Of a stretch of 64,000 nucleotides of DNA, positions 1 through 64,000 are shown piece after piece. This DNA comes from Pseudomonadota bacterium (lineage in GTDB: Bacteria; Bdellovibrionota_C; UBA2361; OMII01). The notes beneath the pieces are model-generated. The model was not told the DNA's origin and did no database searches. It was given only the letters and a program-made list of their open reading frames with translations. How positions within the stretch are numbered: the first letter of the stretch is position 1; each line of letters starts with the position of its first letter. A program made the translations under genes and the position numbers. The DNA lies in the NCBI GenBank assembly GCA_038134595.1, contig JAYPVM010000004.1, forward strand, positions 5,573-69,572. The letters are read 5' to 3'.

Positions 1-430
1 CGCTTGGGTCTGGTGAAGCTTCCGCTTCTGTGGCTCCATCAGTGTCAGCGCTTGGGTCTGGTGAAGCTTCCGCTTCTGTGGCTCCATCAGTGTCAGCGCT
101 TGGGTCTGGTGAAGCTTCCGCCTCCGGAGTTTCTTCAGTGTCAGCGCCTTCGTCTGCCGCAGCTTTCGCCTCAAGAGTTTCTTCAGTGTCAGCGCCTTCG
201 TCTGCCGCAGCTTCCGCCTTCGGAGTTTCTTCAGTGTCAGCGCCTTCGTCTGCCGGAGCTTCCGCCTCAGGAGTTTCTTCAGTGTCAGCGCCTTCGTCTG
301 CCGCAGCTTTCGCATCCGGAGTTTCTTCAGTATCAGCGCCTTCGTCTGCCGCAGCTTCCGCCTCCGGAGTTTCTTCAGTGTCAGCGCCTTCGTCTGCCGC
401 AGCTTCCGCCTCAGGAGTTTCTTCAGTGTC
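1..430. repeat. 48-bp coding tandem repeat (~9 units, two variants)
   Basis: Six DTEETPEAEAAADEGA-type units, one hybrid unit, at least two DTDGATEAEASPDPSA units. Confidence 0.9.
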
Positions 431-631
431 GGTGTTGCTGGACTCGCGCTCTAGAGTATCAGCCAATTGTCTTAACATCGACACGCCGTCGCTAAGTTCT
501 TGAACGCCTGTAAGTGATATTTTGAGAGTCTCGTTCTCAGGATTTAGGCTTAATTTACCTATGTTGTTATTGGATGAGTCGGTGATTTCTGCCTGCTGTC
601 TTTGGGATGTTTGGGTCCTAGTTATGTTCAT
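1..631 (-). CDS. Acidic tandem-repeat protein, runs off the left window edge (absent from ORF track)
   Basis: ATG at 631 after AAGGGCTGG; open frame MNITRTQTSQRQQAEITDSSNNNIGKLSLNPENETLKISLTG... then DTEETPEAEAAADEGA and DTDGATEAEASPDPSA repeats; no stop in window. Confidence 0.8.
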   Translation of the reverse strand, partial: MNITRTQTSQRQQAEITDSSNNNIGKLSLNPENETLKISLTGVQELSDGVSMLRQLADTLERESSNTDTEETPEAEAAADEGADTEETPEAEAAADEGADTEETPDAKAAADEGADTEETPEAEAPADEGADTEETPKAEAAADEGADTEETLEAKAAADEGADTEETPEAEASPDPSADTDGATEAEASPDPSADTDGATEAEASPDPS

Positions 632-837
632 TTTCCAGCCCTTGGTTAAAAATGTTGTGTACCAAGATATGGACTCTTCCCAATCTAAACAAACATATCT
701 CCGATAATTTTCTTTTGCGAGGATGCAAAAAGCCAACTTCGTGTCGAAATTAGATCGATATAGTTCGGATTAGATGCTTAGTTGCCGCCCGGACAGACCC
801 TCTAGCAAGACTTCAAATCAAGTGGCGTGGTTTTTTT

Positions 838-1524
838 CTAATTTTGAATCACAACCTCAACCCGCCGGTTTCTACGTCGACCCTCTTCGGTACGGTTAGT
901 AGCAATTGGGGTTGTTTCTCCGAAGGCCTGAATAGTGATGTTGCGGTGAGCGATACCTTCTGCATAGAGCGCATCTGCTACAGTACGCGCGCGAGCCTCG
1001 GAGAGTTTGTGGTTGTAGTCGATTGTTCCTACAGAATCTGTGTGTCCTTCAACGGCGAGTCTTCTGTTAGGTGCTTTGCGAAGTATCTGGCCGATCTCCT
1101 GAACGGTATAGCGAGCAGATGGTGTGAGATCAGATTTGCCAAACTGAAAAAGTACATCGGGCAGATTGATTACAACACCTCTATCTGAATTTCGCACATC
1201 TACCCCTTTGGCTCGAAGCTCTTCGATTAGCCGGGCGTTTTCCGCAATCATCCTATCTTGCTCGTCTAACCGGCGTTGTCTTTCGCTAATGGCTTGGTCT
1301 TGTCTCTCTACTTGAGAGCCTATGATAGCGCCGCCTAGTGCACCAACGGCTGAACCGATTGCAACACCTGCTCCAGCGTGCCCTGTTTGATGACCTATGA
1401 TAGCTCCTAGCCCAGCGCCTGCGGCAGTACCCCCAAGAGTACCGTATTCGGTTGCTCCTGGAGAGTAGTTTTGGCACCCAAGTGTTGCTACCAGAGAGGC
1501 TACGAAACAGAGCTTCTTAAACAT
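838..1524 (-). CDS. OmpA-family lipoprotein with glycine zipper (YiaD-like)
   Basis: Lipobox LGC; GAGLGAIIG zipper; OmpA-C motifs VEGHTD, NHKLSEARA, NRRVEV. Confidence 0.9.
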   Translation of the reverse strand: MFKKLCFVASLVATLGCQNYSPGATEYGTLGGTAAGAGLGAIIGHQTGHAGAGVAIGSAVGALGGAIIGSQVERQDQAISERQRRLDEQDRMIAENARLIEELRAKGVDVRNSDRGVVINLPDVLFQFGKSDLTPSARYTVQEIGQILRKAPNRRLAVEGHTDSVGTIDYNHKLSEARARTVADALYAEGIAHRNITIQAFGETTPIATNRTEEGRRRNRRVEVVIQN

Positions 1525-1548
1525 AGTAATTCCTGTGGATAGTGGCGG

Positions 1549-2640
1549 TTAAAATTGAATCTCTTCCTTTAGGATGTCGCCTAAAGCTTTTTGGGCGAGG
1601 CTAAACGATGGGTCAGCCTTTAGGGCCTCCTTGTACTCACTTTCAGCATCAGCTCTTCTGTCCATCGAGGCATACACTGAGCCAAGGGTATAGTGAAGCG
1701 GCGCGTTATTGGGACAGAGCCTAAGAGCCCGCCGTAGGTGATAGAGCTTGTCTGAGTTTGCCTGAGCGGTGTTTGCTCTGTCTCGCTCTTTGAGAGCCTC
1801 TGAACACTCTGCCGATGTTGCCCGCGGAGCGTTTATTTTGGCTGGAGATGGTATTGCGAGGTCCTTTTCTTGGAGGGTGTGTCCCGATGAACTAGGTTTC
1901 GGGGAGCTAGGCCTAGAGGGCAGTGAAGCGGCTGGTTTTACCCTGGAAGTAGTTTTACTAGCTGTCTTTTTTGTGCCTGTAGATGAGCTTTGCTTTGCGG
2001 GGTTGTTTAACTCAGTACGGACATCAAATCGGGCGATTGAACGTCGAGAGGTTTTGACGCTGTGGTGACCCCTTGGTTGGTAGTTTGTATCGGCCTCGCG
2101 TGGATTTGGTCCTCGTTGGCGAAGCTTGCTTCGCGCCCGTTCCACCGCGGGCGAAGTTGCGGTGACCGAGGTTGATTTATAGCGGTAGCGCGGTGCGTTA
2201 TCAAAGGGAGAAGTTGTTGTTGGAAGTGTGTTTTGCTCGTATGAGGGGCTTTGTTCGTATGGTAAATCCGAGCGAATATCACGGAGAGCCGCTATCTCGT
2301 TTCTTTGAGCTACGAGCATCTGCTCCTGACGTTTGATGGTCTCATCTTGTGCTCTGTTTCGCTCATCTTGTGCTTGAAGTGCATTGCCAACTAGGGCCCC
2401 TGTGGCCGCCCCAGCGAGTGCGCCTACCATAAGCCCACCCCCTGCGTTACCCGACTGGCTACCTATGATAGCTCCAAGCCCTGCTCCGACAGTGCCCCCA
2501 ACGCCTGAACCAACAGCGGTTGGTTTTTGTGGACGTGTGCAGCTTGTGCTTACCACGATAAGTGAAGCGATAATAAGCGCTTTAAGCTGTGTGCGTATGA
2601 GTGGAAATCCGGAGTAGGTGGCTTGTATTTTATTAGTCAT
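1549..2640 (-). CDS. Glycine-zipper lipoprotein with C-terminal TPR
   Basis: Lipobox TSC; GAGLGAIIG zipper; S/P/K-rich linker; TPR HYTLGSVYASMDRRADAESEYKEALKADP. Confidence 0.8.
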   Translation of the reverse strand: MTNKIQATYSGFPLIRTQLKALIIASLIVVSTSCTRPQKPTAVGSGVGGTVGAGLGAIIGSQSGNAGGGLMVGALAGAATGALVGNALQAQDERNRAQDETIKRQEQMLVAQRNEIAALRDIRSDLPYEQSPSYEQNTLPTTTSPFDNAPRYRYKSTSVTATSPAVERARSKLRQRGPNPREADTNYQPRGHHSVKTSRRSIARFDVRTELNNPAKQSSSTGTKKTASKTTSRVKPAASLPSRPSSPKPSSSGHTLQEKDLAIPSPAKINAPRATSAECSEALKERDRANTAQANSDKLYHLRRALRLCPNNAPLHYTLGSVYASMDRRADAESEYKEALKADPSFSLAQKALGDILKEEIQF

Positions 2641-2680
2641 AACGGAGGCTCATCTTTATCTGTAGTGTAATTGTTGCTTC

Positions 2681-2989
2681 TTAGTTCCCTGTTTTGTACC
2701 GAGATTTGTAGTACTGGTCGTGAAACTGCTGTCGTTTTAGATCTTGGAGCTCTTTGTCCTGTTGTTTGCGTTGTTTGCGTTGCTTTTCGATAAATCGCTC
2801 CTGCTCTTCTGGTGAGGCGTCTTTATAAGGGATGTCACCGATTCGTACTCCTCGAACCTCTGCCATCCCTCCTCCCTCTACGCTCGGAGTTGAGTGTTGA
2901 GGTTTGGTGCAACTTGTTAAAGCGACACATGGCAGTACGCTTAAGACTGATAGAAGTGCTGTGCGGCGGAGTTTTGTTCGGTAGTGCAT
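2681..2989 (-). CDS. Small hypothetical lipoprotein
   Basis: Signal peptide with LTSC lipobox; Q/K-rich coiled-coil tail. Confidence 0.65.
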   Translation of the reverse strand: MHYRTKLRRTALLSVLSVLPCVALTSCTKPQHSTPSVEGGGMAEVRGVRIGDIPYKDASPEEQERFIEKQRKQRKQQDKELQDLKRQQFHDQYYKSRYKTGN

Positions 2990-3228
2990 TTTCTCTTCCT
3001 AGCAATGTTTTTATGTTGGCCGTAGTCCAATTTCTAAGCATGTGCATTGGTCGAATTCGGAGTGCAAATTGTCTACTTTAGGTTCTTACCTTTGCCACCA
3101 GCTGGTGAGAATTACTTGTCTGAGCCGTCAGACGCCAATGTCAATTTCTCTCCAAAATCCCTTTTTATAGTACGAGTAGTTTGATAGATGGGCAACAATG
3201 AACTGAAGGTCTTTCAGTGTTTTTATCG

Positions 3229-3735
3229 TTACACAGCGGGTGTTACATCAGCAGGTTCTTTTTGAGCGAAGAATATTAGCAAGAACACCCCGATGCATAT
3301 GGCGCTATCGGCGATATTAAATGCGGGCCAGTGGTATGATCCGAGATAAACGTCCAGAAAATCAACAACACTTCCAAATCGTAGCCTGTCGATGATATTT
3401 CCAATGGCACCCCCGAGGATGGCAGCAAGGGCCACTTGAGAGGTGATGTTTTGATAGTAGGACCGAGTAAGAAAGAAAGCGATAACGAGAAGGGCAAGAC
3501 AGATTGTGATGGCGAGGACTATCTCACGCCATACATTCGGAAGGTTAGACCACAAGCCAAAGGCTGCACCACGGTTGAAGGTCAGGGTGAGGTTAAACAG
3601 ACCCTCTACAACCGAGCGAACCTCTCCTTCATAGAAATGAGCACGCACCATTTCTTTGGATACCTGATCACTTGCGATGGTAAGAAGCGTGACAAAACTA
3701 ACCACTATGAAATTTCTTTTTGAAAACGTGAACAT
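3229..3735 (-). CDS. lspA: Lipoprotein signal peptidase II
   Basis: NRGAAFG, GAIGNIIDR, VVDFL, WPAFNIADSAI. Confidence 0.97.
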   Translation of the reverse strand: MFTFSKRNFIVVSFVTLLTIASDQVSKEMVRAHFYEGEVRSVVEGLFNLTLTFNRGAAFGLWSNLPNVWREIVLAITICLALLVIAFFLTRSYYQNITSQVALAAILGGAIGNIIDRLRFGSVVDFLDVYLGSYHWPAFNIADSAICIGVFLLIFFAQKEPADVTPAV

Positions 3736-3788
3736 GGCCGAAAGTCTACACTGAGTAGAGGGTTTCTAAAAGAGGCGGGCTTCAAGCA

Positions 3789-5045
3789 TTAGTAATCAGA
3801 GTCTTTCTGAAAAACATCGAGAGCACTTTTTGGTGGATGAGAGGGCTGATCGATGTGGGAGGGCTTTGAAAGTATCCGTTCTTCGAGGTCTCCATTGTCT
3901 GACACCAGCGTAAGAGAGTAGCGGGTGATAAAAAAGAGGGTGTGAAGATCAAAAGCATCTTCAGTGAGAATCGAAACTAGTTTCTGACGGGTAGCGTTCG
4001 GAGCGATTCTATACAGCGAATCGTCTTCGATATTTGCCACCCAAACCTTTTCATCTTTACCAAGTGAGGCTACGGTCGTGCCATCGTGATTGAGTGAAAC
4101 CGAAAGGACACGTCCGTTATGAGCCTTGTGTCGAGCACTCATTTCAAACCCCCGTATGTCCCATATCTCGACGTATCCATCGTCTGTTCCTAATGCCATT
4201 TTACGCCCATTTTGTGAGAGCGTTACGGCAGTAATGCCGCGATCCTGTTTGCGGGGGGCTGCCATTGAGGTGCCAACTGTGCCGAAAAAACGTCCTGCAA
4301 ATAAATTTTTGTCATACCGGCCACCGTGTGAGTCGGCAGAATAGGGTAGCCACGCCATAATGCGACCGTCCCAGTCGGTTGACAGAAAAGGCCTCGCATC
4401 GGGAATGCTGAGCACGTGGGAGATGATTGTGTGGTGCCCAATGTAGCGCTCAAGGGTTTTTTCTCGTTCCGAAGGACTGAGGTCTTGGTCTTCCATGATG
4501 TACCGCCACCGATAGACCCTGCCGTCGGCTCCTCCGATTAGCAGTGACGTGTCGTTTTCATGAAAGGCAAGTGATGTGGGGCGACTCCTAACGCGTTGAA
4601 GCTCCCAGGTGCTTTCTGAAGTATCTAGCCGTTTTATAAAGATCGATGATCCACTGCTCCAAGCGACAAGCGCATAGCGGCGCCCAAAGGTGGCAAGTTT
4701 TGGTAGGGGCGAGAGCGTCTGCCCGATGCTCTGGAGGGTGTGACCGCCGCCTGCGACAAGCTCACCATCGTTTGTTACTCCCAAGATTAGGCGCTTTCCC
4801 TGTGAGGAAGTTGGACGGGCCGTTGCCGCAAGCAGCATGCTTGTAATTCGAGATGAAGGGTTCTCAGTAGGCAGAGAGAGCGAATTCCAAGGCGAAAATC
4901 CAAGTGATTGCAGTTGTTTATGAGCTTGGAGGGTGTGTATACCGCTTGCGTTCCAACAACCTGCGGACAAAAGGGCTAAAAATGCAATAAAAACAAAGCG
5001 TTGCGTTTTTTGCCTCATTAGATTGAGCCCTGGTGGTAAAAACAT
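3789..5045 (-). CDS. WD40-repeat lipoprotein (start probably MRQKTQ)
   Basis: Lipobox SAGC; WD40-like GGADGRVYRW, GTDDGYVEIWD, AHNGRVLSVSLNHDGTTVASLGKD. Confidence 0.8.
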   Translation of the reverse strand: MFLPPGLNLMRQKTQRFVFIAFLALLSAGCWNASGIHTLQAHKQLQSLGFSPWNSLSLPTENPSSRITSMLLAATARPTSSQGKRLILGVTNDGELVAGGGHTLQSIGQTLSPLPKLATFGRRYALVAWSSGSSIFIKRLDTSESTWELQRVRSRPTSLAFHENDTSLLIGGADGRVYRWRYIMEDQDLSPSEREKTLERYIGHHTIISHVLSIPDARPFLSTDWDGRIMAWLPYSADSHGGRYDKNLFAGRFFGTVGTSMAAPRKQDRGITAVTLSQNGRKMALGTDDGYVEIWDIRGFEMSARHKAHNGRVLSVSLNHDGTTVASLGKDEKVWVANIEDDSLYRIAPNATRQKLVSILTEDAFDLHTLFFITRYSLTLVSDNGDLEERILSKPSHIDQPSHPPKSALDVFQKDSDY

Positions 5046-5568
5046 AATCCTAAAACTTCCGCAAGCTTTCCTTTTACTATAGACTCTCCCCCAAGGTTAG
5101 AGGAGAGGAAGCGTTGGGCATTCGTATGAGAGTGTTACAGAGTACGCCCGATTAGAAAAGGCTTCCTCGAAATCGCGCTGATGTAGAGGTGTGTTGAGTA
5201 GTGGACATTTCAGTTCCCGACCCAACTGTTGAACCGTTAACGTGCTCCGTTTGTGTGTATAGAAACACGTTGCTAAGAACCCATGTGCTAACTATTGGCT
5301 AAGCGTTATTCGCTGATGTTGGGGGGATAGCAAACCTGGGGCACACGTTGTCGTAGAAGCTACGCGTTACAAGACTCAAAAGAAAAGTCACGCGAAAGAA
5401 CCACTGCAGAAGATAGGTGATTGCTCGAGTGAAAACCTACAACGTTAAAAACCTACAATGTTCATGCATGCTTGAAATATTGTGAAATAATTTTTGTGAG
5501 TGAATAGAGTGCGAGAGCCTCTGTTTTACTTGTGTAACTACAAAACTATGAAGGGATAGTGGTTCATT

Positions 5569-6945
5569 ATGGAACACATTTACTATGAAGTCGGAACGTC
5601 GTTGCTTGCTAAGCCTCAGGCACTTTGTGATTTAGTTGAATATGAGGCGGGTAGCACGTGTGTTGTATTTTGCAATTCGCCATCAGATGCAGATTTTGCT
5701 GATGTCATCTTAAAGAAGCGAGGCATTTCATCGCTTAAGCTTATCGGATACGTTCCGCAGATAAAGCTTAGCAAGGCTGTTCAACAGCTTGAGAGCGGAG
5801 AGATTACAGCTCTTGTTCTTACAGATGTAGCGGCTCGAGGTATTCCTCTTGAGCAGTTTGATGTTGTGATTAACTACTCGATTCCAACAGACCCTGAGGT
5901 TTACTTCCACCGGTTCGTAGCTGAGGGCGAGACAAAGACAAAGCGAGTGGTCAGTCTTGTTGCCGCAATGGATGTGACAAACTTTCACTACCTAAAGAAG
6001 CTTGAGAAGGTTGAGTTTGTTCAATCGGAGCCGCCAACGTCCGAGCAGCTACACGCAAGCAAGTTTAACCAACTACGAGACCAAGCTGTGACTCGTCTTG
6101 AGGCTGGCGAGTCTGATTATGCAGAGCTCATCGAGACGCTCTTAGCGGATGAAAAGTCAAAGGAGATTATCGCACTTCTTCTCGACAACACGATGTCGGT
6201 TATTCCAGCTCTTAAGGCTGCGGCTATTCCGGCTCGTGAAGAGCGAGATGAGTACTTGGATGATTTTGAAGATGATGACGTTCAACCTGACTTCGATCGT
6301 AGAGATCGCCGAGGACGCGACAATCGAAGAGGGCGTGGCGATAACGGCAACCGTGGAGACCGACGCTCTCGAAACCGCAATGATTCGTACGATGACTACG
6401 ATGACGATGGTGGTCAAGCGGCGTTTCTTGGAACTGACGAGGACGAAGGGCGTGGCGGACGTCGCCAACGACGAAACAAAAATAACGATCGTAACGGTGA
6501 AGGGCGTAGAAGGCAACGTGAGCCCCGTAAGCCTGTGGTTATAGACAAGGAGGCTAGGCTCTATGTGGGCTTGGGTTCAAACGAGGGTGTGACTGCAGAG
6601 GACCTTTCAAAGCAGGTAACTGAAGCGTGTGGACTTGAAGAGGGTGCTGTACACAAAGTGAGCATTCGAGGAGCATACTCATACGTTGATGTCGCCGAGG
6701 ATATCGCTGATTCAGTTGTTGAGAAGCTGGGCGAAGCATCGGTTGCAGGCAAAGACGAAAAGTTCTTTGTTAAAAGGGCAATTACACTTTCAATTCCGAG
6801 AGATCCTACGCCAGAGGAGCTTGCGGCGATGACACCTCCTTCTACTGAGGACTCGCACCGAGAATCGGAAGATCAAGGTGGCGACTTTGCCGGAGATGAT
6901 GGTGAGGAGGGCCCAACTCTTCTAGCCGTTGACGAGCAAGCGTAA
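5569..6945 (+). CDS. DeaD-like protein with only helicase C-terminal domain and DbpA RNA-binding domain
   Basis: Motif IV VVFCNS, motif V LVLTDVAARGI, degenerate motif VI YFHRFVAEG; R/G/D-rich linker; DbpA RRM RLYVGLG...SYVDV; no Walker A or DEAD. Confidence 0.8.
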   Translation: MEHIYYEVGTSLLAKPQALCDLVEYEAGSTCVVFCNSPSDADFADVILKKRGISSLKLIGYVPQIKLSKAVQQLESGEITALVLTDVAARGIPLEQFDVVINYSIPTDPEVYFHRFVAEGETKTKRVVSLVAAMDVTNFHYLKKLEKVEFVQSEPPTSEQLHASKFNQLRDQAVTRLEAGESDYAELIETLLADEKSKEIIALLLDNTMSVIPALKAAAIPAREERDEYLDDFEDDDVQPDFDRRDRRGRDNRRGRGDNGNRGDRRSRNRNDSYDDYDDDGGQAAFLGTDEDEGRGGRRQRRNKNNDRNGEGRRRQREPRKPVVIDKEARLYVGLGSNEGVTAEDLSKQVTEACGLEEGAVHKVSIRGAYSYVDVAEDIADSVVEKLGEASVAGKDEKFFVKRAITLSIPRDPTPEELAAMTPPSTEDSHRESEDQGGDFAGDDGEEGPTLLAVDEQA

Positions 6946-7003
6946 GCTACAGGTTGTCGATACGAGACAGTAGATCTGTTCTCTAAAGATCTGTTCCCTA
7001 AGG

Positions 7004-7049
7004 ATCCGCCCCCGAACCCCAAAGAAGGTTGTGAGGGCGGATTTCTTTT
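7004..7049 (+). terminator. Intrinsic terminator
   Basis: ATCCGCCC...GGGCGGAT stem followed by TTCTTTT. Confidence 0.7.
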
Positions 7050-7138
7050 ACCTAGGGTTGTTTTGAGTGTGTTTTAGAACGGATCTGCTTTAGGGCTCGC
7101 AATCTGCTGAACCGTATGGTTTTGATGAAAGTTTTTGA

Positions 7139-7166
7139 TTGATTAATCCAACTAAGAGTGTAAAAC
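7139..7166 (+). promoter_or_regulatory. Possible sigma70 promoter
   Basis: TTGATT-N16-TAAAAC in AT-rich DNA. Confidence 0.35.
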
Positions 7167-7187
7167 ATAAAGAATGCTTTTTTGATT

Positions 7188-7490
7188 ACGGTGGTGCATT
7201 ACCTGACCATCGTGATGAGAAAAGGGTAGAAGGGTAGTAAGGTTTTTTTAGAAGTTTTCACTTCTTATCGTAGAACCTTCTTTTGTCGGAGTCACTTTCA
7301 TTGTGTGGCTCGGTATCACCGTATTGATCCGTCTCACTGTGCGGCTCTGTATTTCACGTGCGTTTTGGTCTTTTTATAGGCCTGTATCTTCGTGGAGTAG
7401 AGACCCGCACAGTGGGACGAAGTTGCTAGACGTCATTTTTTCAACAGATGGTCATGGAGACCTGAAGGGCGTTTTGGTCAATTAGTCTCT
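7188..7490 (+). ncRNA. Candidate structured leader or ncRNA
   Basis: Consecutive hairpins, including an 88-nt stem-loop 7331-7418 closed by GTCTCACTGTGCGG/CCGCACAGTGGGAC; G-U pairs favour + strand. Confidence 0.4.
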
Positions 7491-7504
7491 AAACGGAGAG
7501 AAAG

Positions 7505-7816
7505 ATGAAGAAAGCTTTGCATTATGGATCCACCGTAAATGTCGGTGGCGTAGAAGTGATTGCGTCCAACACTGGACGGCTCTTCTACACGGTTCACGGT
7601 CGAACCGAAGAAGTGAAAAAAATTGGTGATCGCCTCCCCATAAAGACGGAGGCCGGAATGGTATTTATGACCTTCCTTGACCGCTCTGCGGCCAAACGTC
7701 AGGTCTATATACTCATCCGGACATCTCGGCAGAAAAGCGGAGATGTCGGAAGACGTAGGCGAAAGCAGGGCAGTAGTCAGTTGCGTGGAGCAGCTGAGCA
7801 AAGTGCCCAAGAGTAG
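7505..7816 (+). CDS. Small basic hypothetical protein, weakly CsrA-like
   Basis: SD GGAGAG; beta-strand pattern KKIGDRLPIKTEAGMVFMTFLD...QVYILI; basic tail. Confidence 0.6.
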   Translation: MKKALHYGSTVNVGGVEVIASNTGRLFYTVHGRTEEVKKIGDRLPIKTEAGMVFMTFLDRSAAKRQVYILIRTSRQKSGDVGRRRRKQGSSQLRGAAEQSAQE

Positions 7817-7823
7817 CCACCAC

Positions 7824-7915
7824 CTCTCATCCTTGTGTGCAAACCAAGGATGAGAGTCTCTGCGCGAGAAAAGGGTTTCCTGTTAAGAGGTTTTTCAAAC
7901 CCGCCCTTTTCTCGC
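7824..7915. other. Two tandem perfect 12-bp inverted repeats
   Basis: CTCTCATCCTTG/CAAGGATGAGAG (7824-7856) and GCGAGAAAAGGG/CCCTTTTCTCGC (7864-7915). Confidence 0.75.
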
Positions 7916-8119
7916 CTTCTAAAAGCCTTCGCCCTTTAATAATCGTTTATTTTTTTCTCTCAGCCCCTACCGCATTGAGTTGTGTATGAGACTCTCTTTT
8001 GCATGTGCTAACTCATGGCATGAGAGTATTTTATTACTTTAATATACTTAAACTAAGAGGTTTGTTTTCCTTGTATAATTCTTGGAGCCTAAACGATAAA
8101 AATCAATGGAGAAGGTTAT

Positions 8120-8353
8120 ATGAAACTCTACGCCTGGCAAAACGTCGGTTCCGCCGAAGAGTATCGAAAGATGATTCAATCAGAATATGAGCGCCTTCGA
8201 GAACAACGTTCCCGCCAAGGCGAAGCATACGGACTAGAGGAGGTAAAGCTCCGTCTTTTTCTCTCCTTGTTGGAGAAGTCGCCCGTAGAAAACAGTGAAG
8301 ATCACAACCACTTGCCAGGATCCGATGCCGCAGATCTCCCTTCTGTCGCATAA
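8120..8353 (+). CDS. Small helical hypothetical protein
   Basis: SD GGAGAAGG, ATG, protein-like composition. Confidence 0.6.
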   Translation: MKLYAWQNVGSAEEYRKMIQSEYERLREQRSRQGEAYGLEEVKLRLFLSLLEKSPVENSEDHNHLPGSDAADLPSVA

Positions 8354-8486
8354 AACCAGAGAGGTTTCCCCATGTTTTTCAGGTGGTTACATGAAAAAAG
8401 CTTTATGCACTAGATTGCTGATTTAAATCCTTAAGAAAAACCGCAGTTCGTACGACCCCAAATTTAAGCGTTTTTGGGGGAAGACT

Positions 8487-11400
8487 ATGAGAAACGAACT
8501 TTGTGGCGTTACGCCAGATCTTAACTGTAGGATTGGAAACTGTGTTGAATATGCCAAGACAAGGCTCGCTCGAGCACGGGGCAAGCTCTGGGCTTCAACG
8601 CTTGTTGTGGCAGCGCTTCTGCTAGGCATGCCTAACGCGCAAGCTTCATCTGGCCAGCTCGCTGCTCCGACAAACACTCCAACGAGGACACCAACTCCAA
8701 CGAGAACTCCAACGAGGACACCAACGCCAACCTATACGCCAACCGATACCCCGGCGAATACGCCAACCTATACGCCAACCTATACGCCAACCAATACCCC
8801 AGTCGATACCCCGGCTAATACTCCAACGAGAACCCCAACAGAGACGCCAACCAATACCCCAGTCGATACCCCGGCTAATACTCCAACGAGAACCCCAACA
8901 GAGACGCCAACCAATACTCCAGTCGATACCCCGGCTAATACGCCGACTTCGACTCCCGTGCCTGAATGTTCAAATGGCCTAGATGACGATGGAGACGGTG
9001 CTGTAGACATGAATGATGTAGGTTGTAGCTCCACAGACGATGTCAATGAGGGTGACGGAACTGCACAGTGTGGTAATGGAGCAGATGACGATGGAGACGG
9101 TCTAACAGATTTTCCAAATGACCCCGGATGCGTTTCTCGAACTGATCGGACTGAAAATGACGCCACCGTTGACAATCAGTGCTTGAACGGACTTGATGAT
9201 GATAGAGATGGTTTCGTTGATTTACTCGATCCAGGTTGTTCCGATGGAAACAACGATCGTGAATCTGATGCTACTTCCACCTGCCAAGACCACCAAGATA
9301 ACGACGGAGATGGTTTGGTTGATGCTAATGACCCTGGATGTTCTTCTCTCCAAGATGATTCCGAGGAGGATGGTACGTCTCAGTGTCAGGATGATATAGA
9401 TAATGATGGCGATGGAAAAACAGATTTTGCTGAGGATGGAAGCGGCGACAGCGGTTGTACGTCACCACAGGATCATTACGAGGACGATTCTATTCCAATG
9501 CGTCAGTGTATGGATAATGTCGATAATGACCGCGATGCCCGAGTTGACTTAAACGATCCTGGTTGTCTCGATCGGTTCGATGACTCAGAAGATAGTGCGA
9601 CATCTGAATGTAATGATACTCGCGATAATGATGGTGATGGACTCGTTGATCTAAATGATCCAGGCTGTACAAATCTTTATGATTTAGTCGAATCCGATGG
9701 AACATCACAGTGTCAAAACAGAAGAGATGATGACGATGATGGATTAATCGATGGTCAGGACCCTGGGTGTTCGGGTGGTGCTCAGGACCACTTCGAGGAA
9801 GATGGCAGGCCTGACGGAGAGTGTTACGATAATATTGATAACGACGGTGACGAAGCTGTTGATAAGAATGACCCTGGATGTAGGCTCTTTGAATCATACA
9901 TGAGAAGTGAAGGCGGAGCGGCTCCTGAATGTAACGATGGATCTGACAATGACGGAGACGGACTCATCGACCTAAACGACGAGGGATGTTCGTCGCGAGT
10001 AGATAATTCAGAGGACAACGCGACCTCAGAGTGCCAAAATGACAGAGATGATGACGGAGATGTCGTTATAGACCATCCTGACGACTCTGGGTGTACGTCG
10101 CCTCAGGATCATTTTGAAGATAACACAATCGAAGACACTCAGTGTTCTGATAATGTGGATAACGATGGTGACGGCACAGTGGATCTCAACGATCCTGGTT
10201 GTGCGTCGCTTCAGGACACTGATGAGAGTGATGTTGCTCCAGAGTGTCAAGATGGAGAAGATAATGATGATGATGATCTCATTGACCTAGACGATGAGGG
10301 TTGTACATCTTTACAAGATGATAGTGAAGATACGGACACCTCGGAGTGTCAGAATGGGCGAGACGACGATGGCGATGGCAGGATAGATTTTCCGGATGAT
10401 ATTGGATGTACCTCGCCTCAGGATCATTATGAAAATAACGCAATTCAAGAGCGTCAGTGCGGAAATACCATCGATGATGATGGAGATGGGGTGATAGATT
10501 TAAGGGATCCTGGCTGTACCTCGCGAGACGACGATGATGAATCGGCAGCCACCACGGCATGTCAGGATGGTAGCGACAACGATGGAGACGGTCTCGTTGA
10601 TTTAGACGACGAAGGCTGTTCATCACCGACGGACCGAGATGAAAGTGATGGTACATCGGCTTGTCAGAATGGACAAGATGATGATGGTAACGGTGCCATA
10701 GACCATCCAGCTGATTCAGGATGCTCCTCTCCTCAGGATCACTTTGAGGATGGTGCAGTTGATCCGCAGTGTGCAAATCGAGTTGATGATGATGGTGATG
10801 AGCTCATAGACATGCAAGATCCAGGGTGTGAGTCTTTAAGTGATACAACCGAGGATAGCGACAATCCAACGCCGACACCAACGCATACTCCTACGGCAAA
10901 CCCTACTAGTGGAGTAAATCCACCAGAGGCGAGTCCAACACCGAGTCTCGTGTCAGTTCGTCCGATTGCTGATAACGCGATCGCTGGAGAGGTTCTACTG
11001 GCCGACCAAGGGGTTCCGAACGTTCGAGTAATTGTTCCTGAGTTGGGTGAGATTGCGCTCACTAATAAGGATGGACTGTACTCGATACCGGCTCCTGGCT
11101 CAGATGAGGTATCGTTCACACTAAAAGTTCGCTCACTTCTGTTAGCAAATGGCGGATACGATATACCTGCTAGGTCTGGAACGTTTGTTTCAATAAAGCC
11201 GCAGGAGGTAGGTTCATATAGAGTCTACGATTGCAGTGAGCGGAACAAGTTAGCGGAGCTATTTAGCTTGGGTAGACTAGCGGCAAGATTAGCGAGAACG
11301 GCAAAACGTGACCAGTTAAAGCTTGTTAGCGCCCGCCAGAACGAGTCAAATGGACGATCTTTAAGGCGAGTTAACTATAGTACGGCTGTGTTTCTTGATG

Positions 11401-11669
11401 TCATTGCCGCTCTACCGGAGAAGATGCTGACATGCCCAGAGACTCAGCAGAACTGCTCTGCGGTTAGTCTCCAGGCCGCTCTTAGACAGTTGCGAGGCTC
11501 TGCCAGGCAGTTGCGTCTAGAGAGCTTGTATCTAAATCGTTTGCTTCGGGAAAACAACAGTCGAAGCAGTGGTAAATCTATGAGGCGTTCGAAAATGATT
11601 CAGAAAAAAGCCACGCGTCTAGAGACGCTTATTAGAAAACTCGGCAAGCGCACCTATGTATGTCAATAA
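8487..11669 (+). CDS. Large secreted protein with PT linker and 18 Cys-flanked DxDxDG Ca-binding-type repeats
   Basis: Hydrophobic signal ending AQA; TPT repeats; CxxGxDxDxDGxxDxxDPGC x18; basic C-terminal domain. Confidence 0.9.
8783..8945 (+). repeat. 60-bp tandem repeat within the PT linker
   Basis: [20 protein letters not shown] unit nearly identical at DNA level, ~2.7 copies. Confidence 0.85.
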
Positions 11670-11684
11670 AAGGTAGCACTTCTT

Positions 11685-11710
11685 TGGGTCCCCTTGGTGT
11701 TGGGGACCCA
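11685..11710. terminator. Hairpin terminator, probably bidirectional
   Basis: TGGGTCCCC-N8-GGGGACCCA between a + stop (11669) and a - stop (11782). Confidence 0.65.
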
Positions 11711-11781
11711 TTATCGATTTAAACCGACATTCTCAGAATCTATCGCGAGGAGTCCCTTAGGATTTTTAACTACGATAGCGC

Positions 11782-11835
11782 TTACTCAAATACAATAAGC
11801 CCATCTTTAACGAGCATTTTGAGGATCTCTATACA
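11782..11835 (-). pseudogene. roxA: Displaced 3' end of roxA
   Basis: Encodes CIEILKMLVKDGLIVFE* versus CIELLRNLLKEGLIVFE* at 19297-19350; 42/54 nt identical. Confidence 0.85.
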
Positions 11836-13061
11836 GGAGGAGGTGCTTGGAAGTCTGGAATCCCTTCAAGCCTTCATGATGTCTTTAATTGAGTGCTCGT
11901 CTTGGATGAATGCGATGATGCGCATCTCAAGCTTTGCACATGGGGCACTCCAAGGGGTCTATCTCATAGATGCGCTTTATGCACGCGGCCCAACTACTCC
12001 TACGACTCCTACGGAACTCTCTTCGATAATCACTCTCCGTTTCTTCAGCTGGAGGAGGGGAGAGCTTAGCGCGTTCGCCTCTGCGCCTGCAGGAGTAGCG
12101 ACCGTAGTATCTGGTGATTGACTCGTAGGTTTTCGGGATATGAACTGAGAGCGCTGCTAAAAACTCCAGTGTGTCAAACTCATGAGCGGCGCCGTCTTTA
12201 GTGGTATAGGTAACGATATCGTCTTGGATTGCGAGCTTCTCCAGGGATAGGGGAGCGCGCTCGATGTAGCGAGCGACGAACTGCTCACTCTCTTTGTCGT
12301 GGAAGGGGTCCCCTAGCCAGACGCCGAAGCCAGTGTGATCCTGAGAGAGAATCTGTGCCACATCATCGTCGGTGATAAGCTCTTGCTTGTGGAGGTGCGC
12401 GAGTACCCGTTCAGCGAAGGCTTGTTCGATCGCTTTGAGGTCTACCTCCCCGAACCTGGTGAAGACGCCGTCCTTCCAGTACCCGTCGGCGAGGAGTCCG
12501 TGTAAGTGCGGGTGGTAATTTAGGGCTTCCCCAGCAGTTTGCACGGTGAAGATAGCGGCTAGTTCGCGCTCATCGATACCCAACACATGAGAGAGCGCCC
12601 CCCAAGCGGCACGAAAGAGGATAGTATTGAGCTTTCGGTCGTACTTGAAAAACACCCTTATACGTTTTGGGATAGTAAAGGTGGTGTGGCGATGGGGAAT
12701 GTTTTCGATGACCTCACTGTAAATGTGTTCTGCGAACTTCACTGCTCTCTTCGCCCCGCAAGAGGGACATACCCCCCGGCGTTTACAGGAGAACGCGATA
12801 AGAAGCGAGTGCTTGCAGCCGTCGCAGTATACCCGAGCGGCACCGTGAGCGAGGATTCCGCAGTTAAGGTACTCGTCGAAGGTTTTTAGCACCTCGTCGC
12901 GTAAGCACCCATACTGATGCTGGAACCGTGCCTCCCACTGGAATTGTAGGTCATCCCGAGAGTGGTAGACGATCTGGTAGAGGGAAGAGGTTTCTGGGGA
13001 GCGTCTCCTGTAGTGTTGGAGCCTCTCCTTTGCCTTCTCCCAGGAGTAGCGCCTTCAGCAT
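11836..13061 (-). mobile_element. IS91-family (HUH/Y2 rolling-circle) transposase pseudogene
   Basis: Zn-binding CDGC/FSCKRRGVCPSC, HUH motif HPHLH, TRYYGRYS, CPMC; start ATG 13061 out of frame by one base; frameshift at CKA*/EMRIIAFI; 3' end truncated. Confidence 0.88.
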
Positions 13062-13441
13062 GCAGGCTGGTTCGGGGAGGTGAGGCTAGGAGTTGTGTTG
13101 GAGTTGTGGAGGATTGCGGAAAGGGATTCAGGTGAGGTTTCAGGGAGGGCTATGCGGGCGCGGTCAGTAGGAATGTATGTGCGTGATGCGGCTCCGGATT
13201 CGCCGGGAGAAGAGCGGCTTGCTCCGGGATAGGATGGCACTCGAGCGGAGCGCCTTGGCGTGTCCGCTCATACCGAATGCCTCAAATCTTGCATTTAGAA
13301 CTTCGCTTGACTCACCTGGGCGGAACAAGTACCGGGCACCTCTCACCGTTTGGCTACCAACGAAAAAGCGGTTGATCTTCTCAGCATTAGATGGTGCACT
13401 GTCTTCACAATTCTCAGTGTCCAATTGATTTGTCAGCGCTT

Positions 13442-14023
13442 ATGAAACATTTAAGGTTCCTACTGAAGCTAGTTGCACTGTTGGTTCTACTACCTGTGCT
13501 AACTTTGGCGGCGGATACACCTTCAAAAACCTTCTACTCCCTTCGTGCTACTAGCTTAGACGGAAAGGTAGTTCAGTTCGAGGATTTGCGAGGAAAAGTT
13601 GTATTAGTTTCAAACATAGCCCTACGTTGTGGAACAACACCTCAGCTTGGAGCGCTCCAAAAGCTTTATGAGACCTATGCGAAAGAGGGGCTCGTTGTTT
13701 TGGGTTTCCCGTCTAATGATTTCACTGGTGAGGACCTTAGTTCGACTACAACGATTAGGAACACCTGTAGTAACAGATTTGGCGTGAGCTTCCCGATTTT
13801 TAAACCTGGTTCGGTAACGGGCGAACGCACTCAACCCGTCTTTGCCTTTCTTACGGAAAGCGGTAGCGATGAGATTAAAGGTCCCGTAAGCTTCAATTTT
13901 GAAAAGTTTTTAATTGACCGCTCTGGAATGCTTAGAAACCGATTCGGTCCCTTTACGGGCGCACAAAGTCAAGTAGTAGAGAGCAATGTGAGAGAACTCT
14001 TAAGAGAGGAAGTGGATAAATGA
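13442..14023 (+). CDS. Glutathione peroxidase family protein with signal peptide
   Basis: GKVVLVSNIALRCGTTPQ, GFPSNDF, FNFEKFLIDR. Confidence 0.9.
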   Translation: MKHLRFLLKLVALLVLLPVLTLAADTPSKTFYSLRATSLDGKVVQFEDLRGKVVLVSNIALRCGTTPQLGALQKLYETYAKEGLVVLGFPSNDFTGEDLSSTTTIRNTCSNRFGVSFPIFKPGSVTGERTQPVFAFLTESGSDEIKGPVSFNFEKFLIDRSGMLRNRFGPFTGAQSQVVESNVRELLREEVDK

Positions 14024-14805
14024 CCAAAAGCCCCGCTTCACGATCAAATCCCATCCTGATTAGCTGCTTGGTTCTTTTGACTCAGTCGCTTGTATCATGC
14101 AGTTTACTTAAGGCAAGACCAGCAGCTGACACTAGATTTGTTCCAAAACCAGAGGTGCTAAGTGAACAACGTGATAGAGCACCTTTTAATGGCTACTGGG
14201 TATTTGATCCACAAAAGTACTACAAACTCCGCAGCGAATACGCCGCTGTTTATATAAGCCCAGTAAACACAGATGTAGTACGAATGATGTATACTAGTGC
14301 AGAAGGTAGCGAAAAGACCAAACTGGAAAGAATTCAAGAGGCAGAGGAACTTGCCAGATATTTTCAAGCAAAGCTTAAATTACAGATTGAAGGCTTAAAT
14401 CAAGCCTCTCAAACAGAACTGATTCACATCGCTGATAAACCAGGAGAGGCGACCCTATCGGTAAACTTAGCCTTAGTTCAAGTGGTTCCCACAAAACCTG
14501 AAGTAAACTTTATTGGAACCGCACTAGGATTTTTTATCCCAGGTGGCGGTCTAGTTAAGATTGCAGGCGAAGGGAGTATAGCGATGGAGGGTTTTGTTTC
14601 TGAGGAGAGCGTCGATATTGTTTACGAACAGTACAAAGATCGCGAGGGACAGAAGGCCTCCGCGTTTAGTTTAAAGGACTACCAACGATATGCCCACATA
14701 CGAGAAGTTATCGATGATTGGGCAACTCAGATCGCCCAGCTTCTTGTAACGTCCCCCGCGGTAACAGTAGAAGACTCTTGGGTTATTTCATTAAGTCCAA
14801 TTTGA
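14020..14805 (+). CDS. DUF3313-like lipoprotein
   Basis: Lipobox VSC; YAAVYISPV, GSIAMEG, IDDWA; ATGA overlap with GPx. Confidence 0.65.
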   Translation: MTKSPASRSNPILISCLVLLTQSLVSCSLLKARPAADTRFVPKPEVLSEQRDRAPFNGYWVFDPQKYYKLRSEYAAVYISPVNTDVVRMMYTSAEGSEKTKLERIQEAEELARYFQAKLKLQIEGLNQASQTELIHIADKPGEATLSVNLALVQVVPTKPEVNFIGTALGFFIPGGGLVKIAGEGSIAMEGFVSEESVDIVYEQYKDREGQKASAFSLKDYQRYAHIREVIDDWATQIAQLLVTSPAVTVEDSWVISLSPI

Positions 14806-14844
14806 TCATCGCTCATGTATCAGTCTTCGCTATTCGGACTAGAC

Positions 14845-15060
14845 GAGCGCGAACTAGCCGCTATCTTCCCCTACACGACTACAACCACGTCAGACCCCTC
14901 AGGTCACTGGGAGGAGTCTCGCCGAGCTACAGAGGCGAACAGATAACCCACGAGGTGACGAGCCCAGATTTTTCTATCTGATGGGTGTCCAAAGAAAGGG
15001 GTAAGGTCAGGGGTTCAGGAAACTCTAATCAGGGTTGGTACTAACTGAGGGGGCAGATCA
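14845..15060 (+). mobile_element. Mosaic IS scar: IS91 transposase sliver, IS3-family C-terminus and two IS3-like right ends
   Basis: 24-bp exact inverted copy of 12548-12571; DYNHVRPLRSLGGVSP; ends GGGGTAAGGTCA (15009) and GGGGGCAGATCA (15060). Confidence 0.7.
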
Positions 15061-15141
15061 GGTGTATCTTCAACACAAGTAGATTTCTTCTCAGCCTCAA
15101 ACTCTTTTACCCATGGTTTCGCCTGAGATCGATTAGCTTGA

Positions 15142-15546
15142 GCAACACATGCCCAAAATACTGGTCATAAGACTCCAATAGTGCTTTACTCAGGACTGGT
15201 TGAAGCAGACTCAATTGATTGGCCACTCCACGGCACACAACAGGCGTATTTAAACGCACCCTTTAGCCACTATGCCCCTTATATAGCAGCCCACCTAATC
15301 TCAAGCCGCCCCAGTAATTTCGATAAAAACTTTGTTGCAAAGCATGACGAACTACTTTTTGTTACCTACCGCATCCGCAGGCCCAACCTGTATGAAGATA
15401 GAGACGGAGATGACAACTTCGTACACACGTATTTATTGGATTGGTTCTTAAAGTCAGGATTTACGCAACAGACAGAACTTACCCTTGATGAAGGTAACGC
15501 TAAAACGCCAACAGTATTAGCTTATTTACTGACACGCGATAACTAG
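15142..15546 (+). pseudogene. C-terminal fragment of an unknown gene (possibly a membrane glycosyltransferase tail)
   Basis: Open frame without good start or SD right after the IS scar; PIVLYSGLVEAD. Confidence 0.4.
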
Positions 15547-15661
15547 TTTTAACTACTACCGTTTTCTGCGAAACAAAGCGATTGTCAGCCCAACTAGGCT
15601 ATGCCAGAATCGTATCTGGCTATTAGCCACTGTGACAATATGTTGTACCTTTTTTTTCGGT

Positions 15662-15790
15662 TCAGCATCTAACGATGTTGATGCGGGGTTACTGGCTCAA
15701 CATCTGGCGATGTTGATGCGGGGTTACTGGCTCAACATCTGGCGATGTTGATGCGGGGTTACTGGCTCAACATCTGGCGATGTTGATGCG
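15662..15790. repeat. 35-bp tandem repeat carrying four TCAACATC-N4-GATGTTGA palindromes
   Basis: Palindromes at 15662 (degenerate), 15697, 15732, 15767 with identical 15-bp linker TGCGGGGTTACTGGC. Confidence 0.95.
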
Positions 15791-15820
15791 ATTACTTTAA
15801 CTTTGCTGAGTGAGATAGGC

Positions 15821-16573
15821 ATGAAAATATTTTTGAGAAACTTTAAACTAAACCCCTTGAGTAAGCTTCTACCTGGTTTGGCCCTCGGTCTTGTAATTCT
15901 ATCTGGAAGCGTGCTTGCCCGTTCAGCATTCGCTGCTGACCACTTAGACGGAGCAGTGGCAAGTGCCGATCCAGCAGCTGATATCACCGACGTGTATGCC
16001 TGGATGCAAAATCAGAATCAGATAAATTTAGTTCTAAACGTCTTTCCACTTGCAAGCTCAAGCTCCAAGTTTTCTGATTCAGTGCAGTATGTCTTTCGGG
16101 TGAATAGCCAGAGCGCCTATGGGCAAGTTGAACAAGAAAACCTATTAATTTGTACCTTTTCAGCCGAGCAGACCGTAAGCTGTGAGTTAAATGACAATGC
16201 TTTGGTGACTGACGTAGATGCCTCTTCCACCAGTGGACAACTATCATCCGATGGAAACTTTAGAATCTATGCCGGTTTGAGAAACGATCCATTCTTTTTC
16301 GATTTAACCAATTTTAATATCGTGCGCACCACGGTTCGGGATGCGGCTGCCAGCCTTGAATTTGACGAAGCTGGCTGCCCCACGGTTGATTCAGCCACTC
16401 AAGGTGTTTTAGTAAGTGCTCTAACCGGAAGTGGCGGCTTGAATGGAGCCAACTCACCACCAGCAGATTTCTTTGGCAGCTTAAATGTCTTGTCAATTGT
16501 TGTGCAGGCCGATAAGTCGCTTTTTGGAGCGGGTCCACTATATTCCGTATCAGCTAGTACTCATCGCAGATAG
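15821..16573 (+). CDS. DUF4331-family secreted protein
   Basis: Signal peptide; ADHLDG, DITDVYAW, AGLRNDPFFFDL, DFFGSLNVLSIVV. Confidence 0.85.
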   Translation: MKIFLRNFKLNPLSKLLPGLALGLVILSGSVLARSAFAADHLDGAVASADPAADITDVYAWMQNQNQINLVLNVFPLASSSSKFSDSVQYVFRVNSQSAYGQVEQENLLICTFSAEQTVSCELNDNALVTDVDASSTSGQLSSDGNFRIYAGLRNDPFFFDLTNFNIVRTTVRDAAASLEFDEAGCPTVDSATQGVLVSALTGSGGLNGANSPPADFFGSLNVLSIVVQADKSLFGAGPLYSVSASTHRR

Positions 16574-16609
16574 AACAGCTTATTTATAAATTTGAACAGG
16601 AGATTTACA

Positions 16610-17224
16610 GTGAAAACTAAACTAGCACTTGTATTAATTTTCGGCTTGGCCGCTTGCGGTGATAGCAATTCAAAACTAGGTAGCCAAATTGACGTTATGG
16701 GTCGTGCTGCTGTGAACACTGCCTTGATTTCGAGTTTTAGCGACGATCTAGCGCGTGGATCGGCAGAAGATAGCTTTAATACTACTGATAATTCAGACCG
16801 CGGTAGTTTTAAAAGTACGATCGCAGGACAACTTGCGATCTATGATTCACTAGTTGGAGGTTGTGGTGACAATGGTCTTACTAACCGCGCCTCTACCGAT
16901 CCAGCTGATGGACTTGCCACTGGACCTGATCGCTACAGCTTACTAGCTACCGTGCTAGCCGATGACCAGCTGTACGTAAACGGTAGCTCAGCAGGTGCTG
17001 AATCAGGACTTTGCAATCAGTACTTATCGGCCGAGCTTGGGGTTGTAGGCGTAACTGGCCTGGAGGCAGATTGTGGCGGACGAACCTTGAATTACGACGT
17101 AATTCAAACCACCTATTCAGCTGTCGCAGCTGGCGCTGCCACCGGTGTTGACGATGGGATTGCTTCTGATTCAGTTACACATTCAGATACTACCTTCCCA
17201 TTTTTAGCGGCGGCGGTCGATTAA
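16610..17224 (+). CDS. DUF4331-family lipoprotein
   Basis: SD AGGAG, GTG start, lipobox AAC; QIDVMGRAAVNTAL, GGRTLNYDVI, TFPFLA. Confidence 0.8.
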   Translation: MKTKLALVLIFGLAACGDSNSKLGSQIDVMGRAAVNTALISSFSDDLARGSAEDSFNTTDNSDRGSFKSTIAGQLAIYDSLVGGCGDNGLTNRASTDPADGLATGPDRYSLLATVLADDQLYVNGSSAGAESGLCNQYLSAELGVVGVTGLEADCGGRTLNYDVIQTTYSAVAAGAATGVDDGIASDSVTHSDTTFPFLAAAVD

Positions 17225-17229
17225 TATCA

Positions 17230-17260
17230 CGTACGGGCGGGCATAAGACCCGCCCGTACG
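17230..17260. other. Perfect 12-bp REP-like hairpin inside the operon
   Basis: CGTACGGGCGGG-N7-CCCGCCCGTACG, no U-tract. Confidence 0.7.
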
Positions 17261-17282
17261 GGCTACGGAATATCTTCAACTA

Positions 17283-18503
17283 ATGCCTCTATCTCAAACG
17301 CAAATCGCCGCGAAATCTGCTTTGGTCAAACTCGTCTTACCATTAGCCCTTGTTGCTATGGCATGGCTAACATTGCAACGCTATACACCGATTAGATCCT
17401 TTTCCAAGCCATCGACTCCTCGCTTTACCAACCCGACAATTGCAATTGATAATTTAAACAGCCAAATATTATCCTTAGAAAAATTACTGGCGAAGCAGCC
17501 TGAAAATTTTTCATACAAACAACAGCTATTTGACCGTTTAAAAATGCGCACCAGCTTTTTAGGTAAGCTCGATGACTTATGGCGTATCCAAGAAATTGCC
17601 AATAGTCTTGGAAGCTCTGCTCCTGAATTGATTTTGTTGGCCCGCTACCAGCTAAGCATACATGCCTTTGCAAGTGCCCGTGAAATTCTAGACAAGGCGC
17701 TAGGGCTTGCACCAAAGGAGGCTTCAGTTACCAAGCAAAAAGGTTACCTGGCTTTAGCGACATCTCGAGATTTTGAGGCCATCAATAGTGAGCTGCGGAA
17801 GATATCAAGCCACATCTCTATTTTCGAACAAACCCTAATGCAAGCCGAACTAGCTAGTAATCAAGGAGAGTTTTTGAAGGCCGATCATAATTTACAGGCC
17901 GCCATTGATGACTATGGCGACTCCTCGCCTTTTCCAATAGCGCAGTTGTATTTTCAGCGTGGCCTCTTATGGGCAGAAAAAGCGCAGGACCCAGCATTGG
18001 CAATGCGTTATTACTCCCGCGCGGTTGAAATTTTACCCCAGTACGCAGTAGCTCAAGTGCACTTAGCTGAACTTGAGGCTCAAGCAGGCATGCTAAGTAA
18101 CGCAATTGAAAGACTTAAGCCTCTAGCCGACGTATATGACCCCGAGCCCGCGGCTGTGCTGGGGGAATTGCTTATCTCTGACGGCAATGCAATTGAAGGG
18201 CAAGCCTATATAACCAAAGCTAGCGAACGCTACGCTGTATTACTGCGCGATTTTCCCCTGGCCTTTGCTGACCATGGCTCAGAGTTTTACATTGGCGCTG
18301 GAGCCAGGCCTGGCAAAGGACTGGAACTTGCCCTAATTAACCTAGAAAATCGCCCAACCGAACGGGCCTACAGCATTGCTATTGAGGCTGCTATAGCTGC
18401 CAAAGACGATGCCAAACTCTGTAAATTGGTGTTGGCGGCTAGAGCTCTAAATCCAGTTTTTGTAGGGTTACAGCAGCAGCTCGAAGAGCATCCCTGTAAA
18501 TAA
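17283..18503 (+). CDS. Membrane-anchored TPR protein
   Basis: N-terminal TM; TPR helices AMRYYSRAVEILPQYAVAQVHLAELE. Confidence 0.85.
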   Translation: MPLSQTQIAAKSALVKLVLPLALVAMAWLTLQRYTPIRSFSKPSTPRFTNPTIAIDNLNSQILSLEKLLAKQPENFSYKQQLFDRLKMRTSFLGKLDDLWRIQEIANSLGSSAPELILLARYQLSIHAFASAREILDKALGLAPKEASVTKQKGYLALATSRDFEAINSELRKISSHISIFEQTLMQAELASNQGEFLKADHNLQAAIDDYGDSSPFPIAQLYFQRGLLWAEKAQDPALAMRYYSRAVEILPQYAVAQVHLAELEAQAGMLSNAIERLKPLADVYDPEPAAVLGELLISDGNAIEGQAYITKASERYAVLLRDFPLAFADHGSEFYIGAGARPGKGLELALINLENRPTERAYSIAIEAAIAAKDDAKLCKLVLAARALNPVFVGLQQQLEEHPCK

Positions 18504-18724
18504 AAAAAGGACAGTGGAATTAACAGGTTATACCAATCTCAGCTGTCGGCAGGTGTGTACCTTAATTGCTCGTTTCTCTTTTGGTTGTGTTATCTCCGGT
18601 CCATCCTATTCGGAGGGTGTTTCTCCGGAGAAGTATAAAGGTTATGTGACTCTTAAAAAATGTGTTGCATATAAGGCGCAAAAAAAATTGTGGCTGTTTG
18701 TAGGGCGGGGCTTGGCCCATAGGG

Positions 18725-18868
18725 TTGATTGGTGAGTCACAAATACCGCTTAGGATCTTTAGAGCAATCCTAGTCCTGGTCTTAGTCTTAGTCTTGGCCC
18801 TGATCCTAGTCCAAAGCAATATTTTTCACTGGGCTAGAACCAGAGCTAGGACTCTTAATCACCAATCA
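18725..18868. repeat. Hexamer-repeat-rich long hairpin
   Basis: TGATTGGTGA...TCACCAATCA closing; inner TAGTCC/TAGTCT-type hexamers pair with GGCTAGAACCAGAGCTAGGA. Confidence 0.6.
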
Positions 18869-18889
18869 GTCCTGGGGCTTGGCCCCCTA

Positions 18890-19267
18890 CTACCGGTCCC
18901 CTTCCCCCTTCCAAAATGCCATGCGCTCCGCAATCATTTTTTCATATCCGCGCTTAGTGGGTTGATAGAAATTACACATCCCTAGTTCTTCGGGAAGATA
19001 TTGAATTTCTGGTAAATATCCGTCAGCACTGTCATGTGGATACTGGTAATCAACACCGTAGCCTTGGTCTTTCATTAAAGCCGTAGGAGCATTGCGCAAA
19101 TGTAGCGGAACCTCCACCTTGGGATTCTCTTTAATTGCAGCAACAGCCGCATGCATAGCTTTATAGCTGCGGTTAGATTTCGGGGCCGTGGCGAGGTAGG
19201 TAATACATTGTGCAATTGGAATACGCCCTTCAGGCAAACCTAAAAATTCATAAGCCTGTTGTGTCGA
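18890..19267 (-). pseudogene. rarA: 5'-truncated RarA/MgsA (C-terminal domain only)
   Basis: QQAYEFLGLPEGRIPIAQ, LATAPKSNRSY, VPLHLRNAPT, GYGVDYQYPHD; in-frame stop just upstream; AAA+ domain absent. Confidence 0.9.
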
Positions 19268-19296
19268 TTATCCTTTTTAAAGAGAGGGAGTTGTAT

Positions 19297-20469
19297 TTAT
19301 TCAAATACAATAAGCCCCTCTTTGAGGAGGTTTCTCAACAGCTCGATACAGCCTGAATCGGTAACATACTGAGAGATATTTTCAACGGGTTGCGAGATTC
19401 GGTCAGCTAGTATTGTTGCTAGTCGAGCGGGTTTTCCGGTTAGTAACACCTCAGAGCCACCAGCAAAAAACCGTATTTTGCGGCTGTTTTTGATAGAAAC
19501 GTATGAAAGGCGAGCTCCTTCGACGGTTACAATGTGTGACGATTGCGCCACTTTTTTAAGCAAGTTTGAGGTCGTAGGTGTGCGTTTCTTTGCCGGTAGT
19601 TCCACATCAGAATACGGCTCTGTAGAAGAGGTGCCAAGCCATGATTCTATATAGTGGTCTTGGACGATTCTTTTTGCGAATATCTCTTTGATTCTTTCGA
19701 CGGCGTCATGCGATATCTCACCCGGCCGCTGAGGAGCAAGGTTGGGATCGGTAAAAAGCTCAGATTCATCGATGGACGCCAATCCTTCGCTGATAACGCC
19801 GTGCACAATTTCGTGGATCGTCGGCGCTCGAAATCCAACAGAAATCGTCATACATCCATCACCCTGTGCGATCCCATGGTGCGCAAAACGGGGCGGAAGA
19901 TAAAGTATATCTCCGGGTTCGAGCACCCATCGACTAGTTGGATTAAAATCCTTAAGTAGCCGGATAGGAAGATCTGGAATGAAGTTATCGTCAGGCTGCG
20001 GGAAATCCTCTATCTGCCACTCCCGCCTGCCCGCCGCTTGCACCAAAAAGACATCGTAGTTATCTACGTGCGCACCAACGTTTCCCTGGTCGTAGGCAAC
20101 GCTAATCATCACATCATCTATCCGCCAAAAGGGAATAAACGAGAAGTGATCGACTAGTTTATGAACCTCTGGAATAAACCGATCTACACCGTTTACCAAA
20201 ACCGTCCAATGGGACTTTGGAAGTTCAGAAAATATTGATGGTTCAAAAGGCCCCTTTCGCACCTCCCACGGTGTTTTGCCATCTCGCTCTAAAATGAGTC
20301 GTGACTCGATTCGTTCATCGCAACAAAGACCCGCTACTTCATCAGGTGAGATGATTTCAGGAAAGGGCGATAGAGCCCCCTTCATCAGAAGGGGCTTTTT
20401 TTGCCAATAGGACTTTAGAAACTTCTCTTGAGTTAATTTTCCTAGAATAGGCCACGAGATCTTTTTCAT
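19297..20469 (-). CDS. roxA: JmjC/cupin ribosomal protein uL16 3-hydroxylase (RoxA/YcfD)
   Basis: FLKSYWQKKPLL, WRIDDVMIS, GAHVDNYDVFLVQ, LYLPPRFAHHG; real start ATG 20469. Confidence 0.92.
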   Translation of the reverse strand: MKKISWPILGKLTQEKFLKSYWQKKPLLMKGALSPFPEIISPDEVAGLCCDERIESRLILERDGKTPWEVRKGPFEPSIFSELPKSHWTVLVNGVDRFIPEVHKLVDHFSFIPFWRIDDVMISVAYDQGNVGAHVDNYDVFLVQAAGRREWQIEDFPQPDDNFIPDLPIRLLKDFNPTSRWVLEPGDILYLPPRFAHHGIAQGDGCMTISVGFRAPTIHEIVHGVISEGLASIDESELFTDPNLAPQRPGEISHDAVERIKEIFAKRIVQDHYIESWLGTSSTEPYSDVELPAKKRTPTTSNLLKKVAQSSHIVTVEGARLSYVSIKNSRKIRFFAGGSEVLLTGKPARLATILADRISQPVENISQYVTDSGCIELLRNLLKEGLIVFE

Positions 20470-20575
20470 AGTAGTTCCAAATTGTGTAGAGTAGCGGTTA
20501 CGAATGCACGTTACGTGTGTTAGTCGCAGTCGCATACAAGAAGTTACTTTATGCAACATGCCCAAGGGATATGGT

Positions 20576-21334
20576 ATGCAAGAAAAATCAAATAGTCGAG
20601 CGTTAGGAAGTATCGAAACGCAGAAAACTATCGAGATAGTCGTTGTTTTAGTCTCGCCTCGTGATGCGAGAAATATCGGGTCGGTTGCCCGAGCGATGAG
20701 CAATCTTGGCGCCTTAGATTTAAGGCTTGTTAATCCTTTAGATTTCGAGGTGGAGTTAGCCGAAAAGGTAGCATGTTGGGGAGAAGATCTGGTGCGGGAG
20801 CGCACTGTATATGACTCCTTAGGAGCTGCTGTTTCAGATTGTACGGAGGTTGTTGGATTTGCCTCAGATAGCGGCAAACACCGAGTTGCCCAGATGACAC
20901 TTGATCAGTGGATTGAGTCGCTTTCGAGCGCGACCGAGCAGAGAATAGCCGTAGTGTTTGGTTGTGAGGAAAATGGACTAAAAAGTGAGCATTTCCCATT
21001 GTGCCAGTATCTGGTGCGTATCCCATCGGTAGCTGAAAATCCGTCGTATAATTTAGCACAGTCTGTCTTGTTAGCACTCTACTCGTTGCAGACAAAGTAT
21101 AGTGGAATAGTCGGAAATACTGGAGGGCCGATGCCTCAGAGCAAAGAACTAGAGCATCTTACAGACATGGTGCTCAAAGTTGCAGAAGAGGTCGGCTTCT
21201 TGCACAAGCATTCTCCCCCTCACATCAAAGACATTATTGTAAACCTTTCACGACGGGGAAGAATGACAGGCAGGGAGCTAAAGATTATTACCGGATTGTG
21301 TGGGATGGTGTTTAAAAAGTTGCAGATTCAATAA
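20576..21334 (+). CDS. trmJ: TrmJ/LasT-type SPOUT RNA methyltransferase
   Basis: NIGSVARAMSNLG, VVFGCEENGL, SYNLAQSV. Confidence 0.85.
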   Translation: MQEKSNSRALGSIETQKTIEIVVVLVSPRDARNIGSVARAMSNLGALDLRLVNPLDFEVELAEKVACWGEDLVRERTVYDSLGAAVSDCTEVVGFASDSGKHRVAQMTLDQWIESLSSATEQRIAVVFGCEENGLKSEHFPLCQYLVRIPSVAENPSYNLAQSVLLALYSLQTKYSGIVGNTGGPMPQSKELEHLTDMVLKVAEEVGFLHKHSPPHIKDIIVNLSRRGRMTGRELKIITGLCGMVFKKLQIQ

Positions 21335-21436
21335 CTAAATCTGAGCCTGAAACCTACCAAGAAAAATAGCACTAGCACGCATTCGGCTGGTCAAAGACTC
21401 GACCTAACTCTGCTGGAGACTTACTCTTTTTAGAAT

Positions 21437-23245
21437 CTATTTTTCAAACACAACCTTCTTTGCTGTCCATGTATAGTGCGTTGTAATTCCGTCGAGGCGT
21501 TTTGCCGCTGAAGAACCCTTCATCAGTTTGTGGTCACTATCAAGTACAGCTTCACTCTCTATCTGTGCGTCCTTAGTTATTGTTGTAAACGATAGTTTGA
21601 CGTTGGAATTCTTTGCCATTTCAATTGTTCCATTAAACCCTGAGAATCGCACTGATCGAGCCGATTTTCCTGCAGTTGAAGTTCCCATTTCTATCAGAGT
21701 TAGCCCCGAGAGCTCCTTGCCTTCGCCACCATTAAACATGAGAATACTCGACAATCCCTCTTCGGGTTTGTCGCCATCTATACGAACCATCCAAGTACCC
21801 GTAATAGCCGTGTGTGCTTTGAGTGCCGCAGCAGATTTTATGACGGTGTTTTCGGCACGGCTATTCTCTTCTAAAACAGAGGCAAGTGCGGCTGTATCAT
21901 TTTGGATGGCGGGCGAGTTCTCCAAAATACTTCCAAGAACCAGATCCTTATTTGACGAGCCGCCCCGTGTAATCCAATCCACAGAGGGGCCCGATACAAG
22001 CTCTCCATCGACTCGCCTTGTGTATCCGACCGAAGAGATAACATTGCCGGTTTTGGAGTCAACTGTATCGTATGTGACCTTAAGAGACTCTATCCCGACC
22101 TCTTTTAAGGTTCGGACCTCTCCTTCTTGACTGATTGCATCTCGATTATCGTCAAACCAGAGCCCGAGAGGCGCAAGTTCCCCTGATGATATTGTACCAT
22201 CCCCATCGTTATCGAGTTGGGCGAGTGCTTCAAAGCCATTTTTCCACGCGGTAGGTTTTTGAGGTGCGAGAGACGCCACCTTCTTACCGCCAAATGTCCA
22301 TGCTCCGAATAGCTGATGAGCAGAGGTAATCTTACCTGAGTGTTCTGGGTCATACACAAGAACTGGAGCGTCACTTGAGCCGTACCAGTGCCAGCGAGCA
22401 TTGGGTTGATTAGGTTCTAACGGAAATGAAACAAGCGTGCTGGTCTTTAGCGGATTGCTCGCCGAACTAAAAATTAACGAGATAGGTGTGCCTCTAAGCC
22501 ACTCTATCGACATTGTGCCAACTGTAGAACAACCTTCAGCGCCTGCTTGAGCAAGAGATACGAGTCGACATTCAGAGTCAAAATATACGGTGCCATCGTG
22601 ACACGTGTATTCCTGTGAGTGTTTTGCTCCGCCGGCTAAGCCACCGTATTCTCCTTTGTGGCTACCATTACTATTGTATCGATCGGCTCGATTATCTGCC
22701 CACGAAATACAGTCTACGTAGTTGTTGCGGATCTCTGTATAGGAAGTCTCACCTAGCCCGGCGTTCTCTTTGATGGTGTTCCAAAGAGTTTCTACGACGG
22801 CAGCGCCCTTATATTTGTAGTGTCTATACTCGCCGGTAAAAGTATATCTATCATCCTCTAGTTCATTGGCTATCTGGCTCTCTGTCAGACCTACACTGTT
22901 GTTTCGATGACCGCTGCTCTGAAACCCTTGGACGAGACTTTGCAAGAGGCAGGATTGCTGTTTTGCTAAGCCAGTAGTCTGTATGTCTATTCGTTGATTC
23001 AGATAACCCGATCCACCACTGCTTCCAGTCATCTGATAGTTCCAGCATAAGCCGTTGTACATTCCCCAGATCTCACACGGTTCGAAAATATGAAGGGAGG
23101 TAAGCTGACACGGATTACCTGGTGTCGGAGTAGCGGGTGGATTACTGACATTGCTTGCATCTGATTCAGCTAACTGCTGTGCTGACACACTTGGAACAAG
23201 TGAGAAAGTGAGCAACAGAGCGGTAATTAACTGATTATAATTCAT
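21437..23245 (-). CDS. Secreted protein with Cys-rich N-region and RTX-associated EF-hand-like module
   Basis: Signal peptide ending VSA; NGFEALAQLDNDGDGTISSGELAPLGLWFDDNRDAISQEGE. Confidence 0.8.
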   Translation of the reverse strand: MNYNQLITALLLTFSLVPSVSAQQLAESDASNVSNPPATPTPGNPCQLTSLHIFEPCEIWGMYNGLCWNYQMTGSSGGSGYLNQRIDIQTTGLAKQQSCLLQSLVQGFQSSGHRNNSVGLTESQIANELEDDRYTFTGEYRHYKYKGAAVVETLWNTIKENAGLGETSYTEIRNNYVDCISWADNRADRYNSNGSHKGEYGGLAGGAKHSQEYTCHDGTVYFDSECRLVSLAQAGAEGCSTVGTMSIEWLRGTPISLIFSSASNPLKTSTLVSFPLEPNQPNARWHWYGSSDAPVLVYDPEHSGKITSAHQLFGAWTFGGKKVASLAPQKPTAWKNGFEALAQLDNDGDGTISSGELAPLGLWFDDNRDAISQEGEVRTLKEVGIESLKVTYDTVDSKTGNVISSVGYTRRVDGELVSGPSVDWITRGGSSNKDLVLGSILENSPAIQNDTAALASVLEENSRAENTVIKSAAALKAHTAITGTWMVRIDGDKPEEGLSSILMFNGGEGKELSGLTLIEMGTSTAGKSARSVRFSGFNGTIEMAKNSNVKLSFTTITKDAQIESEAVLDSDHKLMKGSSAAKRLDGITTHYTWTAKKVVFEK

Positions 23246-23289
23246 CTGTTCTCCTGGGTTTTGAAATCCAACCATCCTTCATTATACAG

Positions 23290-23317
23290 TGGTCGACAAC
23301 ATCTCTAGAAACCTTTA
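23290..23317 (-). promoter_or_regulatory. Possible sigma28 (FliA)-type promoter
   Basis: TAAA-N16-GTCGACCA versus consensus TAAA-N15-GCCGATAA. Confidence 0.35.
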
Positions 23318-23660
23318 GTCATTTTTAAATAAAGGGCAAAAAATTATCTCTCAGGGATGCCAACCTGTTTTCACGAAGCTCACTCGGCGAGCCGTTAAAT
23401 ATGCTCGGACTAAACATCTGCGATTACGGGATTTTATGGGAAACGCATTCTAATGCAAGGAGTTTAGTGTAGTTGGAGCCTCTGCGGAAAGGGATGGGAA
23501 CTAGCCTCACTTTGAAAGGTAAGGCTAGTGGGTCAATTCGCTATTGAACCCAAGAGAGTAGGATTGCCGCACGAGTTGTCTTTAGTCTAAAGGAATAGCT
23601 TGATTTCGGTGAGAGGTGCCGTAGCATAAAAAAATTTAGCCAGGAGGGAGAAAGCGAGCA

Positions 23661-23695
23661 GACTTTGCGTGCCCTTACTTTGGGCACGCAAAGTC
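23661..23695. terminator. Strong hairpin downstream of the 23716 gene
   Basis: 14-bp perfect stem GACTTTGCGTGCCC/GGGCACGCAAAGTC. Confidence 0.75.
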
Positions 23696-23715
23696 TTAAG
23701 AAGATATCGCAGAAT

Positions 23716-25101
23716 CTATGTCAGAGAGTCTGAGTCGCCGTCGATTAAATCTGTGTCAACTCTATTGGCACTTGAGTCTTCGCCCGACGTAGGTTTCTCA
23801 GGTGCAGATTGATTGAGATCTACAGCGATAATTTTGTCATTTATCGCTGCCTCAATCTCAGGCGTCCAGTTAACATCAATTGTTCCGTGGTGCTCTTTTA
23901 CAAGACCTGCTTCAAGAGCAAGCTGTGCAATCGCCATGCGCTGGTCTTCACTAAATTTCTGAAGCCAATCGTTGCCAAATTTCTCAAAGAACGCGGCATT
24001 TCCCCAGATGTCTTGTGGTTTGAGATCTTTCTCATCTCGACTTAGAGCAAACTTGTTATTCACCCACCCATCGGGAGTCATCCCGACAAAGTCTGCTGAG
24101 AAATTTGGATGAACCAGCTCCTCTTTGCTTCGGCCACGCTGAAGTTTTTGTGAGTGAAGGAGTACGTCCGGTATCTGAACGCCTTGGTTTTGAAGCTTGC
24201 TCATGCGCTTGCCTTCAGTTTTCCATTTATCTCGGTCTCCTAATCTTGAACCCAAGAGTCCGCCACCTAAGAGCCCTCCTACAAGAAGTCCAGCCCAACC
24301 TACAGGCCCAAGCGCAATACCAACTGATGTTAGCGCCATTCCAGCGCCAACACCTGCGGTGAGTCCGCCCATGCCACCTACCTTGCGGCCGGTAAGGCCG
24401 CCGATTGTGTTAGCGAGACCAACCATCTGACCACCTTGCATCATTGTGCCTATCCCAGCCAATGCTCCTGATGCCATTGATGCTGTTGATGCCGTAGCCG
24501 AAGAGGCGCTCTTAGCGACCCCTGATGCGACAGCTCCTTTAGTTAAACCTCCCGCGCCTTGTATGGCTGCAGGGGTAAAAAGCCCGTTTCCAAGCATCTC
24601 TTCGATACCTGAAAAGCCCGCAGAGACACCTGCGTCTACAGCTTTTGGTTTCGAGAAGATCGAGCCAATGGCATCACCGATACCACCCAAGCCGTTTTTA
24701 CCTTTGGATAGATAGTCCTTGAAGTATCCCCCAAGTTTTGTCAGTGCATCAGTTGTCTCTGGCCACTTTGATTTTGCCCAATCGTAAAGAGATCCGCCAA
24801 GTGAACCTAAGATCGAGGATTTCTTGCTCTTTGTCGTATCTGGATTGTTCTCTGATTTGGATTCTGTTTTGTCAGTAGACGATATATTTAGTGCGTCACC
24901 CAAACCAGGAAGTGAGGCAAGAGAGACGATGAGGTTAAGCATATCTTTGCTGCTTGGCTCTGGCAGTCGTGCCGGTTTTGTGGCCATGCTTTGTTGCTGG
25001 TTTGCGCTGGTGGTAGGATTGTTGGTTTGACCTTGGATTTTTTGTAAATACTCAGCGATAGCGGCGTACTGCGCCTGCGAAGAGTTAATTGTATTGCCCA
25101 T
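23716..25101 (-). CDS. Gly-rich hypothetical protein with central hydrophobic segments and no Sec signal
   Basis: SD GGAG; S/N/Q/T-rich N-terminus; GxxxG-rich TM-like stretch IALGPVGWAGLLVGGLLGGGLLG; globular C-domain. Confidence 0.8.
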   Translation of the reverse strand: MGNTINSSQAQYAAIAEYLQKIQGQTNNPTTSANQQQSMATKPARLPEPSSKDMLNLIVSLASLPGLGDALNISSTDKTESKSENNPDTTKSKKSSILGSLGGSLYDWAKSKWPETTDALTKLGGYFKDYLSKGKNGLGGIGDAIGSIFSKPKAVDAGVSAGFSGIEEMLGNGLFTPAAIQGAGGLTKGAVASGVAKSASSATASTASMASGALAGIGTMMQGGQMVGLANTIGGLTGRKVGGMGGLTAGVGAGMALTSVGIALGPVGWAGLLVGGLLGGGLLGSRLGDRDKWKTEGKRMSKLQNQGVQIPDVLLHSQKLQRGRSKEELVHPNFSADFVGMTPDGWVNNKFALSRDEKDLKPQDIWGNAAFFEKFGNDWLQKFSEDQRMAIAQLALEAGLVKEHHGTIDVNWTPEIEAAINDKIIAVDLNQSAPEKPTSGEDSSANRVDTDLIDGDSDSLT

Positions 25102-25325
25102 AATTTGCTCCAAAAAACAAGATGAAAGAGGCATCTGAAACTGATGCTACGTCGATAACTCTTTCTAAAAGAGTTTCGTCATGAAGCTTTATCGAAGAAT
25201 AATGACGAAAGTTTCGGCAAGATACCTAGCTAGCGTAACTATTGCCGGTAGGGTAGGGAGTATGACTTTGATAGCAGTCGTCGATACTAGATTCTCTCGT
25301 TACCGTGCGCCGTCTCGAGACTGCG

Positions 25326-26228
25326 TCACGGTGATTCATTGAGATATCTGTACACAGATAGTAGCTTGTCTCTAATTGGCTTTGCCAATCGAAAGAGATC
25401 TCTTTGATGCTCTATGTACGCTTCTCTGCCGCTCGGCGTTTCAATAGCGATAGCCTTTAACCCGTATTCGGAGAGGTCATAGGGGCTAGCCTGCATGTCA
25501 ATCGTTCTTGCTTTGACTGCCAAGAGAAACGCCTCTTGCAAGATAGAGCTTGGGCAAAATGGAGCGATTTTATAGGCAAAGCGGTAAAGGTCCATTGAGG
25601 CGTGAATACAGGCGGGTTGATCGTGTTGTGTTGTTGTAATGCGGGTTAAATTGTTTCTGTTTAAGGGGCGAGCAGACGGTGTGAAAAATCGAAACGCATC
25701 GTAATGTGAACAGCGAAGTTGGAGGGAATCGACTACAGTTTCTATATCGCTAGGAGAGACGCGTAGCGGCACTGTCTTATGACGGGGGGATGGTATTTTG
25801 TAGAGCATCGCCCACTCATGCAATCCAAAACAGCCGAAAAATGGCGACCGCTCTCCGGTTTCTGTGAGGTACCGAGCGGCCCAGTTGAGATAGTTCTTGC
25901 GGTGAGAGGGAAAAGAATCTCTGGGTATAACCCAACCGAACGTATTCTTCTTATAGTAGCTGCTCCAATCAAGGGCGTTAACGTCATCAGATTCAACAGG
26001 TGAGTCTACCCCCGGACTCCAGCGGAGAAGGCGCGCGGGAGGAAAGGAGTAGTAGGTAAAGAGAAAATCATAGACAGGGTGTGACACATCGAGATTTGCC
26101 CGAGAGAGTCTATCGGAAACCCATGGTTTAAGAGCCAACCTGTGGGATGCTCGTTCGTGTTGCCACTCATGGTGCGAGAATGATTTTACAACAGATTTAG
26201 GTTCGGAGTTATCGGATCCCAACTGCAT
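25326..26228 (-). CDS. Conserved protein of a family usually annotated 3-methyladenine DNA glycosylase in Actinobacteria
   Basis: HPVYDFLFTYYS, CFGLHEWAMLY, CSHYDAFRFFT, QPACIHASMDLY, DMQASPYDL. Confidence 0.75.
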   Translation of the reverse strand: MQLGSDNSEPKSVVKSFSHHEWQHERASHRLALKPWVSDRLSRANLDVSHPVYDFLFTYYSFPPARLLRWSPGVDSPVESDDVNALDWSSYYKKNTFGWVIPRDSFPSHRKNYLNWAARYLTETGERSPFFGCFGLHEWAMLYKIPSPRHKTVPLRVSPSDIETVVDSLQLRCSHYDAFRFFTPSARPLNRNNLTRITTTQHDQPACIHASMDLYRFAYKIAPFCPSSILQEAFLLAVKARTIDMQASPYDLSEYGLKAIAIETPSGREAYIEHQRDLFRLAKPIRDKLLSVYRYLNESP

Positions 26229-27186
26229 CGCGCACCCGTTGGAGAACTGGCGTAGCAATTGCACGAGCCTTCTCCGCTCCTGCTAACAGGGTGTTTTGTA
26301 GAAGCTTTTCGTCGGCTCGAATATCGTTATAACGCGCGCGAATCTCCATCACCGAGTCATTTATGACCCCAAAAAGCTCATCTTTTGCATGCCCCCAACC
26401 CAAACCTCCAGCGGCAAGTCGAGTCTCCAAATCTTTGTACTGATCTGCGGTTGCAAACAACCGATAAAGTATTCCAACCAATGAACCTTCGAGTTCCTTT
26501 GGTTCTTCCAAGGGAGTTGAATCAGTTGTGATGGACATAATCTTCTTTCGAAGTGCCTTTTCTTCTGCCAAAAAGGGGATCTCATTGTTATAGGATTTCG
26601 ACATCTTTCTTCCATCTAAACCTGGAATAAGCATCACTTCCTCTCTCACGTACAGTTCTGGAAGTTTTAGCACGTCGCCGTATATTGCGTTAAAAGCACC
26701 TGCGATATCCCTTGCCATCTCAACATGTTGTTTCTGATCTTTTCCCACAGGAACGATATCAGAGTCGTACAAGAGGATATCAGCGGCCATCAGTACGGGG
26801 TACGCGAAGAGTCCGTGATTGATATCTGCATCTGCCGCCAAAGCATCTTTGTAGGCATGCCCCTTTTCCAGTAGTCCTAAATTAGTCATGCAACTTAAGT
26901 ACCATGCAAGCTCACACACCTCAGGTCTATCTGATTGCCTAAAAAGAATATGTGCATCAGTATCGAGACCGCATGCAAGCCACGTTGCAAGGTGATCGAG
27001 AGTTTGTCGTGCGAGTGCTCTGGGATCACGATTGTTGGTCAACGCATGGAGATCAGCGATAAAATACACGCCTTGATAACGCTCGGTAAACTCCAGAGCT
27101 GGTTTGATAGCTCCAAGATAGTTTCCCAAGTGTAGGTTGCCGGTTGCTCGAAGTCCTGTAAGTGCGCGTTTAGTGGTCGTTGTCAT
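26209..27186 (-). CDS. trpS: Tryptophan--tRNA ligase
   Basis: HLGN, YPVLMAADIL, VPVGKDQKQH, KMSKS. Confidence 0.98.
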   Translation of the reverse strand: MTTTTKRALTGLRATGNLHLGNYLGAIKPALEFTERYQGVYFIADLHALTNNRDPRALARQTLDHLATWLACGLDTDAHILFRQSDRPEVCELAWYLSCMTNLGLLEKGHAYKDALAADADINHGLFAYPVLMAADILLYDSDIVPVGKDQKQHVEMARDIAGAFNAIYGDVLKLPELYVREEVMLIPGLDGRKMSKSYNNEIPFLAEEKALRKKIMSITTDSTPLEEPKELEGSLVGILYRLFATADQYKDLETRLAAGGLGWGHAKDELFGVINDSVMEIRARYNDIRADEKLLQNTLLAGAEKARAIATPVLQRVRDAVGIR

Positions 27187-27194
27187 GTGGGCCT

Positions 27195-28340
27195 TTATCC
27201 CGTTTTCTTTAAGTCTTGTATGTGTCTAAAACTACTATCTCGCTCCTTGGGAGTAAAGCCTGCCTGTTCAATAACACGACGCAGTTCTTCTGGGCTCATA
27301 GCCCATTGATTCTTGGTAGGAGCACCGGCTTTCGATACGACATTTTCCTCCATCATGGTACTTCCGATATCATCGCACCCCGAATAGAGGCCAATTTGAG
27401 CGATGTCAGTCCCTAATGTAGGCCAACTAGACTGATGGTGTTGGATATTATCAAGAATAATCCTACTCCATGCCAGATGCTTTAGATACTCGACACTAGA
27501 GGCGCCATAATTCTTAGCATGTCGGCTTCGACCCAACGACGTATATTCGTTAAACTGATGGGTCCACGAGACAAAAAGGTTAAACCCCGCATTACCCGAA
27601 AGAAGAGCCTTGTCTTGTAGTGTTCGAAGCTTCTCAAGGTGATTCCACCGGTGTTCAATTGTCTCGCCGAATCCAATCACCATTGTAGCGCTCGTGACAA
27701 GTCCAAGCTCTTGTGCAGATTCCATTATCTCTAGCCACCTAGCAGAGCGAATCTTTTTGGGGCTAATTCGTTTCCTGACTTCGTCGTCTAAGATCTCCGC
27801 TCCTCCACCCGGCAGACCGTAGAGTCCACGATCTCTTAGATCTACAAGTATCTCCGATGCAGAGATTCCTGAAACAAGAGACATTTGATTTATCTCAGAG
27901 GGAGAGAAAGCATTTATTTGGAGAGCTGGATACGTTTCATGTATCCACGAGATCATCTCTTGATAAAACGAATACGGAAGGTCGTCGTTGTGTCCACCTT
28001 GAAGCAGTATCCTAGATGCTCCGAGCGCTACTGCCTCATCAATCTTGGTTTTAAGAATCGAGTGGCTTAGGACATAGCTTTCGGGGTGTGTTGAATCGTG
28101 GCGATAGAAGGCACAAAACGAGCAATCGGAATTACACACGTTTGTATAGTTAATATTTCTATCGATAAGGTATGTGGCGACCGTGGGCGGATTTTGCCGC
28201 AGCCTAATCTCATGCGCCACAACTGCAAGCTCCGGATAGGTAGCTTCTTTCCAGATAAGGAGAGCCTCATCTTTGGATATTCGTCTGCCGGAGAGATGAG
28301 ACTTTAGAATTGTATCGACAGATGAATTTTTCCCGCTCAT
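27195..28340 (-). CDS. mqnC: Cyclic dehypoxanthine futalosine synthase (radical SAM)
   Basis: DRNINYTNVCNSDCSFCAFY, LPGGGAEIL, GSTMMEENVVS. Confidence 0.92.
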   Translation of the reverse strand: MSGKNSSVDTILKSHLSGRRISKDEALLIWKEATYPELAVVAHEIRLRQNPPTVATYLIDRNINYTNVCNSDCSFCAFYRHDSTHPESYVLSHSILKTKIDEAVALGASRILLQGGHNDDLPYSFYQEMISWIHETYPALQINAFSPSEINQMSLVSGISASEILVDLRDRGLYGLPGGGAEILDDEVRKRISPKKIRSARWLEIMESAQELGLVTSATMVIGFGETIEHRWNHLEKLRTLQDKALLSGNAGFNLFVSWTHQFNEYTSLGRSRHAKNYGASSVEYLKHLAWSRIILDNIQHHQSSWPTLGTDIAQIGLYSGCDDIGSTMMEENVVSKAGAPTKNQWAMSPEELRRVIEQAGFTPKERDSSFRHIQDLKKTG

Positions 28341-28418
28341 ACACAAGCCCCCCCCTCCGTATTTTTTGATAGTATCATGTAAAGCCTGCTTGGAAATTAG
28401 AGCCTGTAAAACGGATGT

Positions 28419-28522
28419 CTATTTGTCGAAGTCAATCTTGGTAGAGCTCGAGCCTTGATCGATATCTAAGAATGATTGCGTCATTATTTTCCGAATTATA
28501 TGCCTTGCTCTATGGTACGGCA
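28419..28522 (-). pseudogene. 5' fragment (upstream region plus 16 codons) of an FGGY kinase allele
   Basis: MTQSFLDIDQGSSSTK versus MIEVFLGIDQGSSSTK at 33594; upstream 15-mer TGCCGTACCATAGAG shared with 33555-33569. Confidence 0.85.
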
Positions 28523-28820
28523 GGCTAAAGCCCATGTTCAATCAAAAAAATCACTCTTTTGGCTTTGTGGCTTTTTTAACCAACGAGCATAGGCTTGTCA
28601 TTGGTTTAGCCATCCAATATATCAGTGATAGCTTTACATAGTCGTTCCTCATCAGATGCGTCGGCAACTGACATTAAAAAGACGATACCTTCACTTGATT
28701 TCTGAAAGTAGCGCTTCAAGCAATTTAGACAAGTCGCGCCAAACGAACACTCTCAAAACCATTGGCATTCAAAAGATCAAATTCAGGGGAATCGTTAGAA
28801 CGATAGCACCTCCAAATATT

Positions 28821-30809
28821 CTATCCATTCGCCTTTAACGACTTTGCGATAAAAGCCGATACATACCGCGACCCCTCAACGGTTAGATGGCCGCGGTCTC
28901 TGTATAACAACACACCCTCAGGGCTAGCCGAGCATATGGTACCGCGACAAAAAAGAGTTGCAAGATCAATCACCTTGGCATTACCAAACTCCTTGGCTTC
29001 CTCTTCAGCTACCGTCTGATACTCATTGTAAATCCTGAAGGGCGCAATAGTAAGATCTCTCGTGAAAGTACAATCTCTTTTGAAGATACTTATCGGGCGC
29101 TCCTGACAACTTAGCGGATCAAAGGGAAGTCTAGGTGGGCTAATCACGATAAACACCTGTTTCCCAGCTTTTTCCAACATGGTTAGGGTTCTTCGAAATC
29201 CGTTTGAATATTTGATCGACCGCTTTGTAAGATTGGGATTCTCATTATCTCGAAGGGTATAATCACAGGTAGGGGCATGTGCTAAAATTACTTTTTTTAT
29301 CGACTCCGATTTGACAACAAATTCTAGCGCTTGTTTGATGTTTTTATACCCGTTTAGTTTAACAGCACGCAAAGCTTCTGAAGACTCATTAAATGCTGAC
29401 GACATGTTGAGCAATGGCGCCTGACAACAGGATGGAAAAGATGCCAGCTTTTCGCCTGAATCCTGATACCGCTCGGCAAGGCCGTCAAACAACTGATTGG
29501 CATGAGAGTCGCCGAGTAGAGCAATCGTAATTTTCTCTTTTTTCGCCTGCAGTCGACATTCTATATCCCCGTGCTTTGTCCATGCAGGGAAAAGATCGGA
29601 ACATCGATCGATCATCAAACGGTTATTCAACCCAGAGGAGTCAACATCACTCTTTACAGAGAAGGCAAACTTAGCCCCACACAGACCGAGCATGGCGGCA
29701 AGTAGCACTACTACCTTAATTCGAGGATACTCTTTGCTTCGTAGGGGCTGTTCAACAAGGTAAAACGTTGCAGTTGCCAAAACTATCGAGAGGGCAATTG
29801 CCCCCACAGAACTCGATAGTCCTATTTCGTTACCCTTCTGAATTCTCAATAGGGCAAGAATCGGCCAATGCCATAGGTAGAGCGAATAACTTATCTTTCC
29901 GAGCCAAACGCTGAAGGGATTTCCCAATGTCATTCGAGTAAGGGTGCTCGTAGAGTTAGCAACTACACATAGTGCGGCACCAAGAGTGGGGAGCAGCGCT
30001 ATTACTCCCGGAAAGGCGCTCTTAGCCGAGATGAGCGTGCATGCTCCGACTAGAAAAAGCACACCTAATGCAAAAATAATATCTTGCTTTCGAATTTTTG
30101 TCCCCAGAAACATCCTCGACATCCGAAACTGTGGAAGCCAATTTAAGCGCGTCGTAGGCATATGCAACACACACGCAACGACAGCTCCGATCATAAACTC
30201 CCAAGCCCGCGTGAGAGTCGAATAGAAAGCATTGATAGGTGCCGACTGAATCGAGTCTATATTAAGTAGAAATGAGCCCAAACCAACCAAGCAAATCGGT
30301 ATCAGTGGAGTCAGTCGGCATTTCCATGTAATCCACAACACCAATGGCCAGACGAGATAAAACTGCAACTCAATGGCAAGGCTCCATAAATGCAAAAGTG
30401 GATTGGTCTGTGCAGCGGATTTAAAATACTCATTGTATTCGACAATTAACGTTTTGTTTATCGTGCTCGTCGCAGTAGCTGATACATACCGGAGAAGTTC
30501 GGCATATTCTTCGTCGAGGAGAAGATAAGGCCCCATCACTGTAAGCGTTCCCATGACAAGAAGTAGCGCCGGAAACAGTCGCCGAATCCGTCGCCCGTAA
30601 AAATTAACGATACTCAATCTTTTCTTCACTAAGCTTTCAAGAAGCTGTGCGGTGATTAAAAATCCACTTAAAACGAAGAATATATCGACACCAACAAATC
30701 CACCTGGAACAAAAGAAGGTGCGACATGGAACATGACAACCAAAGCGATAGCAAGGCCCCGTAATCCATCTAAGTCACGGCGGTATTCCGCAGGATATAT
30801 TACACGCAC
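28821..30809 (-). CDS. OafA-like O-acyltransferase (acyltransferase-3 plus SGNH)
   Basis: DLDGLRGLAI, GVDIFFVLSG, HLWSLAIE, SYSLYLWHWP, GDSHA, DRGHL. Confidence 0.95.
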   Translation of the reverse strand: MRVIYPAEYRRDLDGLRGLAIALVVMFHVAPSFVPGGFVGVDIFFVLSGFLITAQLLESLVKKRLSIVNFYGRRIRRLFPALLLVMGTLTVMGPYLLLDEEYAELLRYVSATATSTINKTLIVEYNEYFKSAAQTNPLLHLWSLAIELQFYLVWPLVLWITWKCRLTPLIPICLVGLGSFLLNIDSIQSAPINAFYSTLTRAWEFMIGAVVACVLHMPTTRLNWLPQFRMSRMFLGTKIRKQDIIFALGVLFLVGACTLISAKSAFPGVIALLPTLGAALCVVANSTSTLTRMTLGNPFSVWLGKISYSLYLWHWPILALLRIQKGNEIGLSSSVGAIALSIVLATATFYLVEQPLRSKEYPRIKVVVLLAAMLGLCGAKFAFSVKSDVDSSGLNNRLMIDRCSDLFPAWTKHGDIECRLQAKKEKITIALLGDSHANQLFDGLAERYQDSGEKLASFPSCCQAPLLNMSSAFNESSEALRAVKLNGYKNIKQALEFVVKSESIKKVILAHAPTCDYTLRDNENPNLTKRSIKYSNGFRRTLTMLEKAGKQVFIVISPPRLPFDPLSCQERPISIFKRDCTFTRDLTIAPFRIYNEYQTVAEEEAKEFGNAKVIDLATLFCRGTICSASPEGVLLYRDRGHLTVEGSRYVSAFIAKSLKANG

Positions 30810-31008
30810 ATCATTCTCCGCTTTGCTTGAAACCTATTCCAAAAACACATTACTTTCACAAAATTAGGGAATACAGAGTAAAGTTGACCATATTTCTTCA
30901 GATTGGGGTACCAGTCTTGAATTTTAACTTCTAGTGCCCTTAATTTCGGATACCATACGCATGGCAAATAATGCTAAAAGTTATACAGACAGGGCTTTGT
31001 AACTTCGA

Positions 31009-31039
31009 TTTCCATGATAGCATCGAGCTATCATGGAAA
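31009..31039. other. Perfect 13-bp inverted repeat
   Basis: TTTCCATGATAGC-N5-GCTATCATGGAAA just before ATG 31047. Confidence 0.7.
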
Positions 31040-31046
31040 CTTTCTT

Positions 31047-31475
31047 ATGACCGCACTAAACCAAACTTCAAAAGTAATTCTCTCTTCTTGTCTCTCCGGC
31101 AGACGAATATCCAAAGATGAGGCTCTCCTTATCTGGAAAGAAGCTACCTATCCGGAGCTTGCAGTTGTGGCGCATGAGATTAGGCTGCGGCAAAATCCGC
31201 CCACGGTCGCCACATACCTTATCGATAGAAATATTAACTATACAAACGTGTGTAATTCCGATTGCTCGTTTTGTGCCTTCTATCGCCACGATTCAACGCA
31301 CCCCGAAAGCTATGTTCTAAGCCACTCGATACTTAAATCTAAGGTTGATGAGGCAGTAGCGCTTGGAGCTTGTAGACTCCTTCTTCAGGGGGGACACAAT
31401 GACGATCTTCCGTATTCGTTTCATCAAGAGATGATCTCGTGGATACATGAAACGTATCCACCTCTAACAAGCTGA
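31047..31475 (+). pseudogene. mqnC: Inverted 5' partial copy of mqnC
   Basis: 31091-31460 matches reverse complement of 27927-28296; first 207 bp identical, then ~18 mostly synonymous differences. Confidence 0.93.
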
Positions 31476-31507
31476 TAATATGCTGTATTTTAGCAAGATA
31501 GATTAGT

Positions 31508-31960
31508 GTGATGCTCTTTTGTATTATTGTGAGTGCTATGCAAGAAGTATCACCCAATCACACCCCATTTCCAGTTGTAGAGGTATTACAGAATACCATC
31601 TGCCGCATCCTGCCCCAGCCGCTTCAAACCGAGTTACTCAAAGACTTTGTTGTGAGCCAAGGCCCCTTTGGTGCAGAGCTGTGTATACATGGGATAAGTG
31701 ATGGAGCGTATGTTGTCGAGCGTTTGTCGCGCTCTGAGATTACCTGTAAAATTAGAATAGGACATAAGTGCTCGCGGGAGATATTGTCGAAGAAACTTGA
31801 GCCAGTAGCGGACGCATCTCTAGTTGTTGAGAGCCTCAGAAATACATTGAAGGGATTCATTTCGCTGTATTCTCAACCGGTAGATACGCGAAACGATCAG
31901 CTTATCGTGCCAAGAGCAACCCAGCGTTGTGCCCACCGAAAGCAAAGGAGTGAGAGATAG
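31508..31960 (+). CDS. Hypothetical protein
   Basis: 150-aa ORF filling the gap; 3' end overlaps fabF. Confidence 0.45.
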   Translation: MMLFCIIVSAMQEVSPNHTPFPVVEVLQNTICRILPQPLQTELLKDFVVSQGPFGAELCIHGISDGAYVVERLSRSEITCKIRIGHKCSREILSKKLEPVADASLVVESLRNTLKGFISLYSQPVDTRNDQLIVPRATQRCAHRKQRSER

Positions 31961-33194
31961 CGAGAGGGGATTTGATATGTTGGGTCGTACTTGAGATTCC
32001 AATGTTGCGTGACGGTTCTTCATCGCAAGGGATAGGAGGGCAAGTTTTTGTTTGCAGTGCCAAAACAGTAAGGATCGCTTCAAGCGCTCCAGATGCGCCG
32101 AGCGTATGGCCGAAAACAGCTTTAGAAGCTGTTAGGGGAGGGGTGTGTGGAAAGAGCTCCTCGATAAGAGCGGCTTCGATGCGATCTCCCTCTTGAGTAC
32201 CGGTGCCGTGTGTATTGATGTGTCCGATGTCTTGCGCTGAAACATCTGCTCTTTGTAGTAAGTCAGTAATTATTCTGCGAGCCCCAGCCCCCTCGGGGTT
32301 GCTTGCCATGATGTTGTATGCATCAAACGACTGAGCAGCGGCGAGAATTTGCGCGAGAATCCGTGCGCCGCGGTTTTGAGCATGTTGCCTGGACTCTAGA
32401 ATAAGGATTCCGCTAGCCCCGTTAGAAAATAGAAATCCAGAACGATTGTTAGTAAACGGCTTGGCACACGGACGTGTCTCTGCAGTTGTTAGAACACGAG
32501 CTATGTCGAACCCCCGAAACAGTGCACCTGTAGATTCGTCGAGAAATTCAGATCCACCAACGATGGCGCAATCTAATTCGCCCCGACTAATCGCATCGGT
32601 TGCAAGGCACAGGGCTATTGTGGATGCTGAACAAGCTCCACTTACAGTATGGTTTGCACCCCGTGCACCGAACCTTATGCCTATCTGCCCCGAGAGCGCA
32701 TTTGGCATAATCATTGGCACAACAAACGGATTAAATCGCTTGCTCGTGCTAAGGGCGCTGTTTGGTATGGCGGGAGATATGTGTGCCAGATGATTTTGTA
32801 AGAGCGAAGAAATTCCCCCAACGCCTGTGCCAACAAAAACTCCTAGTCTTGTCGGGTCTATCGAAGGTATGGAGAAAATGCATTTTTTCTCATTAACACA
32901 GGTAGTCTCCAGCCCTGCGTCGTTAAGCGCTTCGTGCGTGGCGCACAAAGCAAGGCTCTGTGAGATATCCAACTGGCGTTGCTCCACAGGGGTGAGCCCG
33001 TTTTCGAGTACTTGATATTGCTGAGGTTGCAACGGAGACCAAAAAAGCGAATTGGGAGCAAAGTAGTCCCGCCACTCTTGCGGAATTGGTTCCGCGCCAC
33101 ATGCTCCAACAAGAGCGGTTTCCCAAAGTTGTTGGGCATTGCATGCGCGAGGAGCTATTGCGCCTACTCCTGTTATAGCAATGGGTGTTTTCAT
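31902..33194 (-). CDS. fabF: Beta-ketoacyl-ACP synthase II family
   Basis: GACSAS, NTHGTGT, GHTLGASGA, SFAFGGHN. Confidence 0.88.
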   Translation of the reverse strand: MKTPIAITGVGAIAPRACNAQQLWETALVGACGAEPIPQEWRDYFAPNSLFWSPLQPQQYQVLENGLTPVEQRQLDISQSLALCATHEALNDAGLETTCVNEKKCIFSIPSIDPTRLGVFVGTGVGGISSLLQNHLAHISPAIPNSALSTSKRFNPFVVPMIMPNALSGQIGIRFGARGANHTVSGACSASTIALCLATDAISRGELDCAIVGGSEFLDESTGALFRGFDIARVLTTAETRPCAKPFTNNRSGFLFSNGASGILILESRQHAQNRGARILAQILAAAQSFDAYNIMASNPEGAGARRIITDLLQRADVSAQDIGHINTHGTGTQEGDRIEAALIEELFPHTPPLTASKAVFGHTLGASGALEAILTVLALQTKTCPPIPCDEEPSRNIGISSTTQHIKSPLAISHSFAFGGHNAGLLLAR

Positions 33195-33427
33195 GAATGT
33201 TTTTGAATGTAGTTGTATACATCACCTACTGTGACAAACGTTTCCGCAACTTCGTTAGGAATTGTCCTTTCAAAATTATCTTCTAGTGCCATCAGGAGAG
33301 AAACGATATCGATGGAGTCCGCCCCTAAGTCATCCTTAAAATGCGAAGATAGCTCGATTTGTTCGGGAGGGCACCGAAGCACCTCTACGACTACATTTTG
33401 GATCTGAAGAAATAGGTCTTTATCCAT
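33191..33427 (-). CDS. acpP: Acyl carrier protein
   Basis: DLGADSID; ATGA overlap with fabF. Confidence 0.9.
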   Translation of the reverse strand: MDKDLFLQIQNVVVEVLRCPPEQIELSSHFKDDLGADSIDIVSLLMALEDNFERTIPNEVAETFVTVGDVYNYIQKHS

Positions 33428-33593
33428 AAAAATTCTTGCGCCCCATACTAATGCTACAAAAGGATAGCTTGAGGCCCTAGCTTCTACAAGACAAATACCG
33501 ATCGAGTGTATTGGTAAGTAACTTCCATTTTTACACTACTTTAGTAGCTCTTCTTGCCGTACCATAGAGGCAAGCTATTATATTCGGTAGAAA

Positions 33594-35057
33594 ATGATTG
33601 AGGTATTCTTAGGTATAGATCAAGGTTCTAGCTCCACCAAGGGAGTACTCGTTACCAGTGGTGGTGATGTTTTGTATCACCATCGAGTATCGGCTCCACC
33701 GATCTCTGAGGTCGATAAGCATGTTGAGCAAGATGCTTCAACGATCCTTGAGTCAGTCACAGAGGTATTTGCAGCCTGTGTAAGCGAAGCAAAGAGACAG
33801 GATAAAACTATTGCGTCGTGGGGATTAGCAACGCAGCGCTCCGGAGTAGTTGCTTGGAACAAGCTTTCAGGTGACGTGATGTGCCCGATGATTACATGGG
33901 CGGATACAAGAACACAGCACATTATAGACGGCTTTGGTCGAGAGGCTGATAAGATAACCGAGCAAACAGGACTTCCCACGATAGCAAACTTCGCTGCACC
34001 AAAGATCCATCTACTGCAGCGAAATTTTCAGGATGCGACAACGCTTGTTGCAACCCTCGACACATTTCTCCTCCATCGCCTTACAAATGGGCTACGCTAT
34101 ACTACCGAAGACACCATGGCCGCCCGGACGATGCTCTATAATCTATACGATAAAACGTGGAGCGAAGATCTCTGTAGGCGCTTTAAGGTAGAGAAGCGAC
34201 GCCTGCCTGAGATTACACCATCTCTTTTCTCGCACGGTGTGTATCAAGGGATTCCGCTTACAGCGATGCTTGGAGACCAGCAAGCCGCCCTTTTTTCATT
34301 TGGTGGAACGAAAAACCAAGCTGTCTTAAATCTAGGCACGATAGGTTCTGCTGTAGTTATGACGGGAGACGACCTCGTGCTACAGCCTGGCTTAAAGACC
34401 ACACCGTGCTATTCCAGTGAAGGCCAAGCTAGCAAAGGCAAGGATGTTCAGTATGTAAGTGAGATAACGTATCCCTCACTTGGAAGTAGTATGAGAGGTA
34501 TTTTGCACAAAGGCTGGTGCAAATCCTCAGAGGAGATAGATGCGATGTGTGCCGCATCATTAGCCAAAACTTCAGACCCAAAGGTGTGTGCGTATTGGGC
34601 AAATGAAACCGAGGTTTCAGATGCATACCCCTTCGGCGCTCCTGATACGATGAAAGAGAAGCCAGATGCAGATGACAGCGATAGAGCTCGTGCCGTTACA
34701 GAGAACATCGGAAATCATATCGTCTTGATGCTCGAAGAGCTCCAAGCCAAGGGGCTTCTAGAAGAAGCCAAAAAAACCGCAATAGAGGTCTCTGGTGGTG
34801 TATCGGCGGGAGAATATCTTTTGCAATACATCGCCGACGTATCTGGATACACCCTTCGTTGTAGACAGGAGAATGAAGCGACTGCGATCGGTGCCGCTCT
34901 AGCATCGATGTTTTATACCCTCGATCTTACGTATGTACCGACTATTCATACGGAACAAGCACCGAGAATCTTTTCGCCGCAAGACTCCACGAGGCACAAG
35001 GGATTTCTTGTTTGGCAGAGGCTTCGGCGGGATGTGTTGGCGGGGCAAGTGCTCTAA
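33594..35057 (+). CDS. FGGY-family carbohydrate kinase (glycerol kinase-like)
   Basis: GIDQGSSSTK, WADTRT, GDQQAAL, EATAIGAA. Confidence 0.9.
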   Translation: MIEVFLGIDQGSSSTKGVLVTSGGDVLYHHRVSAPPISEVDKHVEQDASTILESVTEVFAACVSEAKRQDKTIASWGLATQRSGVVAWNKLSGDVMCPMITWADTRTQHIIDGFGREADKITEQTGLPTIANFAAPKIHLLQRNFQDATTLVATLDTFLLHRLTNGLRYTTEDTMAARTMLYNLYDKTWSEDLCRRFKVEKRRLPEITPSLFSHGVYQGIPLTAMLGDQQAALFSFGGTKNQAVLNLGTIGSAVVMTGDDLVLQPGLKTTPCYSSEGQASKGKDVQYVSEITYPSLGSSMRGILHKGWCKSSEEIDAMCAASLAKTSDPKVCAYWANETEVSDAYPFGAPDTMKEKPDADDSDRARAVTENIGNHIVLMLEELQAKGLLEEAKKTAIEVSGGVSAGEYLLQYIADVSGYTLRCRQENEATAIGAALASMFYTLDLTYVPTIHTEQAPRIFSPQDSTRHKGFLVWQRLRRDVLAGQVL

Positions 35058-35133
35058 AGGTTATCAGGCTCCTTGCGAAGCACAGGGTCCGTAATCATCA
35101 TCTGTTTCGCCATTCACAAGAATAGATGACGTA

Positions 35134-35559
35134 CTATCCCGGACGCACCCCAAGCCAGATACCTCCAACGATGAGTACGGTCGCTGGGATATACCGCAGA
35201 TACAAAGGCTCTCCCAACATAAGAGAGGCGATGAGTGCGGTTATAACGATACCGGCGCCAGCCATGAGATCGTAGTGCGCCACGGGCAGGACTTGGAGTG
35301 CTTTAAGATACAACGCCCATCCCACGATATTGATGACAGCGCAGGCAACGATACCCACTAGCTGTGTGGTAGTCAGGGAGCTAAATGAGAAGCTTTCCTT
35401 GGTCCAGAATGCAAGCCCAAGCGCTACAGGAAACATCGTAGCAGAATAAATCGCTATGAAAGTATAGGGAGCGCTTAAAAGACCAAATTTCTTGGCAAGA
35501 GGACCGATAAACGAGTAGCAGGTGACCGCTAAGAGAGCAAAGAGATATGGCTTTATCAT
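35134..35559 (-). CDS. Single-domain EamA/DMT membrane protein
   Basis: ~5 TM helices; LMLGEPL...LIVGGIWL. Confidence 0.75.
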   Translation of the reverse strand: MIKPYLFALLAVTCYSFIGPLAKKFGLLSAPYTFIAIYSATMFPVALGLAFWTKESFSFSSLTTTQLVGIVACAVINIVGWALYLKALQVLPVAHYDLMAGAGIVITALIASLMLGEPLYLRYIPATVLIVGGIWLGVRPG

Positions 35560-35779
35560 AGCGTGCTGAGAGTACAGCATGGCGCTGTCTTCTGCCAAGG
35601 TCATATTTGGAACATCGTTGCGTCAAATGCTTCTTCCAACGTATCGGATTTAGAGAGCGTAGAGCACGATTTTGTTTGACATTATAGTCTGTTAGTTCAA
35701 AGATCCTGAGCGTATTCTGATTGCCTCTCTCTTAGACGAGGGGACCAAAGCTAGTGCATACCAAAGGAGAACGTAAGTC

Positions 35780-37093
35780 ATGACGTGGATAAATCATAGC
35801 GAAAGAGATTACACAAAAGAAGAAGTATTGGGCTTTACTGAGCAGGCTGTTGACCACGCGCTTAAGAATATCCACCCATCTCCAAAGAGAGTTCTGCTCC
35901 TTCCCCCTGATATCACAAGGGCGCATAGCGGTGCTGGTTACATAACAGAGCGGCTGTATCAGGTGTTCACGAAGATGGGTGCAGAGGTACATGTCATTCC
36001 GACCCTTGGACAACACGTTCCCCACACCCCTGAACAAAACAAATGGATGTTTGGCAGTATTCCCGAGGAGCGAATTCACGCACACGATTATAAGAACGGA
36101 TGTACCGTGCTCGGTGAAGTGCCTGCCGAGTTTGTGAAGCGCGTTACCGACGGCATCGTCGACTGGGCTATGCCGGTAGTTGTAAACAAGATGGTGATGG
36201 AGGGTGATTGGGATATCATCATGAACGTGGGGCATGTGGTGCCGCATGAGGTGCTTGGGTTCGCTAATCACAACAAGAATTACATTATCGGTTTAGGTGG
36301 TAAGGAGACTCTGTGTGCATCGCATATGATGGCGGCGTGTTGTGGAATTGAGAATAATTTAGGCTCGCTTGTTACGCCCCTTCGAGCTTGTTTTAACTAC
36401 GCGGAGGAGCATTTCTTAAATAAGCTTCCTGATTGCTACCTGATGGTTGTTATGCGGTACAACGAGCAGGGAAGCTTAGCGCACAGTGGATTCTTCGTAG
36501 GCGATGATCTCGATACCTACCTTGATGCAGCACGGCTCTCTCGCTCTCAGAACGTGACGATAGTTGATGAGCCTATTAAAAAGATGGTGGCTGTGATGCA
36601 GGGCGATGAGTTCTACAGCACATGGGTCGCCAACAAAGCTGTCTACCGAACGCGGATGGCGATGGCTGATGGTGGAGAGTTATTGATCATCGCTCCGGGT
36701 CTAAAGCGATTCGGTGAACAGCCGGAGATTGAGGCTATTATAAGAAAGTACGGCTATGTAGGAACCGATAGGGTAATGCAACTCTGGAAGGAGAATGCTG
36801 ATTTGCAGGATTTTGCAAATGGCACGGCGCACCTTATCAATGGCTCATCTGAAGGTAGGTTTGACATTGCGTATGCACCGGGATCAGTAAGTAAAAGCGA
36901 TATTGAGCTTGTAAACTTTAAGTACGCAGATCTGCAGGAGACCCTTGCTCGGTATAATCCTGATAGCCTCACCACTGGATGGAATACGATGTCAGATGGA
37001 GAAGAGGTGTTCTTTATAAGCACTCCGTCAGCGGGGCTGTGGACGACAAAGGAAAAGCTTGAGAATAAGCGATTTCCTGATATCGTCACATAG
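35780..37093 (+). CDS. LarA-superfamily nickel-pincer racemase/epimerase
   Basis: PPDITRAHS, PTLGQH, VVPHEVLGFANHNKN, KAVYRTRMAMADGGELL; adjacent to larB and larE. Confidence 0.88.
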   Translation: MTWINHSERDYTKEEVLGFTEQAVDHALKNIHPSPKRVLLLPPDITRAHSGAGYITERLYQVFTKMGAEVHVIPTLGQHVPHTPEQNKWMFGSIPEERIHAHDYKNGCTVLGEVPAEFVKRVTDGIVDWAMPVVVNKMVMEGDWDIIMNVGHVVPHEVLGFANHNKNYIIGLGGKETLCASHMMAACCGIENNLGSLVTPLRACFNYAEEHFLNKLPDCYLMVVMRYNEQGSLAHSGFFVGDDLDTYLDAARLSRSQNVTIVDEPIKKMVAVMQGDEFYSTWVANKAVYRTRMAMADGGELLIIAPGLKRFGEQPEIEAIIRKYGYVGTDRVMQLWKENADLQDFANGTAHLINGSSEGRFDIAYAPGSVSKSDIELVNFKYADLQETLARYNPDSLTTGWNTMSDGEEVFFISTPSAGLWTTKEKLENKRFPDIVT

Positions 37094-37128
37094 TGAGAAT
37101 GATCGGCTAAGAGTGTAGGGTTGTTGTT

Positions 37129-37860
37129 GTGCGCGAGGGGTCAAAAAATAGTAGCTGTGTGACAGTCGAGGGAGTAGGCGTTCTTGATACCGATAGAACT
37201 TCTAGGCGGGGAGTTCCTGAGGTCATTTACTGCCAACACAAGACTCCTGAAGAGGTGCAGGCGCTCTTTCTAGAGCTTAAAAAACACTCATCACTTGTAC
37301 TTGCTACCCGTGCATCGAAAGCACATTTTGAGCCTCTAAAGGATCTTGAAGGCGTTGAGTTTCATGAGAGAGCAGGGGTTATCAGACTCTTACAGCGCCC
37401 CCCAAAACGTGTTGGAAACATATTAGTAGCATCAGCCGGAACTAGTGATATCGGTGTGGCGATGGAAGCTGTGCTCACAGCTGAGTCGTTTGGCTCCAAG
37501 GTTCAGCGGCTCTTTGACGTGGGGGTGGCGGGGATTCAACGCATTCTTTCAAACCAAGATAAGATTCAAGCCGCACGAGCTATCGTGGTAGTTGCGGGGA
37601 TGGATGGTGCACTGCCTTCAGTTGTTGGAGGTCTTGCTCGGTGCCCTGTCATAGCTGTTCCTACGAGTGTTGGATACGGAGCTTGTTTCGGTGGTGTGAG
37701 CGCACTACTTGCGATGCTAAATAGCTGTTCGCCTGGAGTTTCGGTGGTCAATATCGACAACGGATTTGGAGCAGGCTATCAGGCGCATGTCATTAATCAG
37801 CAGAGCATCAGAGGAGCTTCTCTAGAGGATGGTGAGTGTGACATTAAGCAAGCTGTCTAA
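37129..37860 (+). CDS. larB: NPN cofactor biosynthesis carboxylase/hydrolase
   Basis: AGTSD, DVGVAGIQR, AGMDGAL, PTSVGYG, MLNSCSPG, NIDNGFGA. Confidence 0.95.
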   Translation: MREGSKNSSCVTVEGVGVLDTDRTSRRGVPEVIYCQHKTPEEVQALFLELKKHSSLVLATRASKAHFEPLKDLEGVEFHERAGVIRLLQRPPKRVGNILVASAGTSDIGVAMEAVLTAESFGSKVQRLFDVGVAGIQRILSNQDKIQAARAIVVVAGMDGALPSVVGGLARCPVIAVPTSVGYGACFGGVSALLAMLNSCSPGVSVVNIDNGFGAGYQAHVINQQSIRGASLEDGECDIKQAV

Positions 37861-38725
37861 GCCGCAAGAGGAGTTCTCTGCTGAGTATGTGGAGCAAGCG
37901 AGGAATAATCTTATTGCATGGTTTAAGCCGTACAGTGAGATCTGTGTGCTGGTTTCAGGCGGGATAGATTCTAGTCTGATAGCGCACGTGGCTGCTACCT
38001 ATAAAGACTCAAAGAGAGTTATTGCGATTACGGCCGACTCTGCCTCGATAGCAAGAGAGGAGCTTTCACATGTCAGCACGTTTATTAGAGGCTTGCAGAT
38101 AGAGCATCGAATCGTTGCAACAGATGAATTGGCAGACCCTCAGTATCGAGCTAATTCGGGAGACAGGTGTTATTACTGTAAGAAAGCTCTGTATCGAGTA
38201 GTCGACGATGTAGTAGCAACATATACCAATGCTGTCGTAGTTGATGGCACTAATGCAGATGATATGAGTGATCATCGACCGAGTTTGCCTGCGTCAAAAG
38301 AGCACGGAGTGCTTCATCCATACGTTGAACTCGGGTTTGGAAAGTTATTGATTCGAGAGGTTGCTAAGTTCTGTGGTATTTCTTTTTGGGACAAGCCATC
38401 GATGGCGTGTTTGGCGTCTCGGATTCAGGATAGTATCGAAGTTTCGACTGAAAATTTGCAGATGGTAGAACAAGCTGAAAGCGTACTGCGAGATATTGGA
38501 TATCACGATTTCCGAGTGCGGTATCATGAAAGTGGACAAGCCAAGCGATTGCAGAAGATTGCTCGTATTGAGCTGTCGAAAGAGGAGTTCAATAGATTTA
38601 TGCAGCGCTCCGATGCAGCGTCCCTTGTGGAGAGTTTGTGCAAGTTGGGATTTCATCATGTGACGCTTGATTTAGGGGGATATAAGCGAGGCGGACGAGC
38701 TCTTCGAGTTGTCCCATCACAATAG
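37829..38725 (+). CDS. larE: NPN sulfur insertase
   Basis: PP-loop SGGIDS, RCYYCK, DGTNADD, ACLASRI, VTLDLGGY. Confidence 0.93.
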   Translation: MVSVTLSKLSKPQEEFSAEYVEQARNNLIAWFKPYSEICVLVSGGIDSSLIAHVAATYKDSKRVIAITADSASIAREELSHVSTFIRGLQIEHRIVATDELADPQYRANSGDRCYYCKKALYRVVDDVVATYTNAVVVDGTNADDMSDHRPSLPASKEHGVLHPYVELGFGKLLIREVAKFCGISFWDKPSMACLASRIQDSIEVSTENLQMVEQAESVLRDIGYHDFRVRYHESGQAKRLQKIARIELSKEEFNRFMQRSDAASLVESLCKLGFHHVTLDLGGYKRGGRALRVVPSQ

Positions 38726-38814
38726 GATGTTTGAGGGGGGGTTGTGATCTTCTTACTCGTTCTATCGTATAATTGTGATCTGGCGACAAGTGTATTTGCA
38801 GTGGGTGATTTGAG

Positions 38815-39294
38815 ATGAAATATCAGGTTCGACAGCGTCTTGTTTCAGTTGGCGATGATTTTGATATTCGCGACGAACATGGCGATAAACTCTATTTTGT
38901 AGATGGCAAGGGCTTTACTTTTGGTAAGGATCTAGCCGTAAAAGACATGCGCAAAAATCGAGTCGCGCGGATACGACAGAAGCTATTTACTTTCGCACCG
39001 ACCTACACGATCTATATCCACGATACTCCAGTTGCCGTTATAAGTAAGAGACTATTCTCTTGGCGCACAAGATTCTTGATAGATGTAGATGGCACTAGTA
39101 ATTATGAAACAGTTGGTAACATGTTTCTCTATGACTATAAGATTTATCAAGATAAGCGTTGCGTTGCCCAGGTATCAAAGAAGTATTTCACATTTGCTGA
39201 TTCCTATGGCATCCACATAGAAGACGACGCTGACCAACTGCTCATGCTCACGATGGCGATCGTTATCGATATCGTCTTACACAAGGGTAAGTAA
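38815..39294 (+). CDS. LURP-one/scramblase-like protein
   Basis: SVGDDFDIRDEHG, VAQVSKKYFTFADSYGI. Confidence 0.85.
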   Translation: MKYQVRQRLVSVGDDFDIRDEHGDKLYFVDGKGFTFGKDLAVKDMRKNRVARIRQKLFTFAPTYTIYIHDTPVAVISKRLFSWRTRFLIDVDGTSNYETVGNMFLYDYKIYQDKRCVAQVSKKYFTFADSYGIHIEDDADQLLMLTMAIVIDIVLHKGK

Positions 39295-39372
39295 TAAACT
39301 CCCGAGCTAGTTACGTGACTCGTGCGAGTATTCGACTTCTTTGAAAGAGCAGAGCTCTCAAAGAGTGGAGCG

Positions 39373-40200
39373 TTATGTCCGTGTAGAAAATACTTGATAT
39401 AAGGCGACACTAAGTGCGCACGACACATTGAGCGAAGACGCCCAGCCGTCCATGGGAATTGATAAGACCGTGTCGCACAGACTAAGTAGGTTGGTACTTA
39501 AACCGTACGTTTCGTTTCCTGCTAGTAGGATGACTGGTCGGTTGAGTGATTTAAAATTGACGAGGGTCTCTTTTGCTTTGGCGCTCGTCCCGACCACCAC
39601 TAGAGTCGGATGTGTTTGCCGTAGTTGAGTTATCCAATCGGCAAGTTCTTGGAACGCAGGTACCCGAATTACAGTCTGCGAAAATAAGGTACCAAGACTA
39701 CTACGAACAGTAACAGGGTCGTATATATCTGCCGAATGCCCTGTTACTATGATACCATCTGTTCCAAATGCGTCACACGAACGAATAGAAGAACCTAAGT
39801 TACCCGGGCTTGAAGGTCGATCGAATATAGTAATTAGAAATTTCTCAGGGGTGGCAATAGAACCGATGTGATCGGGGCGCATACGTGCAGTACATATAAT
39901 CTCGGAGGTGTCTTCTTTATCACTTAATTCTTCCATCAAATCAGGAGCAAGGACATAGTGACTACAGGTACACTGCTCGATGATATTTGTAGCCCACGAA
40001 GATTTTTTTTCTTGTGCAGGATCCGTATAGTAAACTCCGGTGATCTCCCATTTATGGGCCACAATGCTGTCAATGAGTTTCACGCCTTCGACCAAGAATT
40101 CTTGATACTTGAATCTCTTTTTTCGGTTATTCTTGAGAACCTCAGCATGCTGAAAGTGGTTATCCCGATTACTAACGAAGATTCTCTTGGACAAAGTCAT
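39373..40200 (-). CDS. TrmH-family RNA methyltransferase
   Basis: PGNLGSSIRS, GNETYGLS, SSLNVS. Confidence 0.9.
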   Translation of the reverse strand: MTLSKRIFVSNRDNHFQHAEVLKNNRKKRFKYQEFLVEGVKLIDSIVAHKWEITGVYYTDPAQEKKSSWATNIIEQCTCSHYVLAPDLMEELSDKEDTSEIICTARMRPDHIGSIATPEKFLITIFDRPSSPGNLGSSIRSCDAFGTDGIIVTGHSADIYDPVTVRSSLGTLFSQTVIRVPAFQELADWITQLRQTHPTLVVVGTSAKAKETLVNFKSLNRPVILLAGNETYGLSTNLLSLCDTVLSIPMDGWASSLNVSCALSVALYQVFSTRT

Positions 40201-40292
40201 TACCTTTTATTCAGACATAGTTCGAGCGCCACTACTTGTTCAGACAGATGACAGTAGCTGGCGATATACGGGATTCTACTGCGCCCTACCGT

Positions 40293-41054
40293 TTAGGCAA
40301 GCCTACCGATATCGCGGATGTCTATCCGTGTAAGACTCACATTTCCGCTTTTCAGGATACCGATATCTGATTTTTCATTGCTGTCAAATGGAACCGCATG
40401 TATGCGATGGTTGTAATGACTGCCGTTTTTTTCGAAGAGAGAGCCATACATGGCGTGTCCAAGGGATGCATCGACAACTTTATGATCGTTATTGAGCTGA
40501 TATGGAATATTAGCACTCCATGTAACAGGAGCTGTTGTCCGATTTGGCACTACGTTCTCAAAGATCTGATGCAAGACAGCTCTATTCTGTTGTTCGATAT
40601 GCGAGATTACAGATTGTTCAAACTTTTTGTGTGAATCCCACTGCTCTCGCTTAATATTTCGCGGAAATTCTTGTGATAGCGCCAGTGCTGGAAGCCCGGC
40701 GATATTCGCCTCGAGACAGGCTCCTACCGTGCCCGATGAAAGCATGAATCCGAGTCCGGTGTTAAGCCCAATATTTATACCCGAAACGACAAGGTCTGGC
40801 TTTGAAGAGCTGGCGTGATATATTCCCCAATTTGTCGCATCAGCCGGAGTGCCATCAATGCAGAAAGCTTGATGTCCCTCAAAATCCATTTCCTCAATAA
40901 GGACTGGATCGTGAGCCGTAATGCTTTTTCCTCTCCAACTTTGTTCATATTTGGGCACAACAATTGATAAGGTTCCCAAGGGCTGGAGGAACTGCACGAG
41001 CATGGAGAAGAGAGGTGACGTGAAGCTATCATCATTGGTAACGAGAATCTTCAT
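40293..41054 (-). CDS. surE: 5'/3'-nucleotidase SurE
   Basis: ILVTNDD, GTPAD, DLVVSGINIGLN, SGTVGA. Confidence 0.93.
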   Translation of the reverse strand: MKILVTNDDSFTSPLFSMLVQFLQPLGTLSIVVPKYEQSWRGKSITAHDPVLIEEMDFEGHQAFCIDGTPADATNWGIYHASSSKPDLVVSGINIGLNTGLGFMLSSGTVGACLEANIAGLPALALSQEFPRNIKREQWDSHKKFEQSVISHIEQQNRAVLHQIFENVVPNRTTAPVTWSANIPYQLNNDHKVVDASLGHAMYGSLFEKNGSHYNHRIHAVPFDSNEKSDIGILKSGNVSLTRIDIRDIGRLA

Positions 41055-41084
41055 AAATTACTATCACTCATACAAAAAATAGAC

Positions 41085-41564
41085 TTACTCACCTTCGGGT
41101 AAGAATCCTAGATCTTGGAGCAACGCAGTACGCTCTGGATCAGAGCTAGCATCATTATCATGCCAGAGAGGAAAGCCGGCCTCGTTGCGAGCAATGAGTG
41201 TAAGAATCTTTTCCTCAGAGCCTGGCGGATGCAAAGTCGGCATATGAGGCCCCTGCGCTGACGAATCGGTAGGATTAGTCAGCACGGAGTAAATATCATC
41301 TGGATTAAGAGAGCGTAGTAGAGAGTCGTGCTCACGCAGAAATGAATTGCATGAGGCCTTGATATGCGCGATTCTGGATCGAGGCATCACCTCAGCTAAT
41401 TCACGGCGCATTGTATCCTCAAATTGTCGACATAAAATATCCGAAATAGTAGATAGATAACAAGCAGTATGGATAGTCGTCAGGGAACGGGCAATTTCCG
41501 CTTCTACGGGACGGTGAAAGGACCTCTCTCTCTCCGTGGGGTCGGTAGTATTAGGTTGATTCAT
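41085..41564 (-). CDS. Hypothetical protein
   Basis: SD GAGG; C-terminal PTLHPPGSEEKI...GFPLWHDND motif. Confidence 0.7.
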   Translation of the reverse strand: MNQPNTTDPTERERSFHRPVEAEIARSLTTIHTACYLSTISDILCRQFEDTMRRELAEVMPRSRIAHIKASCNSFLREHDSLLRSLNPDDIYSVLTNPTDSSAQGPHMPTLHPPGSEEKILTLIARNEAGFPLWHDNDASSDPERTALLQDLGFLPEGE

Positions 41565-41780
41565 AATTTGGGAACCTCTTTAGTAATGTGCTTTATCATG
41601 GTCTCATGCGCATGTGTGCAGTGCATCGTTCTGTTTTGCTAGTATATGATAGCCGCTTGTGGGTAGCTAGTCTTTTGCCCATCGGTCTAAATCAAATTCC
41701 CATAAAAACGGACACGTTTTAGTTGTTCTTTGCCGGAAAAGACCTTTACCGCCAATACATATCTCAATATCCTCTCAAGT

Positions 41781-42683
41781 ATGAAGCACGTAGTTGGAGC
41801 GATTGAGGCTGGCGGAACAAAGTTTAACTGTGCCGTGGTGACGGAGCAGAGGGAGGTTCTTGCGGAAGCACGTATTGCCACCACGACTCCAGAGCAAACT
41901 CTACGAGAGGCTCGTGCCTTTTTTGAATCCTCTTTCCACGCGCTATCAGCGTTGGGAATTAGTTGCTTTGGTCCGATTGATCTGGACATCTCTTCGCCTA
42001 CCTATGGTTACATCACTGAAACTCCCAAGTCGGGTTGGCGGAATACAGATGTCATTGGAGCATTCAAGCAGATGGATATTCCTGTCGCCTTTGACACCGA
42101 TGTAAATGGCGCTGCATTTGGAGAACATAAGTTTGGTGCTGCACAAGACCTTCATACCTTTGCTTACTATACCATTGGGACAGGCATAGGTGGAGGTGGC
42201 ATGTTTGCCGGTCAGTTATTACACGGTTTGACGCATCCGGAGATGGGACATGTTTTCTTGCCCCAACGAGATGATGATAGGTCGTTTGAGGGGATCTGTC
42301 CTTATCATGCAGGATGCCTTGAGGGATTGGCATCAGGGCCAGCATTGCAGAAACGGTGGGGAACTACCGCGGAAAATTTGCCTGAAGATCATCCAGCATG
42401 GGATTTAGAGGCACATTATATTGCACTAGCATTGGTCAATACGATTTGCACCATATCGCCACAGCGAATAATTCTTGGCGGAGGAGTTATGAGCCAAGGT
42501 GTTCTATTCCCGTTGGTGCGTCAGAAAGTATTGAGTCTCCTAAATGGCTATATCCATCATCCTACGTTGGTACAGGAGATGAATTCATTTATCGTTCCAC
42601 CAGCCCTTGAGAATCGCTCAGCGATTTTTGGTGCGGCAGCAATGGCGCTTACGAGTACCGATTGCGATAAACGATTTCTCTAG
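41781..42683 (+). CDS. ROK-family fructokinase
   Basis: IEAGGTKF, TDVNGAA, TIGTGIGGG, HPEMGH, CPYHAGCLEG. Confidence 0.93.
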   Translation: MKHVVGAIEAGGTKFNCAVVTEQREVLAEARIATTTPEQTLREARAFFESSFHALSALGISCFGPIDLDISSPTYGYITETPKSGWRNTDVIGAFKQMDIPVAFDTDVNGAAFGEHKFGAAQDLHTFAYYTIGTGIGGGGMFAGQLLHGLTHPEMGHVFLPQRDDDRSFEGICPYHAGCLEGLASGPALQKRWGTTAENLPEDHPAWDLEAHYIALALVNTICTISPQRIILGGGVMSQGVLFPLVRQKVLSLLNGYIHHPTLVQEMNSFIVPPALENRSAIFGAAAMALTSTDCDKRFL

Positions 42684-43720
42684 CTTGCACCAGCCAGTGT
42701 GCCACACGCTGCTGCGATATCCGACCCACCAGAGTATCGGCGCGCAATTGGTTGCTTCAAATAGAACGCCAGCGCATCTCTAAAAACTTGTAATTCCTGC
42801 CGAGTCGGGGGAGCGTACCGCTTGGTATTGTCTGTAACGTCAATTAGGTCGATTCTAACAGGAATATCGCCGATTAATTTTGCGAGTTCTTGAGCATCTT
42901 GTTCACTCACGTTTTCGCCGCTGATACAAACGTAGCTAAGATTAATTCTTGTTTTTCTGACTTTGGTGTATCGACGAGCCTCCTCGATAATATCTCTGAT
43001 TGGAAATTGTGCCGCGACTGGAACTAGTCGAGCTCGTTTCTTATCACACGCTGCGCCTAAACTGATAGAGAGGCGAAATGGAAGGTTCATGTCGGTAAAT
43101 TGCCGAATTCGTGGGAGGATTCCGACGGTGCTTATTGTGATTGCCTTTCCACTGATTGCATTTTGTAAGGGGTGCCGCATCCAATCTGCGGCCTGTATAA
43201 CTCGAGAAAAGTTAAGAAATGGCTCGCCCATACCCATGAATACCGCTCCCGTAATAGTGCGGCCCTGTTGCTGTGCGATACGACGAGCGTGTATGAGCTG
43301 ATCGATAATCTCCCACGCGTGAAGGTTTCTTCTGCTTGTCATACGAGCAGTAGCGCAGAATCTACATCCCATTGTACAACCTACCTGCGATGAGACGCAG
43401 ACACTTACGCTGTCTTTTTTGTGAAGAGGAATTAAGACTGTCTCTATTGATAGATCGTCATTGGTCTTCAATACCAATTTCTCAAAGCCATCTACCGATG
43501 AGCGAACGTGTTGGCTTACTGCGAGCGATAGGGGCGTGGCGATATGCGAGGCGAGTTGCTTTGGGAGCTGAGCTTCATATCTAATCGCTTCGGGATCGTA
43601 GATGCCTTTGCCGATTACAGCGCTTGCCCATCGCCGCGCTGTACTAGAAGAGATGCCCCGTTGAAGAGCTTGAGCATAAAAATCATTTGGAGGAAGGTTC
43701 CTGGGGTCAAGCGAATCCAT
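42680..43720 (-). CDS. RlmN/Cfr-family radical SAM RNA methyltransferase
   Basis: CVSSQVGCTMGCRFC, MGMGEP, AACG; start uncertain. Confidence 0.88.
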   Translation of the reverse strand: MDSLDPRNLPPNDFYAQALQRGISSSTARRWASAVIGKGIYDPEAIRYEAQLPKQLASHIATPLSLAVSQHVRSSVDGFEKLVLKTNDDLSIETVLIPLHKKDSVSVCVSSQVGCTMGCRFCATARMTSRRNLHAWEIIDQLIHARRIAQQQGRTITGAVFMGMGEPFLNFSRVIQAADWMRHPLQNAISGKAITISTVGILPRIRQFTDMNLPFRLSISLGAACDKKRARLVPVAAQFPIRDIIEEARRYTKVRKTRINLSYVCISGENVSEQDAQELAKLIGDIPVRIDLIDVTDNTKRYAPPTRQELQVFRDALAFYLKQPIARRYSGGSDIAAACGTLAGAS

Positions 43721-43891
43721 TGACGAAAAACTGCTTTCGTATGGATGGGGTATTGTTATAGTTCGGAGGATGTTGTTATCTGTTGCCATAAAAAATCTTG
43801 GGGGAAGTTTGACAGAAAATGGCTGAAAAGAGCAAATATGTTGCAATGACCTTTTTTTCGCAGTCATGATAGCAGAAACGGGAGATAAGAC

Positions 43892-44278
43892 ATGAGTTCT
43901 CAGATAGTTACAAAGTCAGTTGAAGTCGTTTGTGGACAAGAACGAAAAGGTGGCACAATTGCGGTAACCGAATTTGATTCAAAAGAACGGAGCAAACGAG
44001 CGGCTAAGATTGGAATGATATGTCTTGTAAGTCTTGGGATAAGTGTTTTTATTCCGGGCGCTCATTTTGTGCTTGTGCCACTGCTGATTGTTGTAACTCC
44101 GTTTTTGATATTTCGTGCGTATAATGTTGGCAGTGCGATTACCGATATGTCGATTGTGTGTGCACAGTGTGGTGGAGAGGTGAGCGCTGTTTCAACAAGA
44201 GAGCGATATCCTCTCTATGAGACGTGCGTTGTGTGCCATCGTGAAAATCGCATAGTCCTTTCTCCTGTCTCGAATTAG
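43892..44278 (+). CDS. Two-TM protein with C-terminal zinc ribbon
   Basis: SD GGAG; IPGAHFVLVP; CAQC...CVVC. Confidence 0.7.
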   Translation: MSSQIVTKSVEVVCGQERKGGTIAVTEFDSKERSKRAAKIGMICLVSLGISVFIPGAHFVLVPLLIVVTPFLIFRAYNVGSAITDMSIVCAQCGGEVSAVSTRERYPLYETCVVCHRENRIVLSPVSN

Positions 44279-44400
44279 GATAAGCCTGCGTTAGCGAGTT
44301 TATCTGGCTGACGAGGCATAAAGGAACATGATTACTCGTTTGTTATCTCCGTAATTACTGTGACCTTACTCATGGGAGTTCCTCTGAGGACTCTTTACTA

Positions 44401-44457
44401 TCGTTTTTGTGTTTCCTTGGGGATAAACCCTAAGGTCAGAGAAAAACGGAGGACACA
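44401..44457 (+). promoter_or_regulatory. Candidate RNA thermometer
   Basis: TCGTTTTT pairs AAAAACGG, overlapping SD GGAGG; inner CCTTGGGG/CCCTAAGG. Confidence 0.4.
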
Positions 44458-44991
44458 ATGTTTCGAAGTAATTATCCATTACGTAGTAGTCGTTTATTTG
44501 GAGAGGATTTGCCTGCTGCACCACGGTCGTTGCAGAAGGCAATTGATTCAGTTCTACAAGATATGTGGGAGCCCTATTTTACATCGAGTAAGTTTACTTT
44601 TACTCCGCAGATTGATGTCGAAGAGGATGAAAAGCAGGTTCGTATCGTAGCAGAACTTCCTGGGATGCAAGAGCAGGATATTGAGATTGTGTATGAGCCA
44701 GGCTCACTCGTCCTTCGAGGAGAAAAGAAAGAAGAGGAACATCTTGAATACCCGCGCGGTAGAGGTCGATACGATGAGCGCAGGTACGGTGCGTTTGAAC
44801 GTCGGATACCACTTCGTGCTGAGGTAGAAGAAGAAGAAATTCAAGCCAATTTTGACCGTGGAGTTCTGATTATTACATTACCAAAGACAGAGGAAGTACG
44901 AGCGCAGGCGAAAAAGATCCCTGTACAACTTGGGAAGTCACAGGGACAGATCGAATCGAGCCGCTCTCGACAATCGAGTGCAACGCACTAG
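44458..44991 (+). CDS. Hsp20/alpha-crystallin small heat-shock protein
   Basis: AELPGM, ERRYGAFERRI, ANFDRGVLIITLPK. Confidence 0.95.
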   Translation: MFRSNYPLRSSRLFGEDLPAAPRSLQKAIDSVLQDMWEPYFTSSKFTFTPQIDVEEDEKQVRIVAELPGMQEQDIEIVYEPGSLVLRGEKKEEEHLEYPRGRGRYDERRYGAFERRIPLRAEVEEEEIQANFDRGVLIITLPKTEEVRAQAKKIPVQLGKSQGQIESSRSRQSSATH

Positions 44992-45054
44992 AATAGAAAC
45001 ATTCACGACAGATTTTCGTTGCTTTGTAACGTCGTGACCACTATTACCAGAGGT

Positions 45055-45101
45055 AGTTCTCCGGGAACTCTCGAAAAAATTTGGGAGCCGGAGAACTTTT
45101 T
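45055..45101 (+). terminator. Hairpin terminator after hsp20
   Basis: AGTTCTCCGG...CCGGAGAACT followed by TTTT. Confidence 0.6.
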
Positions 45102-45211
45102 AGTGGGCAAGAATCTACCATGAAAGAAATATGTGGATTGCTGTCCTGTGTGACATAAAAGTAAGGGTCGCCTGATTATGAAAATGGCATCTCTCTCGCC
45201 AAACTGGCCCT

Positions 45212-46258
45212 CTAGGTTCGTTTCCGCCATATCCATAGTAAGCGCTCTGAAGTAGCTAGCACGATTGGCCCGAGGATTACTCCAGACGCACCTACAGTTA
45301 ACATGCCTCCAAAGAGAAAGAGGAAAAGTATCAGCGGATGATAGTGAATTTTTTTTCCGACTAGCCAAGGATAAATGATATTGTCAGAGAGTCCAATAAT
45401 GATACTGCCCCAACCGATTGCGAACACTCCGCGGATCCAACTTCCCTGAAGTAGAAGAAATATAGCCAGAGGAAGCCACACTATAAAGGTTCCCAGGTAG
45501 GGAACGAGAGCAAGAAGAGTCATAATGACCGTCCAGATAAGGATATTGTGAATCTCCAACCACCAGAGGAGTGCGGCACCTAAAGCCCCTTGTAGGAGAG
45601 CAATGGCAATTATACCAAAGATAACGCCATGTATAGTGTCAAGAATTCGTCGTAACACTGCGTCGGTTTCACGTGCAGAAAGGGGTATGAGAGACCGAAG
45701 CCCACGCAAGAAAGCAGAGCCGTCTCGAAGCGAAAAAAATACCACGGCTAAGGTAAGGAGTGTGTTGAAGATGCTTTTGATTGAGGAGCGGACGATATGT
45801 TGCGCCTGATTTTCCATAAAAAGAGAGATTTTCGTGAGGATAGCATCGAGAGGGAGGATGTGGAGCGCGCGCTCGGCGAAAGACGTTGTCTCCGGATGGT
45901 TCTTTAGAAAGTTGTTCCAAAGGGATTCAACTGACGCTGGACTCACTGAGCGCAATCCCTCTATTGCAGTTGATATAAGGAGATGAGTCGCCCATACAGT
46001 TGGAATGATAACGCCGATTCCCAATACAAACGTAAAGATCAGAGAGACAGTAGTTCGGTTGGGCGCACGTCGAAGAATCCGACGGTAGAGTGGTTGTATT
46101 GTTATGGCAAGGGCAATGCCCCATGTGATCGGAGCGATAAATTTGTAGAGAATGATAGCCGATCCTGTGAGTGTGCAGGTGGTAATCAATGCAAGAGCCC
46201 ATTGCCTAAACCACGTGAGGGGAAGGAGGTCATGTGAATTAGAGGAGTTTTTTGCCAT
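45212..46258 (-). CDS. AI-2E family transporter
   Basis: Multi-TM; LVPYLGTFIVWLP, SDNIIYP, GVILGP. Confidence 0.9.
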   Translation of the reverse strand: MAKNSSNSHDLLPLTWFRQWALALITTCTLTGSAIILYKFIAPITWGIALAITIQPLYRRILRRAPNRTTVSLIFTFVLGIGVIIPTVWATHLLISTAIEGLRSVSPASVESLWNNFLKNHPETTSFAERALHILPLDAILTKISLFMENQAQHIVRSSIKSIFNTLLTLAVVFFSLRDGSAFLRGLRSLIPLSARETDAVLRRILDTIHGVIFGIIAIALLQGALGAALLWWLEIHNILIWTVIMTLLALVPYLGTFIVWLPLAIFLLLQGSWIRGVFAIGWGSIIIGLSDNIIYPWLVGKKIHYHPLILFLFLFGGMLTVGASGVILGPIVLATSERLLWIWRKRT

Positions 46259-46273
46259 GACTAGTGTAGAAAC

Positions 46274-46308
46274 AAAAAAACCTGGATGCAGATTAACTGC
46301 ATCCAGGT
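46274..46308 (-). terminator. Intrinsic terminator
   Basis: CCTGGATGCAG-N5-CTGCATCCAGG followed by U7 on the - strand. Confidence 0.9.
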
Positions 46309-46495
46309 CCGCGACGTTGTTTATGCGACATGAGCGCCCAAATGCCTTAAAGACTCCTTTCGTGAGTTACCTTTAAGGGAGATGAGCACCAAGGGGTCTG
46401 AAAACTATTGCTCTCAGTCTTTGGTATGAGAGGGGTCTCCCCCACCATTTTTCACGTCTCCCGGTTCATCGCAAGCGCTTTGTGCTTGTGTATGC
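46274..46495 (-). ncRNA. Candidate structured RNA or attenuator leader
   Basis: Lies between a sigma54-like motif and a terminator; nested stems GUGCUCA/UGGGCGC, CCUUAAAG/CUUUAAGG, ACUC/GAGU; also CUCUCA/UGAGAG. Confidence 0.5.
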
Positions 46496-46505
46496 CGGTT
46501 ACATA

Positions 46506-46522
46506 AGCAACGTACAAACCAA
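46506..46522 (-). promoter_or_regulatory. Sigma54-like -24/-12 promoter
   Basis: TTGGTTTGTACGTTGCT, exact GG-N10-GC. Confidence 0.5.
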
Positions 46523-46618
46523 TAGTAGCAGTGCGTCTACGAAGGTGCGCTGACGGCGGACAGCCTATAAGAGGATCCTAAAAAGAACTGATGATGCCGA
46601 CCAGAGGGTCGAGACGGC

Positions 46619-47509
46619 TTACGACAATTTTCCTGCAGCCGCGTACACTCGCTCCGGAGGAGTTCGAAGGTTCCAAACCAATCCGAACCAAGAGAGAACA
46701 ACAAGAATGTAATGTGAAATATCTATCTCCCACCAGTAAAATCCCTGCCGCTCTGAGCCTGGATAGTAGTGGTGGTTGTTGTGCCATCCCTCACCTAAAG
46801 TGATCAACGCAAGAAACCAATGATTCTTACTGCAATCGGTGGATGGAAATCGACGCTTGCCGATAAGGTGGGTAAAAGAGTTAATACAAAACGTGCCGTG
46901 ATACAAAAGAACAGTGCTAATAAAAAATCCCCACGTGAGCATTTGCAAGCCATTTGTTTCCAAAGAGGGGTAAGCATACTCAAGCCATACACCGAGGAAA
47001 AAGCAAGCCGCCCCCAGTAAAATAGGAGGCACGACGTTGAATCGCTCCAGAAGTTTTAATTCAGGAAATTTCACTAGGTCTTTTACGAGCTCAAGACGGG
47101 GCTCAAGAAATTGAGAGCTAAGCACCCAGCCAACATGTGCAAAGTAAATTCCATGGACGATCGGAGAATGAATGTCTTCGGGAGTATCGGAGTGTCGATG
47201 GTGGTGCCGATGGTGAGACGCCCACCAGATGGGACCTTTTTGTGCCGCGGTGGTTCCGAGGAATGCCAATAGAAACTGAAAGACTCGACTTGTCTCATAC
47301 GAACGATGAGAAAAGTATCGGTGATAGACGCCGGTAATTGCAAACATGCGGATAACGTAAAGCGCAAGACATACCGCCACAGCGACCCAGCTAATCCCCA
47401 CCCAGAGAGCACTCAAGCATGCAAGGTGAACAGCCCAGAAAACACCTTGCTTAAAGATGTTCATGAATGAGAAATTTTCTTTCGAGGTGTCGACATCTGC
47501 GTGATACAT
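46619..47509 (-). CDS. Acyl-CoA (delta-9 type) desaturase
   Basis: His boxes HRYFSH, HRHHH, HNNHH. Confidence 0.95.
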   Translation of the reverse strand: MYHADVDTSKENFSFMNIFKQGVFWAVHLACLSALWVGISWVAVAVCLALYVIRMFAITGVYHRYFSHRSYETSRVFQFLLAFLGTTAAQKGPIWWASHHRHHHRHSDTPEDIHSPIVHGIYFAHVGWVLSSQFLEPRLELVKDLVKFPELKLLERFNVVPPILLGAACFFLGVWLEYAYPSLETNGLQMLTWGFFISTVLLYHGTFCINSFTHLIGKRRFPSTDCSKNHWFLALITLGEGWHNNHHYYPGSERQGFYWWEIDISHYILVVLSWFGLVWNLRTPPERVYAAAGKLS

Positions 47510-47770
47510 ACCGATTGTTCCTTGTCACAAATAACCGCCTGAAATTGTGCCACGTTCCTCGATATTGAACAAGTAAACTGGTTAAGGTGTTGAGAGTGTT
47601 CAACATCAATCGGTGGGGCTTGTGTGACTAGAGGTTTTTAAAAGCCCTGGTATCTACAGAAATAAGAGCGATGAATAATGGATCTAACGTGAACGGGTGG
47701 CACATAACCCTGCGCATGGGGCCGCTCTTGCGCCACTGTTCTCTATAAACCACATTCTTGTATGGTGCGC

Positions 47771-48157
47771 CTATGCAACTTCGGGGATGGGCAATTTCTT
47801 TGCTCTCATCCAGAGGCTCTCGATGTCATAGAACTCTCTTACAGGTTCGTAAAAGATGTGAACTACAATATCTCCACAGTCGACTAAGACCCATTGCCCC
47901 TCTTCATACCCTTCAACTGATGAAGGCTTGTGACCGCTCTTGCACAATTCTTCTATGACTCTATTGGTAATGCCCTGAACCTGCCTATCCGAGCGGCCCG
48001 ACACAACCACGAAGTAATCTGCAAAATCAGAGATCGAATGTACATCAAGTACTGTGATGTTTTGACCCTTGACTTCTTCACATGCATGAACGACCCGTTT
48101 TACGAGACCTAGCGAGTCGTTATCTTCCCGAACAATCAGCGCGAGATTCTTTCTCAT
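47771..48157 (-). CDS. rsfS: Ribosome silencing factor
   Basis: ADYFVVVSGRSDRQV, WVLVDCGDIVVHIF, REFYDIESLW. Confidence 0.95.
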   Translation of the reverse strand: MRKNLALIVREDNDSLGLVKRVVHACEEVKGQNITVLDVHSISDFADYFVVVSGRSDRQVQGITNRVIEELCKSGHKPSSVEGYEEGQWVLVDCGDIVVHIFYEPVREFYDIESLWMRAKKLPIPEVA

Positions 48158-48561
48158 ATGGTGTGGTGTCCTCCATTATATTTATAAGGTGTATTTGTTT
48201 GATTGCTTTTAAATGAGAGCTCGAAAGGGTTGAGAGGGGTGATAGGTGATTGTGCGATATAGAGAGTCTTTTGCAACGCATCGAGACGTGTAGGCCAGAA
48301 GGTGCCAACGGTTGTCTGAAATCCAATGCTGTGGTTTCTGGTGTTTATAGGCAGTCTCCTAAAATCCTCTATCCTTCTTTAATGATACCATAGTGCCCAG
48401 AATCCAACAAAGAGAATTGAGTAGTGGTGTGAAATTAAGGGGTTGAATGGGCTATAAGAGCCTTGTGATGGGCGGTTAAACAACGCCATACATGCCCTGT
48501 GTGAGAATAAACCGATGCTGTAAGTAAGCTCTAAGGTTTACTCATAGGAGGTCTTTGTGTC

Positions 48562-49122
48562 TTAGGTAATCGTTGCTCGTTTTAACGGATTAAGGTGCCC
48601 ATTCCGTGTGTCTTCGCCACGACATATCCGAGTCTGCGAAATCCATCGTGCGGCAACCCAATATCCAACAGGTATAGTAAAGAAGCGGGTCTTTGGGGGT
48701 GCGATATCTAGAATGGCATACAAAAGACTCTCGCTTAAGACGCTAAATACGCTTGCGCCAACGATTAAGATAGGGGCGATAAACCAATAGTTTTTCCAAA
48801 AATATGCGCTCGAGCGAAATAGGACGATATACGACACAAACACGTGTGTAATACCAAACAAGCCAAATGCAGGAAGCATGGTAATGACTAGATAGAGGCC
48901 GAGGCTCGTTTGGTAAGAGAAGAAATTTTGAACGAATGTAATATCAAGCTCTCCACGGACTAGTGAATCGGTAAGTGTGATTGCGATACCTATCGCCGCG
49001 CAGGCGCCAAATGAAGCGAGCAGAATTAAAGCAAGAGCTTTTAATGGAATGGTGATAAAAGAACGAACCTGCATAGACCTCCGATTTAGGGGTTGGCGGC
49101 GGGCGTTTTTGCCCCGCGCCAC
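48562..49122 (-). CDS. Hypothetical membrane protein
   Basis: ~4 hydrophobic helices; start uncertain. Confidence 0.6.
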   Translation of the reverse strand: MARGKNARRQPLNRRSMQVRSFITIPLKALALILLASFGACAAIGIAITLTDSLVRGELDITFVQNFFSYQTSLGLYLVITMLPAFGLFGITHVFVSYIVLFRSSAYFWKNYWFIAPILIVGASVFSVLSESLLYAILDIAPPKTRFFTIPVGYWVAARWISQTRICRGEDTRNGHLNPLKRATIT

Positions 49123-49242
49123 GAGCTGTCAAACTCACAGAGGTATCTCCCCGGTGAGCTAATGAGGTAATCGAACTGGTGATGTAAAAGTTTCGTGTCG
49201 AAGCCGAATTGAAGGAAATTAAATCAAGTAAGTACCGGTTTT

Positions 49243-49782
49243 TTACCGTGAACAGCTCGAGGCTGAACGATTGTTCCACGGCATCCTAGCTAGAAGCATT
49301 CCCATCCCACAGGTGTCAGTAACTCCAGCAAAGATAAGTCCTGCTCCGACAAATCCCGAGATGACATAGCCAATCGGATGTACGAGAGAGCCAAGAATAA
49401 CACCAAATAGTACTAATGTGCCTGCCGCTATTCGAACTTGTCGTTCGAGAGAGATAGTCTTTCTTCCGTTTATTGTGGGTAGGCCAGCGGCCTGCCACGC
49501 AGTTATTCCACCCTCAAGAACCACCGCGTTAGAGACGCCAGCTTGCACTAGCTTCTCGTATGCTTGAGAGGCGCGACCTCCTGAGCGACAAACAACGATA
49601 CATCGAGATGATTGCGCACTTAAGGTCTTTATCTCTTCGGTCGAGAGCGTTTGCAGGGGCCGTAGTACAGCACCGTTAATATGCGATTCTTCAAATTCTG
49701 CCGGGGTTCGTACGTCTAGCAAAAGTGATTCGCGGGAGTGTTCAAGGGCTTCTTGTGGTGAGATAGTTTGTGGTGCATTCAT
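49243..49782 (-). CDS. Rhodanese plus DUF2892 (YgaP-like)
   Basis: DVRTPAEF, CRSGGRA, SLERQVRIAAG, CGMGMLLARMPWN. Confidence 0.93.
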   Translation of the reverse strand: MNAPQTISPQEALEHSRESLLLDVRTPAEFEESHINGAVLRPLQTLSTEEIKTLSAQSSRCIVVCRSGGRASQAYEKLVQAGVSNAVVLEGGITAWQAAGLPTINGRKTISLERQVRIAAGTLVLFGVILGSLVHPIGYVISGFVGAGLIFAGVTDTCGMGMLLARMPWNNRSASSCSR

Positions 49783-49825
49783 TGTAGTTTCCTAGCATAG
49801 CGTTATGCGAGTTTTATATTTTGAT

Positions 49826-50788
49826 TTACGCTACGGCCTCTTTTAGCTGGCTTTCCATTATAAATTTCTCGACAGCTTCTAGGGGTATGACTGGCATCCC
49901 CCCAGCATACGTTGCATGCATTGCGCCGGTAATGTTGCCAAACTGGCAGCATTCTTCGAGCGGTGCGCCACTAAGAAATTTGTAGGTAAATCCCGCTGAA
50001 AAAGCGTCACCGGAGCCGATTGTGTCAACCACAGAGACCGGTATGCCGGGAACAGTAACACTTCCAGTCGATGTATCCACTGCCAGAACGCCCTTTTCGC
50101 CGAGGGTAATCAGAATTGTGTCGATCCGAAAGTGTTTCATGATGATTTCAGAGAAGGCTTCTGGTTCGGTTGTCTCAATTTCTAGAAGACTAGCCACCAT
50201 ATCAACTTCACTTTGATTAAGTTTGAGAATGTTGGTGAGCTCTAGTGAGCGATGGATCGTCTCCTTTGTATAGCAGTTTCGTCGCAGATTGATATCCAGA
50301 AACTTCGTGGCTTGAGAAGCGGTATCGAGCAACGTGTATATCGTCGAACGTCCTTTGTCCGTTCGTTGAGCTAACGTCCCGAAGCAAACAAAAGAAGCCT
50401 CTTTTGCGGCTGTTTCTAGAGTGGTAGTCCACTCTAAATTATCATAGGCAACGTCTGGATTGATCGTAAAACTTGGGTTTCCATCTGAGGTAAGTTTGAC
50501 ATCTACTGTGCCGGTTGGGGTGTCTGTGTCTCTTTGCAGGAGAGAGAGATCAAAATTAAGTTCTGTTAAGCCGTCGATTAGCTCCTGACCGAGCACATCC
50601 TCTCCGATTCTGCTAACCATCAGAGCTGGAACGCCTAACTGGCGTAACCGGAAACAGTAGTTAGCTGGTGCCCCGCCCAACAGTTTTCCGCTTGGGAGCA
50701 TGTCCCAAAGTAGTTCTCCGAGTGCAAGTACCTTGCCGCAGTTAATCTCAGATTGCATTGCGCGAGCCTCCATAATAGTTACGTTCAC
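49826..50788 (-). CDS. PfkB-family carbohydrate kinase
   Basis: GELLWD, GGAPAN, DTIGSGDAF. Confidence 0.93.
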   Translation of the reverse strand: MNVTIMEARAMQSEINCGKVLALGELLWDMLPSGKLLGGAPANYCFRLRQLGVPALMVSRIGEDVLGQELIDGLTELNFDLSLLQRDTDTPTGTVDVKLTSDGNPSFTINPDVAYDNLEWTTTLETAAKEASFVCFGTLAQRTDKGRSTIYTLLDTASQATKFLDINLRRNCYTKETIHRSLELTNILKLNQSEVDMVASLLEIETTEPEAFSEIIMKHFRIDTILITLGEKGVLAVDTSTGSVTVPGIPVSVVDTIGSGDAFSAGFTYKFLSGAPLEECCQFGNITGAMHATYAGGMPVIPLEAVEKFIMESQLKEAVA

Positions 50789-51356
50789 AAAACTTTCTTA
50801 ACCTATTTTTTGTTGTAGGTATAGACCGACCACCATTGTTTACCCGCAAAATCAGTGTTTCCCAATGAGAAGTGTGCGCCATCGGAGGAAAGGAGTGTTC
50901 GTCTTTAATTGTTGAGTTAGGGGGATAATATGTTGCTATTTATAGCAATTTTTGTATTAGTGGAGGAGCTTTAAATAGTACTTTGTTCCTTCGCGTTGAT
51001 GGCGTATTCTTTGGTCAGTTGACATCGCAAAGTCTCGTTGATAGTCTTTCGCTCGTTGATAGGAAACGCTTTTATTGTTTCCAATTGCTTATATTTAGTT
51101 CGTTAAATCGCACCCAGCATAGGGACAAAGCTTTTCGCATGATTCTTCTGGGAATGTGGCAATTTTTTTGGTTGCCATAGTTGCGTCACAACGTTGGCCC
51201 TGCTTTTCTTAAGGGTCTTATTGAAGCGTATTACTGCTCAAGTTTAAAAGGGGCGCCCTTGTCTGCCTCATGGTGTGTTTGTGACGCGCATGATAGGCAA
51301 GAGTCTCTTTTTTGTTTGTTTTGTCCTTAGATGAGCAGTTTTTCGGAATATCAAAT

Positions 51357-52385
51357 ATGGGTCAGGGAGCAACGCAACAAGTAGACTCTAGAGACCGTGG
51401 AACTGGAAGCCGTGGAACTGGAAGCCGTGAACAAAGAGATGACTCGGGCAGCCCGCCTTGTCTGAGCGAAGAGTCTATTCCTGGACTGCATAGGGTCTTG
51501 TTGTCAAAAGTGGAGGGAGTAGTTGAAATATCGCCTCGTGGTGTTATCTCTGATTTTGATGAAACGATAGCAAGAGGGACCGGGGTGTTTCATGACAGTC
51601 ATAAAGGTCGTTTTGCATGGGCTTTGACGAGGTCGCTGCTCGCCTCTCAATTTCAATCTCTCAGTCATGATTGTCATGTACAATACCTCTACACAGGCTC
51701 TATTTTTAACGCAACGGACTGGAGCCCATATGCCGAGGCTGCAGGCCAGAGTGAGGATGCCGTTATCCGACAGATAGCTAAAACTCATATTAAAGGGAGA
51801 GATAGCAAAACTGATGTTGAAGAGAGATATGTTGCAGAGCTCGTTGGCCGCTTGCAAGGAGAGTTGCAGATAATGTTGGAAGGCGACAGCATCGTAAGTC
51901 AGTTAGCCGAAGCAACAGATGTAACGCTCGATCAAGGTGTCGCCGCAATCTACAGGGCTTCCATAGAAAGAGGAGTTCCATTTATTATTTGTAGTGCTTC
52001 GAGCACACCAATAGTAAGGTTGCTGTGGCAGTTTCTGCACAGGGAAATTTCTGGTATTTCAGAGCCTCCAATTATGGGAAATGCAACTAAGAAACTAAAT
52101 GGAGGTTTTAGTGGCCAGGATGTACGGAAAGCTTGCCTGCAGGCTAGCATCGCTCCAGAACAAGCTATCATGTTGGGAGATAGTATTGGAGATGTTGGCG
52201 CGGCGTTTTTAGCAGGCATTCCCGATGTGTATATCCGATTGCCTCTTGCTGGCTTAGATGAAGAGAAGGTTAAAGCAGTTGAGTTCGCTTTTACCCAAGA
52301 GGTTCTTAATCTACCCCGGATTCATGAGGGGATCAGCGGCCGAGTCCATCTGATAGATGATTTCAAAAATCTTAGATTCGTATAA
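51357..52385 (+). CDS. HAD-superfamily hydrolase
   Basis: Motif I SDFDET, motif IV GDSIGD; 15-bp tandem duplication (RGTGS x2) near the N-terminus. Confidence 0.75.
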   Translation: MGQGATQQVDSRDRGTGSRGTGSREQRDDSGSPPCLSEESIPGLHRVLLSKVEGVVEISPRGVISDFDETIARGTGVFHDSHKGRFAWALTRSLLASQFQSLSHDCHVQYLYTGSIFNATDWSPYAEAAGQSEDAVIRQIAKTHIKGRDSKTDVEERYVAELVGRLQGELQIMLEGDSIVSQLAEATDVTLDQGVAAIYRASIERGVPFIICSASSTPIVRLLWQFLHREISGISEPPIMGNATKKLNGGFSGQDVRKACLQASIAPEQAIMLGDSIGDVGAAFLAGIPDVYIRLPLAGLDEEKVKAVEFAFTQEVLNLPRIHEGISGRVHLIDDFKNLRFV

Positions 52386-52403
52386 ATTGCGGGAGATAAA
52401 TCA

Positions 52404-52916
52404 GTGAATTTGATGAGTGCGCACAATTACTATAAGGACATGCCGACTGACTTCCTCGAACGAGAGGATTATATTAACTTCTGCACTAAGGTTGGAGCAC
52501 AGGAGCCCCCAAGAGTTTCTAGCCCCTTGTTTGATCAGCTTATGAGACAAATAGAGTTTGATTCGCAGTCGAGTGTGATATCGACTCCTTGGGGAGGGGT
52601 TGTTATTGAGAGTCTCTCGAATAATGACACAGAAGTTAAGAAGAATTTGGTTGTGAAACAAGGAAAGTATTTAGCGTTTGAGAAACACTCTCAAAAGGTT
52701 GAAACACTTTCATGGAAAGAGGGGCTAGGAGTTCTGGTCTACCGCCCTAGAGAGGGGGGCGCTCTTAGAACGGCTGAAATCAAGGAGGGGTTTTCAATAA
52801 CCCTGGAGCCAGGTCAGGAGCACACCATCATTGCGCGTAGTAATTTGGTTGTGTGGGAGGAGTCCACAGACCCATTAGGAATGGATAACGACTTGATTTT
52901 TATCTATGAGCCGTAA
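52404..52916 (+). CDS. Cupin-fold protein (mannose-6-phosphate isomerase-like)
   Basis: TPWGG, EKHSQKVE, LEPGQEHTI, EEST. Confidence 0.65.
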   Translation: MNLMSAHNYYKDMPTDFLEREDYINFCTKVGAQEPPRVSSPLFDQLMRQIEFDSQSSVISTPWGGVVIESLSNNDTEVKKNLVVKQGKYLAFEKHSQKVETLSWKEGLGVLVYRPREGGALRTAEIKEGFSITLEPGQEHTIIARSNLVVWEESTDPLGMDNDLIFIYEP

Positions 52917-52985
52917 TCGGGTCCAAGTATTCGTAGTTTTTCTATAGTTAGCAGGTCGCTTGCGTAGAGTTTTAAGTGAGCCGGC

Positions 52986-53726
52986 TTACAGCCGAGAGCC
53001 CGAGCCTGCTCCTGCTAGCGGATCCCAGTCGATTACCTGGATGTCCCGCTCCATTAGAGCTATGCGTACCTCTTTATTTTGCTCTGAGGGCGTTACCCAT
53101 ACCTGTTCAAGATTAGGTAGCGACAAAAGAGGGCTTATATCAAGCTCAAAATCAAATCCGAAATGACTCTGCCAGACCTGAACAATTCGCAATCTTTGGC
53201 ATGCTGTCAGGGGCTCAAGACTCCTGATGTTGCAGTACGAGAGGCGCGCTTCCTCTAGTTGAGAGAGATTCCCTACTGGCGAGGTGTCGTATAGCGGCGA
53301 TCCCTCAAGGTTTAATTCCTTAAGAGAAGATGCCTCCGAGAGCACATCAAACGATTTAATCTCTTTACAGGAGCGCAGGTGTAACTTTTCCAAATCCCCG
53401 CACTTAGAGAAGTCGGGGATTTCTTTAAATGCACCTCCCCATAAACAAAGAGCTTGGAGGCCAGATAAGTCGCTAAGGGCGGTAATATCGGGGTACCAAC
53501 TACCAGAAGACATAATGAACTCGTGTACGCGTCCATTGGAGTTAATCTTTGCATAACTTGTAAGGAGCATCTCCTGTGCGGGAAACGAAGCTTCAGGAAT
53601 AAAGGCTCTATTGTCCTCAATAAATCGGCGAAGCGTTAGGATGTCTTGTTTTATTACCGATACCCGATGCCCTGTCAGGTCTCCTTGTGACTGCTCAGTA
53701 CTATTTGAGAAGAAATGCTCTGCCAT
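52986..53726 (-). CDS. Leucine-rich repeat protein
   Basis: LSGLQALCL, LEKLHL, LKELNL, LPNLEQVWV. Confidence 0.8.
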   Translation of the reverse strand: MAEHFFSNSTEQSQGDLTGHRVSVIKQDILTLRRFIEDNRAFIPEASFPAQEMLLTSYAKINSNGRVHEFIMSSGSWYPDITALSDLSGLQALCLWGGAFKEIPDFSKCGDLEKLHLRSCKEIKSFDVLSEASSLKELNLEGSPLYDTSPVGNLSQLEEARLSYCNIRSLEPLTACQRLRIVQVWQSHFGFDFELDISPLLSLPNLEQVWVTPSEQNKEVRIALMERDIQVIDWDPLAGAGSGSRL

Positions 53727-54021
53727 TCTTTCAATTCTAACACATTGCAAAAAGCAATTCATGCACCGTTTTGGTTGGTAAAAAGCTAGTTTCTGTCTAT
53801 AAAGTTCCGTAACATACGGAATTCAGGCGAGGATAGTGATTTATTGCGGGGCTGTCTCCAAGAGTTGATCGACGATATGCCTGCTCTGGAGGTTCCAGAC
53901 TCAGTTTTGTCAAAATCTTCCTCTTAGATCAAAGCGTGTTGCGAGCCGGTGTTCGGTTTGAGTTTGATTAGATGCTTTGGAAGAATCTATATGCGCAGTC
54001 CCTCGGTGGCAGGCGCCCTTT

Positions 54022-55062
54022 TTAGAGCTTTTCTTTGACCCTCGATGAGATCAGATAGCACTCCCCCCCTTCGATAGTAACGATAGATTTACCTACCCGT
54101 GTGTCTGTCCTCTCTGCAATTAAAAATTGTGATACTTCGACAGTTGTTGTTTGAGACACGCTCCGAAGGGGCTCTTCTATCGACCCAAGATCGATTTGGC
54201 TCTGTACTGCCATTTGTATGGGAAGAGCGTGTATCGGTTTAAACGGTGCGTCGGTGGAACCTTGTAACTCGATAGAGCTTTCTATGAGCGTTGTGCCGGT
54301 TTTGGTGTGAGACCATGTTGGAGGGAGATCTATGTTCTTGGATGCTTGGATACTGGTCATGATTTTGTGGGCCGAATGATCCTCTACAGATAGAATCCCG
54401 TCTGCTTTCGCATTTACAAGTGCTCTAAAATCCGTTGGCTCGTAGGGAGATAGAAGAAGCTTGTCTCTATGAGCATACTGTCGAGGACAAAGCACCACCC
54501 CTTGAACGCCGCAATCTCTTGTCGGAGGCACAAAAGCTAGCATATCGGAGCTAAGGGTTCCTTCGAGCCTTATTGGCTGGATCGCATCACGAGAAAACGG
54601 TACAAGGAACCCGGTTGCATCGCTTTTAAACCGTGGGCTGCTGTGTCTGAGGAACACTTGTTGTGGTGAGAAGTTGATGTGGACAGAATATGAATTTATA
54701 TGAGTCTTATCAGGATCTCCCTTATAAGAGAAACGAAGTTCAACCGCGAAGTCTGATTTAGTCACCGTTACTGCCTTAGCAAGCGACTGATTGGGAACAT
54801 CTCCTTTAGATATTTCAACGGGACACAGCTGCTCTAAAACTGCCTTTGTATCTATCGGAGAGATGTTTTCTTCAAAGGTTTGCATTAACAAACTGCGCCG
54901 CTTTTGATCGAGTGGAGACGCTACCAGAAGTGACGATGACGGGTATTGTGATGCGGGTGTATGTAATGCCGTTAATGAAGGATGAGGCTGTGCCCAACTA
55001 TTGTGAGGTGGTGTTAAAAGACTTATCAGATATAGTAGAATTAGATATCTCATCGCGCGCAT
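54022..55062 (-). CDS. Secreted hypothetical protein
   Basis: Signal-like N-terminus; coupled to upstream gene (TAATG). Confidence 0.65.
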   Translation of the reverse strand: MRAMRYLILLYLISLLTPPHNSWAQPHPSLTALHTPASQYPSSSLLVASPLDQKRRSLLMQTFEENISPIDTKAVLEQLCPVEISKGDVPNQSLAKAVTVTKSDFAVELRFSYKGDPDKTHINSYSVHINFSPQQVFLRHSSPRFKSDATGFLVPFSRDAIQPIRLEGTLSSDMLAFVPPTRDCGVQGVVLCPRQYAHRDKLLLSPYEPTDFRALVNAKADGILSVEDHSAHKIMTSIQASKNIDLPPTWSHTKTGTTLIESSIELQGSTDAPFKPIHALPIQMAVQSQIDLGSIEEPLRSVSQTTTVEVSQFLIAERTDTRVGKSIVTIEGGECYLISSRVKEKL

Positions 55063-55790
55063 TACTCCGAATCTCGTAGTTGTGTCTGTAATGTCAGAAG
55101 TTTTTCTGGAGTTCCAATATCAGTCCAGGTTGTGGCATCAATCTCAGAGACATAGACGTTATTAGTATTTCGAGCTGCTAACAAAAACGCCTCCATGATA
55201 GAAAAGCTTGCTTGATCAGGCATGTATTGAAAGATGCTAGGCGAGCAGATGCTTATGCCGCTAAACGCTAGTCGTCGTTCGGTTGCTTTAGGGGTGTGTG
55301 GTGGTTGCTCTCCCGTCCATCCTGTCACCCTACTGTTGGCATCGACAAACACTCCTCGACTTGAGGACCGAGTCATACACACAAGTGTTGCAGAAGCTTG
55401 CTGTTTGAGATGCGCTTGATACGTAACGCCGATATCTGACGTGCAGTAAATATCGGCGTTATGAACGATAAAGGCCGACTCATTTTCAAAATGTCTTGCC
55501 ACATTTTTGAGACCGCCACCGGTATCGAGTAGTGATGTCTCGTGCGAGAGATGAACTGTGATGCCATATTGCTCCTGCTGACTTATATGCGCCTCGAGTT
55601 GTTCAGCCATGTGGTGTGTGTTAACGACGAGCTCCGATGCGCCTAGTTTTACCAGTTTTTTGGCCACATGATCGAGGATGGTCTCACCGTTTCCAAGCGG
55701 CATGAGGCATTTGGGCGTAGATTGTGTGAGGGCGCCTAAGCGGGAACCTATGCCCGCTGCCAGAATCATTGCTTTCATGTCGGATAGCAT
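55062..55790 (-). CDS. Nucleotidyltransferase (MurU-like)
   Basis: KAMILAAGIGSRL, PKCL, LDTGGGL, WTDIGTPE. Confidence 0.9.
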   Translation of the reverse strand: MLSDMKAMILAAGIGSRLGALTQSTPKCLMPLGNGETILDHVAKKLVKLGASELVVNTHHMAEQLEAHISQQEQYGITVHLSHETSLLDTGGGLKNVARHFENESAFIVHNADIYCTSDIGVTYQAHLKQQASATLVCMTRSSSRGVFVDANSRVTGWTGEQPPHTPKATERRLAFSGISICSPSIFQYMPDQASFSIMEAFLLAARNTNNVYVSEIDATTWTDIGTPEKLLTLQTQLRDSE

Positions 55791-55917
55791 ACGGCATGAT
55801 GTGGTGGTTGAGAAGAGTATGATGTTTTTCTCACCTTAAAAATTTAAGGTGTGTTAGAAGCATTAGTGTATTGTTACGAAACAAGCTGGGATACTTTTTC
55901 CGCACAAGGAGCATATC

Positions 55918-56853
55918 ATGAAAGATGTATTGTCGTGGTCTAGCTGGGCCTCTCCTCAGATTTACGAGCTCTTGGAGTTTGCAGCACACGTTAAAGATAA
56001 TCGATCGCACTTTAACGGCGCTATGGTTGGCAGAAGTATAGCGCTGCTCTTTCAAAAAACATCGACCCGCACACGGGTGTCATTTGAAGCTGCTATGACC
56101 GAAATGGGCGGACATGCGATTGCTATTGATTGGCGGTCATCTAATTTCGATCTTACAGATATCTCGTTTGAGAGCAGGTATCTATCGAGAAATGTCGCGC
56201 TTATTATGGCTCGAGTAAAGAGGCACGAAGATCTGCTAAAGATAGCTGATGGCTCAGAAGTTCCAGTTGTAAACGGGTGCTGTAATCAGTTTCACCCCTG
56301 CCAGAGTCTAGCTGATATGTTGACGATATATCGGCATTCAGGATCACTAAAGGGGATTACACTCTGCTATGTCGGTGTGCATAACAATGTAACGAACTCT
56401 CTTATTGAGATTACGGCGGCTCTTGGTGTTCATTTAGTGTTGGTGACGCCTTTAGTGAGGGATGATGCCTATGTAGAAAGTGTTGTAAACAAAGGAGTCG
56501 CTGCAAAGACCTTGACGTGGGAGAAGGATGTGCGGCATGCAGTACGGCATGCTGATTACGTGTACACTGATACGTGGGTCGATATGGAGCTTTTCGATGA
56601 TCCAGCCTATGCTGAGGAGAAAGAGGAGCGAATAGAGTTGATGCGACCGTATCAATTAAATCGTGATTTGTTGGAGGGCTCTAGCGCGAAGGTAATGCAC
56701 GACATGCCGATACATGCGGGATATGAGATCTCAAAGGAACTAGTCCTAGACCCACGCTCGATTATTTTTGATCAAGCTGAGAATCGACTTGATGCACAGA
56801 AGGCACTCATTTTAAGGCTTTTAGATGGTAGCTTTGAAAGATTAATTTCCTAG
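55918..56853 (+). CDS. argF: Ornithine carbamoyltransferase
   Basis: STRTRVSFE, HPCQ, YTDTW, HDMP, QAENR. Confidence 0.9.
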   Translation: MKDVLSWSSWASPQIYELLEFAAHVKDNRSHFNGAMVGRSIALLFQKTSTRTRVSFEAAMTEMGGHAIAIDWRSSNFDLTDISFESRYLSRNVALIMARVKRHEDLLKIADGSEVPVVNGCCNQFHPCQSLADMLTIYRHSGSLKGITLCYVGVHNNVTNSLIEITAALGVHLVLVTPLVRDDAYVESVVNKGVAAKTLTWEKDVRHAVRHADYVYTDTWVDMELFDDPAYAEEKEERIELMRPYQLNRDLLEGSSAKVMHDMPIHAGYEISKELVLDPRSIIFDQAENRLDAQKALILRLLDGSFERLIS

Positions 56854-56858
56854 CCGTA

Positions 56859-58613
56859 TTAAGCCGATGGAGAGATTCCTGCTCTATCGAGGTCAATGAG
56901 GATGAGATTTCCGAAATGAAAGACTAATCCTTTTTCTACCAATGTTCGTAAGAAGAGTGTATCGGTGTCCATGTTTTTTCGGGCGGAGCGAATCTCTTCT
57001 CGAAACGGAGAGAAATAACTTGGTGTTTTAGAGAGGTGGCGCTTGTCGATGAGAACGTGGGTGACGCGATACTTGGAACGAAGGTGTTGAAATGGCTTTT
57101 CGTCAACGGCGCTAAAAGCTTCAATGATTGCTCTTGTACGTTTTCTCATCTCTTCGAGGTAGTCTCGGTGAAAGATTTGATGTCCTTCCTCATAAACGAG
57201 AACGCTGCGAGCTGAGAATAGGGGGATCATATTCGCTATTCCACGGGGCCATGCGGCGATGACACTGTCTTTGGGAAGAGAGCGAATAAAAGAAAAAAGT
57301 GGAAGGCTCCCAGAGGCGCTGGGAACGGGTTGGGCCGGAAGATTTGTCCAGCCGAGAAAGGCCACTAATAGTGCGCATGTGAGAGCGCCGATGGTTTTTC
57401 GGGCGAATGGAAGAAACGTACGGCTTAAGGCCATTGCGCCATGAAACCATACTGCTGGGAAAACAATTGGAATAAGAGCGGTGATACCGATTGTCGTATA
57501 GCGCGATGGTATATAGATAAGCGGAAATGTGATTGTCGCTATCCCGTATGTCGCCCCTACTGCAAGTATAAATAACAAAAGCCTTGCTGTCGGTTGCGAA
57601 AGTGCTCCTTGGTTATATCGAAGGGCAAGAAGACCGAGGATAGCGGTTAGTAGCAAGATAGTTATTCGTTGTTGTTTGGGCGAGAGTCCTAAGTATGCAC
57701 CAAGGGTTTGTTTTTCTTCGACGCCTTTTTGGCGGTTACCCGATATTCGTTCGGCTAAGATGTTGGCAGTCGTGACTTTTAATACATCTTGGAAGAATCC
57801 TGTCGGTACTCCTCTATCTCCTTGGGTATAACGGCCGTTACCACCCCATTCTGCGTATTCTGTTTCGGCTGACAGTGAGAGGCGCTCTCCGTACTGCATA
57901 CCCCCTCGTAGTTGAGGGACTGCCATGAGAGCGCATATGATTCCCGTGGCTCCTAAGAGAAAAATGCGCTTAACCGGAGACCATGAAGAGGCCTCTCCTC
58001 GATACTGCTTTGGGCACACAACTAAAAGAAGCGAAAGTACTGCATACAACAGAATAGATGCTGCAGGATAAAGAGGCATTGCTATTACTGCAAGAGAGGC
58101 GAGTCCGATTGCATTGCCTTGCACCGTGAAGAGTAGCCCCGCAGAAGTCAGACAGAATCCAAAGCCCCGCTGAATACCACCTAAAAAATAGAAATTCTTC
58201 AAGACACCACCAAAAGCTAAGAAGAGGGTGGTGGATGCAACCACTTTGCCCGCGAGTCGATAAGCGGTAAGGGTACTCAAGTAGATAAAAGCCACACTCA
58301 TTGTGAGCGTCACGAATTTGGATGCATGGGGCGGGTACGTGACGAGCATTAAAACTCCGTAAAACCAACGGAATAAAAAGGGAAGAATTGCGGTTTCGTA
58401 GTAGCTGATGATGTAATCATTGACGAGAAGCGTTTTGTCGTACGAATTCCAAAACGGGGCTATGTGCTGGAGTGCATCGCCGTTAAAGGAATATGGATCG
58501 AAGAGGCTTGTGAGGCGTACCACTAAAGGTTTCCAGTACATTAACACCACTATTAACAACACGCAGACAGGAGGAAGGAGCTTTGAGAACTGGGGATGCA
58601 ATTTGCGAAGCAC
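56859..58613 (-). CDS. Polytopic membrane protein, possibly GT-C glycosyltransferase-like
   Basis: N-terminal TM, acidic loop (FNGDALQH), ~10 TMs, soluble C-domain (YRVTHVLID). Confidence 0.6.
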   Translation of the reverse strand: MLRKLHPQFSKLLPPVCVLLIVVLMYWKPLVVRLTSLFDPYSFNGDALQHIAPFWNSYDKTLLVNDYIISYYETAILPFLFRWFYGVLMLVTYPPHASKFVTLTMSVAFIYLSTLTAYRLAGKVVASTTLFLAFGGVLKNFYFLGGIQRGFGFCLTSAGLLFTVQGNAIGLASLAVIAMPLYPAASILLYAVLSLLLVVCPKQYRGEASSWSPVKRIFLLGATGIICALMAVPQLRGGMQYGERLSLSAETEYAEWGGNGRYTQGDRGVPTGFFQDVLKVTTANILAERISGNRQKGVEEKQTLGAYLGLSPKQQRITILLLTAILGLLALRYNQGALSQPTARLLLFILAVGATYGIATITFPLIYIPSRYTTIGITALIPIVFPAVWFHGAMALSRTFLPFARKTIGALTCALLVAFLGWTNLPAQPVPSASGSLPLFSFIRSLPKDSVIAAWPRGIANMIPLFSARSVLVYEEGHQIFHRDYLEEMRKRTRAIIEAFSAVDEKPFQHLRSKYRVTHVLIDKRHLSKTPSYFSPFREEIRSARKNMDTDTLFLRTLVEKGLVFHFGNLILIDLDRAGISPSA

Positions 58614-58882
58614 GGCGTATCCTTGCGATCAGTGTCATACCAGAACGACCGCTTGTTTTGGTAGGTTAGATGCTGTTTTGACGAGTTCTGAGCATCTCCC
58701 GAAGTCATGTGTGGGTCAAGGTCTGAGGCGGGTTTTTACTGCAAAAATCAACACTTAACCCCTTCTACAGGTGGAGTTTCTTGGTATGTCAGCAGATGTT
58801 TTACAAATTAAATTATTCAAAAATATTGAAGCAGACAACGCCTTTAATAAGATGGGTGGGGAGAGGGAAGAGCCGGCTTGAT

Positions 58883-59392
58883 ATGAATAAAGACAAACGT
58901 TTCAGCGCCAAGGGTGTAAAGATACTATTGACGATGGTTCTTGGTGCCTTATCGTTCTTAGACGTAACACATGCGCAAGAACGGGAAACTCAGGATCTTG
59001 GGGAGGTTTTGGCCCTCTCTGAGTGTCGGCTCTATGCTCCCAGAATTGACGATGTTATCTGCACTGTAGCTGTAGTTCCACTTGAAATTAGAGCTGTAGT
59101 TGTTTCGAGGCGACCTGTATCGCAACTTCGAAGAAATGGTAAGCGGATTCGGCGGCGAATTAGACGACGTGTTTTCTCAGATGCTGATGGTCATCTAACA
59201 TCCCTTCGCAGAAACCTCCCGGCAGGCTCATACCGCATACGCCTTGTTTCGGTTCGGACAGCTCAAGTAAGCTTTTCAATACAAAACCTCATCGTTGCAC
59301 CACGGATTCTTAAAGTCGGGAAAGCTGAGCCGCAATTTTTAGCCATACAGCATAAGGACTGGGATGAAGCGCCGATAGTCGTTGATTACTAG
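58883..59392 (+). CDS. Secreted basic hypothetical protein
   Basis: Signal peptide ending THA; Arg-rich. Confidence 0.6.
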   Translation: MNKDKRFSAKGVKILLTMVLGALSFLDVTHAQERETQDLGEVLALSECRLYAPRIDDVICTVAVVPLEIRAVVVSRRPVSQLRRNGKRIRRRIRRRVFSDADGHLTSLRRNLPAGSYRIRLVSVRTAQVSFSIQNLIVAPRILKVGKAEPQFLAIQHKDWDEAPIVVDY

Positions 59393-59528
59393 GTTTTCTA
59401 AGTTTTTCACAAACGTATACTTTTGATTCCACAAAATCATTCAAACCACTTCTAGGTTGGACGCAACTGTTTTGAGTGCTATTCTCTCGGTTGTCTAAAA
59501 GAGTTTTCCAAGTATTCCGAGAGTTTTC

Positions 59529-60374
59529 ATGCCTTCTACCGTCCAAGATATAGTTTGTTATTTGTTGCCATTTATTGCAAAAGCTGGAGATTATAGTCTT
59601 CGTATTCAGCGTAATGTCGGCACGCACGATGCAAAGGATGGAGCGACAGCGTTTCATCATGCACTCTCTGATGCAGACCTTACTATTCAGAGTTACATTG
59701 AGGTAGCGCTTCTAGCCAAATTTCCAGAGGTAAGTTTCTTCTGTGAGGAACGAGCACAGTCGCTCAATGCGAAGTATTTCGTTGCCGATGCTCGATTAGA
59801 GGTTCTTCTTGATCCGATTGACGGCACCCGCTCGTACATAGATGGAAGGGCGCAATATCAAATAATCTGTGTTGTGCACGATGAAACAGAGATCGTTGGA
59901 GCCGTGTGTTTTATGCCCCGCAGAGACATGTGTTACGTCGCCACAAAGGGGCGGGGGGCGTATCTTTTGTCTCATAACGACGTTCGTGAGGGTAGAATGG
60001 GAGTAAAGATTTCGGCTGATCGCCTCGCGATAGATGCCCCAGTTCTTATGTTCAATCGGTCTGATCTTAGAGAGCGACTCGATTCGCATGTGGATGTAAG
60101 AGATCTGGTAGATGAATATGAGAAAGGTGAGCATGAAGGTTTCACATCCACTGACCTTATTGATGGAAGAGCCGCAGGCGTTATTATGTCTCCCTGTCAA
60201 GCGATAGACGGCGGTGCCCTTGCGTTTATAGCGAAAGAGATGGGAGCGATCGTTACCGATTTTGAAGGCAAACCGGTTGGCTCATACCGAGAGTCTCCTG
60301 ATAGAGTTGCAACCGGAGTAGTAGTGGCGACTACAGAGGAGCTGCATGCGAAATTGCTCTCGGTTTTGCGGTAG
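59529..60374 (+). CDS. Inositol monophosphatase family protein
   Basis: SDADL, EE, LDPIDGT, AIVTDFEG. Confidence 0.9.
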   Translation: MPSTVQDIVCYLLPFIAKAGDYSLRIQRNVGTHDAKDGATAFHHALSDADLTIQSYIEVALLAKFPEVSFFCEERAQSLNAKYFVADARLEVLLDPIDGTRSYIDGRAQYQIICVVHDETEIVGAVCFMPRRDMCYVATKGRGAYLLSHNDVREGRMGVKISADRLAIDAPVLMFNRSDLRERLDSHVDVRDLVDEYEKGEHEGFTSTDLIDGRAAGVIMSPCQAIDGGALAFIAKEMGAIVTDFEGKPVGSYRESPDRVATGVVVATTEELHAKLLSVLR

Positions 60375-60705
60375 AGTGGGCTGAGCGGGGACTGCACCGT
60401 ACTGATCAAAGTAAAACCGTAGGACAAAGCAATATCGCAGGCGCTATGTTGTATGTGCAGCTTTGGTTTGCTCGTCTAGTCGAACTCGATGATTTGAGTC
60501 CTCTCAGTGGTAGACAGGCCAAATTACTTCCTACCCTTAAGCCGATGCTAGAACATTTTGAGAGCCAAAAAAGCGGAATCCTGTGACGTGCTGATAACGG
60601 CGAAAGATGTCAAATGGTGTGGATAGCTAGGTGTCAGTATTCCTTCACAGGCGTTTCTTGTTCTGCCTCTTTCAGTATTCTGACCGCCTGTGCTTCGCTA
60701 CTCAC

Positions 60706-62058
60706 TCACCACACACATGACCGTTGAGCTCCATCGCCGACTCTCCCAAAAAGGAGGAGCTTCCGGAGAATCCACGGAGGGCAGTCGGAAGGTAAGGACT
60801 CTCCTCTCCGAAATGTAAAGTTTTGTTGATTGCGAACAAATGTAATCTCAATGCTTCCGGTAGGATGAGCCATATCCATCTGACTTAAAAATGAACAGAT
60901 GGTGAGATATGGATAAGAGCCGGGTAAAAGAATGTTCTCATCTGACTTAGAATCCGCCCGAACGCTGAGTATGGTGGCAACGTCACTCTGAAGGCCAGTA
61001 ACATCAAGACCTTTTGGAATTACCAGGTGATTAGAATATGTAGGCTCCACCTGTAGGTTGCTGTACATAGAGAAACTGTTTCGATTCCTAATGCCGAGAT
61101 AGGGGGAAACCCCAAGAATAAGCGGAGGAAGAAGCATTAAGACAAACGGCAGGGGTAAGCGCCCTGCGATTTGAAGCTTGTGTTGGATTCTATTAGAGGA
61201 TTTGAAAACAGCCCACAGGATATATACTGCGAAGAGGGTCCAGAGCAAATATCGGATGATGGAAAAGTGTAGGGGTGAGAGCACTTGGATAGAGCAACAT
61301 ATAAGAAGCCCGTACAGCAATAATGCCCCACTCAAAAAGGCAGGATACCAATATGCCAATTTCTCGCGGTATAATCGCTTAAGGCTTGCGGTATCCAGCC
61401 AAGCACAGAGAAGAACAAAGAGGGTGCTCGAGAAATTTGCAAAATATTTGAGATAATTAGTCGCAAGTAGGCAGTGAAAAACCAGCCCAAATAGCACCCC
61501 ATACCTGCGAGTTGGAGACCACATGAGCAGCAATGCGATCGCGAGCTCTGAGATGGCAGACCATACTCCGGGTGTTGATAACGTATCGAATGGATTTTCT
61601 TGCCAGAGCGTAGATGCTAATCCGTGTAACTCGATGCTCTGTTGGAAAAATTTAGATGCACAACTAATGGTGTTATTCAAATAGGCGGTGTTTAGTTTTG
61701 CAAAGAACGCAAAACAATAAACAACAATACACAGGTAGCGAAGTGTAGTAACTGCACGTCGCTCATGAGTGAAGCTTCGCGTGGAAATTACAAGGGTTGC
61801 TCCGCTCAATAAAAGAAGCACTCGATGATTAGGAACAACAGGAAAGCACCATGCGATATAGATTGCAAACGTCACTACAGCGCCGTGGAGAGCTCTACGA
61901 GATGATGGAAAGAAGAGTAGTATAAAGGCGCTTAGAACGCTTGCAATGTGCAGTAGGCCAAGCCACACATCACTAGTAACCAGGATGTTGTGATTTAGAG
62001 ACCACAAAAGCGCAATCGTCCACAAAACAACAAGAGGTGCAATTCTATTGGATGTCAT
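60706..62058 (-). CDS. HTTM-like membrane protein
   Basis: PNH, FFAKLN, FH, SPYLG...FSMYSNL...SNHL. Confidence 0.6.
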   Translation of the reverse strand: MTSNRIAPLVVLWTIALLWSLNHNILVTSDVWLGLLHIASVLSAFILLFFPSSRRALHGAVVTFAIYIAWCFPVVPNHRVLLLLSGATLVISTRSFTHERRAVTTLRYLCIVVYCFAFFAKLNTAYLNNTISCASKFFQQSIELHGLASTLWQENPFDTLSTPGVWSAISELAIALLLMWSPTRRYGVLFGLVFHCLLATNYLKYFANFSSTLFVLLCAWLDTASLKRLYREKLAYWYPAFLSGALLLYGLLICCSIQVLSPLHFSIIRYLLWTLFAVYILWAVFKSSNRIQHKLQIAGRLPLPFVLMLLPPLILGVSPYLGIRNRNSFSMYSNLQVEPTYSNHLVIPKGLDVTGLQSDVATILSVRADSKSDENILLPGSYPYLTICSFLSQMDMAHPTGSIEITFVRNQQNFTFRRGESLPSDCPPWILRKLLLFGRVGDGAQRSCVW

Positions 62059-62225
62059 AGTCTTACGAAGTGATCTGAATAATACACTTTACATAGAGTA
62101 CCGTTATGCCGAGAAGGACCGCAAGTAGTGATGGTTAAGGTGTTTCGTAACGTGCACCAGACCGCAGTGAAGTTTTGACGAGGAAAATCGCCATCGAGGT
62201 CGAACGCGCACAGAGCGCTGCTGAG

Positions 62226-62855
62226 CTAATACTCCACCGGAAACGGATCGAGACTTCTCCATAGGTACCACGTAGCAACTGTTCGCCAGGGCTTCCACGC
62301 TTCTCCGATAGCTATAATCTGGGATTTCTCTGCCTCTTTTCCGTCGAGGTAGTGTTTCTCCACGGCGCGAATGAGTCCGATGTCTTGGAGTGGATAGATA
62401 TCAGCTCGTTGAAGTTGAAAGATTAGGAACATCTCAGCGGTCCACTGACCGATACCGCGGACTTCGCAAAGACGAGCAATCAGGTCATCATCTCCCATTG
62501 AGCGAAACGAGCGCGGATTTATTTGCTTTGTTTCGAAGTGCTGCGCCAAATCGAGAATATACTCTGTTTTTTGTCGTGAGAGTCCGCACGATCGGAGTTG
62601 TTGGGGTGTTTGTGTAAGTACACGAGCGACAGATACTCCGCCGACCTGTTTTTCAAATTTAGCCCACACAGACTGTGCGGCTTTGACGGATATCTGCTGA
62701 CCTACTATCGCTCGAAGCAGCGTTTCAAACGCGGTGCCCCGAGATTGCAATCGAACATCTTTGTACTGTTTGATAAGTTTATTTAGTACAGGATCCTTTC
62801 TACTAAGCGCCCTGCATGCCTGAGGCCAGTAGTGTGGAACGCTCGGTGTAGCCAT
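62226..62855 (-). CDS. alkA: DNA-3-methyladenine glycosylase II (HhH-GPD)
   Basis: AIVGQQISVKAA, RGIGQWTAEMFL, WKPWRTVATWYLW. Confidence 0.93.
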   Translation of the reverse strand: MATPSVPHYWPQACRALSRKDPVLNKLIKQYKDVRLQSRGTAFETLLRAIVGQQISVKAAQSVWAKFEKQVGGVSVARVLTQTPQQLRSCGLSRQKTEYILDLAQHFETKQINPRSFRSMGDDDLIARLCEVRGIGQWTAEMFLIFQLQRADIYPLQDIGLIRAVEKHYLDGKEAEKSQIIAIGEAWKPWRTVATWYLWRSLDPFPVEY

Positions 62856-62883
62856 ATAGAACTCTCTCTGTGTCTTCCTTTCT

Positions 62884-63891
62884 CTACGAGTTGGACCCAT
62901 TATCATCTAAAAGCTTGAAGCCGTCAGATACGTGCGTGCTGGCATCTTGTCGGAGCATCCACTCCAGAGCGGGCCAGTTGGCTAAGATGTTCTGGGTCGG
63001 AACTCCACGAATTACAAGATATTTGACGAGAGCTTCTCCATCTGTTGCTTGTGCTGTTCTGACGGCGGCGCCTTTAGAGGCTTCAATAGGAAGCCCTGTG
63101 GCTGGATCAAATATATGCGCATACAGCTTGCCATCGATAACTATCGGTGTGCCGTGGGCGCGAGAAACCGTTAGCGTCTCATCGCGAAGCATTAAGCGTC
63201 CCGCTATACTGCCAAGTGTAAGCTCTAACTTAACAGGCCAGCCACTGGTGTTTGGAGGGCTTCCCACGCAGCCCATGCTACTTCTGCCGAAATTGATAAA
63301 TGCGCGCTTAGTACCTTGTTCGCGTAGGTAGGCAAGCATCTTATCAACGGCGTATCCCTTTCCGATGCCACCTGTTTCGACTGCTACCGAAGGATACTGT
63401 TTTGCGATAGTGCCGTGCTCACCTAGTGAGACGCTATCTGATGTGAGAATCGGAAGCAGAGTTTTAATCTCGTGAGGAAGGGGCGGTCTATTCTGTTTTT
63501 GGGCACTATGCCACAGCGTAATAAGTGGACGGATCGTGATTGAGAAGGCCTCGGCGGTTTGTTTTGAGAGCTTCTTGCCGTCTTTAACAAGCTCGTAAAG
63601 TTCTGGAGAGACAGGCTGTGGAGCAGTAGTTTCTTTAGCGTTAAATACCGATACCGCGCTTTCGCTTTTCCATGTGCTTAACACATCGTCTAAATGTTCT
63701 GCGATAGCAAACGTTTCATTTAGTGTCGCACGACCCTCACGCTCGGAAGGAGCGTAGAGTGTGATGTCAAGCAGAGTTCCCATGACATACCGCACTTCCG
63801 ATACTCGGACATCGGTATGAGCATCTGACGTACCTGTAAGTAAGTGGCACGCGGAGAGAGTCAGAAGTAGTACCGCTACAACGGATCTCAT
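62884..63891 (-). CDS. apbE: FAD:protein FMN transferase
   Basis: Lipobox SAC; MGT, GGIGKGYAVD, HIFDPATG. Confidence 0.92.
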   Translation of the reverse strand: MRSVVAVLLLTLSACHLLTGTSDAHTDVRVSEVRYVMGTLLDITLYAPSEREGRATLNETFAIAEHLDDVLSTWKSESAVSVFNAKETTAPQPVSPELYELVKDGKKLSKQTAEAFSITIRPLITLWHSAQKQNRPPLPHEIKTLLPILTSDSVSLGEHGTIAKQYPSVAVETGGIGKGYAVDKMLAYLREQGTKRAFINFGRSSMGCVGSPPNTSGWPVKLELTLGSIAGRLMLRDETLTVSRAHGTPIVIDGKLYAHIFDPATGLPIEASKGAAVRTAQATDGEALVKYLVIRGVPTQNILANWPALEWMLRQDASTHVSDGFKLLDDNGSNS

Positions 63892-63894
63892 CGA

Positions 63895-63999
63895 CTACGC
63901 CCGAGGTCTTACATTCGAATCGGTATACGCGTTTCGCTGGAAGGTAAATACCCCCCAAACCGACAAGCCAATGGTGATGATCAGTGATAGTTGAAGAAG
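63895..63999 (-). CDS. C-terminus of a membrane protein entering from the right edge
   Basis: Open frame LLQLSLIITIGLSVWGVFTFQRNAYTDSNVRPRA*, ending 3 nt before the apbE start. Confidence 0.55.
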   Translation of the reverse strand, partial: LLQLSLIITIGLSVWGVFTFQRNAYTDSNVRPRA

Positions 64000-64000
64000 G

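Follow-up and report, generated by a model that had tools for sequence, protein, structure and literature searches.

Diverged ends of neighbouring genes beside variable cargo: probable scars of cassettes exchanged among related lineages of an uncultured estuarine bacterium

Homology-facilitated illegitimate recombination (HFIR) is a process described for naturally transformable bacteria. A 2006 account by Toleman is said to deal with ISCR1-linked (complex) class 1 integrons and IS91 rolling-circle transposition. As far as the parts of the sources used here extend, HFIR is also known from E. coli conjugation, together with single-crossover duplications of 109-950 bp (PMC3240628), and IS91 forms circular intermediates and captures DNA by read-through (PMC5714925). 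With the same limit on the sources, duplications of the 3′-CS are a feature of ISCR1-linked integrons (PMC3575428), and aquatic microbes swap replacement islands between clonal frames by homologous recombination (PMC4033161).

We set against these systems a 64,000-nucleotide stretch of DNA (the window) from the metagenome-assembled genome of an uncultured estuarine bacterium (2.6 Mb, 23 contigs, 94% complete, 2.3% contamination). A sequence-only reading of the window had described pairs of gene scraps bracketing two accessory segments, and self-BLASTN of positions 8000-37000 recovered all three pairs, with the identity of the genes confirmed at the protein level. The roxA pair (11782-11836 versus 19297-19351) is direct, with 78.2% identity over 55 nt (E 9e-6) and an identical run of 17 nt within it. 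The scrap (11752..11836, minus strand) consists of the last 18 codons of the gene (11782-11836), matched in protein as the final 17 residues and the stop, and of some 30 nt of 3′ flank with weak similarity; its resident counterpart is a roxA-like JmjC_2 gene (19297..20469, minus strand), the last gene of a block that is syntenic in congeners. The FGGY pair (28437-28522 versus 33641-33555) is inverted, with 77% identity over 87 nt (E 3e-11). The scrap, FGGY′ (28437..28522, minus strand), had been started at 28419, 18 nt too far to the left; it contains 39 nt of 5′ UTR and the first 16 codons (FGGY residues 1-16 in the protein match), inverted relative to the resident FGGY kinase gene (33555..35057, plus strand), which has a 39-nt 5′ UTR. 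The mqnC pair (27922-28296 versus 31465-31091), also inverted, is 94.9% identical over 375 nt (E 1e-169), and its arms lie in the resident mqnC (CofH/MqnC radical SAM; 27195..28340, minus strand) and in mqnC′, a fragment of 142 codons (31047..31475, plus strand) that matches mqnC residues 1-140, the homology beginning at the Met at 31047. When the whole 2.6-Mb genome was searched, each scrap matched its neighbour gene only, with no paralogue elsewhere.

The differences within the pairs, previously characterized as mainly synonymous or conservative, indeed show an excess at third codon positions. Counted by codon position 1/2/3 they number 5/1/13 for mqnC, 3/2/7 for roxA and 2/3/6 for FGGY, or 10/6/26 when summed, so that 26 of 42 fall at the third position (chi-square p 3e-4); for five pairs in the genome the third-position count is 61 of 89 (p 1e-11). 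Because the differences lie mostly at third codon positions, the scraps must have diverged as functional genes of other lineages, and the divergence built up under purifying selection. Along the mqnC arms, 207 identical nucleotides are followed by 19 differences confined to 168 of the 375 nt (p 2e-7), and we take the identical tract to be a probable gene-conversion tract between the two mqnC 5′ parts.

The roxA scrap adjoins a degenerate IS91-family element (11835..13152, minus strand) that ends at 11835, exactly at the scrap. Its Y2 transposase ORF (11927-12892; 321 aa) scores 148 bits against NF033538 (cut-off 125) and also matches PF04986 and PF14319; it is 3′-truncated with a premature stop, and about 290 nt are missing downstream of it, where the original joint is gone. 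The view that no mobile-element gene is involved is overturned by this remnant and by an intact IS91 element elsewhere in the genome, which has a similar duplication on its flanks. The earlier statement that integrase and tRNA genes are lacking was correct: Pfam scans of the island ORFs contained no tyrosine or serine recombinase, the four PF00589 matches lie elsewhere, and the window has 0 tRNA genes. The cargo lies on the 5′ side of the transposase gene and comprises a first module with glutathione peroxidase and DUF3313 genes (13391..14805, plus strand), an inverted 39-nt scrap of the IS91 transposase gene (14833..14871, plus strand; 85-93% identical to 12545-12583) and a second module with orf121, a 35-nt tandem repeat, a DUF4331 gene, orf210 and a TPR protein (15181..18503, plus strand). 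It is followed by a 5′-truncated rarA/mgsA fragment (rarA′; 18890..19267, minus strand), whose cut end is the right edge of the island, so that both island ends are truncated genes. The rarA′ fragment is 65-68% identical to other families of the order versus 55-62% to the genus, which points to a putative donor more distant than the genus, and the loci around the rarA genes of other families in the order (n = 7) have no cargo gene in common with the island. The proposal that the scraps stem from orthologues in relatives is supported by the third-position bias, the missing paralogues and the shared FGGY 5′ UTR, but does not extend to rarA′. The roxA pair (55-85 nt at 78%) is too short and too diverged for an internal crossover; the anchor would therefore lie elsewhere or have since been deleted.

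At the second locus, the scraps enclose an AT3-SGNH acyltransferase gene (28821..30809, minus strand). Since FGGY and mqnC are divergent neighbours in congeners (130-275 nt apart at 8 of 12 loci), FGGY′ and the AT3 gene on one strand, divergent from mqnC′ on the other, are a second haplotype of this FGGY|mqnC locus in truncated form. The resident haplotype carries ketoacyl-ACP synthase and acyl carrier protein genes (31902..33427, minus strand), and the upstream contexts of the two FGGY copies accordingly differ (AT3 versus ACP-KAS); both cargoes likely act on the cell envelope. The spacer contains yet other genes in other congeners, G016 having a dCache cyclase there and G006 an FG-GAP protein. 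The FGGY 5′ UTR common to scrap and resident gene is absent from all nine congeners compared, self-BLAST of the 12 congener loci returned no mqnC or FGGY scraps, and the mqnC N-termini of these loci are too variable to mark the native allele. The insert is inverted as assembled at mqnC/FGGY, where k=31 contigs do not settle which way 28297-31090 is oriented, and colinear at roxA and at cmoB (see below). A contig from run X8 has a joint between 28369 and 31091, on opposite strands.

In contigs from other sequencing runs, a co-occurring lineage whose core genes differ by 2-6% has a nearly unchanged AT3 segment and is without the roxA cargo. Core pieces in X4 have other letters at 31/545, 84/2306, 99/2090, 51/1544 and 48/1106 positions, against only 2/899 and 2/1099 on 28267-30316; in X6 there are 10 to 62 per core piece, and 0/664 and 0/547 in the AT3 segment. 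Per contig, the AT3 gene in these runs has 0-2 other letters. The switch in divergence lies inside mqnC, within 27956-28267: relative to lineage Z (X4), the window differs by 4.3% at 26851-27956 and by 0.2% at 28267-29165. At roxA, positions 19268-20000 differ from lineage Z by 1.5%, against 3.3-5.7% for the neighbouring core, the match of the X4 contig to the window stops at 19268, and the cargo, module 2 included, has a depth of 0-0.64 in X4 and X6, whereas X1 and X8 contain it. The sharing of the AT3 segment across diverged cores and the polymorphism of the roxA cargo bear out the earlier suggestion that DNA from relatives is spliced into the matching locus. The roxA 3′ end of lineage Z, which is without the cargo, is like the resident copy (11 differences in 733 nt) and unlike the scrap. 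This counts against the reading favoured below, and either roxA end may be the native one. In searches for a donor, the best mqnC match among the best 80 metagenome-contig loci reached 68% aa, and 34 other genomes of the genus gave mqnC matches of at most 69% nt and none to AT3 or KAS; neither a donor nor an empty-site sequence was recovered.

Scars of this kind recur, with at least four scarred loci in the 2.6 Mb, two of them linked to IS91-family elements. At the cmoB locus, the gene is followed by 4.5 kb of cargo and a 129-nt cmoB 3′ scrap (82% identity, with an identical run of 20 nt), and the site is empty at two of five congener loci. On contig C2, bPH_2 is followed by the intact IS91 element (transposase of 371 aa; NF033538, 161 bits, cut-off 125) and a 5′-truncated bPH_2 (498 nt, 89.6%), and the 26 coding differences between the copies result in only 2 amino acid changes. 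Two further candidates were rejected as instances of the phenomenon: a pair at 141.6/148.0 kb on contig C4 is a 191-nt MITE-like element, and a pair on contig C7 is a plain 841-nt tandem duplication.

We consider that the scraps are probably scars that related lineages acquire when they exchange cassettes at variable spots beside conserved genes. In such an exchange, the neighbour gene that both carry would let a relative's DNA with different cargo at the same locus pair with the resident copy; one side would be resolved by host homologous recombination, while the other would be closed either by an illegitimate joint, as in HFIR, or when a circular molecule crosses over once, and either closure would leave a diverged neighbour-gene end beside the new cargo. 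At two or more loci (roxA and bPH_2), the incoming DNA would have been linked to an IS91-family rolling-circle element, a family that is able to mobilise adjacent DNA and forms circular intermediates. The duplicates would later have interacted within the chromosome, yielding the mqnC conversion tract, and the scraps may have been trimmed by deletions. The order of these events, the route by which DNA entered and the choice of native copy are what we infer from the arrangement. HFIR had already been proposed, and the truncated genes at the joints fit it, although the inverted arrangement at mqnC/FGGY is explained neither by HFIR nor by a single crossover. The other earlier suggestion, an undescribed locus-targeted uptake route, finds nothing in the evidence that calls for it, as a known process suffices. 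In the recommended search for com and dprA genes, ComEC and DprA were found but the HHH_3 domain of ComEA was not found in the 94%-complete genome; ComEC and DprA occur also in non-competent bacteria. Ku was not found in the genome.

Other routes to the mqnC/FGGY arrangement were considered. An insertion with two illegitimate joints leaves the same-locus origin of the fragment unexplained. The tandem-inversion-duplication model, applied by hand as reportedly given in its primary paper, and the "duplication associated with inversion" model were both rejected in view of the different cargo beside the FGGY UTR and the clustered, selection-shaped differences, and a single illegitimate crossover giving tandem order was rejected since an additional inversion would be needed, for which no driving repeats exist. 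Our best reading is that no new mechanism is indicated and that these are ordinary exchange scars, partly carried by an IS91-type element.

It is possible, if doubtful, that IS91/ISCR-type capture was instead the main engine, with rolling-circle read-through beyond the terminus of the element packing flanking DNA, part of a neighbour gene included, into a circle. Homologous integration of this circle at that gene in a relative would then leave the flank in two copies, much as ISCR1-linked class 1 integrons have 3′-CS duplications (PMC3575428, in the part used here). The transposase at the roxA scrap, with its cargo on the 5′ side, favours this, as does the geometry on C2, where the 498-nt repeat ends exactly at the terminus of the intact element and the second copy lies on the 5′ side of the transposase gene. 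Diverged repeats also surround IS91 fragments on contig C11, Y2_Tnp is found at five places in the genome, and congener G009 has IS91 fragments close to FGGY and roxA. However, the mqnC/FGGY and cmoB islands are without IS91 sequence, the truncated window copy with its premature stop requires an extra deletion, and sequences that differ by 10-22% cross over inefficiently. We read the geometry relative to the transposase gene only; which end is the origin is our assumption, taken from the IS91 literature.

An unlikely reading is that the scraps are working homology arms, not passive scars, and the mqnC 5′ inverted repeats (375 nt, 207 nt identical) a RecA-driven invertible module. If so, IS91-family elements of the genus would take up a neighbour-gene end and re-target themselves and their cargo, via host RecA, to that locus in relatives, and each flip would swap the mqnC N-terminus and promoter and reorient the AT3 gene.

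Some integrative elements, such as e14 in icd and SXT in prfC, insert at the end of a gene and supply a substitute for it. That the islands are decayed site-specific elements of this sort, their integrases since lost, seems quite improbable. The order gene, island, 3′ scrap at three loci and the identical runs at roxA and cmoB agree with it, and in congener G043 a cmoB 3′ scrap elsewhere in the genome begins at the same residue, 283, at which conservation also begins. Against it, the G043 scrap has no integrase nearby, no tyrosine or serine recombinase turned up among the island ORFs scanned, the window has no tRNA gene, and the roxA island is bounded on either side by a truncated gene.

It is very unlikely that strain co-assembly in the metagenome-assembled genome produced the joints, even though the assembly is fragmented with some contamination, several lineages co-occur, and the IS91 interior and the perfect 207-nt inverted repeat are beyond the resolution of k=31 contigs. 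The joints at mqnC, at the FGGY scrap, at AT3, at the beginning of mqnC′ and at rarA′ (MgsA′)/roxA are crossed by independent metagenome contigs: an X1 contig (28267-31120, 0 differences) carries both mqnC N-termini, FGGY′ and AT3, an X4 contig from another study (28267-29165) spans the same left joints, and a second X1 contig (18885-21706) spans rarA′/roxA, while the left roxA junction (11836|11837) is spanned by none of the contigs listed. The stretch was also found in runs from seven studies. Finally, local or inverted duplication of neighbour-gene ends followed by decay, with no foreign DNA, is highly improbable: the distance from copy to gene is within 3-7.5 kb, the C7 duplication is an ordinary one and the 207-nt tract shows that copies interact, but dead copies are not expected to have a third-position bias, and the differing FGGY contexts, the clustering of the mqnC differences and the polymorphism of the cargo among lineages stand against it.

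Cassette exchange between related lineages, as favoured here, would make this uncultured bacterium a natural example of cassettes that move without integrases, of use in annotating gene-end scraps and in studying flexible-island exchange. It resembles HFIR in that foreign DNA lies beside a shared gene, with one side putatively homologous and the other joined through unrelated or truncated genes (the IS91 transposase at 11835, rarA′ at 19267, FGGY′ at codon 16 and mqnC′ at codon 142), and in the lack of a recombinase gene and of target-site duplication; it differs in that the anchor crossover is read indirectly, from the divergence switch in mqnC, and in that one insert is inverted. As in Campbell-type single-crossover insertion, direct diverged gene-end duplicates flank the insert at roxA, cmoB and bPH_2, whereas, compared with the 109-950 bp duplications in the part of PMC3240628 used here, the duplicates differ by 10-22% and go down to 55 nt in length, and those at mqnC/FGGY are inverted. 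With ISCR1 integrons and IS91, as far as the portions of PMC3575428 and PMC5714925 drawn on go, the locus shares an IS91-family transposase beside captured non-cassette genes, apparently a partial flank duplicate on both sides, and the lack of inverted repeats or target duplications; unlike them, it has chromosomal housekeeping flanks in an environmental bacterium and no integron, the window copy is dead, and two of the four loci are without the element. With the replacement flexible genomic islands, again within the part of PMC4033161 used, it has in common a near-identical cassette across diverged cores (X4 and X6 versus the window), boundary substitutions that are mostly synonymous, cargo that likely acts on the envelope, and a spot that varies across relatives (the G016 and G006 spacers), but here two alternative cassettes are stacked and gene-end scraps are left in place of a clean replacement.

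Gene models for the window (G000:C4:5573-69572, on contig C4 of the 2.6-Mb genome under study, G000) were built from ORFs together with Pfam and NCBIfam scans. The three pairs of short diverged gene copies that the sequence-only reading had placed at the ends of two accessory segments are all real, and the sole match of each scrap in the whole genome was its neighbour gene; the roxA copies stand in direct orientation and those of FGGY and mqnC in inverted orientation, a point on which the sequence-only reading was silent. The accompanying claim that no integrase or tRNA is present also holds, as the protein-family scans detected no integrase among the island ORFs and a tRNA search found none in the window.

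The roxA island lies between the roxA scrap (11782-11836) and the roxA-like JmjC gene (19297-20469, minus strand). It holds an IS91-family transposase gene (11927-12892, minus strand), GSHPx and DUF3313 genes (13391-14805), orf121, a DUF4331 gene, orf210 and a TPR protein gene (15181-18503), and a C-terminal fragment of rarA/mgsA, rarA' (18890-19267, minus strand). The transposase gene, which scores 148 bits with NF033538 (cut-off 125), adjoins the scrap, and the stretch directly after the scrap has ten further matches in the genome. Alignment of these copies showed that the IS extends about 290 nt past the end of the window copy, whose transposase has 321 aa versus 371 aa in the intact copy on contig C2. 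Because the IS is truncated relative to the other copies, the joint at 11836/11837 is not a transposition end; it was formed illegitimately or marks the border of a deletion. Positions 14833-14871 hold an IS91 scrap of 39 nt. At the opposite end, the rarA' reading frame extends to 19267; the fragment shares 56% identity with the genome's own rarA, 55-62% with that of 32 genus genomes and 65-68% with that of other families of the order, with which no common synteny was found. Congener synteny stops beyond roxA. On contig G009:C55 of a congener, IS91 transposase fragments (82-89% aa identity to the window copy) lie just past FGGY (L023 644-856) and about 7 kb past roxA (L027 8509-8841). A 35-nt tandem repeat (3.8 copies) lies between orf121 and the DUF4331 gene at 15659-15790, and the window opens (1-430) with another, whose period is about 96 nt. 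The gene left of the scrap (8487-11669, plus strand), which has internal repeats of about 105 nt and was not found adjoining roxA in congeners, encodes an acidic double-disulfide repeat protein of 1060 aa (NF033662).

To the right of roxA follow a SpoU methylase gene, three unnamed genes, TrpRS and mqnC (27195-28340, minus strand), then the FGGY' scrap (28437-28522, minus strand), an AT3-SGNH acyltransferase gene (28821-30809, minus strand), the mqnC' fragment (31047-31475, plus strand), KAS and ACP genes (31902-33427, minus strand) and FGGY (33594-35057, plus strand). FGGY and mqnC are divergent neighbours spaced by 130-275 nt in 8 of 12 same-genus loci and 2.5 kb apart in one; FGGY was not found in the available flank at the other three. 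Given this arrangement, FGGY', AT3 and mqnC' make up a coherent, truncated second copy of the locus with AT3 inserted. This copy breaks off in FGGY at codon 16 and in mqnC at codon 142, and it sits inverted within the resident spacer, which itself holds ACP-KAS. The spacer carries a dCache adenylate cyclase gene in G016, and an FG-GAP gene adjoins mqnC in G006; the spacer is a hotspot. The scrap and resident FGGY have a common 5' UTR shared by none of nine congeners, so the scrap's source is closer than any sampled species; mqnC of sampled species is at most 69% identical in nucleotides to the window gene. When mqnC and mqnC' are aligned, the upstream region and first 15-17 codons scarcely match, the next 207 nt are identical, and 19 differences follow in 168 nt (11%), a clustering with p = 2e-7. 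The identical stretch is a tract of gene conversion that joins the two inverted copies, and the true coding divergence of the two haplotypes is about 11%. Near-perfect palindromes occur at 23660-23696 and 31009-31039; the latter, which may be an operator, immediately precedes the mqnC' start and is similar to a shorter motif ahead of resident mqnC. A third variable segment (35134-43891; EamA, LarN-domain and other genes) is missing in congener loci L013 and L021 between FGGY and homologues of the 43892-48157 genes, and BLASTN found no scraps in it.

A genome-wide search (self-BLASTN and tBLASTN of 2152 ORFs) revealed two further clear cases. At one, cmoB is followed by 4.5 kb of cargo, a 129-nt cmoB 3' scrap (82%) and a B12-HTH gene; among five congener loci, cmoB lies directly beside B12-HTH in two, is separated by AsnC-type genes in two and lacks the neighbour in one. 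At the other, the order is bPH_2, an intact IS91, 377 nt, a 5'-truncated bPH_2 and dprA, with a 498-nt repeat (89.6%) that stops at the IS terminus. Two other matches were set aside, a plain tandem duplication and a MITE-like repeat, the latter being an element of 191 nt that is bounded by terminal inverted repeats of 16 nt and occurs as two inverted copies of 94% identity (L033; G000:C4:141583-141772 and 147912-148102). G000:C11:83434-91701 (L029) holds two IS91 fragments, an MbnB/TglH-like gene and one unnamed gene, with diverged repeats (81-84%) around them whose order is circularly permuted (A B ... B A, all on the same strand). In the congener G043, a cmoB 3' scrap (residues 283-320, 68%) lies beside an AAA_14/DUF4143 gene (L139 10017-10130, G043:C81), and the genome's own cmoB site is empty.

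Differences at codon positions 1/2/3 were 5/1/13 for the mqnC pair, 3/2/7 for roxA, 2/3/6 for FGGY, 3/4/14 for cmoB and 4/1/21 for bPH_2, or 17/11/61 in sum (p = 1e-11). Dead copies decaying in place would lack this third-position bias; the copies accumulated their differences while still functional, in other lineages. This supports the earlier proposal that relatives' DNA was spliced in at the matching locus.

We compared Logan contigs of four metagenome runs with the window over 11700-31699; the stretch 27800-33700 is present in runs of seven studies. In X1, the likely source run, one contig (28267-31120) spans the mqnC start, FGGY' scrap, AT3 and mqnC' start with no differences, and another (18885-21706) crosses rarA'/roxA. 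A contig from X4, a run of another study, bridges 28267-29165; none of those listed for the four runs bridges 11836/11837. Core pieces in X4 and X6 differ from the window by 1.3-6.1%, with reference letters missing at the listed core sites, and the AT3 segment differs by 0-2 letters per piece, the switch to low divergence falling within mqnC, between 27956 and 28267. X1 and X8 carry the roxA cargo (13701-19036), whose depth in X4 and X6 is 0-0.64; one X4 contig matches solely from 19268 rightwards (11 differences in 733 nt). On this evidence, co-assembly artefact is rejected. The AT3 cassette has moved recently between lineages, and the roxA cargo is polymorphic. With its 207 nt the perfect inverted repeat is longer than k, so that every contig breaks at 27956 and 28267, and the orientation of 28297-31090 comes from the original assembly alone. 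One X8 contig joins 28369 and 31091 on opposite strands; it may represent either a third allele of the mqnC 5' part or the flipped isomer.

The idea of an undescribed uptake route aimed at particular loci found no support. The order of gene, cargo and 3' scrap, the cut genes at the joints and the recombinase-free islands fit two known routes (PMC3240628): import that is anchored by homology and finished by an illegitimate joint, or single crossover of a circle. Where a locus is linked to IS91, as two are, this circle may have been a rolling-circle intermediate with read-through flank (PMC5714925, PMC3575428). ComEC and DprA are present, and neither ComEA HHH_3 nor Ku was found in the 94%-complete genome. 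Neither route accounts for the inverted order at mqnC/FGGY, where the simplest formal account would be that a break in the spacer captured a linear fragment and conversion followed; this account leaves the same-locus origin unexplained. What this case adds is that the pattern recurs in a single genome, is linked to IS91 and is backed by population evidence. That different clonal frames share the AT3 segment matches the swapping of replacement islands by homologous recombination (PMC4033161).

Follow-up and report, generated by a model that had tools for sequence, protein, structure and literature searches.

To our knowledge, few bacterial structured RNAs above 200 nt in length keep a complex fold through sequence drift, and several of the known ones have proved to be ribozymes, partners of proteins, or large assemblies. 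Among the closest described systems, raiA motif RNA and OLE are orphan structured bacterial noncoding RNAs (ncRNAs) that were found by comparative genomics, and 6S RNA has the shape of a rod that opens into a bubble at its center. For the Bdellovibrionota, very little RNA biology is, as far as we know, on record. A study of Bdellovibrio bacteriovorus reports merRNA, an abundant discrete ncRNA containing a c-di-GMP riboswitch, and describes the attack-phase promoters of this species as FliA-type, with the pattern TTAAG-N16-CCGATA (Karunker et al. 2013, PMC3627812).

Here, we describe an RNA at positions 46274–46516 on the minus strand of the window (the whole 64,000-nt stretch of DNA that was analysed). 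Its length is ~243 nt, provided that transcription begins from the conserved promoter; the position of the 5′ end is a prediction. The first-pass annotation had proposed a self-contained unit producing a novel structured RNA, a description that is supported by the lack of any Rfam match, the covariation among relatives, the conserved promoter-like box and terminator, and RNA contigs that stay within the unit. The structured RNA is real, and we consider it probable (about 65%) that the locus encodes, as a gene of its own, a highly structured non-coding RNA of ~240 nt belonging to a fast-evolving family that is found, as far as our searches reach, in one genus of uncultured Bdellovibrionota. Like raiA motif RNA and OLE, it stands alone, exceeds 200 nt, and has a multi-branched, covarying structure, its own promoter (here a predicted one) and terminator, and a fixed gene neighborhood; unlike them, it is matched by no Rfam model, has almost no invariant nucleotides, and occurs in a single genus here. 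With merRNA it shares the status of an ncRNA of the same phylum, whereas the present family has no riboswitch match and carries a different promoter signal.

Architecture and covariation of the RNA

The fold energy of the RNA was −100.1 kcal/mol, compared with −65.2 ± 4.75 kcal/mol for 200 shuffled sequences (z = −7.35), none of which equaled it. The plus strand folded almost as well (−94.6 kcal/mol, z = −6.51), and energy alone therefore barely tells the strands apart. The minus strand was assigned because of the U-tract, the side on which the conserved promoter lies, and the many G-U pairs conserved in relatives, the last of these being the feature from which the strand had originally been deduced. 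The architecture consists of a closing stem (P1), a hairpin (H1), a stem (P2) around three hairpins, and a terminator of 12–14 bp. The arrangement of P1, H1, and a P2 domain was present in all 23 full-length members, with three inner hairpins in 21 of them and two in the other 2.

The 5′ strand of P1 (46501–46516, UGU-ACGUUG-C-UUAUGU) pairs with 46326–46310, and its 3′ strand (46310–46326, GCAUAA-A-CAACGU-C-GCG) directly abuts the terminator. The energy of this duplex was −23.1 kcal/mol versus −9.9 ± 2.7 kcal/mol for shuffled strands, with none of 2,000 shuffles as good, and the homologous helix in relatives showed changes on both sides in 8 of 11 pairs. Hairpin H1 (46461–46498), obtained in the MFE fold and aligning to the H1 of relatives, holds the CAAGC/GCUUG pairing noticed earlier (46488–46484 with 46476–46472). 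In P2, GACGUGA (46452–46458), ahead of the A-rich joiner AAAAAUG, pairs with UCAUGUC (46333–46327); in relatives, 8 of the 10 pairs of this helix had changed on both sides. Within P2 lie hairpins H2 (46422–46447; MFE fold and model alignment to relatives), H3 (46398–46417; CUGAGAGC paired with GUUUUCAG, including three G-U pairs), and H4 (46334–46389), the last two as given by the fold. H4 is the three-tier stem that had been read directly from the sequence (GUGCUCA, CCUUAAAG, ACUC...GAGU, CUUUAAGG, and UGGGCGC, at 46389–46334), and both-side changes occurred in 9 of the 15 pairs of its homologous helix. Two pairings of the first-pass annotation had to be replaced. Instead of CUCUCA pairing with UGAGAG, the MFE fold and the model alignment placed these segments in two separate hairpins (46447–46422 and 46417–46398), and the outer GACGU/ACGUC pairing gave way to GACGUGA/UCAUGUC in P2 together with the longer closing stem P1 (46516–46501 with 46326–46310), part of which falls outside the region to which the structure had been assigned.

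Covariation among homologues had been named at the outset as a check on the structure, and strong covariation was found. In subgroup A (aligned with MAFFT), both-side changes were seen in 18 of 79 pairs, and 97.5% of the alignment cells were paired, compared with 31–44% when the pairing partners were slid and with no equal among 500 shuffles, although such shuffle counts overstate significance because the sequences are related. Both-side changes numbered 15 in 69 pairs in subgroup B and 51 in 71 pairs in subgroups D and E together with the window (an alignment fitted to the model), where 88.7% of the cells were paired versus 31–40% when slid; the alignments used for these pair counts had also served to predict the within-group structures. 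When all 23 cores were aligned together with MAFFT, the result was structurally unusable across subgroups. Selection has preserved the shape of this RNA while its sequence drifted.

The unit is closed by an intrinsic terminator (46274–46309, minus strand) with a stem of 13–14 bp (14 in the pairing 46310–46278), a 5-nt loop, and a U7 tract. As first reported, its perfect core CCUGGAUGCAG/CUGCAUCCAGG is followed by U7 at 46280–46274. Terminators of this 12-bp class close all 23 family members examined, and in all but one of 24 sequences the hairpin energies lay between −17 and −25 kcal/mol (−22.9 kcal/mol in the window). Transcription ends at this strong terminator.

The RNA also contains a 33-aa open reading frame (ORF; 46347–46448, minus strand), preceded by the Shine-Dalgarno-like sequence GGGAGA 7 nt before its AUG, and the unit might thus be regarded as an mRNA for a small peptide. 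We judge the ORF to be a non-gene and this reading to be extremely improbable, because the peptide had no Pfam match, 12 of 24 relatives lacked any ATG-initiated ORF of ≥15 aa on this strand, and the ORFs of the others differed in place and sequence. In two members of subgroup D (L004 and L027), a UAG stop codon comes immediately after the homologous AUG, and the substitutions follow the pattern of compensatory base pairing. The ORF itself exists as annotated, whereas the codon conservation that had been suggested as its test is missing among the relatives.

Distribution of the RNA family

Rfam 15 gave no match at or above the gathering threshold anywhere in the window, in agreement with the initial impression that the RNA belongs to no known family; the best subthreshold matches were chance hits on the terminator hairpin (MIR162_1, 21.1 versus 75 bits). 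BLASTN searches with the stretch from the window against 40 other genomes, 24 of them of the same genus, returned nothing. Because the primary sequence is too diverged for BLASTN, which found nothing outside the window's own genome, relatives were sought by synteny. Of the 35 genomes of the genus, at least 30 were found to carry the RNA at this locus, with one copy per genome. Among the 30 RNA-bearing genomes, the gene order was fatty-acid desaturase, RNA, and AI-2E family transporter in 19, whereas the desaturase was missing from the locus in 3 with the order RNA and AI-2E. In 5 others the desaturase and the RNA were followed by a convergent hsp20 gene with no AI-2E gene between, and in 3 the contig ended after the desaturase and the RNA. 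In one genome (L020), the whole RNA unit, promoter included, occurs as a tandem duplicate.

Mean column identity within the RNA family was 42%. A covariance model built from subgroup D only (R1) recovered the RNA of the window at full length (23.4 bits, E = 2e−5 in 91 kb) as well as subgroup E (E = 2e−9 to 7e−14), and a second model (R2) recovered subgroup B (E = 2.3e−5, 5.5e−4, and 9.2e−4). The family can now be searched for by covariance model. Matches to subgroup C were misaligned and overshot into the terminator. The eight sequences of subgroup A and the short form in L022 were matched by neither R1 nor R2 and are tied to the family solely by locus, promoter signal, and architecture. R2 had no hits beyond the genus, whether in the single other genome of the family or among 56 genomes of the order, a result that may partly reflect low sensitivity. 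When metagenomes were scanned with a 20-nt word from the RNA, 13 loci emerged, all of them chance matches of 20–23 nt. At the level of titles, our literature searches showed nothing on such an RNA in Bdellovibrionota or on a structured noncoding RNA linked to Hsp20. The narrow distribution limits the present interest of the family.

Promoter-like signals and the predicted start of the transcript

Promoters of the class II CRP/FNR/NtcA type have the activator site near −41.5, a −10 box of the form TAnnnT, and no −35 element. A similar signal lies between the desaturase gene and the RNA and was conserved in 24–25 of 25 sequences. It begins with a T(G/A)A-N6-TCA inverted repeat, of which the window has a slightly degenerate copy (TGT-CCGCCG-TCA, 46551–46562, minus strand; TGT in the left half and TCAG in the right). 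Across the 25 sequences, the left half was conserved as T in 24, G or A in 25, and A in 21, and each of the three bases of the TCA half in 24. The spacing from the repeat to TAnnnT was 23 nt in 24 of the 25 (22 nt in L022). The extended −10-like box itself (TGC-TACTAT, 46522–46530, minus strand) has a hexamer whose T, A, and last T were invariant (25/25), with a G two bases upstream of it in 22/25, and no −35 element is conserved at this promoter. The distance from the −10-like box to the beginning of P1 is 8–12 nt in relatives, compared with 6 nt in the window. Transcription would most likely start at about 46516–46514, as judged from the position of the extended −10 box. If the start is taken to be 7 nt past the box, the center of the repeat would fall near −41.5, which is the layout of promoters activated by a dimer of the CRP/FNR type.

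The same architecture (TGA-CCTTAC-TCA-N23-TACTAT, 44361–44401, plus strand) precedes the hsp20 gene (44458–44991, plus strand), which is convergent to the RNA. The pattern T[GA]A-N6-TCA-N22-24-TAnnnT was found ahead of hsp20 at 14 of 21 distinct loci of the genus, mostly 80–99 nt from the start codon, and the strict promoter pattern had 23 matches in 35 genomes of the genus versus 3 for the control. Because this layout is also found before the convergent hsp20 gene, the RNA and the small heat-shock protein are probably co-regulated, and their common promoter architecture provides a testable regulatory link. Within the genome, the motif was not enriched (10 occurrences observed versus 8–15 in shuffled sequences), and its consistent presence was restricted to the RNA and hsp20. 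The genome encodes one HTH_Crp_2 protein. The resemblance to class II CRP/FNR/NtcA promoters thus lies in a TGA-N6-TCA site fixed 23 nt before an invariant TA...T, in the TG upstream of it, and in the missing −35 element; in contrast to those promoters, the regulator here is a candidate, the start is predicted, and the motif lacks genome-wide enrichment. Matches to the promoter motif in the window's own genome also precede, among others, the genes for HPF, a CBS-domain protein, and a BON-domain protein. The site before the HPF gene was not conserved, being present in 5 of 20 cases and elsewhere in position.

The unit had first been described as being of the sigma54 type. Sigma54 promoters follow the consensus TGGCAC-N5-TTGCW, with GG at −24 and GC at −12, and the transcript starts ~12 nt past the GC; they also require an enhancer-binding protein with a site further upstream. 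The exact GG-N10-GC reported in the first-pass annotation is present within TGGTTTGTACGTTGCT (46521–46506, minus strand), which overlaps the 5′ strand of P1. A sigma54 promoter at this site (GG at 46520/46519 and GC at 46508/46507) would give an RNA of ~220 nt starting at 46496–46495; such an RNA would lack the 5′ strand of P1 and leave its 3′ strand, CAUAAACAACGU, unpaired. This start is unlikely in our judgment. As in known sigma54-dependent promoters, the spacing GG-N10-GC occurs with TGG and TTGCT, here as TGG-N8-TTGCT, and the genome contains rpoN (Sigma54_DBD, 218.8 bits). However, the −24 element is TGGTTT and not TGGCAC, and the TGG-N8-TTGC core occurred in 1 of 23 family members, namely the window, and in none of its 22 relatives, in which the other promoter signal is conserved. 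TGG-N8-TTGCW was found 6 times in the window against an expectation of 5.0 ± 2.2, and the sigma54-like motif alone is therefore at chance level. The bare GG-N10-GC was found in 11 of the 23 members at varying places. Furthermore, the motif lies inside the conserved stem P1, the complementarity of which far exceeds chance and whose counterpart covaries in relatives. Most likely, the GG-N10-GC is a fortuitous match within the transcribed sequence, illustrating that a plausible sigma54 motif in a single sequence can fall inside the transcript once relatives are compared.

Contigs from RNA libraries bear on the same question. In three metatranscriptomes from three studies, contigs covered 46316–46496, 46299–46470, and 46336–46496, two of them stopping at about 46496–46498; such contigs are blind to strand, level, and true transcript ends. 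These are the organism's only RNA-library contigs on an 801-nt stretch, all within 46299–46496 and none on either flanking gene, although the uncovered parts of that stretch are not evidence of silence. Two of the contigs stop 11–13 nt downstream of the GC of the sigma54-like motif, near the start at ~46495 that had been proposed, and a true start at 46496–46498 would remove the 5′ strand of P1. The two ends (46496 and 46498), from two studies, carry no loose end, and a DNA contig continues to 46553, which is a weak hint in favor of a sigma54 start. On the other hand, the same contigs stop 25–62 nt short of the predicted 3′ end, so that a shortfall of 20 nt at the 5′ end would be no larger, and the third RNA contig ends at 46470.

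Relation to the flanking genes

The upstream neighbor of the RNA is a fatty-acid desaturase gene (46619–47509, minus strand; Pfam PF00487), the product of which is 78–89% identical within the genus. The RNA lies directly downstream of it on the same strand in 27 of 30 genomes, and in the window the desaturase stop codon is trailed by just a weak hairpin. These observations would fit a structured 3′ untranslated region of the desaturase mRNA or a product of its processing. Nevertheless, we regard this origin as very improbable. The conserved promoter-like signal separates the desaturase from the RNA in every member, 3 genomes carry the RNA at a locus from which the desaturase is missing, a terminator immediately follows the desaturase gene in another (L040), and the RNA contigs reach no further upstream than 46498.

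Downstream lies a gene for an AI-2E family transporter (45212–46258, minus strand; Pfam PF01594, E = 5.5e−44), whose proteins are 33–44% identical among members of the genus. A riboswitch or attenuator for this transporter had been suggested in the first-pass annotation. In such a cis-acting leader (a riboswitch or a protein-controlled attenuator), the folded domain would sense a signal and set the passage through the terminator; we rate this reading as improbable, somewhat less so than the desaturase one. The locus resembles known riboswitches and attenuators in having a folded domain and then an intrinsic terminator just before a transporter gene. Moreover, the RNA is directly upstream of the AI-2E gene on the same strand in 22 of 30 genomes, including 3 without the desaturase in the locus, and the AI-2E gene of the window has no evident promoter of its own. 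The distance from the U-run to its ATG (46258) is 15 nt, close to the ~16 nt first given; because of this proximity, the AI-2E gene of the window may depend on read-through, in which case a cis role is conceivable at this locus.

A leader would be expected at AI-2E genes throughout; however, five of the 30 genomes have the RNA with AI-2E missing from the locus, and the spacing from the terminator to the start codon ranged from 15 to ~190 nt. The complete unit, with its promoter and terminator, has been tandemly duplicated in one genome, and the terminator hairpins are strong, as described above, in all sequences but one. Unlike riboswitches and attenuators, the RNA has no conserved sequence core, and with no BLASTN match and the low column identity given above, its sequence is too variable within the genus for a ligand pocket; nor was there any Rfam riboswitch match. 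No conserved antiterminator was found. In the window, the best alternative duplex (−12.1) was equaled or surpassed by 94 of 300 shuffled arms, whose energies averaged −11.3 ± 2.1, and alternative pairing of the 5′ arm of the terminator beat all shuffles in just 1 of 23 evaluable members. A riboswitch is therefore disfavored, because the RNA persists in the five genomes without AI-2E and no antiterminator is conserved. The literature search found no report joining “AI-2E family transporter” with “riboswitch.”

Possible modes of action

The stand-alone RNA would act in trans by virtue of its shape, with protein binding as the most plausible mechanism. A conserved antisense seed or a switch for AI-2E is unlikely as its mode of action. 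For antisense pairing of the RNA with the translation start of hsp20, no signal was seen in 16 genomes (z values of −1.1 to +0.9), and a value obtained for AI-2E in the window was an artifact of overlap with the terminator. Speculatively, and with low confidence, the family may represent a class of RNA conserved in shape and free in sequence that is co-activated with the small heat-shock protein by one dedicated regulator, serving these bacteria of a predatory lineage as a stress or dormancy factor, for example a scaffold or decoy that binds protein and works alongside the Hsp20 response. If so, none of the RNAs described to date would match its fold of two nested junctions and ~70 base pairs.

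A relationship to 6S RNA (RF00013) was considered and rejected on architecture, given the two nested multi-branch junctions. Like the abundant 6S RNA, the present one is a structured RNA of ~200 nt in which the 5′ and 3′ ends pair with each other. RF00013 had no match in the window or in its genome, and the 6S slot is therefore open, since the genome has no recognizable 6S RNA. This gap is not specific to the RNA described here, because RF00013 was missing from all 91 genomes of the order, whereas the RNA is found in the genus alone. The genes for the SRP RNA, RNase P RNA, and tmRNA lie at other places in the genome.

The RNA in the spacer between the desaturase and transporter genes

The window's minus strand carries a spacer of 360 nt between a fatty-acid desaturase gene (46619-47509, PF00487) and an AI-2E family transporter gene (45212-46258, PF01594), and this spacer, from a genome assembly of 2.6 Mb, holds a structured non-coding RNA. 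The predicted folding energy of 46517-46274 is −100.1 kcal/mol, as against −65.2 ± 4.75 kcal/mol for 200 dinucleotide shuffles (z = −7.35), none of which folds as well. Because the opposite strand folds nearly equally (−94.6), the RNA was assigned to its strand by the U-tract, the side of the promoter, and the conserved G-U pairs, not by energy. In the predicted fold, the closing stem, P1, pairs 46516-46501 with 46326-46310; the duplex of its two strands reaches −23.1 kcal/mol, compared with −9.9 ± 2.7 kcal/mol for shuffles (0/2000 as good). The fold also includes an enclosing stem, P2 (GACGUGA/UCAUGUC), a three-tier stem at 46389-46334, and an intrinsic terminator of 14 pairs with a 5-nt loop and U7, which ends 15 nt before the transporter ATG. 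The first-pass annotation had listed the three-tier stem and the terminator, together with CAAGC/GCUUG elements and a GG-N10-GC motif (inside TGGTTTGTACGTTGCT at 46521-46506), and all of these are present. Its CUCUCA/UGAGAG pairing did not survive, the two strands sitting in two separate hairpins, and its enclosing stem is replaced by GACGUGA/UCAUGUC and the longer P1.

A scan of the window with Rfam 15 returned no family at gathering score and, around the RNA site at E-values up to 10, only chance matches to the terminator hairpin, in keeping with the first-pass annotation, which recognised no known family. The gap between the U-run and the transporter ATG (46258-46273) is only 15 nt long, with no evident Shine-Dalgarno sequence and a TACACT hexamer 4 nt upstream of the ATG; accordingly, the transporter may be translated from a leaderless mRNA or from a read-through transcript.

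Relatives of the RNA and covariation

BLASTN with the RNA stretch was run against 40 further genomes, 24 of which belong to the same genus, and gave no match. The order desaturase, spacer, AI-2E gene is kept in 19 genus genomes, where the desaturase is 78–89% identical to that of the window, beside a transporter identity within the genus of only 33–44%. The spacer is approximately 270–470 nt long in these genomes, except for one of 696 nt (L020) that contains two RNA copies. Three further RNAs lie upstream of an AI-2E gene in loci without the desaturase, five are flanked by the desaturase and by an hsp20 gene in convergent orientation, and three are on contigs ending after the RNA; the RNA occurs in at least 30 of the 35 genus genomes. 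As folded from single sequences or subgroup alignments, all 23 full-length members share P1, a hairpin (H1), the P2 domain, and a terminator directly abutting P1, with three hairpins inside P2 (two in both members of group C, one of the subgroups A–E). The terminator, a stem of about 12 bp followed by 5–8 U, stands at the end of the spacer in 23/23 RNA loci. A short form of approximately 140 nt (L022, L013, and L021) consists of P1 around three hairpins.

Covariation among homologues, a check named in the first-pass annotation, was found in three alignments of kindred sequences, with structures predicted from the same data: two-sided changes occurred in 18 of the 79 predicted pairs in group A (7 sequences, plain MAFFT), in 15/69 in group B (6 sequences), and in 51/71 in groups D and E with the window (7 sequences, fitted to a model). 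The proportion of cells paired was 97.5% in group A, compared with 31–44% when partners were slid by 1–3 columns, and 0/500 shuffles reached the observed values; the corresponding figures for D, E, and the window were 88.7% and 31–40%. The covariance model R1, for which only group D sequences were used, recovered group E (E-values 2e−9 to 7e−14) and the window RNA, the latter along its whole length and helix by helix (23.4 bits, E-value 2e−5 in 91 kb). A second model, from D, E, and the window (R2), recovered group B (2.3e−5, 5.5e−4, and 9.2e−4) and also group C, but in alignments overshooting into the terminator. Group A and the short form were not reached by either model and are tied to the family only by locus, promoter signal, and architecture. 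R2 found a single copy per genome in 8/35 genus genomes and no match in 56 other genomes of the order, a search whose reach is limited by fast sequence drift.

Peptide gene, transporter switch, or known RNA

The 33-aa ORF noted earlier exists; a coding role for it does not hold up in the relatives, 12/24 of which have no ATG ORF of at least 15 aa on the RNA strand, while the others have ORFs that differ in place and sequence. In two loci (L004 and L027), a UAG stop comes after the homologous AUG.

A riboswitch or attenuator for the transporter, also proposed earlier, is contradicted by several observations. The RNA does not always precede an AI-2E gene: five genomes keep it with no such gene at the locus. 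A tandem pair of complete units occurs in one genome, and terminator-to-start-codon distances range from 15 to approximately 190 nt. The 5′ arm of the terminator has no alternative partner in the window better than those of shuffled arms, and no consistent one in the relatives. In the window, expression of the transporter gene could nonetheless require read-through, or initiation inside the terminator region.

We also ruled out 6S RNA, SRP RNA, RNase P RNA, and tmRNA as the identity of the RNA. The last three were found in the window's genome, and Rfam 6S (RF00013) had no match in any of 91 genomes of the order, whose 6S RNA is either absent or unrecognised.

The start of the RNA

When 25 upstream regions were aligned, a TA...T box was invariant, with a G two bases upstream in 22/25, the shape of an extended −10 element. 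Exactly 23 nt upstream of the box is TCA (24/25 per letter), preceded 6 nt earlier by T(G/A)A, to give the full signal T(G/A)A-N6-TCA-N23-TAnnnT. The window copies, on the minus strand, are the dyad TGT-CCGCCG-TCA (46562-46551) and the −10-like box TGC-TACTAT (46530-46522). P1 begins 8–12 nt past the box in the relatives and 6 nt past it in the window; therefore, with a start about 7 nt past the box, the first paired base would fall almost at +1 and the dyad would be centered near −41.5. Promoters activated by CRP/FNR/NtcA-type proteins have this layout, and the genome codes for one HTH_Crp_2 protein. We put the probability that this conserved promoter is the functional start at roughly two in three.

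The first-pass annotation had instead assigned a sigma54-type start. The genome has rpoN, and one result favors that assignment: across three metatranscriptome runs, each from a different study, the organism's only contigs on 46100-46900 were 46299-46470, 46336-46496, and 46316-46496 (the last with 2 extra letters that do not match); two of these stop 11–13 nt past the GC, while a DNA contig continues to 46553. The flanking genes were not assembled in the libraries in which the RNA is present. Contigs cannot show true transcript ends, however; these stop 25–62 nt before the 3′ end that is predicted, and a 20-nt gap from 46516 would be no larger. Moreover, of 23 members only that of the window has the core TGG-N8-TTGC, which is no commoner there than chance predicts and lies inside the 5′ strand of P1, whose duplex is itself non-random. 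We consider a functional sigma54 start improbable; the remaining probability goes to processing or the use of two starts.

The conserved promoter layout also lies upstream of the convergent hsp20 gene (44458-44991), at 44361-44401 on the plus strand, and is found there in 14/21 distinct genus loci, with TGT in three more. A strict version of the pattern gave 23 matches in the 35 genus genomes vs 3 for reversed-pattern controls, and 26 vs 12 in the 56 other genomes. The motif is not enriched genome-wide and does not mark a large regulon. Copies in the window's own genome (G000) precede genes for a ribosome hibernation factor (S30AE; C3:105625-105665), a CBS-domain protein (C10:82733-82773), and a BON-domain protein (C5:30459-30499); the first of these is not conserved in the relatives.

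Proposed mode of action and neighboring elements

The fold, the promoter-like signal common to hsp20, and the terminator are all conserved, and the RNA is a new family, absent from Rfam, within the general class already known as stand-alone structured non-coding RNAs. A title-level literature search, with passages of PMC3627812, found no comparable RNA. We propose that the RNA acts in trans and would be made together with the small heat-shock protein under one dyad-binding regulator. Conservation hardly extends to its unpaired sequence, so it may act by shape, and hence probably via a protein partner; the hsp20 translation start shows no complementarity to it.

The tandem units (L020:760-1460, genome G047) lie between the desaturase and AI-2E genes, and each has a TGA-N6-TCA/TACCTT signal and a separate terminator. 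In L013 and L021, a second, different small unit precedes the short-form RNA; that of L013 is approximately 130 nt long, with the same promoter layout (TGACCACGATCAT...TATCTT) and a strong terminator, and L021 is similar in sequence and terminator. Similar imperfect intergenic arrays of ACGTGC/CACGTT-type hexamers adjoin the locus in three genomes: in L030 (approximately 3440-3490), in L040 (approximately 100–140 nt past the desaturase stop codon), and in L013 (at the start of the sequence examined).
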